In this document: positions 1-38,455 of the stretch, piece by piece
Numbering within the stretch: the first letter of the stretch is position 1
How the letters are laid out: each line of letters starts with the position of its first letter
Notes under the pieces: model-generated
Database searches by the model: none
The model's input: the letters and a program-made list of their open reading frames with translations, nothing else
What the model was told of the DNA's origin: nothing
Assembly (NCBI GenBank): GCA_016927795.1
Contig: JAFGLX010000021.1
Coordinates: forward strand, 1 to 38,455
Origin: Candidatus Omnitrophota bacterium
Lineage (GTDB): Bacteria; Omnitrophota; Gorgyraeia; JABMRN01; RBG-13-46-9
Length of the DNA stretch: 38,455 nucleotides
Direction of reading: 5' to 3'
Made by a program: the position numbers and the translations under genes

Positions 1-101
1 GGGCTTACCATTTTCAGTATGGAAAGGCCTAATTTTTCCACTATCGCGGCCGCGAATGTTATTACGGCCAATACTACGCACATTACGGCTAAATTTTTCA
101 T
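1..101 (-). CDS. Partial CDS (5' end only; continues past the left edge). Small hydrophobic N-terminus, signal-peptide or TM-like, function unknown
   Basis: The ATG is the complement of 99-101. A GGAGGGG Shine-Dalgarno (complement of 108-114) lies 6 nt upstream. The frame stays open to position 1 and reads MKNLAVMCVVLAVITFAAAIVEKLGLSILKMVS. It is too short and truncated to appear in the ORF track. Confidence 0.4.
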   Translation of the reverse strand, partial: MKNLAVMCVVLAVITFAAAIVEKLGLSILKMVS

Positions 102-118
102 ATTTTACCCCTCCTTTT

Positions 119-769
119 TTAACCCGTTCCGGCTGTATTGTCCCCCAGCAACCGGAGTGTCTCTAATAATTTTTCTTTATCCGGACGTTCTATTTTTAAA
201 AATTCTACGCCTACGTCAAAATCACCGGAAGCTTTCTCCGAAGAAGGCGCGACCCTTGCGATTTTAACCTTTATGGTTATTGGTTGAGGGAATAGAGGCA
301 GGTAAATGCTTAAGGTTGCCAGCTCGCCCAGTTTGAATTTATGGGACGTTCTTAGCAAGGCCCCCGTTTCACCCCCGTTTAAAATTGTGGCAAAACCTTG
401 AGAACTATTTTCGTCTGTTATCTTAACGGTTATGTTATTTAATATTCTTGAGGATTTCCTTTTTTCTTTATAGAATGTCCTTGTGTTGTCTCGTAAGTCA
501 AGCAGGAGCCTTTCAACGTTCTCATATTTTCGCAGCATATCCGCCGTGAACAAAAACAATTTTTTAGAAATCCGCATTGTCAGAATAAAAAGAACGATAA
601 GGGCAAATAACGTGTATGCAAAACTGATTTTAACGGAGAAAAACATGTTTTTATCATAGGCGGAAAGGACAAACAATCCGAGCAGTATGCCTATTGCGGA
701 AAGTATTAAGGTGACGAGGGTGAAAACAGGCGAAAGAGATGTTTTTTTGTCATTTTTCAAATATAGCAC
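119..769 (-). CDS. PilZ-domain membrane protein (putative c-di-GMP receptor)
   Basis: Track ORF of 216 aa. It has two N-terminal hydrophobic helices (SPVFTLVTLILSAIGILLGLFVL, FAYTLFALIVLFILT). The C-terminal half carries PilZ-like motifs KRKSSR (RxxxR) and NGGETG (D/NxSxxG-like). It overlaps the upstream gene by 20 nt, which suggests translational coupling. Confidence 0.6.
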   Translation of the reverse strand: MLYLKNDKKTSLSPVFTLVTLILSAIGILLGLFVLSAYDKNMFFSVKISFAYTLFALIVLFILTMRISKKLFLFTADMLRKYENVERLLLDLRDNTRTFYKEKRKSSRILNNITVKITDENSSQGFATILNGGETGALLRTSHKFKLGELATLSIYLPLFPQPITIKVKIARVAPSSEKASGDFDVGVEFLKIERPDKEKLLETLRLLGDNTAGTG

Positions 770-1553
770 TATCCCCTTCTTTTACGGTGCGCATGGTTTC
801 TTTATATTTTAACTCATCGACAAAGATCGCCGCTACGCCATAGCGCAACCCGATAACTTTTCCCGAACCGATCTCTTTGTTGTCCTGGATTATCAGGCAC
901 CTCTCTCCTTCTTCGATATTATCTTTAAGGCCTAAATCGATAACAATAAGGTTATCGCTCCTATCTATGCTTACGACTTTACCTATTTTCCCTTCGGTTA
1001 TAAGTTTATCCGTTACCGGTTTGCTATAGGCTGGCTCATTACCGCTTGTCATTTTATCCCCGGTTCCGAGTTCTCCGCTTTTTTTCTTTACGACAATCGG
1101 TTCCAGCTCCACGCTTTCGCCGCTTTTTACAAGAACCAGATTATATAATACGTTTTCTAAATATCTTTTTATACTTTCGTTAGTCTCCTGTTTTAAAGCT
1201 TCTCGTATCCTGTCAACCAGCGATATGCTCTCCGACTTTTTAAGCTTATCCGCCAGGTCGGAATTATCTTTCTCCAATTGCGTTATCTTGACACGCATTT
1301 CCCCTTTCAATTTATCATATTCGACAGAAAGCTTGGAGAGTTCTTCTGATTTTTGAAAGAAACTCTGCTGTACGGAGGCTATCTCGTCTTCAAGATCCAT
1401 TTTTTCTTTTATGAATCTCGCCTTTTCCATGCCCAGTTTTGCCTCCACTTTGCGCAGCTGGAAAAAGGTGGATAAAAATACGAACACGCAGAAAACCGCT
1501 ATAGGGGTTAGTATTACAAGAGGTAAACTTTTTTTGCTTATCATATTTATCAT
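750..1553 (-). CDS. Membrane-anchored coiled-coil protein with a C-terminal beta-rich domain; function unknown
   Basis: Track ORF of 267 aa. An N-terminal TM helix (LPLVILTPIAVFCVFVFLSTFF) is followed by about 120 aa of heptad-like charged sequence (EAKLGMEKARFIKEKMDLEDEI...LEKDNSDLADKLKK). The C-terminal segment GKVVSIDRSDNLIVIDLGLKDNIEEGERC looks like a small barrel domain. I recognise no family with confidence. Confidence 0.55.
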   Translation of the reverse strand: MINMISKKSLPLVILTPIAVFCVFVFLSTFFQLRKVEAKLGMEKARFIKEKMDLEDEIASVQQSFFQKSEELSKLSVEYDKLKGEMRVKITQLEKDNSDLADKLKKSESISLVDRIREALKQETNESIKRYLENVLYNLVLVKSGESVELEPIVVKKKSGELGTGDKMTSGNEPAYSKPVTDKLITEGKIGKVVSIDRSDNLIVIDLGLKDNIEEGERCLIIQDNKEIGSGKVIGLRYGVAAIFVDELKYKETMRTVKEGDSAIFEK

Positions 1554-1777
1554 GCCCCCGATATTTATTCCAAAATTAGGGACGTTATTATTATAAAGCC
1601 CACCGGTTAATAGAAAATAAACTTATTTCCTAAAGTGTAACACATGGGATAATAAAATGCAAGGGTTATCCCCAAAAATAATATGCAAACCCTACAAATA
1701 TCTCGTATGAAATATCAAAACCCATGAGGGTTATCTATGAAAACACTTCCGCTTATTTTTCCGGCAGTTAAATAGGA

Positions 1778-1806
1778 TTGAAATAGCGGTTTCTTTGCAT
1801 TATAAT
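1778..1806 (+). promoter_or_regulatory. Sigma-70-type promoter candidate for the AsmA-like gene
   Basis: TTGAAA (1778-1783), an exact 17-nt spacer, then TATAAT (1801-1806), about 32 nt upstream of ATG 1838. It lies in the AT-rich divergent intergenic region 1554-1837. Confidence 0.5.
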
Positions 1807-1837
1807 AATACCGGTAAAGTGGTGTGAAACACACAAA

Positions 1838-3544
1838 ATGTCGAGAGGAATCATGAAAATATCCAGAAAAGGAATCTTTATCTTCGTGGCGTTACTTGGA
1901 TTCATGGTGGTCATATCTGTTTACGCGGGGAAAGAAGTATTTCTAAAAAAATTTAAATTTTTCTTAACAGAAAGACTGGAAAATTCTACGGGAAAAGGCT
2001 TAAAGATAGAAAAGATAGGCTATACACCGCTTAAAGGCATAAGTTTTGCGGATGTTACCGTTTACGAAAACAAAACACGGGTAAAAAGCCTGTTTCATGC
2101 AGAGCATATTTACGCTAAATTCCCGGTTATCAAGTTTTTAAAAAGCCGGGTGCTGTATTTATCTCTGGGCCTGGAAGGGCTTAAAATGGGCGACGCAAGA
2201 CTAAACGGAAATTTTGGATTTTCGTTAAAACTACCCGAAAAATCGGATATTCGGCGCAGTATGTTAGACTCTATAAATGATGTATGGATTAGCGGCCTTT
2301 CCGTAAAAAGTAATTTTTTTGACATAAGAAAAATTGAGGGTAACGTCAGCATAGACCGGAAAACCATAAAATCCTCCGGAGTAAATTTCATATTTAACGG
2401 CGAACCGTGCGTCCTGAATTTGGAAATTATGGATCCGTACGGTGATTTATCGCTTGACCTCAAAATTGACTCGCAGACGTTTGCCGTAATGCTAAAAGCT
2501 GATAAGAAAGAGGAAGTATATAAGATTACTTCCTGCAAAGGTAATTTATCTCTTTCAACGTTTGATCTGACGGGCGAGTTTAAATATTTAAAAGGCGAAC
2601 CGCTTCTATCGCTGTATGGAAACGCAAGCCTAGATTCCAAAGATGTAACCGCTTTAATATCCGGCGAAACCGGCGAAAAGCTGAAATCGCTGGACCTTGA
2701 AGGGATATTTAAAAGTTCTTTATATTTCAGTGGTAACGTAAAGCACGCATTTTTATGCGAGATCGGCGTGAAAAGCAGCTCGGAATACCTGAAAATCAGG
2801 AATTATAAATTTGATAATTTCAGCATGGACATGCGCTTAAAGGACGGTAAGCTGTCCATTCCACTGGTTAACTCCTATCCTTACGGGGGCGTTCTGGTTT
2901 TATCCGCAACGGCCGATATTACGGACAAAGGAGTTCCTTATCATGTGAACTGTAAATTAAGCAACGTAAACATAGCCGCGCTTCTCGAAGACACGGAATT
3001 AAAAGGCAAGGGCATAAAGGGATTTCTCTCTTCCGAGCTGGACGCAGGGGGAAACTATAAAAACATTGACTCAATGCGAGGGGCTGGACGGCTGTACATA
3101 AAAGACGGGAATCTCGGTCCGATGCCGCTACTTACGCCGCTCGTAGGCAATATTTACGGTTATCTACGCGGCATGTTACCGGAATTGAACAGGCTCGACA
3201 TAACAAAGGCGTCGGCGGATTTTCTTATATCAGACGGGAAGATAACGTCTGATAATATTATGCTTAAAGACGACATGATAGCTATAAGCGCCGCAGGTTA
3301 TCTTGGTTTTGACGGAAGCCTGAACTTCGACGTCGAAAACAAATTTATAGAACCCGAAGGGGGCAAATCCGAAGATTGGCGCGCGAATCTGCAGAATATG
3401 ATAATGCAGTTCGGGAGGATGATAAGTAAAGCCCGCCTTACGGGGACTGTCGCTAAACCTAAATGGAAATTTGAATACCTGGGAGGGTTGCAGGATATAT
3501 TGAAGGGAAACCTTAACAAGGCCCTTAAAGGTATTTTTGAATGA
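1838..3544 (+). CDS. AsmA-family / AsmA_2-like envelope protein (N-terminal anchor, long beta-rich body)
   Basis: Track ORF of 568 aa with an N-terminal TM helix (GIFIFVALLGFMVVISVYA). The C-terminal pattern GAGRLYIKDGNLGPMPLL...ASADFLISDGKITSDNIMLKDDMIAISAAGYLGFDGSLNFDV is typical of AsmA/TamB-like C-termini. An alternative start at ATG 1853 is preceded by GAGAGG (1843-1848). Confidence 0.55.
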   Translation: MSRGIMKISRKGIFIFVALLGFMVVISVYAGKEVFLKKFKFFLTERLENSTGKGLKIEKIGYTPLKGISFADVTVYENKTRVKSLFHAEHIYAKFPVIKFLKSRVLYLSLGLEGLKMGDARLNGNFGFSLKLPEKSDIRRSMLDSINDVWISGLSVKSNFFDIRKIEGNVSIDRKTIKSSGVNFIFNGEPCVLNLEIMDPYGDLSLDLKIDSQTFAVMLKADKKEEVYKITSCKGNLSLSTFDLTGEFKYLKGEPLLSLYGNASLDSKDVTALISGETGEKLKSLDLEGIFKSSLYFSGNVKHAFLCEIGVKSSSEYLKIRNYKFDNFSMDMRLKDGKLSIPLVNSYPYGGVLVLSATADITDKGVPYHVNCKLSNVNIAALLEDTELKGKGIKGFLSSELDAGGNYKNIDSMRGAGRLYIKDGNLGPMPLLTPLVGNIYGYLRGMLPELNRLDITKASADFLISDGKITSDNIMLKDDMIAISAAGYLGFDGSLNFDVENKFIEPEGGKSEDWRANLQNMIMQFGRMISKARLTGTVAKPKWKFEYLGGLQDILKGNLNKALKGIFE

Positions 3545-4124
3545 TTAATTTAGCTTTCTTGAGCGCTTCCGCTCTGTGGCTTATTCTGTTTTTAAAAGAC
3601 GGTTTAAACTCCGCGAAAGTATGTTTATATCCTTTGGGAGTAAAGATGGGGTCATAACCGAAACCGCTTTTGCCTTTTAATTCGAAACCGATAGTTCCGC
3701 GGCACAATCCTTCGGAGGTTCCCAATAGAGCGCCGTTTTTGGCGATTGCTATTACGCAGGCAAACGTAGCCTGTCTTTTGCCGTGGGGTACATTTTTCAT
3801 AAGCTGCAGCAATTTTGCGTTATTCTCCTTATCGGTCGCTTTTGCCCGCGCGAACCTGGAAGAACGTATACCAGGTTTCCCGCCGAGCGCCTCAACCATA
3901 AGACCCGAATCATCCGCAAGAATAGTTTCGTTTATATATCTGGAAAACGTAAGCGCTTTCTTTATGGCGTTTTGCCTGAAAGTTTTTCCGTCTTCGATTA
4001 CATGCGGTATATGCATTTTTAAGTCGCTTAAGGCAAGTACCTCCAGATCCATATCGTTTAGGAGCTTTTCGATTTCCCTCTTTTTGTTCCTATTCGTCGT
4101 GGATATTACAATTTTCTTTTTCAT
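3525..4124 (-). CDS. rdgB: Non-canonical purine NTP (dITP/XTP) pyrophosphatase, RdgB/HAM1 family
   Basis: Track ORF of 199 aa. Family motifs present: STTNRNKKREI, EDGKTFRQNAIKKA, ADDSGLMVEALGGKPGIRSSRF, GFGYDPIF, KNRISHRAEAL. Confidence 0.9.
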   Translation of the reverse strand: MKKKIVISTTNRNKKREIEKLLNDMDLEVLALSDLKMHIPHVIEDGKTFRQNAIKKALTFSRYINETILADDSGLMVEALGGKPGIRSSRFARAKATDKENNAKLLQLMKNVPHGKRQATFACVIAIAKNGALLGTSEGLCRGTIGFELKGKSGFGYDPIFTPKGYKHTFAEFKPSFKNRISHRAEALKKAKLIIQKYL

Positions 4125-4142
4125 GTCGCTTTACCCGGTGAG

Positions 4143-4859
4143 CTACAGTTTTATTACCGCTTTCTGAAAAGCAAATATTTTTTTTAGCCCTTTTTGCGCG
4201 AGACCTACAAGGCTGTTAAGCTGTTTTACGGAAAACGGTTGGCGTTCAGCCGTTCCCTGTATTTCTATGAGCTTGCCGCCCCCTGTCATAACGACATTCA
4301 TGTCGACGCTGGCGCAGGAATCCTCCTTGTAGGTTAAATCTATCTTTTCTGCGCCGTCTACGATCCCAACGCTTACCGCGGCTACGTAATCCGATATCGG
4401 CAGGGTATCTATAATATTTTCATTTTTCAGTTTTTGCAGAGCTAAAGCAAGCGCTACAAAGCATCCCGTTATACTTGCGCAGCGCGTACCCCCATCCGCC
4501 TGTATTACGTCGGCATCCATCCATAAAGTCCTTTCGCCAAGCTTGACCTGGTCAACCACCGCCCGCAATGAGCGGCCTATCAGGCGCTGTATTTCCTGTG
4601 TTCTGCCACCCAGCTTTCCTCTCGAAGCCTCCCTTATTGTTCTCGTTTTGCAAGAGCGTGGAAGCATCCCGTACTCAGCAGTAACCCAACCGACACCCTT
4701 ACCTTTTAAGAAGCTCGGGACGCCGTCTTCAACGGACGCGGTGCACACGACTTTTGTATTACCCGTTTCAAAAAGGCACGACCCCTCGGCGAATTTCATG
4801 AATCCCGGAGTGATTTTTATTTTTCGTAATTCTTTGCAGCCTCTTTCTTTCATACTCAT
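4143..4859 (-). CDS. rph: Ribonuclease PH
   Basis: Track ORF of 238 aa. Motifs present: [66 protein letters not shown]. It sits directly upstream of rdgB, which is the classical rph-rdgB pairing. Confidence 0.95.
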
Positions 4860-4913
4860 TTTTAAGCGCTCCTCAATTTATTGTGAAAAAACATTAAAAA
4901 CGCGTATATCGCT

Positions 4914-5435
4914 CTATTGATATACGTCATTTCCCGAACTGTCTATGCCGACTATCAAAGGAAAGTTTTCCACCTTCAGCCTGTATATGGCCTCGGGTCC
5001 CAATTCGCCGAAAGCCAGAAGCGTTGCCGAAACTATCTTTTTGGCCAGATAGGCGCCGGCTCCGCCGGCAGCAAGAAAATACACAGCCCCATATTTTTTG
5101 ATATATCCGGCCACCTCTACGCTGCGTTTTCCTTTGCCTATCATGGCGGCCAATCCCTTTGCCAGTAAAGGAGGGGTAAATTTGTCCATGCGCGAGGCTG
5201 TAGTTGGGCCGCAGGACCCAAAGGTGCCGTCGGGACGCTGTGGCGTGGGGCCGGCGTAGTATATTATTGTGTTTTTCAAGTCAAACGGCGTCTTTTTACC
5301 TTTGGCTATGAGTTCCGTCAATTTTTTATGTGCGGCGTCACGCGCCGTGTAAACCGTTCCCGTAAAAAGCACTTCTTCCCCGCATTTTAATTTTGATAGG
5401 CCCGACTTAGTTATGGGAGATACTATTTTTTTCAT
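4914..5435 (-). CDS. Class I Fe-S hydro-lyase beta subunit (fumarate hydratase / L-tartrate dehydratase C-terminal domain family)
   Basis: Track ORF of 173 aa. Motifs present: GTVYTARDAAHKKL, IYYAGPTP, GSCGPTTASRMD, MIGKGKRS, YFLAAGGAGAYL. Confidence 0.85.
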   Translation of the reverse strand: MKKIVSPITKSGLSKLKCGEEVLFTGTVYTARDAAHKKLTELIAKGKKTPFDLKNTIIYYAGPTPQRPDGTFGSCGPTTASRMDKFTPPLLAKGLAAMIGKGKRSVEVAGYIKKYGAVYFLAAGGAGAYLAKKIVSATLLAFGELGPEAIYRLKVENFPLIVGIDSSGNDVYQ

Positions 5436-5444
5436 AATCCTAAG

Positions 5445-6287
5445 CTATACAATACAGCTTGCATTCCTGGTTATATGGCACCCGACATTTACGGCAACCG
5501 GCAGGCCCGCTATATGCGTGGGGTATTCCAGGATGTTTGCGCCAAGGCACGTTGTTTTGCCGCCCAGCCCAAGCGGACCTATGCCAAGCGCGTTTGCCTC
5601 TTTAAGAATAATTTTTTCCAAATTCCGCAAATGTTTTTTTATATTATGTCGGTCGAGAGGCACAAGAAGCGCTTTTTTTGCCAGCGAAGCCGCCTTGTCG
5701 AACGTTCCGCCTATGCCTATACCGAGTATATAAGGCGGACACGCGTCAGGGCCGGCTTTTTTCACCACATCCACGATAAAAGAGGCTATATCTTTTTCGG
5801 TGGCGGTAGGACCAAACATCTTAATGGCGCTTTTATTCTCACTTCCGAAACCTTTGGGGACAACCGTTATTTTGAGTCTATCGCCCCTAACTATGTCGGT
5901 GTAAATAACAGGAGGCGTATTTGTGGACGTATTTATTCTTATAAGAGGGCTTTTTACGACGGATTTTCTTAAAATACCTTTTTCATAGCCTTTTCTAACC
6001 CCTCTCTCAACAGCTTTTTTCAACTCACCGCCCACGAATTGTATATTTTGCCCCACCCTCAGATAAACCGATACTATCCCTGTATCCTGGCAGAGCGGCC
6101 GCCTGTCGCGTTCGGCTATTTTCGCGTTTTCGAGGAGGACTCTCAAAATACGCTTCGCAAGGGGTTTAACTTCTTTTTTTAAAGCCCTACGAAGGGCGCG
6201 CTCTATGTCGCTACGCAGATTTAGATTTGCTTTTATACATAGACGTGAAATAGCGTCGCTTACTTTTGTTACGTCGATTTTTCTCAT
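5445..6287 (-). CDS. Class I Fe-S hydro-lyase alpha subunit (fumarate hydratase N-terminal domain family)
   Basis: Track ORF of 280 aa with the CQDTGIVSVYL motif and IGIGGTFDKAA. It lies immediately upstream of the beta subunit, with a 9-nt gap. Confidence 0.85.
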   Translation of the reverse strand: MRKIDVTKVSDAISRLCIKANLNLRSDIERALRRALKKEVKPLAKRILRVLLENAKIAERDRRPLCQDTGIVSVYLRVGQNIQFVGGELKKAVERGVRKGYEKGILRKSVVKSPLIRINTSTNTPPVIYTDIVRGDRLKITVVPKGFGSENKSAIKMFGPTATEKDIASFIVDVVKKAGPDACPPYILGIGIGGTFDKAASLAKKALLVPLDRHNIKKHLRNLEKIILKEANALGIGPLGLGGKTTCLGANILEYPTHIAGLPVAVNVGCHITRNASCIV

Positions 6288-6326
6288 TTAAAGCTTTCCA
6301 TTTTTTACGGAGCGCCCCCGTCGTTT

Positions 6327-7118
6327 TTAAAAAATTATTTTTTTCACATCTATTTTTCTTTTTAAGAATATACGAGCCGTTTTTTTGAATTTTTTAGTAT
6401 CATCACTTGCGAAAAACTTTACATATGGCTTCATGTTTCTTGCAAGCAACCCTTTTTTATCAAGAATGCGGTATGTATATTTTGCCGCGGCAGTCGAGGA
6501 GTCCACAAGCTTCACGCCTTTCCCGACAAATTTCTTTATGGTATTTTTAAGCAGCGGGTAATGCGTGCATCCGAGAATCAGAGTATCGATATTTTTTTTC
6601 AGAAGAGGGGATAGGTACTCTTTTACTATCCCGTAGGCTATCTTGTTTGACAGCCATCCGTTTTCTACGAGGGGAACAAGGAGCGGGCAACTTTTCTGGA
6701 GGACAAAAGAATTTTTATCCACAGAAAGAATCTTAGTCTTATACGCTTCACTCGAGACGGTTGCCTCCGTTCCTATTATCCCTATACGGCCGGTCCCCGT
6801 TACCTCAAGCGCTTCTTCCACTCCGGGATCGATTACGCCTATAAAAGGCACTTTAAAAGAACGTTTTAGCGTCTCCAGGCTCAAGCTGGAAGCGGTATTG
6901 CAGGCTATGATTATAAGTTTTACCCTGAACTTTAAAAGGAAAGTCACGATTTCCTTGGAGAAACGGGTAACGGTCCCTTTTGATTTATTTCCGTAAGGAA
7001 CTCTTGCTGTGTCACCGAAATATATTATGTTTTCTTCCGGGAGATGGCGCAGAAGCTTGTCCACGACGGTTAACCCTCCCACCCCCGAATCAAATATTCC
7101 TATCGGCCTTCTGTCCAT
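6327..7118 (-). CDS. murI: Glutamate racemase
   Basis: Motifs present: PIGIFDSGVGGLTV, YFGDTARVPYGNKS, IIACNTASS, ILGCTHYPLL. I place the start at the ATG that is the complement of 7116-7118 (MDRRPIGIF...). The track extends to a TTG at 7157, which is an alternative start. Confidence 0.9.
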   Translation of the reverse strand: MDRRPIGIFDSGVGGLTVVDKLLRHLPEENIIYFGDTARVPYGNKSKGTVTRFSKEIVTFLLKFRVKLIIIACNTASSLSLETLKRSFKVPFIGVIDPGVEEALEVTGTGRIGIIGTEATVSSEAYKTKILSVDKNSFVLQKSCPLLVPLVENGWLSNKIAYGIVKEYLSPLLKKNIDTLILGCTHYPLLKNTIKKFVGKGVKLVDSSTAAAKYTYRILDKKGLLARNMKPYVKFFASDDTKKFKKTARIFLKRKIDVKKIIF

Positions 7119-7170
7119 ATTTTGTTTTGTTGCGGGAACCCCCGAAATAAAAAACAATTTTTACTAAAGA

Positions 7171-7283
7171 TTGCAAAGATCTCTGTAAGATTACAGTGAT
7201 TAAGGATAGACTGCAGCGAGAGGAACTTTCCTAACCTAAAGTTCCCTCCCCGCAGGGGATTACTGTAATAATCTCTGCAATCA
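7171..7283. other. Highly structured intergenic element between the amidase stop and the murI start
   Basis: Outer imperfect inverted repeat: TTGCAAAGAT...ATTACAGTGAT (7171-7200) pairs with ATTACTGTAAT..ATCTCTGCAA (7259-7280). It encloses a perfect hairpin GGAACTTT-N8-AAAGTTCC (7222-7245) and CCCC-GCA-GGGG (7248-7258). No U-tract follows either hairpin on either strand. Confidence 0.3.
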
Positions 7284-7320
7284 TCCTAAAATCCGTGTAA
7301 TCATCATAAAAAGTCTTCCG

Positions 7321-8445
7321 TTACTCCGAAAAGCCGTTTGTGCGCTCATACTCTTTTTTGTAAGCCAGTATAGACTGCGAAATAGCTTCCGCGGCCTTTT
7401 CCTTGTAAGCGCTATTATTCAAATTAGACTCTTCTCTTCTGTTGGTAAGAAAGCCGACCTCTATGAGCACGGCCGGCATCTGGGCCCTTTTAAGCACCGC
7501 GAAACCCGCTCCTTTTACCCCTCTTTTTTTTACGCAGAGGTTGTCGGAAATTATATTGCACATATAATAGGCCAGTTCCTTGGATTGCCTTCTGTTCTCG
7601 TTCATCTTCATGTCCATGAGCGTCGCTATCGTTGACAGTTTTTTATCCTGGACAAGCTCCTCCTTTTCAAATTTAAAAGACGCGTTTTCGATAGCCGCCA
7701 GTACGCGTGCGCTGTCGTCGGTGGCGTCCGAAAGATAAAATACTTCCACTCCCTTGGCGCGCGAATGCCTGGAGGCGTTGGCGTGTATGCTGACGAAGAA
7801 ATTGGCGTTTCTTTTGTTTGCGATTTCGGCCCTGTCATAAAGCGGGATAAACGTATCGTTTTCCCTTGTCATGATGACATTAATGCCCTGCTTTTCAAGA
7901 TACTTTTTTATTCTTTTTGATATATCCAGAACGACATCTTTTTCTCTGGTTCCGTATCTGCTTATAGCGCCGGGGTCTTTGCCTCCATGACCCGGGTCTA
8001 TAACGACAGTCTCTATGCGATGCTTTTTCGTGATGAAAACCGGTTTCTCTTTTAACCTCAGCACGTCTTCGGTTACGAATATGGCCGTCTTGACAGGTAT
8101 GTAAGCGGCGCCGTCTTTATATTCTATCGGATAGTCGAACTCCATGCCCCTTCCGTTTATAAGCGCGAAATTTGAGCCCGGCCTTAATACCAGACTGGTC
8201 TTCGCCACCCAAGGGGCCGTAACCTCTATTCTCTGCGAAACCAAATCCCAGTCCCAGCTTAAATTGTAGTAATCGCAGAATTTCAGGAGTGACACATACT
8301 GCACATTGTTAAAAAAAACCGTCTCGTTATAAAGCGATACATCAGGTATCTTTAACATCTCGGCGTGGTAGGCGCAACCGAAAAATAAAAGGGATGAAAA
8401 CAATAGTACTATCAGCGGCCGTGATATTTTAAAAATAAATTTCAT
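7321..8445 (-). CDS. N-acetylmuramoyl-L-alanine amidase (Amidase_3 family) with a lipoprotein-like signal and an N-terminal accessory domain
   Basis: Track ORF of 374 aa. The signal peptide ends LLFFG-C. Catalytic-domain motifs present: VVIDPGHGGKDPGA, EKDVVLDISKR, FVSIHANAS, GVEVFYLS, AVLIEVGFLTN. Confidence 0.9.
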   Translation of the reverse strand: MKFIFKISRPLIVLLFSSLLFFGCAYHAEMLKIPDVSLYNETVFFNNVQYVSLLKFCDYYNLSWDWDLVSQRIEVTAPWVAKTSLVLRPGSNFALINGRGMEFDYPIEYKDGAAYIPVKTAIFVTEDVLRLKEKPVFITKKHRIETVVIDPGHGGKDPGAISRYGTREKDVVLDISKRIKKYLEKQGINVIMTRENDTFIPLYDRAEIANKRNANFFVSIHANASRHSRAKGVEVFYLSDATDDSARVLAAIENASFKFEKEELVQDKKLSTIATLMDMKMNENRRQSKELAYYMCNIISDNLCVKKRGVKGAGFAVLKRAQMPAVLIEVGFLTNRREESNLNNSAYKEKAAEAISQSILAYKKEYERTNGFSE

Positions 8446-8508
8446 CGCAAGACATAATATATCATAAGAGACAGCAATCTACAAGTATTTAGCTGAACTA
8501 ACCTTAGT

Positions 8509-8548
8509 CCGCCTACGCGGTGGCTCTGCAGAGCCACCGCGTAGGCGG
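8509..8548. repeat. Perfect 40-nt GC-rich palindrome in the divergent intergenic region
   Basis: CCGCCTACGCGGTGGCTCTG / CAGAGCCACCGCGTAGGCGG form 20+20 nt with no mismatch and no loop, centred on CTGCAG. It lies between the amidase start (8445, minus) and the giant-ORF start (8714, plus). Confidence 0.9.
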
Positions 8549-8631
8549 AAGTGGTTGCGACGTTAAAAATAAAAAAGTTAAATATGTATTACACTACTGT
8601 GACACTTGATATTGGCAATTATGATATATTC

Positions 8632-8656
8632 TTGATATTACCCGGGGTAATATAAT
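8632..8656 (+). promoter_or_regulatory. Weak promoter candidate for the giant ORF
   Basis: A perfect TATAAT (8651-8656) lies 58 nt upstream of ATG 8714. The nearest -35-like TTGATA (8632-8637) is only 13 nt away, which is suboptimal. A second TTGATA sits at 8606-8611. No Shine-Dalgarno precedes ATG 8714 (AAAAAAGAT-ATG). Confidence 0.25.
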
Positions 8657-8713
8657 GCAGTTATCATCACGATGATATTTTTTTGCCCGGTAGTTTAACA
8701 CTTTAAAAAAGAT

Positions 8714-8794
8714 ATGCTTAAAAGAAATATAATATTCAAAACAATATGCGTTATCCTTGTGGTAACGTTTATTTTTGAGAACATCCTGTGGGCC
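8714..8794 (+). other. N-terminal signal peptide or signal-anchor of the giant protein
   Basis: MLKRNIIFKTICVILVVTFIFENILWA: a basic n-region followed by about 18 hydrophobic residues. Confidence 0.6.
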
Positions 8795-11700
8795 GATCCG
8801 GAGATAGGGAAGCCCGATTATTTCCGCCGTAACACGCTACAGGTCCCGTCCATGTTTATACCCCGGACTGATGAGAAAATTCTCGAGGTTACGCTTAACT
8901 ACCTTATGAGCTGTCTCGACCTTCCTGATTTTAAAATCCCTCTGGAAGAGTTTAACTACCGCCTTACTCCCACTGTGGCGGGAGTAGACCTTGAGATGGA
9001 CTTTAGCCCGCCCGATGAGGACGGGAAGAAAAAAACAGGCAAATATAGAGAAGGTGAGAATTGGATTGTACCTTGTTCCACAACTTCACGACGCGGTTGT
9101 CGCTTATATGAAGCGGTCATAGACCCCGCTGGAAATGCTTCCCTTCGAAAACCGGGTATAAAAGACAAGGCGGAAGGAGAGAAAAAGGCACCGCTCGCAG
9201 GACATATAAAAACTACCATCGCGCAGCAAAAACCGAAAGAGCTTGAATTGCCGGACAAACTTCACAGGAAATGGTTAGCCGATTTGCCGCCGGATCCAAA
9301 AATAACAGAAAAGATAGATTGCTATACCGGAATAGTCGAATATTCGCGTTACATAGATACGTTGACCAAATTTATCGGCCGTCATTTAGCGAATATCGCA
9401 GTTTTTTATATCGACTATGAAGGCAAGCGCGTTTTTAAACCGGCTTCGCTATATAATCTTTTTATTTTACTTCCGGTAATATGCGAAAATCTAACCCCTC
9501 TGGTCAATTTACCGCTAATGCTTCGCAGGGAAAAGTCAAGAAAAGAGCAGGAGACATATGTCAAAGAAATATTGGAAGCTTCGGAATCGTTTAAAAAGCA
9601 TTTTGCCCTGTTAAAAGATATGTCCGAAAAAGACTTTTACGAGCAAGCGAAGAAAGCTACTCATAGAGGTACACGGGATGACCCCATACCATGGTCTGAG
9701 AGGAAAGAGCATTTCGTAAAGCTCGTATTCGTAGAAAACGAAAAAGCTTCTTATAACCGGTTCCTTTTCAAAGAATGCATCTTACGAATGGAGGCGGCTT
9801 TCGGAGAAGCGGAAAAACACATCGCCGAGCTTAAAAAAACCACCCCCGATCCCGGGTCGGAGGAGGTTAGAGGCGATGCGGGCGGAGCACGGGTACCGGG
9901 ATGGGTTGCGACAATCAATATGTTTTTAAGATCCGGAATTTTTACGCTGGCGCTGTCAGGCAAATTTACTTGGTTTCGCAAGTTTCGGGAAAGGCTCAAC
10001 GTCTTAGCGGGATGGTTATGGCAGGAAATATCACGATTCGAAAAACAGATGCGGCTAAATAGGCTTATATACACCAATCCAAACATAGTAATCTTGACGA
10101 CAAAAATCACATATGAAGAAAGATGCGCAATAGCAGATAGCTGGTACCATCTTAAGCGCCGCTACAACGAAAAAGCTAATATTATTCTTGCCAGACCGAG
10201 AGATGTCAAAATATATAATAAAAGAATTTATATAACAGGCGGTGCCGTAAAGAGCGATGAAGAATTACCGGAGAGTTTCGGCACGTTTAAAAGCGAAAAA
10301 TTTGCAAGACCCGCCGAAGTTCATTATCTATTCAACCTGCATGATATAGCGGTAAGAGATATTGAGAATGTGGACCTGCCGCTCGAGGCGAATAGAAAGA
10401 TGGTAAACTTTCAAGATGACAAAGAAGAGCAGGTGATGCTGGCTGGAAAAATAGGTATTCCCACAAAAAAGATCATCGGAACATTTCTTGTGTCAGACTT
10501 TGATATTTTAGGAGATAAAATAGAAAAAGTATTTGAAGAAGGGCCGGAAAGTTTGAGAAACAGAGTCAAGGCGGGCGAAAAATTTTATCTCCAGCCAAGT
10601 GACCAATCGCGAAGAAGGATTTCCTGCATTATAAGCAGTGAAGGAGATATTGAAACTGCAAAAAATATTATACTCGGAGCCCTTACGAGCGAGAGTGTCA
10701 AGAAAATGCTGGTGATGGAATATATAACTTCCATACGCCCTAGGGAGGAACTTGCAGAACGCGTTCAAGGACAACAAGATAGAGAACCCCAAGAACTTAT
10801 AAATGACGTACGCATACTGGTAACGCTAAACGACCGGACAGGAAAGCTTGAAATAGGGGCAGCAAAGGTTAATGTCGCAAGGGAGATAAGGAGACAACAA
10901 GAACTTATTCCTGACAGAATGAAAGCGGAGGTAATGACGGCGGAACTCGAAGGGCAGCTTTCCTTAGACAATTTTTTAGCTTATATGCCGCTGGCAGGGC
11001 GTAAAAAAACCTTGTTGAAAGACAGGATAATAGAAGCGGCCATAGAGTATGCCAGGGAAGCGTTTGCAGAGGGAAAGAGGTTTGATACACTTGCGGTGGA
11101 TTTTATTATTTCAGACAAGTTAGATGGTGACGGCGTGCCCGAAGTTTATTTTATCGAATGCGCGACGCATTTCAGCGGCGAACGCCAATATAATTCAATT
11201 ACCCAATACGGATTCAGGGAGAGGCATTTCGCTGTTGCGTGCTCAAGGGCGAAAGCATACCGGAATACTTTGCACCATAAAAGAGCGGACGACGGAAAAT
11301 CTGCCTACCAAGCGGAGCAGCAAGGTAATCCGAAAACCCTGCCAAATACTTTCATAAGATCATCGCATAAGGTTATATCTGGTGGTAAAACAGGTACTTT
11401 ATACACGGCGGACAGGGAGAAAAAGCGTGTTCCGGCCGAAACAAAATTTCCCGTCTGGATAAATACTGAAACTAAAGAAGTAAAGATAGGAGAAAAACCC
11501 GAAGGCGAAAATTGGTGCCCATACACCAGCCTTTTACAGATTTCCAGCCCGCCGGCAAAAAAAGAAAAAGACGCAAACGAGTTTTCTGTTAAATTCGCGG
11601 CGTTTTACGGCCCGCATGGACCCGTTATGCCTGTCATAGACGATAAGGATTGCCTTGAAGGAGGCAAATATTACAGGCAAGCCTTACTCGGCATTAAGAA

Positions 11701-14700
11701 GAAAAAAGGCTTTTTCAAGGGAATCATTCCTATTTTTAAAAAATTAATCAAAGAAGAGGGGTTGTCAAAAGAAAATATAGAGATAACGACCTCGCTATTC
11801 AGCCTGAATCCTATATATACCGCACAAATTTTATATGCGAAAAATGGGAAAAAAATCATAGTGATAAACAAGCCCTTTGTGAGCATGATAGCCTTCCAGC
11901 TAAAATACGGGTATGGGAAAATAACGCTTTCCGATAAAAGGTTAATAGAAGAATCCGGAACCGCAAAGAAAAAGCCGCGTTTTATAACATCAGACATTGT
12001 AACAAGTGAAGTCTATTCTATAGCGCTACATGAGATAAGAGCGCATATCCGATTAAACGAGCCGGAAGTAAAGGCCCAATACAGAAGGGGCAAAAATTAC
12101 AGAAATATAAATATCGCGGCAATAGCGTACTACTGGTCCCTGGCGGCCGAAGGATATGATGAATTGCGTATTAAAAGTTTCTTTGAGGACAACCCACATC
12201 TTGTAGCAAGCGCACTTTCCGCATACTACATAAACGAAATAGACAATATAGAAAAGCAGCGTAAGACGCACGACATCCCGAGGCCTATCCAATACGTTAC
12301 GGTAACTTCAGAGGAATGGATGGCATGGCGAGAGAAGTTTCCGCGGTACGCTGCCGGGTTAACTTCATACGAAGAAATGGCACAAGAGGCCAGCTATATT
12401 CTCAGTAATGAGGCAACGCCAAATGGCGAGACTGGAAGAATAGAGAAAACCTCCGCACCGGAAGCTGCTCACCAGGCAAGAATACCTTATCAAGTTCCGC
12501 GTTCGAAAAGGAAATTTGAGGAAGATATCAAAATAATTCCGCTTGGTGGCGTTGGCGGTTCGGGAGGGAGCTCTTTTTATGTGAAAGCCGGTAAAACCCG
12601 ATGGCTTTTTGACGCGGGACAGGGTGTCGGCGTAAATAGCACGTTTATGCCGCGCTTTGACCTCATAGATGACGGATTGGACTTTATCATAATAACCCAC
12701 GCGCACATGGACCATATAGGATGCTTACCGGAAGCGGTCGCATATTTCGGTGATATCCCAATCTATACCAGCAAAATTACAAAAACAAAAATCAGGCTTA
12801 TGCTGAATGATAGGCATTCGGTTAATGAACGCAGGATAAATCGAAAAATCCTGCCGGGAATCGAGAGTAAAAATACAGAACACGACATATGGTTAGTCGG
12901 CAAAAATATCCGGACAGTCAAGTCGAGTAAATTTTATACCTTAAACGGTGATATAGAAGACGTAAAAATTAAATTTCTGTCTGCCGGACATTTGCTCGGA
13001 GCAAATTCCGTGGAAGTCCATACGCCTTACGGCAACATACTCTACACCGGTGATTTTTCCGCTGCAAAAACACGTACGACAAAAGGCATAGAATCGCCTG
13101 AAACCGCACCGGATATTCTCATCAGCGAATCGACATATGGTGGCAGGCTTAGCAGTAGTTCGCGGGAAGGGCTTGAATATGAGCTGGCAAGCGCTGTTAG
13201 TCGGATTATCAGCGGTGAAGGCACGGTTCTTATTCCGTGTTTCGCTTTGGGCCGCTCTTCAGAGGTTACATTGGCCCTATATGACGCCCGCGAAAAAGGC
13301 CTTGTCCCCAAGGATATGCCGATTTACTTAGACGGGTTGGCAGGAACAATGTTTAGGCTTGATATGGAATCCTGGCATTTGATGCCTGATTTACCTCGGT
13401 TAAAATCAAAGAATATTTTTAGCCCTGAAAATGGAATATTCCGCGTAAGGACAGATGAAGAACGCAGGAAAATAATGAATGAACCATGCTGTATTATCGC
13501 GACATCCGGCATGATGATGGAAGGAACGCTTTCGGCAGATATTTATGCCCCCCACATTTTATCCAGTACTCGTAACGCGTTAATTTTAGTGGGCTATCAG
13601 GCGGAAGGAACGCCCGGACGTAAAATTTCGGAATTGAAAAGAGAGGCAACGATTATTTTAGGCGATACACGCATACCCGTCAAAGCAGAAGTCTTGAGCG
13701 TGCCCCTCTCCGGCCATGCCGGCCACGGCCAGATACTTAATTTTATAAAAGGGATAAACGCAAAGCGTGTTTTATTAGTTCACGGAGATGAGAGTGCCAG
13801 AAAGGCCTTACTGAAAGACTTATCTTTTTCCGGCGGCTCAATCGAAACACCTCAAGTGGGAGAGGAAATTGTTTTAGTGCCGGAAAATAAAACCCGCCGG
13901 AAGAAAGAATTCCGGCAAACAATCGCGTTTCGGCTTGAACGGATAAGAACTAAGCGCAAACCCGCGCAACCATTTCCGCGAAGAGTAAGGCTTACCAAAG
14001 AGGGGCAAGAGGCGGAGAAGAGAATAAGATTTGTCGCGGAATTGGTCGAGAACAAAGACGGATTTTTCAAATTTGGAGACACAGTAACCCATGAACATAG
14101 AGAGTGGGCGGAGCGTATTATAACTTATCTGGAGACCAAAGGGCTTCATATCGGTATGATACGGTATTTCTTCCAGGATTTATTTAAGAACTGGAAAGCG
14201 GCGGGATTACCCGTAATTTATCTTTACGGCAGAAATCCTGCGGAACTTTGGGATCTGCGCGAAAAATCGGCGGATGAGTTACGTACTGTAGCAAACATGT
14301 GGCGCAAAAAAGAGAATAAAGCGAGAATGCTCTTTAAGTGCGCCTTCTTCCCGCTGTGGCTTTTTTGGGTTAGCGGTAAGGTTTTTTTACGGGCAGCCAT
14401 TATAATTCTCAAGCCCCAAAGCCGGATGGATTCGACAAAATTATCCGGCCATAAAGACAGTAATAAAAAGAGAGAAACGTTACCATTAGGGTCCAAAGAC
14501 TTGACCGAAAGGATACGCGTAGTTATGGACTCCATAGAAGAAACAAGGCGTAGAGGTGAAAGACTTGCGGCTATAGCCGAAGAAGCGAAAAGAGATTCCA
14601 GTATCTGGGAAAGGTTAAAACATAGAGGGTTTGTCGAAATCGCGCTTATTACCGTATTAGTGATTGTCGCGGGAGCGCTTATATACTTTGTCAGTGCCGA

Positions 14701-17700
14701 TGTCGAAAATATAAGTAACGGCATGTTAGAGTATTTTACCTCAATAGGAGCAAATGGCAATTTGCCGAAGATTGGCATGGCATTACTCGCATATTTAGTT
14801 TTACTCGGCTCATTTACAGCCAATCTCGGTGATTCGCAAGGAGAGCCAGTAGATGACGAAAAAATAATCGATACCGCTAAATCGTCCTGGTCATATCAGC
14901 TAAAGAGCGCGAACCGGCCCGATTGTCTTACGGTAGACAATGAAGCGGCTATAAGAACGCGGTTAGAAAAAAGCGTATCTCACGAAACCAAAAAAATAGT
15001 ATATGATGCCTTTAAACAATTTCCTAACGATATCTATTGCCTGCCAAGGAAAATGCTTGGCAGGAGAAATGCCTATTTCAGCATGGATTACGGTTTCCTC
15101 TGTTTTGCGGATGAAACGTTCGCCGATATAGGCGCAGACGGAATAATCGGAATCCTGGGGGGAGCGACAAGCCTTTTTAACGAAGGCAGATACGAGGCTA
15201 TTAACGCGTTTTGTGATGAGAAAATAGCGGCTTATTCTGAAGAAAGGAAAGCCAAAGATACCGTTCCTGCCGTAGAAAAACCTGTTACGAAAAAGAAACT
15301 CACCGTGACTGCCCGGATGCCAGAAACGCCTCTTGAAGATTCCCCCGCGCAAAGAATGAAGCCCAAAAAGGTTACCAAACCCGCCGAAACACCCGTGATT
15401 TCGCAAACTGTAACTTCAGAAGCGACACCATCAAAAACACACCCTGCATATGCGCAGCCTGGCGCTGAAAAATCATCTATTCTCCCGGCCATCGTAGATG
15501 TAGGAGGCGGGGAAGACGGTACCATAACCGCGGCTGTACTAAAGATGCGCCTTGCTCATGACGTAGAACGTTTGCTAAAAGGCCGGGGGTGCAGAAATCA
15601 GTTCAGCGTTCGATATGGCCGTTTGACTAACACGGACATATCGGTAGAAGCCGACGTAAGCGATTTAAAAGAGCCTAAATTAAACCTCGCCATTATTTAT
15701 GCATGGGATGAATTAAGTAAGGATGCTCTTTTTAAAATAGCGGTTCTGCCTGACCCACGTACAATAGAGCCGTCCGCGGTGAGGTACAAGGCCGATTTTA
15801 CAAAATATGATGTAAAAACACGCCTTGATGAGGTTAATCCTGAAGTAAATAACCTTTTACCGCTATTTAGCGAAAAGGTAGACGTCTGGAGCAGTAAAAC
15901 AAACAATGAGAAATGGGAATGGTTGGCGGATATAGTTGCGTCATGCCGGAAAATACTGGAGGTACGGCACGGTAAAAGGGAAGATGTCGAGAAGCACTTT
16001 GAAAATTTAAAGCATGAAAACCCTGAACAGGCGGAGGAAATAGACCGGGCAAAAACCTTTATAACCGGCATAATAAAAAAGGAATATGAAGTAACTTTTA
16101 AAATACAGGAAATCATAGAGCGCATAATAGGTTTTGCGGTAAAAGATGAAGTACCGGGCAAATGGGTCAAACAAGCCTTTAATGAGATTATTCCTTTAAC
16201 AGAAAAATGGCCAAGACTCAATCTCGCTTTTAAATCCTATATAAAAATGATATTTTCGGATAGCAAGCCTATGTCTGTCCAAAATGTGGCGAACATGGCG
16301 AACGATCTAAGTAAAATATTGCGTAATGAGAGGATACGTGAAATACCGAATTGCGGGCTTTCGGGGGAGGCCCTGGAGAAATGCTATTATGACGCGGAAC
16401 GCCTGGCCCTTTTGGACATTATCGAGGGTTCGCCAGATGCGCAAACCAGCTTGCATAGAAACGGGGTTCTCGGTATTCTTAAAGAATTTTCCGCTTCTGA
16501 CCGCGTTCCGTCTTACCGCCTTCTTAAGTCTGCCGTTGACGTATGTTACGGCACTATAGACCTTGTAACTAACGAAGTGTTTACCGAACTTATCAGGGAA
16601 AATTCACATGTAGAACGAGAGGATATAAAGGAACTTGATATACCTCTGGGAGGAATGGGTATTCTAATTTTGAAAAAAGACCATTCTTCCGGAGAAGATA
16701 AATATAAAATAAAACGTTATATAGAAGGCGCAGGCAACCTTATTTATCCGACAATAATAAGCGCAAGTTACCAACCTTACTGTTTTAAAGGGGAAGAATG
16801 GTATGATAAAGGTGATGCAGCCGTATTTTTATATCCTTCTTGTGGGGAGTGCCCGAACATGGAACAAATGACGATGTTTATGGAGGATTATTTCTATTTC
16901 TGCTTGAGGACCTCGACCTTCCCCGATGTCATGATGGGGGCCGTAGATTCAAATGGAAACGTATTCGCCAGGCGTCTGAACATATCGCCGGGAGACATAG
17001 AAGACTGGTATAAGGTAACGCGCTACGTTACTATAGGTTGCGGGCTTTTTAACACAAGATTGAGAAGACCCCTTGAGATGGACCTTGCCGTAAAAGCATG
17101 CAACGACATTGAGGCTTTGCCCGTAGAAGAAGAAAGAGATAGAACGGGGGTAAGCGTAACATCCGGAGGACGCGCTTTCTCCTGGGAGATGAAAAAGAGT
17201 AAGTTTAGAAGTATCGTAACCCGCATCGTCGGCAGGATCAAAGGGTTTACTAAAATTTTAGAAAACGGTTTTAGAGCTTACGGAATTAGCAGGCGAAATA
17301 TAGAATCCCATCTTAGGGCAATACAAAGGCGCATTCCGGATGGATGGAAAATATTAAGCAATTTCGAAATGTACACGCCGGACAGAGCGCCAGATATGGA
17401 CCTCTTGGATGTGCAATTACCGCTTATCTTACATAAGCTTATTATAGCAACCGGCGAGGAAACAGCGCTTTATGCGTACAATAACAGGACATTTTTCGAG
17501 CCGGTTTTTCTGGAGAAGCTTTCCGCAAAAGATGAGGCGGGATGCAGAGAACGCCGGCAAGCGCAAAAGAAAAAAGAACGAAGGGAGACCGCTCTTACGT
17601 TGCAAGGTATACGGAAAACGGATATACATAACCCCGAAGAAGTAATCCTCGCCCTTAATAAGTGTTCCGACATGCTCGCAAACGGGATGGAACCCAAATT

Positions 17701-20700
17701 CAGCGAAGAACTTTGTAAAATACGCGCGCAACTTGCAGAAAAGTTTTTCTCAGTACTGCTTAAGGAAATTGATGACCTTTTTGAAGAATTTAAAAGCGGA
17801 AGGAACTTTGACACAGGCTCAATATACGGTTTACTGAATAGATGCAGAACTGCGCCGGAAATAGCCGTCTATAATGAAGGTGCAGAATCAGATTTACTGC
17901 ATCTGGTAGATATAGCTACGAAAAAATTAAGTATTATCGATATATATGCCGGAAGTAAAAACTATGCGGAGCATCTTCTGGAAATCGAGGAAATAAGCCC
18001 CGATGTTATAAATGAGGCTACAGGTTTTATACAAGAAGCCGATAGTTGTGTAGAAGGGCTCGATGAGGGAGAAGAGGCTCCGGTTTTAGACAGGTTTGCC
18101 GAACTTAAGAACGATTTTAGGGAAAAACTTAAATATTTGATCAGACACGACATGGAGAAGGTTTACGCGGACGGAAGATTGGCTGACACCGTCCAACTCG
18201 AAGACCTATCCAGGCTTCTATCGCGCCTTTCGCTTATGTGCGAGTTGTTTAAAAACATAAGCGAAAATTCAAGAATAGAGGAATATCGCCGTTTCGAGAA
18301 AATGCGGTTGATAACGCAAGCTGTTATGGAAAGAGAGGCCGCGTATAAGGCGTTAGAGGCGCAAGCGCCCGCAAAAATGTCTGAAGAATTGATGTTAAAA
18401 AGAGGCGAACAATTTTCGGTTTATCACCGCTATACGGGTAGAAGGGTGGACATAGTCTTCAACGGAATAATAAGAGAAACTATCCAAACAGGAGACTACA
18501 AAGGTAAAGAAATCCGGCTTGCCCATTTTACTGTTAAACCTCCTTATGGCTTTATCCCGGTAAGCGGCAACGAGCTGGCATATTCACAGCGCAAACGCGA
18601 AAACTGGCGTTATCCCGGATTGGAAAAGTCTCTTGCGGAACACAAAAAGGCCATAGATACAATGTATTCCTTTTTAACAGAACAAGAAATTAAATGTTCC
18701 GAGCGCCCGGGTAAGTCAGGTGTAAATAACCAGTTTTGGCTATTTGTCCCGAATATATTTGAAGAAATAATAAAAGACAAAAGTGTTGTTGCAGGAGAAA
18801 CAGATTCAGAGGGTTCGATACCATTCAGTAGAGTAGCCAGGGATGCCGGTTTATCGATAGAAATCAGTTTATTGCGCGAATCAAGCATAGGGGGTGAGGA
18901 AGTATATATAAATATATCTGATAAGTTAGACCAGTATGACTTCGAAGCGCTTGAGGTAAGCGCTCCAGTAGCAAGGACAAAACCGCGAGGAAAACCCGCG
19001 TCTAGGATTTCAACAGTAACCGGCGTATCAGGGGTATCCGAGAAAAAAAGCTTACATATTTCGGATGGAATACCGCAAATGGAAACCCCTTCCGATACCC
19101 CGAAGATGCGTTTTACAGACGACGACGAGAGGGAAGCAAGAGATTTCCAGCAGGGCAGAGGACGCTTCTTTAAGACACCGAAAATAAGAACTATACATAG
19201 GGCCGGAAAAAGAGCCGCAAAAAGAGATGATGCGCAACCCGCAAAGAAGGGGAGAAAAACCGGCGAAATCCAAGAATTACAACCATTTATTAACGACGTA
19301 CAAAGAATACTAACAGATGCGGGATATGAAAATGGGCTTAACGGACTTAGCCGTGTGGAAGAAAGAGAGCTTTTTGAAAAGCATACCGGAGAATCCGTGA
19401 ATCTTCTTGTCTACTCGCAACTTTTGTGGATTATAAAAATCGCGTGGTACTATTGCGAAAAGAATTATGGCGTACATATAATGGATTTAGTTCATAGCGG
19501 TATGGACACTGTAAGAAATATTTTGACCAATAAACATCCGTCTGCATCAAGGTTTGACCCGACAAAAGGCAAACTCAGCACTTTTACTACACAATTCATC
19601 CACTGGGGAATGATGAGTTTCCTCGAAAACGAAAACCGCCTCCCCAATATCGACGACTTTGCGTTTTTTGGAACAGGCAGGGATATTTCTTCTCTCGAAG
19701 CGTCACCGCTTCACAAGGAGAGGGTTAAGCAACTTTTTCGTTACCTTAATGACCGGGAAGAGGAGATAATAAAGTTATTTTTTGGGCTGAACGGCAACCC
19801 TTCATTGTCCACCGAGGAGATCAGCGTTCTTTACAGACATTGTATTTCTCCGGTTACTGTTGAGAAGAAAGTGAGTACAATTGTAACAAAACTCTGCCTT
19901 TTGGGAACAAGCGGCGAAAATTCTCTCAAAATACTTAACGAGGATGAGAAAAAACACCTTTTTTCGCTTAAGACAATCCGCATGGTAGAGGATTTCGTAA
20001 GTGACCCGGACAAAAGAGCGACTTTAGATCCACGCGATTGCGAGATTCTCGAATTGCATTATGGCCTTTCGGGTGAAAAGCCAATGGGCTTTCGGGAAAT
20101 GGGAGGGCGTTTTCATCTTAGCAAGACCCGCCCGTCGCAGTTGTGCGCAAGGGCAATGGCTAAAATAAGAGAAAGTTACGAATCTGCGTGGGAAAATATA
20201 AGTCGTTCAACGGGCATAACGGAAGAAGGCATGCGTGAGGCTTACGGCAGGGCAAAGGAAAAAATCCAGCCTAAAGACAGTCTTTTGAGGGCTGAGCGCG
20301 CGCTTCCTGCGTTGGACGAATTCGTATCGGAATTATCCAAAACGGCCCGTTATATCACTGAAAATATAGCCGAGCTTCTTATAGCGCACTATAATTTAAG
20401 GCATCCGGTCGACACTCTGGATTTCCACCAATATTCTATGCCGAAAAAGATAACCCTTGAAGGTGACGAGGAGCTTAACTTTGAAAATGTCGTGAATTTT
20501 ATAGAAAACAAGGAAGGATTGACGAGCTGGGAGGATATAGCCGGATATTTCAACGCTTCCGGCGAAAGGGTGACCGTCAGGCGATTAAAAAAGAACTTTT
20601 ACGCTAAATTAAAGGAATACGCCAATTCCCAGCGCGAAAAACACAGGCTGGGCGTCCCGGACGGCGTTATTCCCCTCGTCTATGACAGAAAATACACGGA

Positions 20701-23700
20701 ACGGTTAAAAAAGGTCATTAAAGCTATTGAGGGAGAAACCGCGAAGGAAAAAAGCTACCGGCTGGGATTAGCCTCGAACATAGAAATATACAAAAGGTTC
20801 CCACATTATAAATCACGGCAGGCTTTAAGAAGATTATTCAGGGCTGTAAAAAGAAAACAATTCCTTTCTGACCTGAACTCAAACCGCAAATTTTTAAACC
20901 GTCTCGGAACGCCGAGGCGCATTCTTCTTGATATCGTGGAATACCCGGCACTCTATATAAGAGATGCCGTTAATAGCACAGTAAGTGACGCTGGATTAAC
21001 GGCGCATGCAATAACCGATGCCGCCAGCGCGAAATACCGCGGTTTGCGCAAAATGCTTAATAAGATTAATCTTGCACAGATAAATTACAACCTTTTTATA
21101 TTACAGGATGAAACGATGTATTCATCCGATGATACCGGAGAAAGAAAATACCGCGACCAGATTTTAAGGGTTCTTGAAGAGTTGGGAGGGCTTGGAAGTC
21201 CCGAGGAAATAGCGCACATTTTGCGGAAGTATTACTATATTGGAGCAAAAGGGCAAACCGTGGCCGAACACGCCAGAAAAATAGACTGGAAAAAACTTAA
21301 TGAAGATAGAGAATCCAGGCGGATTTTCCCGCTTCGGGTTATTTACAAAAAAGGTGATTTGAAAAGCGCTAATGGCGTACCTTGGGTATCAAAAATAAAA
21401 GAGGCATTTCTTGAAAAAACCGGCAGCCACCGCAATTTTTCACCTTTTGAAAAAATAACATTGCCCATGTTGTATAAACGCATAACCCGTTTAGTTCGCG
21501 GTAACGGCAATGGAAATGGGGCAAAGGAAGTTATCGAAAATTACTTTAGGCAGGCTGCCGGACTTACATTAAGAATCTCTACGAATCAAGAAATGAAAGT
21601 GGATAGGGATAGCTTTTTCCGATATGGCGTTGAGAGAGCGCTCAATTTGACTTCCGCGCAGCTTGCCTTAAACGGTGAGGACGGCTTTATCAAGAAATTT
21701 GAGCATAACTTAAGAAGAGTGGCAATCGGAGAGTTTCCTCTTGCAAGCTCTTCTTACGCGTACTGGTTGGAGCCGCGGATAGAAAAGGCCCGGGAACCCA
21801 TTCCGGACGCGGAAACTGTAGAGGTTCAGCCTTCAGGTGTACGTTTTACTACTGATAAAGAAGAAGAAGCACGGGCTTTTCAACAAGGCAGGGCGCGCTT
21901 CTTTAAGACACCGCGGAAAGAGATGTCCAAGAAGCCATTGTTCCAACATGTTATACCATTTGAGCGAGGCACGACACCGGAGGATATACTAAACGGAATA
22001 GATTTGGATAAAATAGTCGGCGATATGCTCAAATTTATATCATCCCATACGGAGATAGCTTATGATATAAAAGAAAAGATTACAGACCCTCAATCGGATC
22101 TTGACTGGTTAATGCGGGAAACCGTCGAAAACGCGCTTGATTCGATAGCGTTAAGGTTCAAGCGTGATAGAAGTTTTTCCTGTGGCATAGTAGAAATAAA
22201 GGCATATTGTGCGGATAGGACTACCCTTATTATCGAAATTGTAGACAACGGAGAAGGCTCAATAAAAAAGAGCCAGAACCCCTGGAAAAAAAGAAATGCT
22301 AAATCTCTTGGACTTGCCGGCCGTTTTAAAGGGGGAATGCGTCTTATTTATAAAATTGCGAAAGACTTAAGTGGCAAAGCAGAGCTTGTGAACCGAAATG
22401 GTACCAAAGGTGCTATACTCAGAGTTAAATTAACCTCCCGCAGGCCGAAGATAGAAGAAGCGAAAAAACCCGTTCCGGATGCGGGATCCGAATATCACCT
22501 GCCGTCATTCGGGCCATTAATGATATTTTTCGCCTTTTGGTTTAATTACGAAAAGCTCAAAAGATTAATCCTATCGCTGCAAGGCATTTTGAAAAAAATA
22601 GCCGTAAAATGCCATCCGAGTACAGGCCCACCTCAAGTAGTATCCGCTTTTAGCAGGGCATGGAAGGCTATAGTCGAGAGCAAGGCCTGGAATATATTTT
22701 TGGGTTCATCGGCTATTTTTACTTTAGGTGCCCCAATTTTCTGGTGGGCGCTTAAATACGGAATGCAGAAAGATGCCTCTCTCGTTACGGTTATCGCCAG
22801 CTTCCAGACAGTGGCGACGTATTTTATGGCCACCGAACTTGTAAAAATCGAAGAACGCGCTCTAAAAAAGTTTTTTGCCGTTTTACTCGTTACACTAGGC
22901 GTCCTTTCATTTTCACTCGCCAAGCTTTTTGAGGCAAATTTCGCAATAAATTCTGTCATAGGAATAGTTTTACTCTCATCGGCGTGTATTTTTATATTTC
23001 CAATGCAGTATACTTTCGGCGCCAGAGCCACGCAGGCGCACAACGTGAATCCCAACCTTTTGACAGCGTTAGGATTTAGTGTGGGGGCAATCACATCATC
23101 AATCATCCAGCTTATGATAGAGCCCGCTTTGGCCCTTAATCCTGTGGGACTATTTGAACATCTGTCGGCGCCTATTTTCACACTAAACGTTTTCTGTTTC
23201 TTATATGTACTGAAAGAGCTGATACAGTGGCTTCCGTATAATTATTTTCTAAAAAAACTCGGGGCGTCCGTGACGCAGGCCTCGTTTGCGACAGTGCCTT
23301 TCATAACCTTCGCTATAACGCTTTTCCTTGCGCCTTTTAATATTACACCGGGTTTGGTGGCTATTTTTATAACGTCGATTATGATGGTTGTAGGGGGTAA
23401 TATATGGCTTGTCCGCCACAGTAACCAAAACAATACCGGCGCGAAAAATAAATCGAACCTACTTTTTATATGTACTCTTCTATTTATAGCGGTTATCGCC
23501 AGGGCAACAGGGCCTGTTTTTGGCATAAAACTTGTTACAGGACCGGAGGACTTCTCTTTCATCCAGGCAATGTTCTCCGTTAATTTACTTTCGGCGGCTT
23601 TTTCATGGATAGTAGTTGCGATGTCGCCCGGACGAAAAACAAAGCCTAAATATTCCGCGCTGAAAACGTTTGTATTACGGTACATGCTGTTTAGGGGAAC

Positions 23701-26700
23701 GAAAATTAGATGGCCGGACAATAAATACAACCGTTCATTGAGGGCAAGAATCGAGCATTTCCGGCAGGACTTAGATAAAACAAACGCCTGCCGTAACGGA
23801 AAGATTATTTTGAGCGACAATCCGGATAATCTTATAACACGTTTGAGTTTCACATCGTTTAAGAACAGTAAAAAACCCACAAAGTTTGTCGGGGCAGTTA
23901 TTACGGCGGTAAACGATAAAACGGCAACCATAAAAATATACGGTTACAATGTGCATAACACAGCCGAAATTTTCAGGTCGAAAACCAAACCGGTAAAACC
24001 GGTATGCGAGATTGAGCTGGCGACCGTTGCGCCGCTCGATGACGGTGACAATCCCGCGGAGCTTGAGGAACTAATGAGGGATTACCAAAACTACTTTTTC
24101 GGGGAAATTTTCTGGATAGAACCCGTTAGAGATAAAATTAACGATAACGTAAAAGAAGAATTTCCGTCCACTACGCCACAAAACCGCCTACCCGCAGTAA
24201 GTGCGGAGGATAAGGTGGCCAAGCTTTTACCCAAACCGGCAAATCCAGTCCAGTCGGTAGGAAAGGAATGGTGGCTTGAGGACAGTCACGGTGGTATACT
24301 CTGTCCGATTTCAGCCATGAGAAGAAGAAGCGGGCAGGGGATAGGCGATTTAAGATGCGTAGATTTATTTCTGGAGCTAATCAATAAAAAGAAATTCGAT
24401 TTTGCCATGTTTCTCCCGACATCTCTTACAATGCCCGATGACCCAAGCCCGTATAACAGTATAAGCGTCTTCGCGAATAACGCCATAGCGCATATTCCGC
24501 TTGATGAATTAATCGGAAAAGATGTTTATGAGTCGTATCTGGATCTTTTTGTCGCAAAAGAGTGGCATTGGTTAATGGAGCATAACAAAATACGTCTTAT
24601 GCAACACTTAAACCCGGCCTTGATAGAAGAGATGAAAGGCATGATGGTTGTTGCGGACAATGAGTCCGCGCGGAATAATCTAAGGGCTTATCTTAAATCC
24701 ACTATAAAAGACGCTAAGAAAGCCGCCAGAGTAGACTATCCACTAATATACAGGTTCAATAATTTTGTACTTAGACAGGAATTTGAAAGGGTCTTTGAGA
24801 GACTGGCAAGCGGCTCTGTTGAGGCGTTTAACGTTTATGTCAATAAAAACGCGTACTGGCTTAAAGACTATAGCCTGTTCCACGCGCTACTCGATTATCA
24901 TAAAGGTTTTCCCTGGTGGACGTGGGAAAAGCCGTATCGCAACCCGGCTTCCGGCAATGCCGATTATAAAAAGATTATCGCGGAATTTTCCGGAAAACAT
25001 AAAAAAGAAATACTTTTTTATCAATACCTTCAGTGGCTTTATTATGAAAGATGGCAGAAAGTCATCCGGCACGCCAGGAACCTGAATAAAGAACTAATAG
25101 GGGACATGCCTATATACCCTTCCTGCAACAGCGCGGAGGTATGGGCCAATCAGGATTTATTCGATTTTTCCAAGACTGCGGGTGCTCCACCGGATATGTT
25201 TAACGACGCGGGACAAAACTGGGGTTTTTATCCTTATCGATGGTTTGATAGAAAGAAAAAAGTGCTCGATTTCTGGAAGAAGCGCATAAGGTACATGGCG
25301 GAATTTTATGACGCTGTCAGGGTCGACCACATTCTCGGTCTTTGTTCGGAGTGGCTTGTCGATTTTGGCAAGGCCGCCTCCGAAGGTAAATTTTATCCGG
25401 AAGACGATTTAGAAGCGGCAAAGCTGGGACGTGAAGTTCTGACAGAACTCGCAAAAACAGCCGCTGACACAAATACACTTTTGATAGGAGAAGATTTAGG
25501 AGTAAGGCCGCCCGAGACGAGGAAGATGCTTGACGAATTGCCATTAGAGCTTAATAACCTATTTTTGTATAACATAATAGGTTGGCGCGAAAAACATATG
25601 GCCAGAAGGCCGCATGTTATGTTTACGGATACCACGCATGACACGCCCCCTGTGTTTTCACTGCGATATAAAATAATGAATGAGGACGAGAGAAGGCAAA
25701 CGGCTGAATTTCTTCAAGCTTATAATGTGGAAATAGCTAGCGGGGACACGGAGGAATCGGTTGAGGCGAAAGTTATGGAAGCGATGCGCAATACAGGCTT
25801 TTATTGTTACACTATCCAGTCTTTATTAAATTATAAAGGTGATTCGCAGTTTAACGAACCCGGTACGGTAGGGCCGCATAACTGGACGTGGATGATGCCG
25901 GAGGAGCTTGAGACGGTTTTGCAGAAAGTAGAATCTACTCCGGAGATGATATTGCCTGAAACCGGCTCCGCAGGTAGCGTTAAACCTGCCCCCGATTACG
26001 GCATATCCATAGTGCCGGGGAAACGCGGCCGCGGGTTGCGTGTTTATGATTCTATCGTTTCAATAACGGTCGCGTATCTTGCATCAGCACTCTGGTTTTC
26101 TATATGCGCATTCGTGGCTGTCATGTTAGCGATAAGCATATCGGGACCGGTAGACCTTTATGAATTTATTTTTAAAAACCTTTTTGCTTTAAATTCACTC
26201 CATTCATGGCTGCTTGTAAGTTTATGCGGTACATCATTTTTATATGTCGGGAGACTTGTCGAAGACATGATATTCGCAAAATTAAATTTCGCTAAAGATG
26301 CCAATCTGTATTTAACCGACCAAAAAGGACAGTCTTTTCATTACAGGGGCCCTTCTTACATAAGTCACGGCATCGCTAAAGATGAACGCCATGTAATAAT
26401 GATAGGTAAATCCATTTTTAGAAAGTTGTATTATTTCCTGAACGACGCCGTTAATGAGATTTCCGCAATGGAGAATATCAAATTTTTGCTTATTATTTCC
26501 TGCAACCCCTCATCCTCTTATGGTGGCCCCGCCGAAATACCTTATATCTATCCGAAATCTGTCGCTATGCAGCGCCCTCTTAGCTTTCTGGGAGGAGTAA
26601 ACCCCTTAAAGGGTAGAAAACGCTATCGTGCGCAGAGTTGGTACGTTGTTTTTCCGGGCGGAGAGGAAGTTGAATTGGGCGAGGCGATAAAGCGTGGGTT

Positions 26701-29700
26701 GCTTGGGGAAACAACCGTGGCAAAGGCGCCGTCCAGCTCCGAGACCACAGAAGTAAAAAACCCGGCCCCGCCTATTGCAATAATCGCCATCGCGGCGCTC
26801 CCTGTTATCGGCAGATTATCCGTTAAATTATGGAAATGGGTAAAACGCGCTACAGGAATATTCAAGAAAACGGCCAAAATGACCAGGGCCGAGAGATATG
26901 TATTTAGACTCAAAAATGAGGCCCAGTATTTTTATGACAGCGCCGTAATGTCATTTGCGAACTCCTCCTACCTCGACGCGATAACTTCTTTTGAGAAAAG
27001 CGCCGATATTTATATAGAGTTACATGGTCTTGTTACGGACAACACTGTTTTTAGTGAAAAATTGCGCGCGATAGCCAAAACACTCAAAGAAATTTTAGAT
27101 TACATAAGTAACGAAGGGGATTATGAAGAGTGCCTGGGGGCGCTGCAAAAACTTTCGGGTATGCAGAAAAGGACGGGTAAATTATCCAATCTGCTTTACT
27201 TAGTCAAAACAATCGCGGGAATGAACGAGAATATAATATCAGCACGCATACAAAGAAGGCTTATGAGTAAAGACGTAAGTTGGAAAGTAAGATTTGACGA
27301 GAAAAATCTTAAAATAGGCGACGCGGTTCTGGATAGGCGTTTTCGTATGTTGCTTTTATACAAAGGCCGCTTTCGCCGAAAGTTAACAGGCATGGCATCA
27401 AGGAAAAGGGCGCACCAGCTAGATTCACCGACGGGACATCAGAGTTTATCTATAAACAGCTTTTCGCAAATAGGGTTACTAAAATTTTTGTTACTTAGAC
27501 CACCCGCATCCTTCTCCCGGGAGTCGGAGAAGGAAGAACCGTCCGCAAAAATATCGAGTTATGTAATTAAGCTTATTGACGAAAATACGGCGGATGCCAG
27601 AATTGTGTTGTGCACCCTTCTTGAGCATAAAGATATAAGCGATACCGTAAAGGGGGTAATCATAACATATGCGACCGGTCCGGAACATGAGCCGATAAGG
27701 GCCCTTCTTCCATCCGTGCGCCACGCCGATAATAACGAAGACGCTCCCGATGACTTCCCCGGCACCAAACGTTACTTTATGACACCGCGAAAAAAACCGA
27801 AGCGGCCATCCAGAAAACCGCCTACCACCGCCAACCCCGGGTTGGAGGTGGTTAGACCGCTAGCCTGGCCGCAGGCACCTGTGGAAGTGTTAACGCAGAC
27901 GGATACAGGTATCTTTCCAAACGCATTGTGGCATGGGAGCGAAGTAGAATTTAATGTTATAAGAAAAGCATTGGGCTTATCCATAAAGGAGTATAGAGCC
28001 GCCCTTAATGCTGGAAAACCTAAACCGCTATCGCCGGTGACAATGGATGTTTATTTGCATCGCAGAAAAAATCCGGTTCCATATTTACACCTTGAATGGG
28101 CACGCAAGCTGTATGCTCAGAACGCCCCGCGCCGGCTTGAGGTATTGCTTAAAAGGCGCAATTTAACCGTCGAACAATTTACAGCCGAGCTTGGCGAAAG
28201 CGGTATTACTGTATACGTGTACGAGATAAAAGAGATGCTGGAAAATAAAAGGCCTGTCCCATATGAAATTTTGATAACCGCAACCAAGAACGACAGTGAA
28301 AAGTCAGGCCCTTTATTTGACAGGATATACCGGTGCTCAAAGCTGGTAGGAATAGAATTCAGTGAGAAGGTAAGCCCCGGTTCGCCTTTACCGAACTATT
28401 ACATGTATGAGATGAGAAGTGGTAAGCGGCCGATTCCCGATGAAATTATGCTTAATGCCCTGAAGCTAAACGTATCTTTGCTGGGCGAAGGTATTACTCA
28501 ATCTTCGCAGTTGCAATCCGAATCGGACGATGTAATACCGCCGGCAGTACAGGGACTGGCGGAGCAGGAAGATACGGCCACGATAATAAAGCAAGATGGT
28601 TTGCCGATTAAGAGCGTATCCGCCGCGGCAAAAAGCGGCGAGTTGCCGGTTGAGAGCGAAAAAAGGCCTATAAAATTTGAATTTCTCGAGGTAGGCCAGA
28701 TAATTACGCTTGGCGGTAGGGACTATAAAATTCTACGCCGATACTTTGCCCATGATAACCATAAATGGATAAAATTAGTGGAGGACATAAAGACGCACGA
28801 AATTTTTATTATCAAAGGTTTCAACAAAGACCATATAGATACCATAAACGCGCTGAGAAATTTACAACACCCCTGCCATGCTAAAATAATTAAAGTGTTC
28901 GAGCCGGAAGGTGCCTTTATGATGCCCGACTATGGAGCAGAAACATTTATCGACCATATATGCCAAAGCGCGGATGAAGGTTTGCCTTTGAAAGAGTGGC
29001 TTTCGGCGAGAGTAAACGAGGTAATATGGCTTTTGGAGGCCATTAAAGAAATGTCCGAAATCGGCAGAGACCATGGCGATCTATTGGATAAAGAACACCA
29101 TATTTTATATTCTGACGGCTTGCCGCACATCGTAGATTATCATATCTCTTCCTTATCCCGAGACCACTCCCGCGATCTTCACGGCATTATTTTGCAGGCA
29201 GAAGAGATAGTACGTACGGCAGAAGCAGCCTATGGATCGGGCGTTCCAGGGACGGGTATTATAGAAGAACTTGGCCGAATATTGGACGATATGAACGGCA
29301 GTTTTGAGCAGACTTTTACAAGAAAAAATGCCGATGAATTTATAAATATTCTGGCACAGTATCTCGATTCTATCGGTATGAAACGCATATCGGCCCAATC
29401 CGTGCTGACGCAGCCCGATTTACCCCCGCATTCGGAAATAGTTACGACTGTTTCTGAACCGATAACGCGGGTTGTCATAATTCCTGCCGGCGGCGTGGAA
29501 TTGCTCAAGCCGCACCAGCCCCCGCTTGAAAGATATAGTATAGAAGACGATGAAAATCTCGGCGAGTGGAGCGGCGGATTACCGGAAGGGGTAGACAAAA
29601 AAGGGTCAGGTAGCAAGCAGGAGGAGTTGGACAAGCCGCTTGGCATTGAACTTGTACCCGGCGTATTTGTACTTGAAGACGCAGTAAATACCGCGCTTGC

Positions 29701-32700
29701 AATGATATATCCTTCAGAAGAACTTCGCAGCAGTGTATTCAGGCCGATGAGCCCGCAGGATTACGACAGATTTCTAGAATTTATACGGCAAGGAGACAGC
29801 AATCTTTATTCCCTTGTTGATAAAACCGCCAAAGGCCTGCGAAGGCTCAACAGCGTATTGCAGCGTTCAATGGCGCTTGCTTTTATAAGTAAAGGAGGTC
29901 TCCTGCAAGATACTAACGCCATACGGCTTAAATTCAAGAGATACTCTTTCGCGGCGGCAGTAAATAATCTTTCGGCAGATGACTACAGATTATTTTATGC
30001 CTATTTTTCATCTCTTTTCGGGCGATGGTGGCAGGAGGCGGCGCCGGAATCTTACGGAAGGTTCATAAGCGGTTTGGAGTATATTGCCGAACACGATGTA
30101 CCACCTGGTCAACGCGAGCGCTTTAATGAAATTGTGACGAGGGTAAAGACGGACGCCGAGCAGCTTTATAAGCTTATGATTCATAATTTCGTACACCATT
30201 TCGGGGGCCGGATTCTGCCTCCCGAGCATAAAGATCCGCTGTCCGGCGGCCTGAGCGGCGAATTGCCGGATGCGGGATCCGAATGGCCAATTACATCTGG
30301 TAGCAGTGGTTATGACTTGCCTACAAGCGTGTTTAATGGCCTTATGGTAAAGCTTCTTGCGGCAGGTTTTGATGAAGGCCAAGCGCAATTGGTTATTTCG
30401 CAATTGTGGCTTGACGCGAATGTGGAGGATTGGAATAAGGCATACGAGATTATGAATCTTCTTATTGATATTATGGTCGTTGCAGGATTATCGCCGCGGG
30501 ATTATAAGGCATTGAACCAGCTATGGGATTTACATTGGAAGAGTTATAAAGAAAAAATGCCGGCAGAGTGGCTAAGAAAAATAAAAGAGGATCTCAGTAC
30601 AATCCCGGTGGAAGAGAGAAAAAATGTTATTGAGAATGTGCCAATTTCAGGTGCTAATTTAGAATTGGTTGGCAGGTATGGCTTAGCTCGCGCAAAGGAG
30701 GCATTCGGGATATCTGGAAAAGAATCGATCGATGCGGATGAAAGAATAGAAAGTAAGGCACTTGTAGCGGATGCTGAAACAGGAGAAAATATTCCTGCTA
30801 CATTTAGCGTTCGAGCGGATAACAGAGACGAAGAAAGCATTTATATCAATTATAAAAGAAGCCCAGATTTTCCGGGATTTAGCGGGTATTTAAAAACCAA
30901 GGTAGATAGAGAATGCATGTATGTAAGTGAGATTAATTCGCAAGAGTGGGATAAGTTGGATACGTCCGCCAAGTCCAAGATAACCGATTGGAGACAAAGA
31001 TTATTAGATGAAGCTATTAGGTGCGCCGGGGAAAGAGGATTGAAAAAAGTCGTCATTGCGCCCTACTGCGCATACAGGCTTATAGGCGGCTGCTCGGTTT
31101 ACAGAGGATATAAGGATTTTACCAGTTTGCCTTTCGAAGCAGGTTTTAAATTGAGAGTTTATGACGAAAAAACATCTTTTAGCGTGCGCGATAAGCATAT
31201 GGCCTCATATATGTTATGGGAATTAGATCTCACGGGGACTGATGCGAGGCCCGTTTCAGATAAAGAAGATAGCGGAGATATTTCAAGACGGGATCTTATA
31301 ATGCCTATATTGGCAGCTCTCGGTATAACGCTAGCGGTATTTTCAAAAGGTCGCGCTCAAGGATTGGAGTTGGACCTTAACGATAAAATAAATGACCAGA
31401 CCGAAGGACGATGCCCTGAAAGTGTAAAGATCGCCATAAACGACGCGCTGAACACGATTACGCGCAGACGCGATATGAGGAGTTATCAGATAGAACGCAT
31501 AGACATAGTTAACGCTGATGGCGGAGGGTTTAATGTTAAATTCGTTGTTAATACACGAAATGGCAGGCCCGAACCTCCATTCACAGACGTCCCGTTTACC
31601 AAACAGGATTTGGCAGACAAGGAATTATTGCAGAGTAAGATTGACCTTGTAACACGCAATATCATCGGCAGAGCATATTTGCCGGTCGAAATAAAGGGAT
31701 TGAAATATATTCGCCACTTAGCCATGAGTTTAATCTACGCTATCATCCCCGCACTTATAATACTTGTTTTAAGAGACGCATTCAGAAGATATCGCGCCTA
31801 TGTTAATTCGCAGAGAGAATCAGAGGCGCTAAAAAGAGAGCATGATTACCAGAAGCGGCAGGCCGACCGCCACGCGGGCTTAACAGACCGGAGCGCTTCC
31901 GATATCAGAAAACGTCGTCGAGGATCCATTATTTTTGGAGAAGATTCAAGAGGCACCTCTCGCGGCAAGGATATATCTCTCGCATTGCCGGGAAAGAAAT
32001 TCGACCTGTCGCCAAGAGACGTAGCGGAATGGCCCCCAATGATAAGGGAATTATTAAGTAAAAAACATAGAAAAATCTGGGAATGGGAGGAGCTTCTCGG
32101 GGCACTGGCCGGTTATTTCCCGGAAGGCCTTGCCACGCCCGAGAATATCGAAAAGATAACAAAAGGCACATTGAAAGCCAAAACCATAAAGTCTGCCTTG
32201 CGCGCTTACGGCATCAGGGAGAAGGTGGGAATTGCAGGCGAAAGGCGTTCAAGGGATGAATGGATAAAGGTTTTGAGAGTCTTATCCGACTTGTGTCCGG
32301 AAGGCGTTCGCACACCCGCGGATATAGCAAAAATTATCCAAGGGTATCTCACGGAAGAACAAATAATAAGCGTGATAAGGCGCCATAAGCTGACATATGA
32401 AGAGACAGGTATTGTGCTTTCTTCTGGTAAACCAGCGGAAACCATTACGGATGCAAAATCCGGATTTGGTAAAGAGAATAAAATCGGCCCCGGGCCGATG
32501 ATGATAGCGCTTTTCGCGATACCGTTTTTTGTGCGCATGTGGAGGCGGTTAACCCGAAATATCGACGGGAGAATAGAACTACCCCCGCTATCCGGCGGTG
32601 GGGTGATTTGGAGAATGCTTCGCACCATTCTGCCGGGCGCATTCGGCCTTTGGGCCGTTCCGCCGGGCAAGCCGGATATGCCGGAAAGGAGAAGCGGTCA

Positions 32701-35700
32701 CGGATTTGCGAAACCTACCAAGAAATTAATTTCTATAGAAGAGGCAAAAAGTCTGAAGCTAAGATATGAACGAATACAGTTATTGGCGCAGAAATTTATT
32801 AATGATTGCGAAAGAGCATCAACGCCTGACGAGATAGTGCAAGCTCGTCAGAAATTTTTGGCGCTAGAAAGCCAGCTTGATCTTATATACGAGGCTTTTT
32901 CGGATATGGATCAAGCCGGATATATTGGTCTTAAAGAATATGTTGACAGCGTAACTGATATGATAAAGAGAATCAACACTGCCTTTCGGATACGTATATT
33001 ACCTTCCTTAAAGGATATTAATGAGGCGGGTTTAGAATCGGCAAAGGAGGAGGACTTTGAACGCACTTTGCTTATGGAGGAAAAAAGTTTGTTGGATAAC
33101 GAATCAATCGCTACCCATAAAACCGGCATCCCAGGAGAGAGCGTCAAATCCGATCAGGTAGTTACAGCACTGGTTGTCGAACAACCGCAGGGCGTTGAAA
33201 TAACGGAGGATATTTCGTTTTTTGATCGAAATTCACAGATGGCACTATATAGCGTCGTTGATGATCTGGAAGTTGTTACTCCTAATATGCTGGTCGCCAG
33301 ATTCGAAGTTTGTGACTATTATTTGCCTTATGAGGTAGTAAAATGGTTATGGCGGCGCAGCCAGCATAATAAAATTCTTTCACGCTTTTTGTTATTATAT
33401 GAAGATTATATGAAACGCGGAAAACCTCAAGAATCTCCAGGCACGGACATCAATATTAAGGATACTTCTGCCTATCAGGACGCGGTGTATCATTTAAAAA
33501 CAGCTCATTGGACAAAGCCTGGATATTGGAATGAAGTCAAGCCGGAGGTAAAAAGAGAACTGATAATACAGGCCATGAAAGAACATCCTTTCGGTTTTGG
33601 CATGTTTGCAAAACCCCTGATATTCCTGAATGGAGGCAACCTCAGGGGGTTATATGCTTATTATAAAGCTAAAGTGGTTACTTCGAAAAAAGGCGGCAAG
33701 ATGGCGCGCTTTGCCGCATTGGACCTCATTAGAAGTGAACTGAATATTCCGGAACCAAAACAGGGCATTCCTTACGAAGAAGTAATCGCCAAGTTAAAGA
33801 AGAAGAAACGGGTTATCTGGCGTTGGGTAAGGCCCGATGTGCAGAAGAGGCTTATACAGGATATGTCCGATGAGCTCGGCAAAGATATCAAAGATTTCGA
33901 TTCGAGCTGGTTTATAGCGACCGTAGATAATAAAGTCCATATGTGTATATATAAAAAATTCGGAGGAGCATCCCTAAATGGTCTTTATCAGTATTATTGC
34001 CGCCTTTACAAGGATCCGGCAGGCAACTTGCCAGTCATAGATATAATGCGAAGTCGCCTCGGCATAGGTATAAAAAATTATACCTTTGAAGAGATGATTT
34101 CGGGATGGCGACAGGGTAAACTTAAAGATATTAGATGGCGCCACGTGCCTTCGGCTGTAAAACGGCAGGTACTTTTTACGCTCGCAGACAAATACCAGAC
34201 GCCTCCGGCAGCGCTTTTTGTCAGCCATCTTGTAGGCGGGCTTGAAGGGGTGTGCCTGACTCAGCTGCTTTATCCATATATGAAGAGAGGCAGAACCGCC
34301 GCAAGAGCATTCCTGCAGTTGAAAAAGGATCTTAAGATACCATCGTTGGATGTAGAATATGTCCTCAAATGTTTCAAGGAGAAAAAAGCGCCTTATTGGA
34401 AAGGTGTTTATTCGAAAGAAGTGCGGCGCAAACTGGTAGAGATGCTTGCGACAGCGTTGGGAATATCTCCGGAAAAATTGATGGCAGGACATTTTAAAAA
34501 ACAGTTACCTGTATTTTTTGACAGGTCGCTCGCTGGCTTAGCCGGGCAATATCTAAGCACAGACGGAGCGTTTGGAGAACCCGAAGTATCGGATCTTCTT
34601 AAAGACGTGGGTATTAAGCGAGTCAGGGAAACAACATTTGAGGAGTTCGAGCGATGCATTGAATCTGGTAGAGAGATTAATTGGAAGAACATGCCGGTGA
34701 GCATTAGACGCGAAGCCATAAAGTTTATCGCGAATAAAATAGGTATTAAACCGATGGATCTGAAAACTAATATGCGTGACAAATATGGAAGTAAAATCGG
34801 CGGACTGGTTGCGGCTTATGCGCGCGAGAATAATCTATCACCAACACTCGAGACATGCAGGCAGATGTTGCGTGACTACAATGCCGGTGATCTTCTTGTA
34901 GAGCAGATTATGCAGGAGATACAACCAGTTCGTTATACAAGGGATAATTATGAGTTGCGGATGGCTCAGTGGAATAGGGCAAAACCAAAGATCGAAGAGG
35001 CGATATCCTGCGGGATGGGAAGCAAGCTTGGCACATCGCTTTGCTCATTGCTTTTTAGCACAGACTCACATGAGCGTGCAATGCGCTTTGAAATATTAGG
35101 CTATCTTCAAAGAATAGATGCCCCGGGATGTACCAGCCCGCTCATTAATTTCATTAGCAAGATAGGCACAGGAGACGTTGAATTATGGAGAGAAAGCAAT
35201 AGAGCATTAGGAAACGTAATGACGGATAACGAAGTGATAATGACTTTGAAAAATATGGCCAACAGTGCTGAGGAAGAAAATAGTGAATCTGCCTCGCGAG
35301 CAGGCTCCAGAAAGGTGTTTAAAAGACGGATTAGATACAATCGAAAAGGTGGGCTGCATATGTATATGAATGGTTCGGTAAAATCATGGCCAGGCGCGAC
35401 ACCCGTCGGGCCTGAGAAACAGCCGTTTATGGATGCCCAGACCCCCGGTCAATTCCCGCCGGACATGGACAATAATGTGGGGCACGGCCAAGGATTTGTA
35501 AAAAGGGTTGAACCACCTGTGGACAGAGGTGATGTTGCATCTCCAGCCGGGCCTCAACCGGTATCCGCATCCGGCGACGCTACTTCGCCAGCAACGGAGG
35601 ACAGTTCGGAGCTTCGCGCGGCGGTGGACAAAAAAAGAGAACCACCTCCATTATCCGGCCCCGGACCTATGATGATAGCGCTTTTCGCGATACCGTTTTT

Positions 35701-38455: not shown

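Follow-up and report, generated by a model that had tools for sequence, protein, structure and literature searches.

The window, i.e., the whole 38,455-nt stretch of DNA that was analysed, contains a flank of housekeeping and cell-wall genes and one giant ORF, which occupies about three quarters of its length (Table 1). Neither tandem repeats nor tRNAs, rRNA or Rfam matches were found in the window. On the minus strand, a GGAGGGG sequence at position 114 precedes a gene which runs off the left window end.

The frame of ATG 8714 is free of TAA, TAG and TGA between 8699 and 38455 (29,757 nt). From the ATG to the last base there are 38455−8714+1 = 29,742 nt, that is 3 × 9,914: the last base of the window completes a codon before any stop is reached, and the ORF has at least 9,914 codons. 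After it, the longest run without a stop in any of the frames has 1,755 nt (1787–3541, an AsmA-like gene), and the other five frames are interrupted within the giant-ORF region, where the longest listed antisense ORF has 229 aa. The first-pass annotation, which had proposed a single ORF of this size continuing past the window, is thus borne out. An in-frame TAA lies five codons upstream of ATG 8714 and, as the five codons in between include no start codon, translation cannot begin ahead of ATG 8714, which in the alignments corresponds to residue 1 of the homologs. The same annotation had described a hydrophobic N-terminal leader and the absence of a Shine-Dalgarno sequence, and both are found (the sequence upstream of the ATG is TTTAACACTTTAAAAAAGAT).

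Table 1. Features of the giant ORF (window positions; aa, residues of the product)
Feature	Residues (aa)	Position (nt)	Strand	Basis
Giant ORF, 3' end beyond the window		8714..38455	+	Stop scan, codon statistics, composition
N-module	1-160	8714..9193	+	35-50% identity to relatives' N-termini; HMM score 165 bits
Conserved module without assigned function	~190-375	9281..9838	+	Weak matches inside P0055, P0068, P0069, P0070
D3 copy 1 (TTPDPGSEEV), immediately 3' of the aa 190-375 module		9841..9870	+	Self-comparison
Module 2, putatively ATP-grasp-like	~452-860	10067..11293	+	25-35% identity to P0016, P0021 module
Module 3, IAIHEIRAH (HExxxH) motif	~930-1260	11501..12493	+	Homologous internal modules elsewhere
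Predicted MBL/beta-CASP/RMMBL ribonuclease domain	~1259-1720	12488..13873	+	Pfam, NCBIfam, PDB
Three predicted transmembrane helices	1873-2038	14330..14827	+	Kyte-Doolittle
D2 copy 1 (RFTDDDEREARDFQQGRGRFFKTPK), 21 aa ahead of the sigma-like segment		19109..19180	+	Self-comparison
Sigma-70-like segment	~3511-3828	19244..20197	+	Pfam Sigma70_r4, NCBIfam sigma70-ECF, PDB 1tty
D2 copy 2 (VRFTTDKEEEARAFQQGRARFFKTPR)		21842..21913	+	Self-comparison
HATPase_c-like segment, weak	~4462-4573	22097..22432	+	Pfam HATPase_c E 0.0026
D6 copy 1 (PDAGSE), 13 aa past the HATPase-like segment		22475..22493	+	19/19 nt identical to copy 2
Polytopic membrane block, ~10-11 predicted helices	~4596-4972	22499..23629	+	Hydropathy
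Predicted GH77 4-alpha-glucanotransferase (amylomaltase) domain	5198-5730	24305..25903	+	Pfam, NCBIfam, PDB
D3 copy 2 (TANPGLEVV), palindromic		27826..27855	+	29/30 nt identical to copy 3
D6 copy 2, 12 aa ahead of the aa 7205-7505 module		30266..30284	+	19/19 nt identical to copy 1
Conserved module without assigned function	7205-7505	30326..31228	+	24% identity, E 2e-17
D1 copy 1: predicted transmembrane helix GPGPMMIALFAIPFF, then W(R)W and basic residues		32485..32573	+	Self-comparison
Two diverged ~170-aa repeat units	8326-8498, 8524-8680	33689..34753	+	25% identity, E 4.5e-7 (self-comparison)
D1 copy 2		35656..35744	+	Self-comparison
D3 copy 3		35746..35775	+	Hairpin z-score -3.9
Cluster of ~4-5 predicted transmembrane helices	9058-9204	35885..36325	+	Hydropathy
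D1 copy 3		36817..36905	+	Self-comparison

The codon statistics of the ORF are those of a coding sequence and match the flanking genes. The codon-position pattern is unbroken along its whole length: of the 20 segments of 1.5 kb, 18 show GC1>GC3>GC2, and the exceptions, at 11714 and 34214, have GC3 marginally below GC1 or GC2 close to GC3. The RSCU of the ORF correlates with that of the flanking genes in frame (r = 0.81) and far less out of frame (0.44 and 0.24). The nine flanking genes terminate with TAA, TGA and TAG, which indicates the standard genetic code without stop-codon reassignment, and an alternative code was rejected on these grounds. The tetranucleotide signatures of 5-kb segments of the ORF correlate with the flank (0.78–0.95), a homogeneity on which a foreign insertion or a chimera was rejected. 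It is strongly supported that the giant ORF is one genuine, unbroken gene, longer than 29.7 kb and truncated by the window end.

Two explanations would deny this. It is very improbable that the ORF results from the assembly, either by the joining in frame of two or more giant genes or by the loss of a stop or a frameshift through consensus collapse. Misjoins at repeats may occur in short-read metagenome assemblies, the ORF does contain exact repeats of 19–36 nt, and no independent copy of the flanking proteins or of the 3' end was found in public collections (an exact 53-nt search with the 3' end of the window had no match in JGI metagenome contigs, and the exact products of the amidase and fumarase alpha genes gave none when looked up). 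However, these repeats are far shorter than typical assembly k-mers plus read overlap, the frame is unbroken across every repeated cassette, a random join preserves the frame only one time in three, and the ORF is even along its length in codon-position GC, codon usage and tetranucleotide signature, in agreement with the flank. It is extremely improbable, too, that the long frame is used like an operon, internal translation starts giving rise to separate proteins. A GTG with GGAGGA 5 nt upstream is found 30 aa ahead of the GH77 domain, and comparable content is divided between two adjacent very large genes in relatives. On the other hand, base composition predicts about 606 in-frame stops by chance (the probability of finding none is ~1e-272), and their complete absence from 9,914 codons is explicable only by selection for read-through. 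Five in-frame starts in the 9,914 codons have a Shine-Dalgarno sequence ahead of them, about the chance level, and internal initiation was rejected because these counts do not differ from chance.

The 9,914 aa were scanned with Pfam in two staggered tilings (E ≤ 0.01–0.1). Three domains are predicted with confidence: a beta-CASP ribonuclease, a sigma-70-like segment and a GH77 amylomaltase. The ribonuclease domain matches Pfam Lactamase_B, Beta-Casp and RMMBL, NCBIfam aCPSF1 (E 1e-72) and PDB 2xr1 (E 1e-46), and the motifs HxHxDH, GH, GD, SGH and HGD are conserved in the alignment with 2xr1. It is of the aCPSF1/CPSF73 type and has no KH domains. The sigma-70-like segment is composed of an ECF-like region 2 followed by a region 4 and by a second region-4 helix-turn-helix; the Sigma70_r4 match is above the cut-off (E 3e-7), that of NCBIfam sigma70-ECF below it (E 1e-8). 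The GH77 domain covers the full Glyco_hydro_77 profile (E 8e-86; NCBIfam E 3e-80; PDB 2owc E 5e-41) and its catalytic triad appears intact, the Asp of RxDH, the Glu of EDLG and the Asp of THD being aligned with those of 2owc.

Two assignments are weaker. Module 2 may be ATP-grasp-like: its homologs include stand-alone proteins of ~480 aa (P0016, P0021), and Pfam ATPgrasp_YheCD is matched by 2 of 10 members of the module 2 family (best E 2.3e-5), the copy in the window having no Pfam match. The HATPase_c-like segment scores 18.6 bits, below the cut-off of 26.4, over profile positions 5–107 of 111, and an N-box and a DNGEG motif are visible in it. Module 3 resembles internal modules of proteins of 1,000–4,700 aa (31–44% identity over the module, 45–52% in the best local stretches). 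It has no match in Pfam or among PDB sequences, nor does its AF2 model (pLDDT 73.5, pTM 0.76) have a Foldseek match in the PDB. The module at aa 7205–7505 matches aa 2464–2761 of a 3,897-aa gene which follows the relative P0003 in L001.

Curated thresholds are exceeded in only three regions, none of them beyond aa 5,740. The final 4,165 aa have no match among 5.8 billion protein clusters, and about 70% of the product is without detectable relative. The claim of catalytic motifs along the whole length must therefore be corrected: a string of enzymes is apparent from sequence for the first 5,740 aa only. Several guesses made by eye found no support in the domain scan, i.e., a protein kinase-like region (aa ~6660–6830), which was dropped, a GNAT assignment for aa 7205–7505 and helix-turn-helix regions (aa ~6385–6600 and ~7700–7925). 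Comparison of the protein with itself, in chunks of 250 aa, revealed only short cassettes and the one diverged ~170-aa pair.

About 30 transmembrane helices in ~12 clusters, roughly one per 330 aa, are predicted from hydropathy (Kyte-Doolittle, 19-aa window ≥1.6, with no trained predictor). This density agrees with that reported for Omnitrophota long proteins, about one helix per 350 aa (10.64898/2026.06.07.730766). By the countable helices, the ATP- and RNA-dependent modules are not all on one side of the membrane; published topology predictors disagree for giant proteins of this kind. That the product is a mosaic, membrane-threaded megaprotein is strongly supported.

The first 160 residues form a module with a basic N-terminus and a hydrophobic helix which ends in a conserved ...F.(E/Q)N.LWA(N/D)PE. 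The module also carries TLQVPS as a motif, and Cys121 is invariant in its small alpha/beta domain. Homologs of this N-module are found in ~38–50 other large proteins, in every case at residue 1. Its AF2 model (pLDDT 84) has no fold match in the PDB. The pattern was not found in IMG/VR viral contigs, and a profile search with a four-sequence alignment of the module returned only three short fragments. Its closest relatives come from three MAGs, of which one is labelled Omnitrophota and the other two Planctomycetia, a hint to the lineage of the giant protein.

The complete relatives (842–6,334 aa) end in a second module of ~210 aa (..YYPL.EIVTI..RYARL..). An HMM of this C-module matches 25 of the N-module proteins, always at the extreme C-terminus, but matches nowhere in the 9,914 aa of the giant ORF, which indicates that the giant gene extends past the window. 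No internal N- or C-module was found in the HMM scan, and a head-to-tail fusion of family members was rejected on this basis. Profile-versus-PDB, Pfam and Foldseek (PDB) searches with the N-module, the C-module, module 2 and module 3 gave nothing significant, except the weak ATP-grasp link of module 2.

Between the two ends, family proteins have a very variable string of modules. Twelve relatives carry 50 different Pfam families, which include HATPase_c and Sigma70_r4 as well as methyltransferases and TPR. The giant ORF has the N-module at residue 1 and a variable multi-domain cargo (beta-CASP, sigma-like, HATPase-like, GH77, modules 2 and 3). It is the longest member seen and exceeds the longest complete relative at least 1.5-fold. 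Sequence comparison strongly supports its membership of a small and rare family in which the N-/C-module frame is fixed and the interior highly variable.

Ten copies of four kinds of short in-frame cassettes (D1, D2, D3 and D6) lie between the modules. None of the ten is inside a homology-defined domain, and 5 of the 10 are within 0–25 aa of a domain edge. D1, D3 and D6 show a codon identity well over the expectation from codon usage (12–13 of 14 codons for D1, compared to 4.8 expected), and every copy of D3 folds into one common hairpin shape. D2 (RF..FQQGR.RFFKTP), on the contrary, is conserved as a peptide and not at the codon level. The D3 cassette had no match in JGI metagenome contigs. 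Relatives have their own gene-specific linker repeats, e.g., ENHGMSQGED, which occurs ~7 times in P0014.

The cassettes could be taken as cleavage sites: one chain would be translated, and a protease, encoded in it or separate, would then cut it at these junctions to release the single enzymes and membrane proteins. Such a polyprotein appears possible but rather unlikely. The position of the ten copies between modules, the peptide-level conservation of D2, expected of a recognised peptide, and the repeated linker peptides of the relatives all speak for it; the conserved HExxxH of module 3 could be a metallopeptidase site, and West-Roberts et al. brought up the possibility that C39/S8 domains cleave other giant proteins (10.1101/2023.11.21.568195). 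However, no recognisable protease domain was found, module 3 having no match by Pfam, PDB sequence or fold and HExxxH being missing from 2 of its 9 homologs. The cassettes are of four unrelated kinds, not one cleavage motif, and the DNA-level conservation of D1, D3 and D6 points to recent duplication or gene conversion and not to selection on the peptide.

A bolder reading starts from the DNA-level identity seen in three of the four cassette kinds and from the conserved hairpin/palindrome of one. The fixed N- and C-modules and the gene-specific cassettes would make up a cassette-built protein system, in which modules are inserted or swapped at the repeated seams and the chain is then handled by a dedicated export or processing route recognising the leader, the C-module and the D2 peptide. 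The giant ORF would be the largest known instance of a bacterial modular polyprotein or effector string; we consider this speculative and unlikely.

The best explanation, and a probable one, is that one giant gene encodes a membrane-threaded multi-enzyme chain, framed by the family modules, targeted by its leader and jointed by cassettes. The leader would act as a Sec/SRP signal or signal-anchor which directs the ribosome, during translation, to the cytoplasmic membrane. Hydrophobic helices further along the chain, including the three copies of a repeated cassette, would stitch it repeatedly through the membrane, and the enzyme modules may thereby be kept together in one membrane-tethered array instead of being free proteins. 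The short in-frame cassettes would mark the joints, which are likely seams for the gain or exchange of modules. Going by the literature, the array might serve a lifestyle dependent on a host or on prey, as has been proposed for Omnitrophota.

The MARTX, multifunctional autoprocessing RTX toxins of Vibrio, have conserved ends around variable, strain-specific enzyme modules. The family of the giant ORF is like them by analogy of design only, as it combines conserved N- and C-regions around variable modules with a very large polypeptide; no relationship of sequence or fold between MARTX and the giant ORF was found. Following this analogy, the N- and C-modules could be an export or translocation frame, and the enzymes in the middle would be delivered to the surface or to a host or prey cell. 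This is quite improbable. The fixed ends do flank a hypervariable cargo of normally cytoplasmic enzymes, the leader resembles a signal peptide and might be cut by signal peptidase behind its conserved WA, and Omnitrophota giant proteins have been proposed in the literature to act on prey. Yet the RTX repeats and the cysteine protease domain are absent from the ORF, secretion genes, type I included, are absent from the 8.7-kb flank, neither terminal module matches a known secretion signal or fold, and, unlike in MARTX, there are many internal transmembrane helices (~30), which favour retention in the membrane of the producer.

Omnitrophota and allied lineages have some of the largest proteins known, giant multi-enzyme membrane proteins whose role and synthesis are not understood. 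The giant ORF on its own is a further example of an already catalogued class. What the family adds is a compact signature, a leader and a closing module with new folds or without PDB match, which unites mosaic proteins from 842 to more than 9,914 aa. Its smaller members (~850 aa) are small enough for expression and localisation, two cargo enzymes with apparently intact catalytic residues, the predicted beta-CASP ribonuclease and amylomaltase, can be assayed, and the repeated seams between modules are concrete sites to examine for cleavage or recombination.

As the first-pass annotation had noted, the giant ORF lacks the features of megasynthases and repeat adhesins. An NRPS or PKS was rejected since no condensation, adenylation, PCP, KS, AT or ACP domains were matched (Pfam, NCBIfam), and a giant adhesin (Ig-like, cadherin, RTX, TSP3/dockerin) since tandem DNA repeats and such Pfam matches are absent. 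Its placing outside all the usual giant-protein classes is, on the other hand, out of date: thousands of proteins of at least 10,000 aa of the multi-enzyme, membrane-anchored type are already catalogued, and the class has been described (bioRxiv 10.1101/2023.11.21.568195 and 10.64898/2026.06.07.730766). The suggested resemblance to giant mixed enzyme/transmembrane proteins of Omnitrophota holds for the architecture, and relatives of the leader occur in Omnitrophota and Planctomycetia MAGs.

West-Roberts et al. described the Archaeovorin type, whose type sequence is a giant protein of Velamenicoccus archaeovorus; such proteins exceed 30,000 aa and most have a SecA_DEAD/SecA preprotein-binding domain (10.1101/2023.11.21.568195). 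The giant ORF is similar in its many transmembrane regions, its N-terminal region free of known domains, its highly divergent domains and the mixture of glycoside-active with other enzyme domains. It differs in its length, at least 9,914 aa, and in that of its complete relatives. Pfam found no SecA_DEAD in the 9,914 aa, and the 3' remainder could still carry one; HEAT/TPR, glycosyltransferase (GT5/GT1), methyltransferase, NUDIX and C39/S8 domains were not found in the same 9,914 aa either.

The "multi-enzyme metabolic cluster" (class 1) of Nielsen and Lui (2026; 10.64898/2026.06.07.730766) comprises proteins of ~10,000 aa and more, in which different enzyme domains are tiled and none dominates. 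The giant ORF differs in having only four to five recognised domain types and in the genes beside it, as its flanks lack the type II secretion, pilus and GH2 genes reported beside the largest giants. The frame of N- and C-modules and the junction cassettes are not described in that study either. Its length reads as at least 9,914 aa, with the frame still open, compared to the 10,000 aa that delimit the class. As in class 1, no domain dominates: its MBL/Beta-Casp/RMMBL, Sigma70_r4 and GH77 domains occur once each. It has, likewise, an N-terminal signal or anchor helix and ~30 further helices (from hydropathy only), HATPase_c (a weak match here) and sugar-metabolism domains are among the shared cargo, being common in that class, and it is sequence-unique, as are the Omnitrophota long proteins of that study, 80% of whose clusters are singletons. 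The giant ORF is thus a large new example of the known class of multi-enzyme, membrane-anchored giant proteins.

The plus-strand frame that contains ATG 8714 has no TAA, TAG or TGA from position 8699 to the last base of the window (29,757 nt), as the first-pass annotation had claimed. In a six-frame stop scan, the runner-up among the open runs of all frames measures 1,755 nt and belongs to an ordinary flanking gene. A TAA lies five codons upstream of the ATG with no start codon in between, so that ATG 8714 is the first possible start; 9,914 codons follow, and the frame is still open at the window end, which falls on a codon boundary. About 606 in-frame stops are expected from the base composition (probability of none about 1e-272). 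The absence of this ORF from the ORF track, also pointed out earlier, is explained by the ORF lister, which requires a stop within its source and therefore returned only short antisense or out-of-frame ORFs (229 aa at most) in this region. The genetic code is standard, since the nine flanking genes stop at TAA, TGA or TAG.

The coding signal is uniform along the giant ORF. The order GC1>GC3>GC2 is seen in almost every one of its twenty 1.5-kb windows, is broken in none, and is also that of the flanking genes. The codon usage (RSCU) correlates with that of the flanking genes in frame (r=0.81) better than out of frame (0.44 and 0.24), and the tetranucleotide signatures of 5-kb segments correlate with the flank at 0.78–0.95. 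Tandem repeats, tRNAs and Rfam families were searched for in the window and none was found. The giant ORF is thus one continuous gene. That an assembly artefact created it is very improbable, given the uniform composition. A series of internally initiated genes hidden in the frame is likewise very improbable, because sites that combine a Shine-Dalgarno sequence with a start codon number only five, which is the chance level.

When the first 5,000 aa were used as a query, only five weak matches were obtained, all to very large multi-enzyme proteins; three are confined to the first ~150 aa and align N-terminus to N-terminus with about 40% identity. An exhaustive comparison of aa 1-1200 with 1.84 billion representatives, made with HMMER, matched just 67 proteins and resolved three independent modules (N-module, module 2 and module 3, see table). 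The N-module matches always start at residue 1 of the relative, and its HMM detects it in 52 of the 75 proteins collected; sequence comparison thereby places the giant gene in this family by its leader. Module 2 also occurs as stand-alone proteins of ~480 aa. Module 3, which has a conserved IAIHEIRAH motif, is 31–44% identical, across the aligned module, to internal modules of other proteins of 1,000–4,700 aa (up to ~52% in the best local stretches).

The relatives share a closing C-module of ~210 aa, whose HMM matches 25 N-module proteins, always at the very end. Complete relatives with this module have 842–6,334 aa, and the giant ORF already exceeds the longest complete member found by a factor of at least 1.5. 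The 9,914 aa read do not include the C-module, which suggests that the gene very probably extends beyond the window end. Neither an N-module nor a C-module is detected internally, so that the gene is not simply several family members fused together. The cargo carried between the terminal modules is highly variable: 12 relatives contain 50 Pfam families, including methyltransferases, TPR, HATPase_c, Sigma70_r4, FBP aldolase, formate/nitrite transporter, MutS_V, PALP and RidA.

The AlphaFold model of the N-module (pLDDT 84) consists of two helices (2-27 and 52-68) and a five-stranded sheet. Neither this model nor that of module 3 (pLDDT 73.5, pTM 0.76) has a match in the PDB according to Foldseek, and the profiles of the N-module, modules 2 and 3 and the C-module retrieved nothing from PDB and Pfam beyond the weak ATP-grasp link of module 2. 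The DNA that encodes N-module relatives comes from three MAGs, one titled Candidatus Omnitrophota and the others uncultured Planctomycetia; no N-module relative was found in viral contigs. In two loci (L001 and L007), the gene with both terminal modules has another very large multi-domain gene close behind it, and the one in L001 opens with the same leader in diverged form (...FFLDTISWAYP). L001, from a MAG labelled Planctomycetia, also has a small gene with a magnetosome-protein match, ~5 kb upstream of the gene for the relative P0003.

Coordinates of the features in the window, in the giant product (aa) and in two related loci
Feature	Position	Description
Gene with strong Shine-Dalgarno (- strand)	GGAGGGG at 114; start near 98	leaves the window at its left end
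PilZ gene	119-769	
Coiled-coil gene	750-1553	20-nt overlap with PilZ gene
Palindrome	8508-8549	perfect, 42 bp; 21-nt arms, no spacer between arms
Giant ORF (+ strand)	8714-38455	at least 9,914 codons
N-module	aa 1-160	leader
Module 2	aa 452-860	ATP-grasp-like, weak: ATPgrasp_YheCD matched by 2 of 10 homologs; window copy without Pfam match
Module 3	aa 930-1260	
MBL/beta-CASP/RMMBL ribonuclease	aa ~1259-1720	aCPSF1/CPSF73/Cas14 type without KH domains; NCBIfam aCPSF1 E 1e-72, PDB 2xr1 E 1e-46
Sigma-70-like segment	aa ~3511-3828	Sigma70_r4 above Pfam cut-off
HATPase_c-like segment	aa 4462-4573	weak: E 0.0026, below cut-off; profile almost wholly covered
Helix block	aa 4596-4972	~10 helices (hydropathy scan)
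In-frame GTG	24215 (aa 5168)	GGAGGA 5 nt upstream
GH77 4-alpha-glucanotransferase	aa 5198-5730	full-length; Pfam E 8e-86, PDB 2owc E 5e-41
Duplicated units	33689-34753 (aa 8326-8680)	two of ~170 aa, 25% identity
Cassette D1		transmembrane helix, GPGPMMIALFAIPFF..W(R)W; 3 copies
Cassette D2		RF.D..E.AR.FQQGR.RFFKTP[KR]; 2 copies and one weak
Cassette D3	9841-9870, 27826-27855, 35746-35775	T(A/P)(N/D)PG(L/S)E(V/E)V, palindromic; 3 copies
Cassette D6		PDAGSE; 2 copies, 19/19 nt identical
L001 small gene	4976-5167	63 aa, Pfam MamI match
L001 gene pair	10001-32855	4,284 aa, then 3,897 aa within 98 nt
L007 gene pair	417-17258	3,573 aa, then 2,033 aa within 19 nt

Three regions are identified with confidence, in agreement between two staggered Pfam tilings, NCBIfam and sequence searches of the PDB: the ribonuclease, the sigma-70-like segment and the GH77 domain. 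In the alignments, the beta-CASP domain keeps all its motifs (HxHxDH, GH, GD, SGH, HGD) and the GH77 domain all its catalytic residues, namely the nucleophile Asp (RvDH), the acid/base Glu (EDLG) and the third Asp (THD). In the sigma-70-like segment, an ECF-like match that runs from region 2 to region 4 stays below the cut-off, and region 4 occurs in a second copy. The product thus reads as a mosaic of modules, two of which are predicted to be enzymes with intact catalytic residues. The GTG located 30 aa before the GH77 domain could in principle start a stand-alone amylomaltase.

The first-pass annotation had described catalytic motifs along the whole length; this is only partly true, since no relative was detected for the ~70% of the protein outside the confident and weak calls. 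The last 4,165 aa have no match among 5.8 billion protein clusters. This orphan C-terminal part contains two diverged units and, around them, shorter related stretches, as if an unknown domain had been duplicated internally long ago. A hydropathy scan gives about 30 candidate transmembrane helices in ~12 clusters (~1 per 330 aa). The number of helices counted between the RNase/ATP-grasp block and the sigma/HATPase block is odd, which does not fit with all of them being cytoplasmic; disagreement between topology predictors is similarly reported in published work on such giant proteins.

Protein self-comparison in 250-aa chunks and a DNA repeat search revealed four kinds of short in-frame repeats (D1, D2, D3 and D6). 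In D1, D3 and D6, identical residues share codons far above the expectation from the gene's codon usage (12–13 of 14 in D1, versus 4.8 expected), which points to recent duplication, gene conversion or a constraint at the nucleotide level. There is no such excess in D2 (11 of 19, versus 7.6), which looks like a conserved peptide. The D3 palindrome is CCAACCC-N-GGGTTGG flanked by CACC/GGTG; all three copies have the same hairpin shape, the pairing in copy 1 being kept by compensatory change on both sides, and the hairpin is clearly more stable than shuffled sequence only in copy 3 (z -3.9). D3 also holds a Shine-Dalgarno-like run, GGAGGTGG; the only usable start codon suitably spaced behind it is a TTG at aa 9023.

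None of the ten cassette copies lies inside a homology-defined domain, and five are 0–25 aa from a domain edge (behind the aa 190-375 module and the HATPase-like segment, and ahead of the sigma-like segment and the aa 7205-7505 module). Such a placement is unlikely by chance (P about 0.01–0.04, a rough estimate). The cassettes form repeated seams between modules. Other large relatives have their own, different linker repeats: P0014, a protein of 4,662 aa with a module 3 homolog, carries (S/T)SP.(E/H)NHGMSQGE(D/N) about seven times along its length. That repeat, much more regular than those of the giant ORF, looks like a candidate processing site. Cleavage of the giant chain at its cassettes, as in a polyprotein, is doubtful: no protease was recognised in the product, and the cassettes fall into four kinds unrelated to one another.

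The 8.7-kb flank encodes a PilZ protein, a coiled-coil protein, an AsmA-like protein, RdgB/Ham1, RNase PH, a split class I fumarase (beta and alpha subunits), MurI and an Amidase_3 cell-wall amidase, a housekeeping set that befits a diderm bacterium with peptidoglycan. It contains no secretion or pilus genes. The latter fact and the many transmembrane helices make it quite improbable that the product is an exported string of effectors framed by the terminal modules. The giant gene and the amidase gene diverge from a 268-bp spacer which contains the palindrome. Its RNA form has a folding energy of -48.4 kcal/mol (z -8.2); it is unlike an intrinsic terminator because no T-run follows on either strand, and its role may be that of an operator or of a 5'-UTR element. 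The giant gene has no Shine-Dalgarno sequence, as noted before, and neither do several flanking genes.

In the explanation proposed here, the leader would be a Sec/SRP signal or signal-anchor, with the conserved ...LWA(N/D)PE, cut after LWA, as a possible signal peptidase site. The chain would be inserted co-translationally, with many stitches through the membrane, its modules would act as a membrane-tethered array, and the seams would record module gain or exchange. A tie to a host- or prey-dependent lifestyle may be supposed from the Omnitrophota literature only.

The resemblance to giant Omnitrophota proteins of mixed enzyme and transmembrane content, mentioned in the first reading, is borne out: the architecture fits the published "multi-enzyme metabolic cluster" class (bioRxiv 10.64898/2026.06.07.730766), with the same transmembrane-helix density, an N-terminal signal, mixed enzymes and a sequence-unique character. 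The Archaeovorin type (bioRxiv 10.1101/2023.11.21.568195) is a looser match. Its hallmark SecA_DEAD, HEAT/TPR, glycosyltransferase, methyltransferase and NUDIX domains are missing from the 9,914 aa read, as is a secretion-gene neighbourhood from the flank, and the giant ORF is therefore assigned to the broader class and not to the Archaeovorins. Neither preprint mentions junction seams or terminal modules. More than 5,700 proteins of at least 10,000 aa are already catalogued, so this ORF adds to a known kind rather than founding a new one; within that kind, the frame of terminal modules, the junction cassettes and the two folds without a match, all recognised by sequence analysis, appear to be undescribed parts which merit follow-up.

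Follow-up and report, generated by a model that had tools for sequence, protein, structure and literature searches.

The stretch of DNA analysed here (the window, 38,455 nt) very probably carries a single genuine gene of Candidatus Omnitrophota, at least 29.7 kb long, whose product belongs to the giant "multi-enzyme" membrane proteins already described for the Omnitrophota. Enzymes that normally stand alone are fused in it into one membrane-threaded chain, a core picture that the initial annotation had correctly drawn; taken as a whole, i.e., identity, modular construction and arrangement as a membrane-tethered cytoplasmic array, this is the explanation that we favour on balance. The forward frame is free of stops from position 8699 to 38455; the first ATG after the stop at 8696-8698 is located at 8714, and conservation of the N-terminus with related proteins supports this start. 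The extent previously given for the chain, 10395-29150, was therefore too small, and the 9,914 codons counted here are a lower bound, given that the frame leaves the window open at its 3' end. Residue n begins at nucleotide 8714+3(n-1). Not one of the 9,914 codons is a stop, versus 253 to 717 stops in each of the other five frames; at the expected 0.061 stops per codon about 600 should have appeared by chance, and the probability of such a frame is approximately 1e-272 (log10 P = -272). GC3 and codon usage are uniform along the ORF and similar to those of the housekeeping genes next to it (RSCU r = 0.68-0.73). The window is placed in Candidatus Omnitrophota by its neighbouring genes, with a fumarase alpha subunit 54-70% identical to proteins of Candidatus Omnitrophota MAGs (16 best loci). 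A peptidoglycan amidase gene directly adjoins the ORF and is divergently transcribed. For about 73% of the chain no family is detectable. The modules, in their order, are as follows.

8714..38455, + strand: giant ORF, at least 9,914 aa, continuing past the 3' end of the window (stop-free frame)
8714..9283, + strand: family-specific leader module, aa 1-190 (similarity to the N-termini of relatives)
9968..11350, + strand: module X, predicted ATP-grasp fold, aa ~419-879 (AlphaFold2 and Foldseek)
11498..12430, + strand: module Y, conserved and dark, aa ~929-1239 (HMMER relatives)
12488..13870, + strand: complete MBL/beta-CASP/RMMBL ribonuclease, aa 1259-1719 (Pfam and PDB profiles)
19430..20188, + strand: sigma-70-like module, regions 2-4 at aa 3573-3727 and a second region-4 HTH at aa 3769-3825
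22097..22429, + strand: GHKL (HATPase_c)-like ATPase domain, aa 4462-4572 (HATPase_c profile and boxes)
24305..25912, + strand: complete GH77 4-alpha-glucanotransferase (amylomaltase), aa 5198-5733 (Pfam and PDB)
30326..31228, + strand: module W, dark, aa 7205-7505 (blastp E 7e-18 to L034 gene 2, aa 2464-2761)

The ribonuclease module is detected by the Pfam profiles Beta-Casp (E 1e-15), RMMBL (1e-11) and Lactamase_B (6e-11), and by the PDB entries for aCPSF1, CPSF73 and TTHA0252 (E 1e-46 for 2xr1, with the motifs aligned). All seven motifs are intact, i.e., motifs 1 to 4 (D1300, HAHMDH at aa 1329, H1426 and D1447) and motifs A, B and C (E1472, H1668 and H1690); the histidine at motif C is typical of the RNA-acting type. 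The module thus has the entire MBL, beta-CASP and RMMBL layout of CPSF73, aCPSF1 (FttA) and TTHA0252, including the motif-C histidine, but it is located inside a giant membrane protein and the KH domains of aCPSF1 are missing. The GH77 module matches positions 2-461 of the 465 in its Pfam profile (E 9e-86) and Thermus amylomaltase in the PDB (E 5e-41), with the catalytic triad aligned at D5538, E5593 and D5643. In contrast with MalQ (Thermus 1CWY/2OWC), with which it shares a nearly full-length profile and the Asp/Glu/Asp triad, its N-terminal ~140 residues are divergent and it carries insertions of ~70 aa; furthermore, MalQ is soluble, whereas this module is fused between a ten-helix membrane block and a TM pair. 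Judged from sequence, both enzymes are predicted to be active, since all of their catalytic residues are kept.

In the sigma-70-like module, regions 2 to 4 are recognisable as in sigma-70 and ECF sigma factors, and two stretches match Pfam Sigma70_r4 (E 4e-8, 33 bits, above the cut-off of 24.1); the RpoH and RpoS models match the region 2 portion. TIGR02937 covers aa 3573-3727 (E 2.7e-9, profile positions 14-161 of 165) with 36.9 bits, so that the module stays below the whole-family cut-off of 42.9; in addition, it differs from these factors in having a duplicated region 4 and in being tethered within a chain of 9.9 kaa, so that only after release could it work as a free sigma factor. In the GHKL-like domain the N-box reads ETVENALD (aa 4469) and the G1 box VDNGEG (with DNGEG at aa 4511), and the domain spans positions 5-106 of the 111 in the HATPase_c profile; nevertheless, its score of 17 bits (E 0.008) is lower than the cut-off of 26.4.

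Module X gave no match to Pfam, NCBIfam or PDB sequence profiles, and its assignment comes from an AlphaFold2 model (pLDDT 81.7, pTM 0.80) for which the top 50 Foldseek hits in the PDB were all D-Ala:D-Ala ligase (Ddl), VanA/VanG or RimK (E to 9e-13). With these ligases it would share the three-domain fold (probability 1.00, TM-score on the target ~0.6), the metal-site Asp and Glu and the invariant Lys residues; however, identity is only 9-14%, a long N-terminal helix is present, and the canonical D...E-x-N residues are replaced by LAVDFIIS (D796) and YFIE-C-A (E815, A817). The Asn of E-x-N is Ala throughout the family of module X, which makes ATP dependence only putative. An exhaustive HMMER search found at least 10 relatives, among them a ~480-aa protein with its own N-terminal helix (P0012). 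Module Y has at least nine relatives, every one embedded in another long chain; in one of them (P0004) it sits at aa 3752, after HATPase_c, CheB and PCMT. It contains an HExxxH motif (HEIRAH, aa 1106-1111) that is kept in 7/9 family members, but the PDB profile search gave no match, and its AlphaFold2 model (pLDDT 65) found no Foldseek hit better than E 0.26. Module W is common to the giant ORF and to L034 gene 2, a second large gene adjoining the relative P0003.

The initial annotation had named eight families. Those of the beta-CASP nuclease, the sigma-70-like module and the GH77 amylomaltase are confirmed, as is the ATP-grasp fold, by structure prediction and Foldseek alone; the GHKL call is weak, and a DMT-like transporter, XRE-like HTHs and a kinase-like fold found no support. 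Over aa 5734-6900 no profile matched at E <= 10, the HRD motif of kinases is absent, and the XRE HTHs of relatives gave no match.

Another characteristic feature of the chain is the distribution of its membrane segments, located by Kyte-Doolittle and Hessa-scale scans, and of a repeated element of 26 residues.

14354..14827, + strand: TM cluster B, strong helices at aa 1976-1994 and 2020-2038, marginal helix at aa 1881-1899 (internal K and R)
22505-22567, + strand: degenerate copy of the GP-MMI motif, before the ten-helix block
22694..23623, + strand: ten-helix TM block, aa 4661-4970 (hydrophobicity scan)
26078..26830, + strand: TM pair, aa 5789-5807 and 6021-6039; the 213-aa loop between them is predicted to lie outside
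31295..31771, + strand: TM pair, aa 7528-7546 and 7668-7686
32486..32563, + strand: 26-aa element GPGPMMIALFAIPFF-x-R-x-WRR, copy 1
35657..35734, + strand: 26-aa element, copy 2
35885..36313, + strand: four-helix TM cluster, aa 9058-9200
36818..36895, + strand: 26-aa element, copy 3
37991..38119, + strand: TM pair, aa 9760-9802

The clusters reported earlier at 14328-14830, 22508-23640, 26050-26250 and 26762-26848 correspond to hydrophobic helices at aa 1881-2038, 4661-4970, 5789-5849 and 6021-6039, respectively. The block described as an 11-helix DMT-like transporter has ten helices, follows the positive-inside rule and is predicted to have both ends in the cytoplasm; its likeness to DMT (EamA) transporters is confined to helix number, ~10 with cytoplasmic ends, as no EamA or other transporter profile matched at E <= 10 and the 5+5 internal repeat was not seen (z = 0.9). 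Except for the leader and two doubtful segments, the helices are grouped in even numbers (2, 10, 2, 2, 4, 2).

The leader contains a short helix that resembles a signal peptide (aa 6-24, nt 8729-8785), followed by the invariant W26-A27-[ND]-P29-E30, i.e., WA[ND]PE (nt 8783-8803), and by a conserved domain of ~130 aa with NWIVPC (aa 116-121). It has no Pfam or NCBIfam match, and is 37-47% identical to the N-termini of eight other proteins, mostly of 1-5 kaa, and to 15 metagenome loci. Its basic n-region, h-region of 12-14 residues, and positions -3 and -1 (small or aliphatic, and Ala, respectively) ahead of [ND]PE look like a classical cleavable Sec signal, which would export the downstream chain; the h-region (Hessa dG +2 to +6) is too weakly hydrophobic for a stable anchor. 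The proteins headed by this leader carry Bac_transf and methyltransferases, or methyltransferases and CheB, and others RidA, HTH_3, Sigma70_r2 with HAD and LOG, a DnaJ domain or QPRTase.

The sidedness of the modules was approached by charge bias with a TopPred-style enumeration of 128 models, of which the best 14 were compared. The sigma-70-like, GHKL and GH77 modules are cytoplasmic in 14/14, a robust prediction. For the first ~1,850 residues the top score is 27 among "in" models and 24 among "out" models, a difference of three charges that turns on marginal helices at aa 246, 398 and 1881; no strong helix exists between aa 25 and 1881, and the next robust one is at aa 1976. Insertion of the marginal helix 1881-1899 would put the ATP-grasp, Y and beta-CASP modules outside. 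The same apparent paradox is found in at least four other leader-headed chains, where the helices after the leader are paired or absent and the cargo is of cytoplasmic type, i.e., a SAM methyltransferase (P0002), a J-domain (L045), QPRTase (P0026) and sigma region 2 (L046). Were the leader an export signal, these obligately cytoplasmic modules would be outside as well, which argues that the soluble modules stay inside; the ATP-grasp and beta-CASP modules are probably cytoplasmic. The paradox put forward in the initial annotation, with nuclease and ATP-grasp modules outside and deprived of ATP and cellular RNA, keeps its basis in the ambiguity of the first ~1,850 residues, but it does not reach the three modules predicted inside, the beta-CASP nuclease requires Zn and not ATP, and module X has lost its E-x-N Asn. 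With about even confidence, we propose that the even-numbered TM groups act as hairpins or bundles stapling the chain to the cytoplasmic membrane without a change of side, so that the large soluble parts would face the cytoplasm as an array of enzymes tethered to the membrane, and only short loops (aa 1995-2019, 5808-6020 and 7547-7667), possibly with the leader domain, would be exposed outside.

The strongest alternative, which we consider unlikely although it deserves weight, is that the leader is a true Sec-type signal and that the first ~1,850 residues, i.e., the leader domain, the ATP-grasp-like module, module Y and the beta-CASP RNase, cross the membrane and stay anchored to the cell surface through TM cluster B; they would then act on host or prey material, or within a prey cell, which would offer ATP and RNA. 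An epibiotic or predatory lifestyle has been proposed for Omnitrophota, and would fit such an exported effector. The signal-peptide features with the invariant WA[ND]PE at the predicted cleavage site, the stretch without strong TM helices, the small charge difference, a nuclease with intact motifs that requires only metal ions, and the amidase gene beside the ORF all speak for it. Extracellular roles for giants bearing a signal peptide as well as TM helices are favoured in the literature, where DeepTMHMM surveys place their multi-enzyme content outside and giant-protein peptides of V. archaeovorus are reported to increase 3-fold in attached cells. On the other hand, export would carry to the periplasm the sibling chains' modules as well (J-domain, QPRTase, sigma-70 region 2 and SAM methyltransferase), which is biochemically implausible; genes for T2SS, pilus or Tad are missing from the 8.7 kb upstream of the ORF; the chain showed no domain of the adhesin, dockerin, lectin or beta-helix type; and the remainder of the chain is robustly predicted to be cytoplasmic.

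Autonomous modules follow one another along the chain, in the order leader, X, Y, beta-CASP RNase, sigma-70-like, GHKL-like, ten-helix block, GH77, W and more. The five modules compared (leader, X, Y, beta-CASP RNase and W) each recur singly in other long Omnitrophota-type chains, in other positions and with other partners; 39/39 relatives share exactly one module with the giant chain, and the order of modules differs among the relatives. From this recurrence it follows that the chain was built by shuffling of modules downstream of a leader that is conserved and specific to the family. No pathway links the modules, and nothing pointing to their cooperation was found. Their autonomy, and the existence of module X as a separate ~480-aa protein, would also suit a precursor that is split, autocatalytically or by a partner protease, into separate enzymes and membrane pieces, a proposal that we regard as rather improbable and that is orthogonal to the question of sidedness. 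The HExxxH of module Y could be a metalloprotease-like site, the 26-aa element has a sorting-signal-like layout and occurs three times between dissimilar segments, and cleavage by C39 or S8 peptidase domains is raised as a possibility in West-Roberts 2023 (bioRxiv 10.1101/2023.11.21.568195). Nevertheless, neither these nor any other recognisable peptidase domain was found in the available 9,914 aa, module Y resembles no protease structurally, the annotated modules are not separated by a recurring junction motif, and the 26-aa element matches no known sorting-signal model and is missing from all the relatives and the JGI metagenomes. That the frame results from mis-assembly, or is an accidental or degenerate ORF, and that its modules are really separate adjacent genes, the fusion artefact considered earlier, is most improbable: no identical or near-identical counterpart exists in the protein collections searched and no giant ORF occupies the syntenic site in the nearest Omnitrophota genomes, but the frame is continuous without stops, its composition is even and host-like, two enzymes keep intact catalytic motifs, the relatives' modules also sit within long continuous ORFs, and 14/15 leader-headed ORFs extend past their contig ends.

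Membrane-tethered arrangement or not, TM-studded multi-enzyme giant ORFs were already described in Omnitrophota, and the chain is not unprecedented as first framed; likewise, an unusual anchor orientation, external substrates and a processed polyprotein, the three possibilities offered for it, are hypotheses already under debate. Seymour 2023 (PMC10066038) reports Omnitrophota ORFs >20 kb that are rich in TM helices and poor in annotated domains, and West-Roberts 2023 many TM regions in all full-length giants. Nielsen and Lui 2026 (bioRxiv 10.64898/2026.06.07.730766) describe a "multi-enzyme metabolic cluster" class, 94% of it with TM helices or a signal peptide; HATPase_c modules and those of sugar metabolism are common in it. 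The main texts of West-Roberts 2023 and Nielsen and Lui 2026 make no mention of beta-CASP, GH77, sigma-70 or ATP-grasp modules, and the covered passages of the Omnitrophota giant-protein papers do not contain the WA[ND]PE leader family or modules X, Y and W in the present definition. Compared with this class and the Archaeovorin-type giants (39,678 aa in V. archaeovorus), the present chain differs in having no SecA_DEAD, C39 or S8 domain in its available part and no T2SS or pilus genes in the upstream 8.7 kb. It shares with them the origin in Omnitrophota, one ORF of >20 kb, an N-terminus resembling a signal, many TM helices (about one per 400 aa), numerous enzyme domains that differ from one another and are not repeated, within mostly unannotated, poorly conserved sequence, a content of HATPase_c and alpha-glucan metabolism, and the same questions of sidedness and cleavage. 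It is therefore an unusual added example of the giant multi-enzyme Omnitrophota proteins already published rather than a new kind of object.

A single frame free of stop codons occupies the forward strand from position 8699 through to the window's final base. Its first start codon is an ATG at 8714, giving a product of at least 9,914 residues encoded in at least 29,742 nt. Over the same stretch the remaining five frames carry 253–717 stops; from the base composition about one stop per 16 codons is expected, and the log10 P of such an open frame is −272. GC content is uniform at the three codon positions throughout the ORF, and its RSCU correlates with that of six upstream housekeeping genes (r = 0.68–0.73). 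The start at 8714 is backed by the conservation of the very N-terminus in relatives, and a blastp comparison of the chain with itself revealed no internal duplication. The ORF is genuinely coding rather than open by chance. The initial annotation had described a single chain between 10395 and 29150 (aa 561–6812); it is indeed one continuous gene, but given that the frame extends from 8699 to the end of the window, with its start at 8714, those coordinates cover only part of it.

The genes closest to the giant gene, and those at the left end of the window, are the following.

Genes upstream of the giant gene
7321–8445, − strand, Amidase_3 peptidoglycan amidase (N-acetylmuramoyl-L-alanine amidase) with a Cu_amine_oxidN1 domain, divergent, 268 bp from the start of the giant gene
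6327–7157, − strand, glutamate racemase (MurI), next after the amidase
1838–3544, + strand, AsmA-like protein (weak match, E 4e-5), left end of the window
750–1553, − strand, coiled-coil protein, left end of the window
119–769, − strand, PilZ-domain protein, left end of the window

The other genes in these 8.7 kb encode both subunits of a class I fumarase, RNase PH and Ham1/RdgB. The nearest neighbours of the giant gene are thus peptidoglycan-related, whereas secretion or pilus genes have been reported beside the largest giants. The best 16 matches of the fumarase alpha subunit among GTDB species genomes show 54–70% identity and come almost entirely from Candidatus Omnitrophota MAGs, which places the window on an Omnitrophota chromosome. 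In the nearest Omnitrophota genomes, one of them a complete chromosome of 1.43 Mb, the fumarase cluster has no giant ORF next to it; therefore, the giant gene is not syntenically conserved, and the order of its modules is not comparable by synteny. No Rfam family was detected in the window, and a promoter scan upstream of the start codon returned no more sites than shuffled sequence.

To define its domain content, the whole chain was scanned with Pfam, twice in offset windows of 1,000 aa and then in windows of 300–560 aa at E ≤ 10, and it was also run against NCBIfam and, using phmmer, against all PDB sequences. Approximately 27% of the chain falls within recognisable or conserved modules. The beta-CASP nuclease recognised in the initial annotation is located at aa 1259–1719, where Lactamase_B, Beta-Casp and RMMBL all score above their cut-offs (the three Pfam scores, from highest to lowest, are 58.7, 45 and 43 bits). 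Motifs 1–4 and A, B and C are present (D1300, HAHMDH at 1329, H1426, D1447, E1472, H1668 and H1690), and the alignment with archaeal aCPSF1, human CPSF73 and Thermus TTHA0252 (E 1e-46) covers the module over its whole length. A histidine at motif C is the mark of the RNA-acting branch of the beta-CASP proteins. The GH77 amylomaltase was likewise found, at aa 5198–5733, covering profile positions 2–461 of 465 with a score of 289 bits (cut-off, 25); D5538, E5593 and D5643 line up with the catalytic triad of Thermus amylomaltase. The RNase and the amylomaltase have fully intact active sites; both are open to assay and could act as built-in topology reporters.

The ATP-grasp module proposed in the same annotation was recognised by structure only. 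No sequence library gave a match for aa 25–1258; an exhaustive HMMER search with aa 60–1258 against 1.84 billion representative proteins retrieved 37 proteins, which split this region into separate conserved modules. One of these, module X (aa ~419–879), has no Pfam or PDB profile match; a designed-repeat protein, the sole PDB match by sequence profile, was judged spurious. From an alignment of 11 sequences an AlphaFold2 model was obtained (pLDDT 81.7, pTM 0.80), and its top 50 Foldseek matches in the PDB were all D-Ala:D-Ala ligase, VanA/VanG or RimK, the best with E 9e-13, probability 1.00 and a TM-score of ~0.6 on the target. The predicted structure thus confirmed a three-domain ATP-grasp fold. 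In the stretch LAVDFIIS...YFIE-C-A the Asp (D796) and Glu (E815) of the ATP-grasp metal site are kept; however, the position of the Asn of the E-x-N motif, as inferred from motif position and not from superposition, is occupied by Ala (Ala817) in all 11 members, and therefore ATP-dependent ligase activity is not assured. Module X occurs in proteins of 479 to 6,567 residues, including one of 488 residues that has its own N-terminal helix. In two short relatives, P0012 (488 aa) and P0017 (695 aa), the module is preceded by one and five TM helices, respectively. Given the TM helices of these short proteins, attachment to the membrane may belong to the module X family as such, and not to the giant chains alone. 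In this way a predicted ATP-grasp fold is given to a protein family that had no annotation, and two further dark modules were flagged.

The sigma-70-like module was confirmed in substance by two tandem copies of Sigma70_r4, scoring 33.2 bits over a cut-off of 24.1. The generic sigma-70 model TIGR02937 matches aa 3573–3727 over profile positions 14–161 of 165, spanning regions 2 to 4, with E 2.7e-9 and 36.9 bits, just under its cut-off of 42.9 bits. The RpoH and RpoS models match the region 2 part of the module (E 2e-7 to 2e-6); Pfam Sigma70_r2 was not detected on the chain at E ≤ 5. Support for the GHKL-like ATPase is weak: HATPase_c covers aa 4462–4572 almost completely (profile positions 5–106 of 111), and an N-box (ETVENALD) and a G1 box (DNGEG) are correctly spaced, but the score is below the cut-off (17 versus 26.4 bits, E 0.008) and the G2 box is degenerate. 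No HisKA H-box was found for this module. No known pathway connects the RNase, the sigma-like module, the GHKL ATPase and the amylomaltase.

Other calls fared differently. The block described as a DMT-like transporter is a real group of 10 helices (aa 4661–4970), but its assignment to that family is unsupported, as no EamA or transporter profile matched at E ≤ 10 in Pfam or E ≤ 1 in NCBIfam. A 5+5 duplication of DMT type was also discarded (half-versus-half Smith-Waterman z = 0.9). The XRE-type HTHs found no profile match at E ≤ 10, either in aa 5734–6900 or elsewhere, and phmmer searches of the chain with the HTH_3 domains of its relatives gave E ≥ 0.8. Neither a Pkinase-type profile match at E ≤ 10 nor an HRDxxxxN motif was found for the supposed kinase-like fold, and both of these calls are unsupported.

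Word-indexed searches of 5.8 billion clustered proteins retrieved no close homologue of the chain, and its first half gave only three weak matches. These searches were insensitive: the N-terminal 300 residues returned nothing despite having real relatives, and the module X alignment likewise gave no match; it was the exhaustive HMMER search that reached the relatives. Using blastp, exactly one module was found to be common to the chain and each of 39 retrieved proteins. The relatives carry these modules inside other long chains and in other orders. As read from the sequences, the modules are apparently shuffled among long chains, and the pattern reflects no conserved operon-like order and no artefactual fusion.

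The N-terminal 190 residues form a leader, composed of a short hydrophobic helix, an invariant W-A-[ND]-P-E motif and a conserved domain of ~130 residues with the sequence NWIVPC, for which there is no Pfam or NCBIfam model. Its predicted cleavage site is more conserved than an ordinary signal peptide would require. The leader is found at the N-terminus of eight other proteins (P0002, P0003, P0023, P0025–P0027, P0030 and P0035), most of them of 1–5 kaa, and a pattern scan of JGI metagenomes added 15 loci (L037–L051). In 14 of these 15 the leader-headed ORF runs off the end of the contig or locus, reaching at least 3,482, 3,467, 2,359 and 1,328 residues where the contig permits. What follows the leader differs each time, e.g., a sugar transferase with methyltransferases, methyltransferases with a CheB methylesterase, RidA, an XRE-type HTH, sigma-70 region 2 with HAD and LOG-like domains, a DnaJ J-domain, or quinolinate phosphoribosyltransferase. 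The conserved leader marks out a family of long chains whose members can now be gathered for comparison.

The two dark modules show a similar distribution. Module Y (11498–12430, aa 929–1239, ~300 residues) was seen only inside long chains and at varied positions, for example at aa 3752 of the relative P0004, after HATPase_c, CheB and PCMT domains. A HEIRAH sequence (HExxxH) is kept in seven of its nine members, and a role as a metal-dependent hydrolase is possible but unsupported. The module had no PDB match by profile or fold (AF2 pLDDT 65), and a zincin-type protease was rejected: there was no PDB profile match and nothing significant in Foldseek, where the best probability, 0.54, corresponded to the EcxA toxin subunit (116 columns, E 0.47). 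Module W (30326–31228, aa 7205–7505) is shared with a gene at 22953–32855 of the locus L034 that encodes at least 3,301 residues (24% identity, E 7e-18). This gene directly follows the one that encodes the leader-bearing P0003 (4,284 aa); therefore, large genes of the leader family can lie in tandem.

The chain also contains a short element of 26 residues, GPGPMMIALFAIPFF-x-R-x-W-R-[RW], present three times amid otherwise unrelated sequence.

Copies of the 26-residue element in the giant gene (+ strand)
32486–32563, aa 7925, full copy
35657–35734, aa 8982, full copy
36818–36895, aa 9369, full copy
22505–22567, aa 4598, degenerate copy

The 33-nt hydrophobic core of the element is identical at the DNA level except for one synonymous change, and the flanks diverge. 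Its layout, with a Gly/Pro motif, a hydrophobic core of 13 residues that is not long enough to cross a bilayer, and a cluster of Arg and Trp, resembles that of a sorting or interfacial-anchor signal. No NCBIfam model matched at E ≤ 10, sorting-signal models included, no relative has a copy, and the JGI metagenomes gave no confirmed relative. For the lack of a match and the absence from relatives, a known sorting signal and a family-wide processing signal were both rejected. At ~32140–32420 (aa ~7810–7900), outside the range of the initial annotation, two tandem helix-rich segments of similar wording, TPENIEKITKGTLKAKTIKSALRAYGI and TPADIAKIIQGYLTEEQIISVIRRHKL, were noticed by eye and may be small HTH-like repeats.

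The topology of the chain was approached with Kyte-Doolittle scans, the Hessa biological hydrophobicity scale and the positive-inside rule, enumerating in the manner of TopPred 15 certain and 6 marginal helices in both orientations. All 14 top-scoring models place the sigma-70-like, GHKL-like and GH77 modules in the cytoplasm, with both ends of the 10-TM block inside and the loop at aa 5808–6020 outside. For the first ~1,850 residues, the best model with the ATP-grasp and beta-CASP modules inside scores 27, versus 24 for the best model with both outside. The former requires that a single marginal helix, either at aa 246 or at aa 398, return the chain to the inside after an exported leader domain; the latter needs a marginal helix at aa 1881–1899 that has Lys and Arg within it. 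If the leader and two segments of doubtful status are set aside, the strong helices occur in groups of 2, 8 (10 when two weaker ones are counted), 2, 2, 4 and 2, as expected for hairpins and bundles that anchor a chain but do not carry its large domains to the other side. In at least four relatives headed by the leader, only paired helices, or none, lie between it and the first cofactor-dependent domain, which is a SAM methyltransferase in P0002, a J-domain in L045, a QPRTase in P0026 and sigma region 2 in L046; reading the leader as an export signal would place the modules of all four outside. Therefore, given the robust placement of the sigma, GHKL and GH77 modules inside and the pattern of these siblings, the topology paradox raised in the initial annotation is real and belongs to the whole leader family, but it is narrower than claimed, as only the first ~1,850 residues are ambiguous. 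The conflict of a cytoplasmic enzyme behind an export signal is hence systematic in this family and not a quirk of one gene. The literature acknowledges this conflict too: some predicted localisations of giants are called 'highly unlikely' (West-Roberts et al., bioRxiv 10.1101/2023.11.21.568195), and the multi-enzyme content of giants with a signal peptide plus TM helices is concluded, from DeepTMHMM, to be outside (Nielsen and Lui, bioRxiv 10.64898/2026.06.07.730766).

The mechanism that we infer, to which we give about an even chance, is that of an enzyme chain anchored at the cytoplasmic membrane. TM hairpins and bundles would staple the chain to the cytoplasmic membrane, the enzyme modules would lie on its cytoplasmic face, and short loops, perhaps together with the leader domain, would be exposed. 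It is unlikely, though worth weighing, that the N-terminal 1.85 kaa are instead exported as a surface or prey-directed effector; the resemblance of the leader to a signal peptide and the proposed epibiotic lifestyle agree with this idea, which is the one that calls for the charged helix at aa 1881–1899. Processing of the chain as a polyprotein, a matter orthogonal to sidedness, is improbable, since neither a peptidase domain nor a recurring junction motif was found in it. A shade more doubtful still is that the WA[ND]PE leader marks a dedicated route that exports strings of enzymes to the cytoplasm of an attached cell, host or prey, where ATP, SAM and RNA exist. If such a route existed, its cargo would include an ATP-grasp ligase, a beta-CASP RNase, SAM methyltransferases, J-domains and sigma-like modules, the giants would be injected, membrane-anchored effector arrays that reprogram or dismantle the victim, and the family-wide paradox would be the mark of trans-kingdom effector delivery instead of an error of prediction. 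An artefact is very improbable. The answer to the conflict would separate two biologies, the membrane-stapled cytoplasmic scaffold that we favour and exported, possibly prey-injected, effector arrays.

Giant Omnitrophota proteins rank among the largest proteins known. In the studies that define them, the class is delimited by an ORF >20 kb (Seymour 2023, PMC10066038) or by at least 10 kaa (Nielsen and Lui 2026, bioRxiv 10.64898/2026.06.07.730766). The ORF described here exceeds 20 kb, and within the window, where its frame is still open, it does not formally reach 10 kaa. This kind of protein is already known from the literature on Omnitrophota giants, and the chain is a further member. Within the accessible portions of the giant-protein literature examined, we did not find its module set, the WA[ND]PE leader family, the ATP-grasp fold for an unannotated family, the dark modules Y and W, or the family-wide nature of the topology conflict.

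In contrast with most, but not all, Omnitrophota giants, no SecA_DEAD or N-terminal C39/S8 peptidase domain is present in the 9,914 residues searched, and, unlike the described ones, this chain has no T2SS, T4P, Tad or glycoside hydrolase genes in the 8.7 kb upstream. It shares with them a signal-like N-terminus, ~23 strong TM helices along its length, and five or six distinct enzyme or domain families without a dominating repeat. According to Nielsen and Lui (bioRxiv 10.64898/2026.06.07.730766), sugar-metabolism/alpha-glucan and signalling content recurs in giants; the GH77 module fits the former and the GHKL module the latter. The chain therefore very probably belongs with the giant multi-enzyme proteins, studded with TM helices, that have been published from Omnitrophota, and it offers a compact and tractable example of them.

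Follow-up and report, generated by a model that had tools for sequence, protein, structure and literature searches.

Sigma factors are, in the textbook view, free and exchangeable subunits of RNA polymerase. The locus studied here raises the question of how a sigma-70-like module comes to lie in frame inside a giant gene of an Omnitrophota bacterium, and of what it may do there. The window, which is the whole stretch of DNA analysed (38,455 nucleotides), is an entire contig, and the length of the giant open reading frame (ORF) that it carries, at least 9,914 residues, is a lower bound. A preliminary description of this DNA had proposed sigma-70 region 2, followed by repeated region-4 HTHs, inside a membrane protein.

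The giant frame and its sigma-70-family module

The giant ORF starts with a signal-peptide-like segment, contains about 20 or more hydrophobic TM-like segments, and matches the Pfam domains beta-CASP/MBL nuclease, Sigma70_r4 and GH77. Its size, the unrelated Pfam domains and the interspersed TM helices match those of Omnitrophota multi-enzyme giant proteins, and giant-ORF fragments account for about 48,000 residues in this genome. A small genome of 1.7 Mb, with relatives of 0.5–3.7 Mb, is in keeping with that phylum, while one genome assigned to the same class bears the NCBI label "uncultured Planctomycetia". The very long frame tiled with unrelated domains of stand-alone type and interspersed with membrane helices is shared with the "class 1" multi-enzyme giants of the phylum, whose cleavage into pieces is suspected and unproven; the main texts of the two preprints concerned make no mention of sigma domains (10.64898/2026.06.07.730766, 10.1101/2023.11.21.568195). 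When the giant protein was compared with itself by BLAST, the short junction motifs were the only internal repeats to appear. The features of the locus are as follows.

8714–38455, + strand: giant multi-enzyme ORF of 9,914 codons or more, its 3' end cut by the contig end
19109–19183, + strand: upstream junction peptide RFTDDDEREARDFQQGRGRFFKTPK, a 25-residue repeat ending RFFKTP[KR]
19184–21841, + strand: sigma cassette ("bead") of 886 residues (aa 3491–4376 of the giant ORF), which different giant proteins have in common as a conserved unit
aa 3545–3830 of the giant ORF: sigma core
19346–19651, + strand: sigma region 1.2 and region 2 (sigma2), divergent, supported by TIGR02937, RpoH models, PHROG 351 and the four-copy profile
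19691–19900, + strand: first HTH, region-4-like by profile and in the sigma3 position by alignment
19922–19996, + strand: linker SLKILNEDEKKHLFSLKTIRMVEDF, with a by-eye likeness to the acidic region 3.2 "finger" (SL.TPIGDeeD.HLGDFIED)
20009–20188, + strand: second HTH, sigma region 4 (sigma4), PF04545 above cut-off
20390–20425, + strand: motif YNL.HP..L.F, invariant, the last element common to all four copies
20477–20620, + strand: third unit, a winged-helix-like HTH with conserved SW..IA
20621–21841, + strand: orphan C-terminal cassette region, helical, with winged-helix-like units such as QILRVLEELGGLGSPEEIAHIL
21842–21916, + strand: downstream junction peptide RFTTDKEEEARAFQQGRARFFKTPR, a 25-residue repeat ending RFFKTP[KR]

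Profile and predicted-fold comparisons together show that window positions 19346–20188 encode a complete, very divergent sigma-70-family module. Region 4 is supported by PF04545 (Sigma70_r4), which is matched by all four known cassette copies and scores 33 bits here against a cut-off of 24.1, in two stretches of which the better covers 20018–20173. Region 2, as the preliminary description had held, is supported by PHROG 351 "RNA polymerase sigma factor" (E 3e-18, best stretch on region 2), by TIGR02937 (sigma70-ECF superfamily, NCBIfam), of which model positions 14–161 of 165 are covered over aa 3573–3727, and by a profile built from the four cassette copies. This four-copy profile finds sigma factors in the PDB at E 9e-17, with its region 2 and region 4 stretches each significant (i-E 4e-5 and 5e-9), and also matches isolated sigma2 chains (RpoS 5h6x, FliA 9wsf) at E ~8e-8. 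The proposed check against sigma profiles succeeded only in part: Sigma70_r4 passed, while Pfam Sigma70_r2 (PF04542) gave no match to the module, TIGR02937 reached 37.5 bits, just below the cut-off of 42.9 that applies to the whole protein, and all equivalog and subfamily sigma models scored far under their own cut-offs. Despite the silent PF04542, region 2 reads as divergent but homologous, because of the coverage by TIGR02937 and the RpoH models, PHROG 351 and the sigma2-only PDB chains.

The fold comparison points the same way. In a Foldseek search of the PDB with the AF2 model of the sigma module (pLDDT 68), the best 50 of the 54 matches at E <= 0.001 are all sigma factors, over ~300 aligned columns, for a model biased towards the sigma fold by ordinary sigma factors in its input alignment; an unrelated helical bundle, the outcome named beforehand as fatal to the assignment, did not appear among these best 50. 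Ordinary sigma factors of 286–331 aa align with the module from end to end, and each of the four copies preserves the domain order 1.2-2-(3)-3.2-like-4 at normal spacing.

The single parts differ in how well they are defined. Regions 1.2 and 2 have a block-mean pLDDT of about 70–84 in the AF2 model; the start at 19481 given previously cuts off regions 1.2–2.2, the module beginning near 19346. Two region-4-like units had been claimed, and the second is a clear region 4 (E 1e-4 against RpoD region 4, PDB 1tty). The first (aa 3660–3729) is weaker: it carries the second Sigma70_r4 stretch, region 4 models match its N-terminal half only (SigE and RpoD models on aa 3665–3706; E about 0.01 against SigA region 4), and its counterpart in alignments with ordinary sigma factors is their region 3 HTH. 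Its EI..L.FGL.G...EI is invariant in the four copies. Between the two HTHs, the linker may correspond to sigma region 3.2 in an unscored by-eye alignment; within SLKT, the residues S, L and T do not vary among the four copies, and E.EH[LS]F is found in three of them.

A possible third region-4 unit had also been suggested. What stands of this is a conserved HTH-like element, kept in three of the four copies, as the homology with the copy in genome G272 ends upstream of it, just past the YNL.HP..L.F motif. We regard it as a generic HTH-like element rather than as a confirmed region 4 derivative, because hhalign gives a probability of only 40% over 26 columns; Pfam has no match up to E 10. The remaining C-terminal region is conserved with the copy in G359 and partly with that in G111. 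Its profile finds nothing in the PDB at E up to 1, the NCBIfam scan is likewise empty, and a marginal Fur winged-helix hint is all that appears. The AF2 model of the C-terminal half, from a two-sequence alignment, has a pLDDT of 42 and is unusable.

Conserved and lost residues

Compared with group 1–3 sigma-70 factors (RpoD/SigA, RpoS, RpoH; PDB 9dvs_G, 7ckq_F, 7f0r_F, 8hkc_E), the module shares the order of region 1.2, region 2, middle HTH, acidic linker and region 4 within ~290 residues, with significant profile and fold matches. In contrast to these free-standing proteins, it belongs to an 886-residue cassette that is embedded in frame within an ORF of at least 9,914 residues; its middle domain is region-4-like instead of region 3, and ~550 orphan residues follow. 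It has also lost the region 2.2 core contacts, the region 2.3 Trp pair and the region 4.2 Arg. Specifically, only the D/E and G of region 2.2 (DLIQEGN) are retained, the Q-E-x-N positions reading H-S-x-M, S-L-x-I, H-A-x-I and L-A-x-M in the four copies. The -10 recognition aromatics, whose conservation the preliminary description had wished to see checked, are mostly gone: the W433/W434 pair is replaced by QF, LP, RP and KA, and only position Y430 still has an aromatic residue (F/W/Y/Y). In the recognition helix of region 4.2, the Arg residues are variable, and they are lost in the G111 copy. Any DNA specificity would accordingly be non-canonical, given that the promoter-contact residues have diverged. 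Because conservation is lacking at the residues needed for core binding, -10 melting and -35 contact, RNA polymerase binding and release by cleavage can only be inferred. The first helices of region 4 are nevertheless recognisably canonical, and an invariant skeleton persists in copies diverged to 29–42% identity, which speaks for selection, with conservation statistics that are thin because only four copies are known.

These losses are an argument for a different reading, in which the sigma-derived domains were exapted: they would no longer bind RNA polymerase and would serve as a DNA-, RNA- or protein-binding scaffold with a winged-helix-rich tail, for example holding nucleic acid at a membrane-associated enzyme assembly. 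The silent Sigma70_r2 model fits this reading, as does the observation that conservation is highest in structural cores and in novel motifs (YNL.HP, DLNSNR..LNR) that lie outside the canonical sigma regions. Against it, the order and normal spacing held in every copy are hard to explain unless the domains still cooperate as they do on RNA polymerase, and the region 2.1 helix (L..SQ..WI) stays close to canonical SNLRLV. We consider an exapted fold possible but doubtful.

The cassette as a unit and its junction peptides

The sigma module forms the N-terminal third of the 886-residue cassette, which comparisons between giant proteins show to be an evolutionary unit: at 27–42% identity it reappears in three further giant ORFs, where its neighbours are otherwise unrelated. 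Its closest homologue lies in P0003, a 6,109-aa protein of G359; the two align in a single HSP (aa 3548–4354 against 4575–5393, E 2e-65), the cassette is aligned end to end with its counterpart, and nothing else is common to the two giants. Among ~700 to 800 genomes sampled from the phylum, the cassette or its sigma core occurs in three others only, G359, G111 and G272, and there, too, always in a giant frame (6,155, 9,642 and 3,146 aa). These relatives were found by exhaustive search and six-frame genome searches only; word-index searches and single-sequence scans returned no free-standing or giant homologue. No internal promoter or terminator beyond chance was seen at the cassette borders. 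Separately, in the TIGR02937 scan across the phylum, housekeeping RpoD was the only kind of protein among the matches listed. A PADLOC search gave a marginal region-4 match to MzaA and nothing else, which makes no case for a defence system.

The cassette boundaries coincide precisely with junction peptides. The upstream and downstream peptides are identical at 19/25 amino acids and 52/75 nucleotides. Their core R[FY]F[KM]TP[KR] occurs three times in the giant ORF, against none in 2,000 shuffles, and once more in a 3,517-aa ORF on contig C23; the remaining open frames of at least 100 codons in the genome have none. Two of the three other cassette copies are bounded by the junction peptide of their own genome (GARLA, ARSEAR), and such motifs are far in excess in other giant ORFs (GARL[AS], 10 observed against 0.08 by chance; RSE[AVI]R, 10 against 0.01). 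[A/G/K]-R-[L/S/F/Y] is the core that the lineage-specific peptides have in common. Since the codons used at the junctions differ synonymously, it is the peptide sequence of the motif that is conserved. We rejected nucleotide hairpins or attC-like recombination sites as an explanation, since no consistent fold was found, the GARLA codons show synonymous variation, and identity over the two copies is 52/75 at the nucleotide and 19/25 at the amino-acid level. Neither of the two preprints on Omnitrophota giants describes such peptides, and one states that cleavage points are unknown (10.64898/2026.06.07.730766, 10.1101/2023.11.21.568195).

The module might also be a decaying passenger, derived from a sigma gene that a giant gene prone to accumulating modules took up in frame and that has since lost its function. 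The distribution would suit such a history, being very patchy, with four genomes of which no two belong to one family, and so would the loss of the canonical functional residues; giant ORFs of the phylum hold hundreds of different Pfam families, according to a preprint that also catalogues 5,761 proteins of at least 10,000 residues (10.64898/2026.06.07.730766). Decay, however, is hard to reconcile with a frame that has stayed intact over ~890 residues in four lineages diverged to 27–42% identity, with conserved hydrophobic cores and several invariant motifs, and with boundaries so exactly held, and we consider it very unlikely.

Membrane context and proposed role

That the module lies inside a membrane protein is correct insofar as it is covalently part of a chain with many membrane helices. 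It is far from them, though: ~1,500 residues separate it from the nearest TM helix on the upstream side and ~750 on the downstream side, and the cassette falls within a ~2,500-residue stretch without membrane helices. By eye, a GHKL-ATPase-like bead apparently lies in this same TM-free stretch (no Pfam match at E <= 0.01). P0003 has no convincing TM helix and no signal peptide. The G272 module starts ~100 residues downstream of a block of four membrane helices; this block, as read from the sequence, is flanked on both sides by Lys/Arg-rich segments. A cytoplasmic placement is suggested by the TM-free host in G359, the Lys/Arg-rich flanks in G272 and the TM-free stretch with the GHKL-like bead here.

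The preliminary description had offered two options, reuse of the fold for binding nucleic acid, or anti-sigma or RIP logic within one chain, with a membrane-tethered sigma factor freed by a site-2 protease. The position of the G272 module beside a membrane block would allow the second of these, and ECF52 sigma factors offer a published analogue (PMC5826349). The idea nevertheless fares badly here. The distances to the TM helices and the TM-free homologue in G359 argue against it, and neither a zinc finger nor any other anti-sigma element was found after region 4 (Pfam, NCBIfam, PDB profile). The M50 site-2 protease gene that had been looked for is present, but it lends the mechanism no support, since all 14 control genomes have one as well. 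We therefore regard release by RIP as highly improbable.

The comparison with ECF52 also qualifies the statement that a sigma-like unit tied to a membrane chain is unusual, which is fair for a giant ORF but has a precedent in SCO4117 of Streptomyces coelicolor (PMC5826349). ECF52 proteins likewise join a sigma domain to membrane helices and other modules in one chain; this contains a sugar-binding module as well as a zinc-finger anti-sigma element with adjacent TM helices, and its sigma part has been suggested to be set free by proteolysis (PMC5826349). They are of ordinary size, restricted to Actinobacteria, and carry a two-domain ECF sigma at the N-terminus (PMC5826349), whereas the module here is internal, comprises three domains plus region 1.2, lacks a detectable zinc finger and lies ~750 residues from the nearest TM helix, its closest homologue being TM-free.

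The bead may still be released, and in that case the evidence favours the conserved junction peptides on either side of the cassette over RIP. No C39 peptidase was found in the genome. Our preferred reading, to which we give a probability of roughly one half, is that the bead is a cytoplasmic, RNA-polymerase-associated and DNA-binding regulatory unit, acting either tethered or after a cut at the junctions. It would work in the cytoplasm as a sigma-like subunit with a large DNA-binding tail, still attached to the giant chain or, more likely, once the chain has been cut at the junction peptides. Such cutting would link a transcriptional programme to the synthesis of the giant protein. A stricter version, in which the giant ORF is a true polyprotein, the junction peptides are its processing sites and the bead is freed as a ~100 kDa alternative sigma factor that brings its own DNA-binding tail, appears unlikely to us. 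Pro-sigma-E and pro-sigma-K of Bacillus subtilis are made as inactive, membrane-associated precursors and activated by proteolysis. Their pro-peptide, however, is only a short N-terminal one of about 20–30 residues, whereas the module here has thousands of flanking residues on both sides.

Export would place the bead elsewhere altogether. A preprint proposes that Omnitrophota use giant proteins against prey cells (10.1101/2023.11.21.568195), and the giant protein or its beads could be delivered to a host or prey, where the bead would redirect the victim's RNA polymerase in the manner of a phage sigma factor. The signal-peptide-like segment at the ORF start and a phage family, PHROG 351, as the best single sigma profile match are in keeping with this. 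PHROG 351 is broad and RpoD-like, so the match is not specific; the G359 host lacks both a signal peptide and TM helices, and nothing points to export of the module region. We give this proposal very little credence.

It is unexpected to meet, in four lineages, a complete sigma factor kept in frame within genes that span 3,000 to 10,000 or more codons. The searchable papers leave open whether giant Omnitrophota proteins act whole or cut, and the sigma cassette offers a concrete handle on this: its borders are set by homology between unrelated giants and coincide with motifs far above chance, and the predicted activity of the bead, binding of polymerase and DNA, is easy to assay. If the junctions are processing sites, giant genes could be re-annotated bead by bead; polymerase binding by the bead, if it occurs, would be a new way of tying transcription to one gene product. 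Were the polyprotein reading true, a transcription factor would be made in stoichiometric amounts with the giant protein, and only when the latter is translated. To our knowledge, a sigma factor made or regulated as a polyprotein bead has not been described so far.

Region-4 units can evidently also be used outside a sigma context, a point in favour of the exapted fold considered above. Eight free-standing proteins (P0004–P0011) have no homology with the rest of the cassette and carry tandem L..R[EQ]..I..L.[YF]GL...EIA units that resemble the two HTHs of the module (E 5e-26 to 9e-9, summed over stretches); of the three that were read, P0004–P0006, only P0006 has a region 2. They are 600–1,450 residues long, with 4–10 matched stretches each and up to about 12 units by eye.

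The sigma-70-like module and its anatomy

The sigma-70-like module lies inside a giant ORF and forms the N-terminal third of an 886-residue cassette, or bead, which also occurs, whole or as its sigma core, in three other genomes (G359, G272 and G111). The module aligns along its full length with sigma factors of 286–331 residues, and with the genome's own RpoD and 295-aa sigma factor. The main features are as follows.

Features of the giant ORF and of the module (regions 1.2–2.3 assigned by alignment with ordinary sigma factors)
8714–38455, + strand: giant ORF
19184–21841, + strand, aa 3491–4376: cassette
19346–20188, + strand: sigma-70-like module
Region 1.2: LSRVEERELFEK
Region 2.1: LLVYSQLLWIIKIA
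Region 2.2: MDLVHSG
Region 2.3: RFDPTKGKLSTFTTQF
aa 3660–3729: first HTH, its first half region-4-like by profile, in the place of sigma3
Linker after the first HTH: SLKILNEDEKKHLF, which by eye may be a region 3.2-like finger (SL.TPIGDeeD.HLGDF)
aa 3766–3825: second HTH, a clear region 4

The preliminary description began the sigma-like stretch at 19481; the sigma module is indeed there, but this start is too late and leaves out regions 1.2–2.2. The possible third region-4 unit (20477–20620) recurs in three of the four copies, the homology of G272 stopping before it, but its identity as region 4 is not supported, as it gives only a weak, generic HTH match to region 4 (hhalign 40%).

Profile searches and structure prediction both bear out the likeness to sigma-70 regions 2 and 4. 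Pfam Sigma70_r4 matches the ORF in two stretches with 33 bits (gathering score 24.1), while Sigma70_r2 has no match on the module. The NCBIfam sigma-70 superfamily model TIGR02937 covers aa 3573–3727 with model positions 14–161 of 165, scoring 37.5 bits, below its 42.9 cut-off; many NCBIfam models for RpoD, SigA, RpoS and RpoH have matches in region 4 or region 2, and PHROG 351 (RNA polymerase sigma factor) matches at E 3e-18, best over region 2. Searched against the PDB, a profile of the four cassette copies finds sigma factors at E 9e-17, with region 2 (i-E 4e-5) and region 4 (i-E 5e-9) each significant separately, as well as the sigma2-only chains of RpoS (5h6x) and FliA (9wsf) at ~8e-8, and these matches lift the doubt about region 2. 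The AlphaFold model of aa 3531–3838 has a mean pLDDT of 68, mostly 70–85 in sigma2 and the second HTH, ~55–73 in the first HTH and poor in the linkers. All of its best 50 PDB matches by Foldseek are sigma factors with ~300 columns aligned, although the model is biased by the ordinary sigma factors in its input alignment; the TM-scores are low, as expected when a flexible three-domain protein is compared with polymerase-bound forms. The module is a divergent relative of group 1–3 sigma factors, not of ECF factors.

Most working residues of sigma70 are not kept in the four aligned copies. Only the D/E and G of DLIQEGN are retained in region 2.2, and the recognition-helix Arg residues of region 4.2 are variable and lost in G111. 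As for the aromatic residues of -10 recognition, the one at the Y430 position in region 2.3 is kept, whereas the Trp pair is absent. Invariant in all four copies are L..SQ..WI, the Gly in region 2.2, P...L.T in region 2.3, EI..L.FGL.G...EI..Y, the linker residues S-L-x-T, and YNL.HP..L.F, a new motif ~45 residues past region 4. These residues form a structural skeleton, and with four copies such residue-level conclusions are tentative.

The remainder of the cassette (aa 3826–4376) is conserved in G359 and, in part, in G111. By eye it comprises several winged-helix-like units; it has no Pfam match, its profile finds nothing in the PDB at E up to 1, a Fur winged-helix hint is marginal, and its AlphaFold model is unusable.

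The homology to sigma factors, the cassette and its junction peptides are established, and what the cassette does is inferred from them. Four lineages at 27–42% identity keep every sigma region, with the canonical order and spacing, which favors the reading that the cassette can still bind RNA polymerase, to which it would add a DNA-binding tail; we assign this reading a probability of about one half. The main rival, a sigma-derived scaffold that no longer binds polymerase, draws on the loss of the canonical contact residues and seems to us possible though clearly less probable. A decaying passenger appears improbable, and an effector directed at prey more improbable still.

The cassette as a unit and its copies

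Searched exhaustively, a set of 1.84 billion representative proteins yielded one strong relative, the G359 protein P0003 (6,109 aa, E 1e-39), the other hits being tandem region-4-unit proteins and ordinary sigma factors. In a BLAST comparison of the giant ORF with P0003, the sole HSP joins aa 3548–4354 to P0003 aa 4575–5393 (E 2e-65). The P0003 contig (G359:C8, L019, CAYSFB010000008.1) has 60% GC and bears the NCBI label 'uncultured Planctomycetia bacterium'; the genome index disagrees, assigning G359 to the class of the window's genome. Eight of the weaker relatives (P0004–P0011) are free-standing proteins of 600–1,450 residues, made almost entirely of sigma region-4-like units of ~75 residues in tandem (4–10 matched stretches each, up to ~12 units by eye), P0006 having one region 2 besides; their Lys/Asn/Ile-rich composition points to low-GC organisms.

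Six-frame searches with the cassette profile in two overlapping samples, 401 genomes from the phylum and 401 from the class, added only the copies of G272 and G111, and the cassette is absent from the same-family (13) and same-order (4) genomes. In G272, a 9,642-aa frame carries the sigma core alone, ending at the YNL.HP motif. In G111, a 3,146-aa frame spanning the whole contig (C77, protein P0155) carries most of the cassette with an internal partial duplication: at aa ~1020–1290 the segment with the YNL.HP motif and an SW..IA winged-helix unit is duplicated, so that model positions 385–636 are matched twice. The cassette has different neighbors in each of the four hosts and is therefore an evolutionary unit of its own, which moves between giant genes or has been lost from them repeatedly. 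That the layout is in frame in four separate assemblies speaks against an assembly artefact.

The G272 module starts ~100 residues past a four-helix membrane block, and the Lys/Arg-rich flanks read on both sides of the block would make the module cytoplasmic by the positive-inside rule. The cassette probably acts in the cytoplasm. Regulated release by intramembrane proteolysis, with anti-sigma logic built into the same chain, had been proposed for this unit, and we consider it unlikely: in the giant ORF the module is distant from membrane helices, its homologue P0003 has no convincing membrane helix, and the module has no anti-sigma element. A site-2-protease-like (M50) gene is present, but it is uninformative, being found in every control genome. 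Sigma domains and membrane helices do share one chain in ECF52 factors, for which release by proteolysis has been proposed, but that architecture differs from the module in every detail (PMC5826349).

Junction peptides and the giant ORF

The cassette in the giant ORF spans from one RFFKTP[KR] to the next (aa 3485–3490 and 4396–4401), a peptide that ends a 25-residue repeat, RFT.D.E.EAR.FQQGR.RFFKTP[KR]. The P0003 block likewise spans GARLA to GARLA, with GARL[AS] occurring 10 times in P0003 versus 0.08 expected, and the G111 cassette sits exactly between two SSARSEAR[ST] motifs. RSE[AVI]R motifs in G111 (10 versus 0.01 expected) divide the fragment into protein-sized beads of 134–421 residues and a sigma bead of 1,140 residues; one small bead of 308 residues carries a PP2C match. 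The three lineage-specific motifs have a common core, [A/G/K]-R-[L/S/F/Y], and are conserved as peptides rather than as DNA elements. Hairpins and recombination sites were rejected, as there is no consistent fold and the GARLA codons vary synonymously between sites; the cassette borders have no promoter-like or terminator-like site. The motifs lie at the borders of beads in three genomes, which fits candidate processing sites, and the cassette would probably act after release there. No C39 peptidase is detectable in the genome.

Further junction cores are RYFMTPRKKPK (27770–27802, aa 6353–6363) and KRFFKTPRE at aa ~167 of a 3,517-aa ORF on contig C23, another giant ORF; outside these giant ORFs, the 1.73-Mb genome has none in open frames of 100 codons or more. 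Three of the four junction-core sites share an identical 14-nt string, TTCTTTAAGACACC. A hydrophobic anchor, G[PI]GPMMIALFAIPFF with W/R residues after it, is present in three near-identical copies (aa 7925, 8982 and 9369; nt ~32486–36880), and PDAGSE occurs at aa 4588, directly before a hydrophobic anchor-like segment, and at aa 7185; the giant ORF thus has more than one kind of punctuation. Directly after the downstream junction (21917–~22480, aa 4402–~4590) lies a GHKL ATPase-like bead (ETVENALDS...IEIVDNGEG...GG.GL), without a Pfam match at E ≤ 0.01, and then a multi-helix membrane block.

The giant ORF starts with ATG at 8714 and runs in one frame for 9,914 codons up to the last base of the contig, and the gene is therefore truncated by the contig end. 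Upstream, on the opposite strand, are ordinary housekeeping genes (amidase, glutamate racemase, fumarase, RNase PH and Ham1). The window is an entire contig (C70, 38,455 bp), one of 189 in a 1.73-Mb MAG (91% complete), in which giant-ORF fragments total ~48,000 residues and many other contigs are open end to end. Contigs open throughout or at one end, with 1,600–4,600 aa each (C14, C61, C28, C99, C42, C43, C135, C128, C27, C32, C161, C13, C104 and C49), probably belong to two or three giant genes broken in assembly; none of these contigs has a further Sigma70_r4 match.

Among Omnitrophota giant proteins, the host ORF matches the 'multi-enzyme' class. The main text of two preprints on these proteins (10.64898/2026.06.07.730766, 10.1101/2023.11.21.568195) does not mention sigma domains, and one of them states that the cleavage points are unknown. 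The N-terminus (8714–8800, aa 1–29) resembles a signal peptide, MLKRNIIFKTICVILVVTFIFENILWA|DPE. Its cleavage would mean export of the N-terminal 1,850 residues, including a beta-CASP nuclease, which seems odd for an RNA-processing enzyme and exemplifies the topology problem of giant proteins raised in the literature.

Follow-up and report, generated by a model that had tools for sequence, protein, structure and literature searches.

Among the longest proteins known are the giants of the ultra-small, host-dependent Omnitrophota, and what these giants do is almost wholly guesswork. Omnitrophota giants that carry sugar modules have been described, with GT5 glycogen/starch-synthase-like, GT1, phosphoglucomutase and hexokinase/ROK domains (West-Roberts et al. 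2023, 10.1101/2023.11.21.568195; 'multi-enzyme metabolic cluster' class, 10.64898/2026.06.07.730766). Amylomaltase, or MalQ (GH77, EC 2.4.1.25), represented by the structures from Thermus aquaticus (1CWY), Aquifex aeolicus (1TZ7) and E. coli (MalQ, 4S3P), is a free, soluble enzyme of about 500 aa. Here we describe a member of the same Pfam family that is instead built into a protein of at least 9,914 aa, with membrane helices anchoring it on either side.

The window, a stretch of 38,455 nt, is an entire contig (C70) of a metagenome-assembled Candidatus Omnitrophota genome. A single frame runs through 9,914 codons of it with zero stops and then off the contig, so that the 3' end of the giant gene is missing. 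Ten or more further contigs of the same assembly likewise consist of a single open frame over their full length. Besides GH77, Pfam finds a beta-CASP/MBL domain (aa 1281-1710) and a sigma70_r4 domain (aa 3769-3820) in the translation.

8714..38455, plus strand: giant ORF hosting the GH77 domain, at least 9,914 aa, 3' end open at the contig end
24269..25948, plus strand: GH77 4-alpha-glucanotransferase (amylomaltase) domain, aa 5186-5745, bounds set by homology to the nearest relatives

The first-pass annotation had proposed a complete GH77 domain within the megaprotein at 24287-25900, and this identification is borne out, with bounds by homology (aa 5186 to ~5745) that are slightly wider. Pfam PF02446 matches over nearly the whole model (289.1 bits, where the cut-off is 25, and E 8.6e-86, with positions 2-461 of the 465-position model covered), a profile search of the genome contigs places the same family at 24305-25903 with 291 bits, and the Thermus amylomaltase 1cwy matches the domain at E 6e-41 in HMMER. 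An AlphaFold model of the domain has a pLDDT mostly above 90. When this model is compared with the PDB using Foldseek, ranks 1-33 are all GH77 (target TM-scores 0.54-0.82, and 0.76-0.82 for the enzymes of about 500 aa from Thermus, Aquifex, Streptococcus and plant DPE1), and GH13 structures appear only from E ~5e-6. The model and the Foldseek ranking together describe a (beta/alpha)8 barrel with the inserted subdomains typical of GH77 and without the C domain of the GH13 type.

The active site is equally complete. The motifs listed by the first-pass annotation all occur, each exactly once in the plus-strand frame of the giant ORF, and alignment to the Thermus enzyme confirms the catalytic Asp/Glu/Asp and the 250s loop.

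25319-25339, plus strand: RVDHILG motif, aa 5536-5542
aa 5592-5596, plus strand: GEDLG motif
aa 5641-5646, plus strand: THDTPP motif
aa 5714-5718, plus strand: NEPGT motif
aa 5722-5729, ending at nt 25900, plus strand: HNWTWMMP motif
25325..25327, plus strand: Asp5538, predicted catalytic nucleophile (RVDH), aligning with Thermus aquaticus D293
25490..25492, plus strand: Glu5593, predicted general acid/base (GEDLG), in the AEDLG motif with Thermus E340
25640..25642, plus strand: Asp5643, predicted transition-state stabiliser (THD), in the THD motif with Thermus D395
24497..24733, plus strand: helical insertion, aa 5262-5340, about 80 aa long, flanked by the SPY..S.FANN motif and the RVDYP segment

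The equivalence of Asp5538 to D293 is confirmed by residue count, RVD5538H falling in the RIDH motif of 1cwy; the equivalents of E340 and D395 are placed by motif alignment only. All three members of the T. aquaticus triad Asp293/Glu340/Asp395 have counterparts here, as do Arg291 and His394, and in an alignment of 78 sequences the catalytic D, E and D and the flanking R are invariant and the H nearly so. The 250s loop, PPDMFNDAGQNW, aligns without gaps to the Thermus loop PPDYFSETGQRW and is thus of full length. It retains Phe251 and Trp258; Tyr250 is replaced by Met, at a position that is variable in canonical MalQs too. With these features the segment is a genuine GH77 module and, as predicted from its residues and fold, apparently an active one.

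Two features set the module apart from canonical enzymes. The insertion of about 80 aa is absent from the Thermus enzyme, where it appears as a gap in the HMMER alignment, and from canonical MalQs; it is common to the relatives P0001, P0005-7, P0009 and P0013 only, and AlphaFold models it as helical with a pLDDT of 57-86. Additionally, after the acid/base Glu the clade has its own LxxELPNLxLYNxxGWR in place of the canonical GxPGMKVLQFAF.

In agreement with these differences, the embedded GH77 falls in a clade of 18 sequences (SH-aLRT 100), across which Asp5538 is likewise invariant. ORFs of at least 1,100 aa supply 13 of the 18 rows, the longest being 20,296 aa, and a gap in score follows the top 16 of 7,407 matches, most of these 16 being long proteins. 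Other genomes of the phylum carry GH77 within ORFs of 9,642, 20,296 and 59,091 aa, and the domain is also found in proteins of 7,013 and 7,967 aa. As judged from these comparisons, the domain represents a GH77 branch distinguished by an insertion and motif changes of its own, and this branch is housed mainly inside long or giant, probably Omnitrophota, proteins. The partners of the domain vary. In P0001 it is flanked by two GH13 alpha-amylase-like domains, and no GH13 partners like those in P0001 and G249 were found in the source genome. In P0005, a GH77 of the same clade is joined to a SAM-dependent methyltransferase within the same helix-free stretch. A search of the genome contigs for related loci returned solely an unrelated malQ from Methyloceanibacter.

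Apart from the module, the source genome has a canonical malQ of its own and a full set of glycogen genes, comprising glgC, glgA, glgP and three genes of the GH57 family. This malQ is 25.6% identical to the embedded domain and lies on the opposite side of the branch that defines the clade. A recent duplication of the cell's malQ is ruled out by this identity and by the placement of the two sequences in different clades.

The reality of the embedding and the competence of the module can each be questioned. The genome is fragmented into 189 contigs, and a separate malQ might have been fused to its neighbours through misassembly or sequencing error, in which case the embedding would be an artefact. 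We regard the chance of this as negligible. A stop-free stretch of 29.7 kb is not attainable by chance nor by in-frame joining of unrelated genes, GC content is uniform along the giant ORF, and no start codon lies near the start of GH77, the closest upstream Met being 65 residues off at aa 5121; a canonical malQ, moreover, is present elsewhere. Furthermore, independent contigs (114 kb, 710 kb and 272 kb) carry giant ORFs that contain GH77 domains of the same clade, and as the same embedding recurs in independent assemblies, misassembly is unlikely. The prospect that corrected assemblies would resolve the segment into a separate malQ gene therefore fails, since independent assemblies embed such a domain in ORFs of 7,013, 7,967, 9,642 and 20,296 aa. 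The module could also be a catalytically dead glucan-binding scaffold, kept merely to hold alpha-glucan. Some modules in related giants do appear degenerate, as in the Fic motif of P0001, which reads QPFNDGNKR where the Fic consensus has its catalytic His, and the replacement of GxPGMKVLQFAF points the same way. This reading is nonetheless very improbable, as the three catalytic residues and the flanking Arg and His are kept both here and clade-wide, together with GDMPIYP, the full-length 250s loop and the N.PGT..NW.W signature.

The surroundings of the domain were described in the first-pass annotation as an 11-helix block on one side and another TM cluster on the other.

22502-22552, plus strand: weak eleventh segment, aa 4597-4613, short, mean hydropathy 0.73
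22682..23623, plus strand: block of ten TM helices, aa 4657-4970, from a hydropathy scan and a manual helix list
23624..24268, plus strand: linker of 215 aa, aa 4971-5185, starting with the membrane-proximal, Lys/Arg-rich stretch SPGRKTKPKYSALK
26078..26134, plus strand: first TM helix after GH77, aa 5789-5807, mean hydropathy 2.38, with GKRGRGLR just before it
26771..26833, plus strand: second downstream TM helix, aa 6020-6040, mean hydropathy 1.7, followed by WKWVKRATGIFKKTAKMTRA

Ten of the upstream helices are firm and the eleventh (aa 4597-4613) is doubtful; with two helices downstream, the placement of GH77 between TM blocks holds. A weaker hydrophobic stretch is also seen downstream, at aa 5823-5846. 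Because membrane helices bracket the module it must be membrane-tethered, as had been suggested. The linker is modelled with a pLDDT mostly below 50 and does not resemble what precedes GH77 in the relatives. Neither the linker (aa 4971-5185) nor the downstream region aa 5730-6129 (nt 25901-27100) has Pfam matches, and no carbohydrate-binding module is found in either.

The side of the membrane on which the module lies was derived from sequence rules, with helices taken from the hydropathy scan and the manual list. In the loops of the ten-helix block, 17 Lys and Arg residues lie on the side that holds both ends of the block and 3 on the other. The first 20 aa of the linker contain 6 Lys/Arg and zero acidic residues, and the helix at aa 5789-5807 has 4 Lys/Arg in 20 aa on its GH77 side as compared with 1 on the far side, so that the GH77-facing flanks are rich in Lys/Arg on both sides; this is also the case in P0001, G249 and P0031. 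[quoted passage not shown] The 20 aa after the helix at aa 6020-6040 hold 7 Lys/Arg, and the roughly 210 aa that separate this helix from the one at aa 5789-5807 fit an external loop. Neither a leader nor a strongly hydrophobic segment is seen in the clade members P0006, P0012 and P0013. A SAM-dependent methyltransferase needs a cytoplasmic cofactor, and its fusion to a GH77 of this clade in P0005 argues for cytoplasmic placement as well. The sequence just before the ten-helix block weakly resembles GHKL ATPases, at 17 bits and thus under the cut-off. A global topology by counting helices from the leader was dropped, as four segments are ambiguous (aa 246-264, 1881-1899, 4597-4613 and 5823-5846) and the close relatives P0005 and P0007 would be assigned opposite orientations.

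The N-terminus of the giant ORF complicates this picture, as it carries a putative export signal.

8714..8803, plus strand: N-terminal Sec-like leader MLKRN-IIFKTICVILVVTFIF-ENILWADPE, a pattern common to other large GH77-clade proteins

The pattern consists of basic residues, a hydrophobic run and then DIxWAxPD, and it recurs in P0001, the G249 giant ORF, P0005, P0007 and P0003; a motif scan of the source genome finds one copy only. The leader has small residues at -3/-1 and an N-in/C-out orientation. In P0003, P0004 and P0005 it is present with no other strong helix, so that if it is a real export signal, the GH77 of these three proteins would be exported.

It follows that the module may act elsewhere than at the inner face. 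GH77 could lie in the periplasm or on the cell surface, within a surface protein used for predation or parasitism, and act there on host or prey alpha-glucans such as glycogen released by lysis; external display on such glucans had been one of the two roles put forward in the first-pass annotation. The Sec-like leader, conserved across the large clade proteins, fits this role, as do P0003, P0004 and P0005, in which no strong helix follows the leader, and the array of GH77 flanked by two GH13 domains in P0001, which is typical of glucan breakdown. The literature also favours extracellular, prey-directed roles for many Omnitrophota giants (10.1101/2023.11.21.568195; PMC10066038), and surveys of such proteins with DeepTMHMM call many of their domains extracellular, although they concede that these calls are unreliable (10.1101/2023.11.21.568195; 10.64898/2026.06.07.730766). 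Against export, the positive-inside bias assigns the two ends of the GH77 loop to the cytoplasm here and in P0001, G249 and P0031, the clade members P0006, P0012 and P0013 lack any signal, and the methyltransferase of P0005 shares a helix-free stretch with GH77; the GHKL ATPase-like match would also lie on the GH77 side if the helix count between them is even. External action is, on this evidence, the less likely placement, and it is the leader that keeps it in contention. The other proposed role, in which the module is coupled to an adjacent transporter-like block, is unsupported. The ten-helix block and GH77 are close by, with 215 aa between them, and DMT-type carriers are laid out as bundles of ten helices whose two ends both lie inside. 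In E. coli, maltodextrins that have been imported are direct substrates of MalQ, a precedent for a sugar or maltodextrin transporter whose imported chains are disproportionated at entry. At E<=5, however, Pfam returns for the block only a chance match to TMEM100, and a search of 5.8 billion proteins (6,258 candidates) yields no homologue at E<=0.001, and hence no similarity to EamA or another transporter family was found at these thresholds. A single-sequence AlphaFold model of it is uninformative (pLDDT 41), and the pairing is not conserved, the GH77 of relatives lying behind a two-helix hairpin (P0001, G249) or without nearby helices. We consider functional coupling to the block improbable.

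On balance, we favor a model in which GH77 is part of one giant, membrane-threaded, multi-enzyme protein of a bacterium with a small genome and a catalytically competent member of a separate branch, anchored at the membrane's inner face, where it would remodel glucan alongside the soluble enzymes. The module would reside in a cytoplasmic loop of about 818 aa between helix 10 of the block and the next helix. We infer both its enzymatic activity and its physiological substrate: acting on maltodextrins or the outer chains of glycogen, it would break alpha-1,4-glucan chains and join the pieces anew by a retaining double-displacement mechanism that uses Asp5538, Glu5593 and Asp5643. A substrate should be available because the genome has glgC, glgA, glgP, GH57 and malQ, and the module would work beside this soluble GlgC/GlgA/GH57/GlgP/MalQ set. 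A more speculative proposal, which we think rather unlikely, is that the clade is a portable module repeatedly acquired by Omnitrophota giants (with GH13, methyltransferase and possibly sugar kinase partners) to form membrane-anchored assembly lines for the uptake and re-tailoring of alpha-glucan stolen from host or prey, with the leader serving as a dedicated targeting signal and not an ordinary Sec signal. The sidedness of the module bears on whether the 'metabolic' modules of the giants work inside, as a membrane-anchored scaffold, or outside, on the host. For GH77 there are simple, established assays, and its function can be tested genetically by complementing an E. coli malQ deletion; the module is therefore among the few parts of a giant protein with directly measurable activity and sidedness.

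In comparison with amylomaltase/MalQ, the module has in common the catalytic Asp/Glu/Asp with the flanking Arg and His, the barrel with its inserted subdomains, a 250s loop of equal length and the C-terminal N.PGT..NW.W signature. It differs in its identity of 23% to the Thermus enzymes by structural alignment, in the extra helical insertion near the N-terminus and in the clade-specific motif after the acid/base Glu. Closer in sequence are mid-sized GH77 fusions of the same clade, at 45-51% identity (P0003/P0004 of about 1,300 aa, P0005 of 1,636 aa, and the G117 and G033 loci). P0003 and P0005 have the same N-terminal leader motif as the giant ORF; the mid-sized fusions differ in having no internal membrane helices and in their partners, such as the methyltransferase of P0005. 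With about 25 hydrophobic helices by hydropathy in 9,914 aa, the ORF has the great length and many helices of the archaeovorin/dockerin-type giants (West-Roberts et al. 2023). It differs from them in that SecA_DEAD, dockerin and TSP3 domains, along with GT5 and GT1, give no Pfam match at E<=0.01 across the 9,914 aa present. The text of 10.1101/2023.11.21.568195 and of 10.64898/2026.06.07.730766 makes no mention of GH77, nor does one supplementary file of the latter, and the GH77 branch defined here by its insertion and altered motifs has yet to be described in the literature searched. Sugar-metabolism modules in Omnitrophota giants are already reported, and the embedded GH77 is a variant of these: like them, it belongs to a giant with many helices, it is normally a stand-alone cytoplasmic enzyme, its chemistry relates to alpha-glucan, and its sidedness is under the same dispute.

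The giant open reading frame (ORF) contains a GH77 domain with an intact active site. A Pfam scan of the ORF matches the family model PF02446 at aa 5198–5730 (E = 8.6e-86, 289 bits, model positions 2–461 of 465), and each GH77 motif quoted in the first-pass annotation occurs once in the ORF, where that annotation had placed it. In a PDB sequence search the domain matches Thermus amylomaltases at E of about 6e-41, with RVDH falling on RIDH, GEDLG on AEDLG and THD on THD; Thermus Asp293 was placed by residue count, and Glu340 and Asp395 by motif alignment. When the segment is aligned with 77 GH77 homologues, the three catalytic residues and the Arg preceding the nucleophile are invariant, and the His preceding the third catalytic Asp is nearly so. 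In an AlphaFold model of aa 4971–5790 built on this alignment, most of the GH77 domain has a pLDDT >90. The top 33 Foldseek matches to this model among PDB entries are GH77 enzymes without exception, with GH13 enzymes only far below, and the GH77 matches include those of Thermus, Aquifex (target TM-score 0.82), E. coli (MalQ), plants (DPE1), Streptococcus and Corynebacterium. The 250s loop is as long as in Thermus and retains Phe251 and Trp258, with Tyr250 replaced by Met. The embedded domain differs from canonical GH77 in an extra helical insertion of ~80 aa (aa 5262–5340) and in a clade-specific LxxELPNLxLYNxxGWR that replaces GxPGMKVLQFAF. GH77 enzymes move stretches of alpha-1,4-glucan from one chain to another by a retaining double-displacement mechanism (PMC11046441), and maltodextrins or glycogen outer chains are the likely substrates here.

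The source genome bin (1.73 Mb, 189 contigs, 91% complete) contributes contig C70 in its entirety as the window. The giant ORF (8714–38455, + strand) runs for 9,914 codons without a stop, is open at the 3′ contig end and has an even GC content of 0.42–0.47. Genes 5′ of it encode PilZ, AsmA-like, Ham1, RNase PH, fumarase, glutamate racemase and amidase proteins, and give no clue to the origin of the glucan, be it the cell itself or a host. Scanning the ORF against Pfam in 1,000-aa pieces, together with hydropathy and the N-terminal motif, gave the following features:

aa 1–30 (window 8714–8803), + strand: Sec-like leader, basic residues followed by ~16 hydrophobic residues and then (F)LxxDIxWAxPD
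aa 1281–1710 (window 12554–13843), + strand: intact-looking beta-CASP/metallo-beta-lactamase nuclease (Beta-Casp 58.7 bits, RMMBL 45 bits), same polypeptide as GH77
aa 3769–3820 (window 20018–20173), + strand: sigma-70 region 4 helix-turn-helix (29.8 bits), same polypeptide as GH77
aa 4597–4613, + strand: short, weak hydrophobic segment 5′ of GH77 (hydropathy)
aa 4657–4970, + strand: ten strongly hydrophobic helices 5′ of GH77 (hydropathy)
aa 5789–5807 and aa 6020–6040, + strand: helices 3′ of GH77 (hydropathy)
aa 5823–5846, + strand: weaker hydrophobic stretch 3′ of GH77 (hydropathy)

It is very unlikely that the segment is a separate malQ gene misassembled into the ORF, because 29.7 kb are free of stops and the same embedding is found in independent assemblies (contigs of 114 to 710 kb). 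Ten further contigs of the bin (C99, C42, C43, C135, C27, C32, C161, C13, C49 and C159) are open from end to end, at 1,236–2,857 aa each, and C14 and C61 start within frames of 4,635 and 4,532 aa. Together these contigs imply that the bin contains well over 30,000 more codons of one or more fragmented giant genes, one of which could supply the 3′ part that the giant ORF lacks.

With helices on both sides, the GH77 domain is membrane-tethered, as the first-pass annotation had proposed. Its 11-helix block comprises ten strong helices and an eleventh segment that is short and weak, and the coupling to a transporter that it suggested is unsupported: Pfam yields nothing for the ten-helix block even at E ≤ 5, no homologue turns up in a collection of 5.8 billion proteins, and the single-sequence AlphaFold model is uninformative (pLDDT 41), so that "transporter-like" describes nothing beyond the number of helices. 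Neither Pfam nor AlphaFold reveals a recognisable domain in the 215-aa linker between this block and GH77. Just 5′ of the block, window 22097–22430 (~aa 4462–4572) matches HATPase_c (GHKL ATPase) below the cut-off (E = 0.0077, 17 bits).

We judged sidedness by the positive-inside rule, applied by hand. In the ten-helix block, 17 Lys/Arg lie in loops on the side of both block ends versus 3 in the alternate loops, and the 20 aa directly after helix 10 contain 6 Lys/Arg and no acidic residue. Four Lys/Arg occur in the 20 aa preceding the helix at aa 5789–5807 versus one past it, and the helix at aa 6020–6040 is followed by 7 within 20 residues. This distribution fits aa 4971–5788 (linker and GH77) as a cytoplasmic loop and aa 5808–6019 as lying outside, and in the relatives P0001, G249 and P0031, too, it is the basic flank that faces GH77. 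Counting helices from the N-terminus settles nothing, because several segments are ambiguous. [quoted passage not shown]

External display, the other reading of the first-pass annotation, is the less likely option, and we regard export of GH77 as rather improbable. It is favored by the Sec-like leader, whose pattern is conserved at the N-termini of P0001, P0005, P0007, P0003 and the G249 giant ORF (L039:16593 onward), and by P0003, P0004 and P0005, which have no strong helix past the N-terminal hydrophobic segment and would export their GH77 if the leader acts as its sequence suggests. Against it stand the Lys/Arg bias and three clade members (P0006, P0012 and P0013) that lack both a leader and any strongly hydrophobic segment. 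So does P0005 (1,636 aa), in which a class I SAM-dependent methyltransferase (aa 253–408; Methyltransf_23, 76.9 bits) and then GH77 (aa 470–1019) come after the leader and internal membrane helices are absent. Export of a SAM-dependent enzyme would be unusual, which puts the leader's role in doubt. The leader meets the −3/−1 rule of a Sec signal, yet its conservation greatly exceeds that of ordinary signal peptides, and a motif scan finds a single copy in the window's genome; these large proteins may use it as a targeting signal specific to their class.

The genome encodes a separate, canonical malQ on contig C22 (499-aa ORF, 592 bits), only 25.6% identical to the embedded GH77. It also has glgC (442 bits, over the curated cut-off), glgA, glgP and three GH57 genes and thus encodes a normal cytoplasmic glycogen pathway; a genome search found no GH13 gene. 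Searched exhaustively with HMMER, 1.84 billion representatives gave 7,407 GH77 matches with a clear score gap: the top 16, mostly long proteins (1,193 to 7,967 aa), score between 561 and 219 bits, and all others fall below 198 bits. A word-indexed search of giant proteins only found P0001 (7,013 aa, 48% identical, labelled Candidatus Omnitrophota and, by NCBI, 4-alpha-glucanotransferase) and P0002 (7,967 aa). Most of 400 same-phylum genomes have a GH77 gene of ~600 aa with 31–36% identity to the query; in this set the nearest relatives (44–51% identity) lie in ORFs of 1,392, 1,323 and 9,642 aa, and remoter matches (31–33%) in ORFs of 20,296 and 59,091 aa. In a maximum-likelihood tree, from which the partial 59,091-aa-ORF match was left out, the window's GH77 falls in a clade of 18 (SH-aLRT 100), with the C22 malQ across the branch; 13 of the 18 come from ORFs of at least 1,100 aa, including that of 20,296 aa.

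P0001 and P0002 have the GH77 domain alone in common with the window's giant protein, and the G249 giant has one further module, so GH77 behaves as a movable module. The additional module is a 390-aa sigma-like region (window 19286–20443, aa 3525–3910; G249 giant aa 6210–6598, L040/L041; 40% identical) that lies 5′ of GH77 here and 3′ of it in G249, an arrangement indicating that giant genes have shuffled modules among themselves. P0001 (architecture at aa ~1140–1600, 1632–1677, 1689–2253, ~2310–2900 and ~4200) carries a GH13 alpha-amylase-like domain (72.7 bits), a two-helix hairpin, GH77 and a second GH13-like domain (33.8 bits); hairpin and GH77 form one unit common to P0001 and the G249 giant. 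A weak GH13 alpha-amylase-like domain also lies 5′ of GH77 in G249, and these neighbors support the view that the clade truly acts on alpha-glucans. Farther on, P0001 has a Fic motif, QPFNDGNKR, with Gln in place of the catalytic His of the Fic consensus, and this module is therefore probably inactive. A separate 2,478-aa ORF of the window's genome (C20:17276–24709) has a C-terminal tail (24182–24565) resembling the post-GH77 tail of P0004 / G033_1323 (32% identity over 131 aa, E = 6e-11), which suggests that these proteins may have a C-terminal module in common.

The labels of its nearest homologues and the giant-gene content of the bin suggest that the window is from Omnitrophota. This phylum is known for giant proteins rich in helices (PMC10066038; 10.1101/2023.11.21.568195), and GT5 glycogen-synthase-like, GT1, phosphoglucomutase and hexokinase modules have been reported in them (10.1101/2023.11.21.568195; 10.64898/2026.06.07.730766). 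These sugar modules share with the embedded GH77 the same uncertainty over sidedness, and the GH77 module, being easy to assay, could be used to test the membrane arrangement of giant proteins. GH77 is unmentioned in the text of the latter two papers and in one supplement of the second. This well-defined GH77 clade, specialised for large modular proteins and here with helices on both sides, therefore adds a variant to a known theme.

Follow-up and report, generated by a model that had tools for sequence, protein, structure and literature searches.

A candidate membrane anchor reused in near-identical DNA within a giant reading frame of an Omnitrophota bacterium

Why should a short hydrophobic peptide recur inside a single giant bacterial protein, spelled each time in almost the same DNA letters and set each time among unrelated sequence? 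The question is raised by the stretch of Omnitrophota DNA analysed here (38,455 nt in all, referred to below as the window), which carries three copies of such a cassette within one reading frame. A preliminary description of this DNA compared the cassette to C-terminal protein-sorting signals and suggested that it might cut or pin the giant protein module by module. The answer favoured here, and one that we consider probable, is a lineage-specific membrane anchor that recurs at the module joints of a giant, multi-enzyme, membrane-threaded protein, its identity at the nucleotide level stemming from recent copying.

The giant reading frame and its three cassettes

The giant open reading frame (ORF) spans positions 8714 to 38455 of the forward strand. 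Its frame is open from 8699, the likely start codon is the ATG at 8714, and the frame is still open where it runs past the 3' end of the window, and the protein has 9,919 aa or more. Over 29.7 kb, many cassette-free regions included, no stop interrupts the frame, GC and GC3 are uniform across its segments, and counts of internal promoters and terminators are at or near the shuffle expectation. The N-terminus is a signal-like segment and about 26 hydrophobic segments are spread over the 9,919 aa. Pfam domains include Lactamase_B, Beta-Casp and RMMBL (MBL), Sigma70_r4, and Glyco_hydro_77 (GH77), so the ORF is a mosaic of unrelated enzyme and scaffold domains with unannotated sequence in between. 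Homology searches with aa 7900-9420 and aa 3000-8000 returned either nothing or only a distant GH77-bearing protein, and a GH77 query in GTDB returned only a 26%-identical MalQ. GTDB species representatives included no close relative, and the only match to the window was a 5.5-kb Logan contig of SRR13394437. A 26-nt palindrome, another short near-identical in-frame repeat, is present twice in the window, which also holds an amidase gene and a fumarase gene; an exact look-up found neither of these genes on record.

This architecture is the one published for Omnitrophota-type giant proteins ('Archaeovorin' or multi-enzyme type). The ORF has their length and N-terminal signal-like segment, their scattered enzyme domains with hydrophobic helices between them at about 2% of residues, and their bulk of sequence that belongs to no recognisable family. 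According to the accessible text of the published accounts, giant Omnitrophota proteins of 10 kaa or more have a mean of 22 transmembrane (TM) helices, and most full-length giant examples carry a divergent SecA DEAD or preprotein-binding domain (10.1101/2023.11.21.568195; 10.64898/2026.06.07.730766). In the present ORF, Pfam detects no SecA DEAD domain in the 9,919 aa covered, and the gene continues beyond the window.

The three cassettes lie on the forward strand at the positions first reported, 32486-32548 (copy 1, aa 7930-7950, GPGP-MMIALFAIPFF-VRM-WRR), 35657-35719 (copy 2, aa 8987-9007, GPGP-MMIALFAIPFF-TCA-WRW) and 36818-36880 (copy 3, aa 9374-9394, GIGP-MMIALFAIPFF-ARA-WRW), and encode the peptides GPGPMMIALFAIPFFVRMWRR, GPGPMMIALFAIPFFTCAWRW and GIGPMMIALFAIPFFARAWRW. 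All three share one frame of a single ORF, in which they form direct repeats with spacings of 3171 and 1161 nt. In each, the helix breaker G-P/I-G-P is followed by a Pro-containing hydrophobic core of 12 residues, then by three positions free to vary and a Trp/Arg cluster, with a further Arg within 8 residues of W-R-R/W. At the DNA level, the 33-nt core ATGATGATAGCGCTTTTCGCGATACCGTTTTTT is found exactly at 32498-32530 in copy 1 and at 35669-35701 in copy 2; its counterpart at 36830-36862 in copy 3 has one mismatch, a synonymous TTC>TTT, just as the preliminary description had it. None of 100 shuffles produced a chance match to this core.

The cassettes are followed in the ORF by at least 1,969, 912 and 525 residues, respectively, and a block of three or four TM helices (35894-36322, forward strand, aa 9066-9208) lies between copies 2 and 3. 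A charged low-complexity linker, at first ascribed to every copy, is clear after copy 3 only: copy 2 is succeeded by a linker rich in Ser, Pro and Asn, and copy 1 by the eroded remains of a second cassette.

Copying within the gene

Away from the cassettes, similarity between the copies drops to the background level over some 15 nt on the upstream side and 45-75 nt on the downstream side, in keeping with the original remark that their flanks are unrelated. Inside these limits, the agreement is far beyond what codon usage would produce. At degenerate positions encoding the same amino acid, the three pairwise comparisons gave identical codons at 12/14, 13/14 and 11/14, where the codon usage of the ORF predicts about 4.8 (P = 7e-5, 3e-6 and 6e-4). 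Over the 21 cassette codons pS is 0.07-0.30, pN is 0 across the 11-codon core, and the three residues after FF vary. From these comparisons the near-identity is most likely accounted for by recent intragenic copying, whether by duplication or by gene conversion over short tracts between older paralogous anchors, with three sequences being too few to separate gene conversion from simple duplication. The suggestion of recent duplication or conversion made in the preliminary description is thereby supported.

The young copies appear to have older relatives in the same ORF. The segment at 26744-26863 (forward strand, aa 6016-6055) reads TTEVKNPAPP-IAIIAIAALPVIG-RLSVKL-WKW-VKR, scores 57 when aligned to copy 3 and its flanks (shuffles 21 +/- 4.4, with 0 of 5000 reaching 57), and is the best non-cassette tile of the ORF in a tile scan. 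It uses other codons than the three young copies do, and its alignment marks it as a genuine old paralogue of the cassette. Of the two divergent copies proposed earlier, the one at 26762-26848 therefore stands, and the other, at 22511-22543, survives weakly: the possible copy at 22484-22576 (forward strand, aa 4596-4626, LPSFGPLMIFFAFWF-NYEKLKR) scored 36 in the tile scan, and in a shorter test 6% of shuffles matched it.

A third relative is the 'ghost' directly after copy 1, at 32570-32632 on the forward strand (aa 7958-7978, RIELPPLSGGG-VI-WRMLRTIL). Its alignment to copy 2 covers the prefix and the suffix of that copy but lacks the 13-aa hydrophobic core, and its KD 19-residue mean is 1.22. 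The presence of the old paralogue at aa 6016-6055 and of this eroded copy implies that the cassette family is older than its three young members.

Module joints and the membrane

The stretch between copies 1 and 2 offers the clearest view of what the cassettes separate. The segment at 33230-35221 (forward strand, aa 8178-8841) is homologous to P0002, a stand-alone protein (39% identity over 671 aa), and to a module inside another giant ORF, that of L004 (44% identity). In-frame stops precede P0002, and its N-terminal signal contains an LVSC lipobox, like that of a lipoprotein. These homologies indicate that the stretch is a real, autonomous module, and for this stretch they support the initial placement of the cassette at module boundaries. 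The module is an all-alpha repeat scaffold with no sequence match in the PDB, and Foldseek returned only weak alpha-solenoid matches (E >= 0.013, TM <= 0.2).

The cassette itself is absent from both homologues of the flanked module, P0002 and L004; absence from homologous giant genes had been named in the preliminary description as evidence against its own proposal. What L004 carries is an unrelated hydrophobic cassette of its own, in two copies with 72% nucleotide identity, about 100 aa after the module; in the window, copy 2 follows the module by about 120 aa. These sequences suggest that the position of the anchor is conserved between the two giant ORFs, which have just this one module in common, whereas its sequence is not, as expected of a generic anchor. 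A related contig, L005, has identical elements at both ends and breaks at a repeat.

Several features of the cassette agree with the 'pin' half of the preliminary proposal, the helix breaker, the Pro-containing hydrophobic core and the Trp/Arg cluster all fitting a membrane anchor. The three copies reach KD 19-residue means of 1.46-1.66, which places them among the highest 1.6-2.5% of windows in the ORF, and in the AF2 models copies 2 and 3 form helices that start after GPGP/GIGP, at low pLDDT. The positive cluster is on the C-terminal side in all three copies. With 12 hydrophobic residues bounded by Gly/Pro and Arg, the core is a borderline TM helix. As an anchor, the cassette would work by letting this core enter the membrane during co-translational insertion; the W-R-W/R cluster would then stay at the interface on the cytoplasmic side, as the positive-inside rule predicts, and tethering of the neighbouring modules to the membrane would follow. 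The near-identity of the DNA would not reflect any function at the RNA or DNA level, and one older anchor survives, diverged, at 26744-26863.

Stop-transfer and signal-anchor segments are the natural comparison, sharing with the cassette a hydrophobic helix, a one-sided aromatic and basic flank, obedience to the positive-inside rule, and the role of keeping soluble domains apart. The cassette differs in its unusually short core of 12 residues, in its central Pro, and in the fact that consecutive cassettes have the same charge polarity, an arrangement barred under ordinary alternating topology. There is no convincing TM segment between copies 1 and 2. Given their shared polarity, an identical orientation of these two copies is topologically impossible, unless the weak ghost segment (aa 7969-7987) is a membrane-spanning one too, or each cassette is monotopic or re-entrant. 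The relatives of the module point to conflicting sides of the membrane: P0002, being lipoprotein-like, looks exported, and the charges that precede the downstream anchor of L004 suggest a cytoplasmic module. The topology of giant proteins is also ambiguous in the accessible text of the published accounts, whose authors admit that the predictions are unreliable (West-Roberts et al. 2023, 10.1101/2023.11.21.568195; 2026 preprint, 10.64898/2026.06.07.730766).

Alternative readings and the construction of giant proteins

The cassette could instead matter as DNA, its in-frame direct repeats being footprints or substrates of homologous recombination through which modules are inserted, lost or exchanged. 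The arrangement of the copies is suited to this, with direct in-frame repeats spaced at 3171 and 1161 nt and an exact core of 33 nt, about the shortest length that suffices for RecA-type exchange. Giant ORFs are mosaic in make-up, with just one module common to L004 and the window, and similar short repeats are found in the palindrome present twice in the window, the L004 cassette and the end elements of L005. Against this, the cassette is a well-formed anchor under purifying selection, and protein function alone explains its retention. Neither a recombinase nor terminal inverted repeats accompany it, and the argument draws on one genome fragment. We regard a role as a recombination joint as doubtful. 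Much the same doubt applies to the broader idea of a portable 'module joint', in which the cassettes would serve either as in-frame recombination junctions, each lineage having a house cassette of its own, or as sites where a putative enzyme would cut the protein into membrane-tethered modules. Rickettsia palindromic elements, which form hairpins and are scattered over many genes, offer a partial parallel, being likewise short DNA units that occur several times in coding sequence with unrelated flanks and in-frame read-through; the cassette, however, is non-palindromic, has no predicted hairpin, encodes a coherent anchor (core pN = 0), and has all its known copies in one gene.

An internal sorting or processing signal is improbable. 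Here a dedicated enzyme would recognise the G-P-G-P, the helix and the basic cluster, and would either cleave the polyprotein or attach each module. The tripartite layout does recall PEP-CTERM/exosortase, GlyGly-CTERM/rhombosortase, PGF-CTERM/archaeosortase and LPXTG/sortase signals, all of which combine a short Gly/Pro-rich motif with a single hydrophobic helix and a basic cluster. The cassette also separates an autonomous module from its successor, cutting of the chain would remove the problem of same-orientation topology, and cleavage of giant proteins has been speculated upon in published work. Known signals, however, occupy the last 25-40 residues of their substrates. The cassette lies well inside its protein, which continues beyond the copies for more than 500 and up to about 2,000 residues, and has G-P/I-G-P in place of a PEP, GG, PGF or LPXTG motif. 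NCBIfam sorting-signal models gave no family for the five cassette peptides at E<=10 (HMMER filters may drop very weak matches), and membership of a known sorting signal family was rejected on this result; kinship with the CTERM families to which the cassette was first compared is not supported.

A dedicated enzyme and further substrates are likewise missing from what was searched. No sortase, exosortase, rhombosortase, archaeosortase, rhomboid or peptidase domain was found by Pfam or NCBIfam in the nine upstream genes of the window or in the multi-TM blocks of the ORF. Nor was the cassette recovered elsewhere: a profile search of 5.8e9 protein clusters gave 2 word candidates, none of which scored, a degenerate DNA pattern for MMIALFAIPFF had 0 matches in three DNA collections (GTDB genomes, JGI metagenomes and IMG/VR), and a phmmer search of 1.84e9 representatives, with aa 8720-9919 as the query, matched nothing over the cassettes. 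The homologues of the module, as noted above, do without it. Cleavage at the cassettes, the 'cut' half of the preliminary proposal, is unsupported: nothing here points to it, or against it. An internal, cleavable Sec-type signal peptide was a separate candidate. The length of the h-region fits the 7-15 residues of such peptides, and ARA in copy 3 and TCA in copy 2 could serve as -3/-1 residues; export is blocked, however, by positive charges near the start of the mature protein, and the candidate was rejected on the W-R-W/R that directly follows the core in all copies and on the VRM of copy 1.

A functional element at the nucleotide or RNA level is very unlikely, whether it takes the form of a structured RNA, of translational pausing where the W-R-W codons contain the SD-like GGAGGTGG, or of frameshifting on the T6 run. 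Synonymous changes number 0-1 in the core and several at the edges, a contrast that rests on about 6 synonymous sites (P about 0.05), and no significant extra constraint on the core exists at the nucleotide level. The motif GGAGGTGG occurs 5 times against 0.29 expected, but it is enriched solely through its location inside the repeated units; likewise, the +1-frame stops 6-10 codons past the T run are unexceptional where such stops fall within 8 codons at 49% of ORF positions. Cassette folds have z-scores of +1.1 to +1.5, less structured than shuffles, no fold is shared with the flanks, and Rfam gives no match at E<=1. The codons used by the cassette are the common ones of the giant ORF. With pS at 0.07-0.30, the identity is explained by copying or gene conversion in the recent past, and the constraint at the nucleotide or RNA level that the preliminary description held open is not needed.

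Least probable of all is an assembly artefact joining separate genes in frame at a shared repeat, for although a 33-nt exact repeat could confuse small-k assemblers and the L005 contig breaks at a repeat, the 33-nt repeat is shorter than the usual final k-mers, composition is uniform along a frame open through many cassette-free regions, and the independent giant ORF of L004 has the same kind of architecture.

The membrane anchor is thus best seen as an incremental observation within a known architecture, and not as a new sorting system. What distinguishes the present ORF is the use of one anchor three times in near-identical DNA, plus an older paralogue, a reuse that the accessible text of the published accounts does not describe. 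Giant bacterial genes, encoding 10-150 kaa, have been recognised only recently, and the cassette provides a small, concrete handle on how their products are built, inserted into membranes and possibly processed: one anchor reused at module joints by recent DNA copying, one of the modules so separated living independently elsewhere, and another giant ORF, that of L004, with a different two-copy cassette at the equivalent place. If this pattern is general, such cassettes would supply natural cut points for the computational dissection of giant proteins, and may hint at how modules are added to them.

The reading frame and its repeated cassette

The window (44% GC) begins with 8.4 kb encoding PilZ, an AsmA-like protein, Ham1, RNase PH, two fumarase subunits, an Asp/Glu racemase and Amidase_3. 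From 8699 a single forward frame then runs without a stop for 9,919 codons, up to the last base, where it remains open; its likely ATG lies at 8714, opening MLKRNIIFKTICVILVVTFIFENILWADP, a signal-like N-terminus. Few domains of this giant ORF are recognised by Pfam (Lactamase_B/Beta-Casp/RMMBL at aa 1286-1715, Sigma70_r4 at aa 3774-3825 and Glyco_hydro_77 at aa 5203-5735), and by hydropathy it has about 26 hydrophobic segments. Published giant Omnitrophota proteins have this architecture: they are mosaics of several enzymes, average about 22 TM helices at lengths of at least 10 kaa, and have topology predictions that are, by the authors' own account, ambiguous. No close relative was found among GTDB representatives, and the sole public match was a 5.5-kb Logan contig (SRR13394437).

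Toward the 3' end of the window the ORF contains three in-frame copies of a 21-codon cassette, at 32486-32548, 35657-35719 and 36818-36880, encoding GPGPMMIALFAIPFFVRMWRR, GPGPMMIALFAIPFFTCAWRW and GIGPMMIALFAIPFFARAWRW, respectively. The near-identical 33-nt core noticed in the preliminary description is real: copies 1 and 2 carry it without a mismatch (at 32498 and 35669) and copy 3 with a single one (at 36830), and 0/100 shuffles gave a match. At degenerate positions encoding the same amino acid, codons are identical in 12/14, 13/14 and 11/14 cases, where the ORF's own codon usage predicts about 4.8 (P = 7e-5, 3e-6 and 6e-4). The copies therefore have common DNA ancestry and are not merely convergent peptides. 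Beyond about 15 nt on the upstream side and 45-75 nt on the downstream side, their flanks are no more alike than background. In all three copies (32504-32521 in copy 1), the I-A-L-F-A-I codons, ATAGCGCTTTTCGCGATA, read as a perfect 18-nt mirror repeat, which probably follows from the palindromic peptide.

Older relatives also survive. Directly downstream of copy 1, a ghost cassette (32570-32632, aa 7958-7978; RIELPPLSGGG-VI-WRMLRTIL) aligns to KREPPPLSGPGP and WRWMRGII, which flank the core of copy 2, with a score equalled in 1/1000 shuffles. It keeps the copy-2 prefix (ELPPLSGGG, about 70% nucleotide-identical) and suffix (WRMLRTIL) without the hydrophobic core, which points to a longer history of cassette duplication and decay. 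The divergent copy proposed at 26762 was recovered as well: aa 6016-6055 align to copy 3 and its flanks with a score of 57 (21 +/- 4.4 in shuffles; 57 reached by 0/5000), the best of any non-cassette tile across the ORF, and their codons are unlike those of the young copies. Another, suggested at 22511, can be assigned only tentatively.

Over the 21 cassette codons, Nei-Gojobori counts give pS of 0.07-0.30 and pN of 0.08-0.13, with pN = 0 in the 11-codon core. Every copy carries a few private changes, and amino-acid changes cluster in the three residues that separate FF from W. Recent copying, as had been proposed, accords with these values and the shared codons and is a sufficient explanation for cassette identity; the copies may have arisen by duplication or through gene conversion of short tracts between older paralogous anchors. 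Constraint at the nucleotide or RNA level, the other explanation offered, finds no support. Synonymous differences number 0-1 in the core versus up to 2-3 in G-P-G-P and the tail, a contrast that is not significant (P about 0.05) because the core has only about 6 synonymous sites. Cassette RNA is a little less well folded than shuffled sequence (z = +1.1 to +1.5), no fold is common to the three contexts, and no Rfam family matched. The SD-like GGAGGTGG from the W-R-W codons is over-represented solely through its location inside repeated units, and +1-frame stops after the T6 run, a candidate frameshift site, lie at ordinary distances.

Just upstream of copy 2, CCACCTCC (35642-35649, minus strand) pairs with GGAGGTGG at 35712-35719, and the resulting 10-bp stem encloses the copy (fold z = -2.7 for the 141-nt context); copies 1 and 3 offer GGAGGTGG no such partner.

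A module flanked by copies 1 and 2

When aa 8720-9919 were compared by HMMER with all 1.84e9 representative proteins, just three matches emerged, none of which covers a cassette. P0002, a protein of 736 aa, is 39% identical over 671 columns to aa 8178-8841, which copies 1 and 2 enclose. Its gene stands alone, with in-frame stops upstream; the protein starts with MKKFIVITILFLVSC, recognisable as a signal peptide that has a lipobox pattern, and lacks the cassette. The module alignment also led to L004 (Ga0172362_10000367), a 21.5-kb sequence that is all one ORF (at least 7,180 aa) and has only this module in common with the window (44% identity). Homology of both to this stretch upholds the placement of copies 1 and 2 at module boundaries. 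An all-alpha repeat scaffold is predicted for the module (pLDDT 72), and comparison with the PDB gave no meaningful match. The module consists in turn of repeats about 100 aa long (33443-34192, aa 8249-8498; W-R/K-W-V-x-P-x-V-Q/K-R-x-L...), seen again in P0002 and L004.

GPGPMMIALFAIPFF is absent from L004, where a hydrophobic cassette of its own occurs twice, R-x-S-R-x-PRSF...GI.TIP.ILG...HYRA (6350-6472 and 11894-12016; 72% nucleotide identity, 20/29 codons in common), with a second TM helix after each copy. One lies about 100 aa past the module, as window copy 2 lies about 120 aa past it, so anchor position is conserved at the joint and anchor sequence is not. This pattern is more in keeping with a generic membrane anchor than with a specific recognition signal. 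Boundary anchors of L004 are mostly TM pairs, and L004 also carries a 300-nt duplication (17143-17442 and 19498-19797, 88% identity).

Other repeats in giant ORFs

A 26-nt near-perfect palindrome, CACCGCCAACCC(C/G)GGGTTGGAGGTGG, read in frame as TANPGLEVV, occurs at 27826-27851 and 35746-35771 (7.9 kb apart, 97% identity); a strong hairpin is predicted for the second copy, 27 nt past cassette 2, and a weaker third copy lies at 9841-9870. Another joint-like motif, ...RFTxDxExEARxFQQGRxRFFKTP[KR], at 19109-19180 (aa 3458-3495) and 21842-21913 (aa 4368-4406), sits just ahead of the sigma-70-like module and of the next module (61% amino-acid, 72% nucleotide identity), with a short third copy, RYFMTPRK, at aa 6358. 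PDAGSE appears at aa 4593 and again at aa 7190. The 2.7-kb contig L005 (GCA_016202795.1, JACQNY010000094.1), whose ORF is open at both ends and homologous to aa 9548-9914, has the same element, CGAGGCGAAGCCGAAGCAATCTCAG...GGGATTGCTTCGACAA (RGEAEAIS..GLLRQ), at both ends (1-60 and 2690-2748). Within this element is a 10-bp inverted repeat, and the assembly apparently broke at this in-frame repeat. In P0001, a large GH77 multi-domain protein (4,883 aa, NCBI/Logan), the many GARLA/AARLA motifs between domains are a possible further joint motif.

Possible roles in anchoring and sorting

The best reading of the cassette remains the anchor first suggested for it: a short predicted helix, with the W/R cluster probably at the cytoplasmic face. 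The hydrophobic core has only 12 residues, KD means over 19 residues (1.46-1.66) lie on both sides of the classical cut-off of 1.6, and AF2 gives the cassette helices low confidence. The charge polarity of copy 1 is repeated in copy 2 and no convincing TM separates them, so an alternating topology requires a membrane-spanning ghost segment, itself weak, or monotopic or re-entrant cassettes, or a cut chain. Lipoprotein-like P0002 suggests that the module works outside the cytoplasm, whereas charges in L004 suggest the opposite, a cytoplasmic module.

The cassette resembles PEP-CTERM-type signals in its tripartite layout, but the proposal that it is a sorting signal of this type is not supported: the cassette is internal and its motif different, no NCBIfam model matches it at E<=10, the window (multi-TM blocks of the ORF included) holds no sortase, exosortase, rhomboid or peptidase domain, and no other protein or contig in the collections searched carries it. 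Cutting of the giant protein at the cassettes may occur, but these results give it no support.

From the preliminary description, then, the observation stands, and recent copying, module joints and anchoring stand from an interpretation whose support is thus partial, since the sorting signal, cleavage and RNA-level constraint do not hold up. The cassettes are best counted among the known anchors of giant mosaic proteins, with the modest twist that a single such sequence recurs in almost the same DNA.
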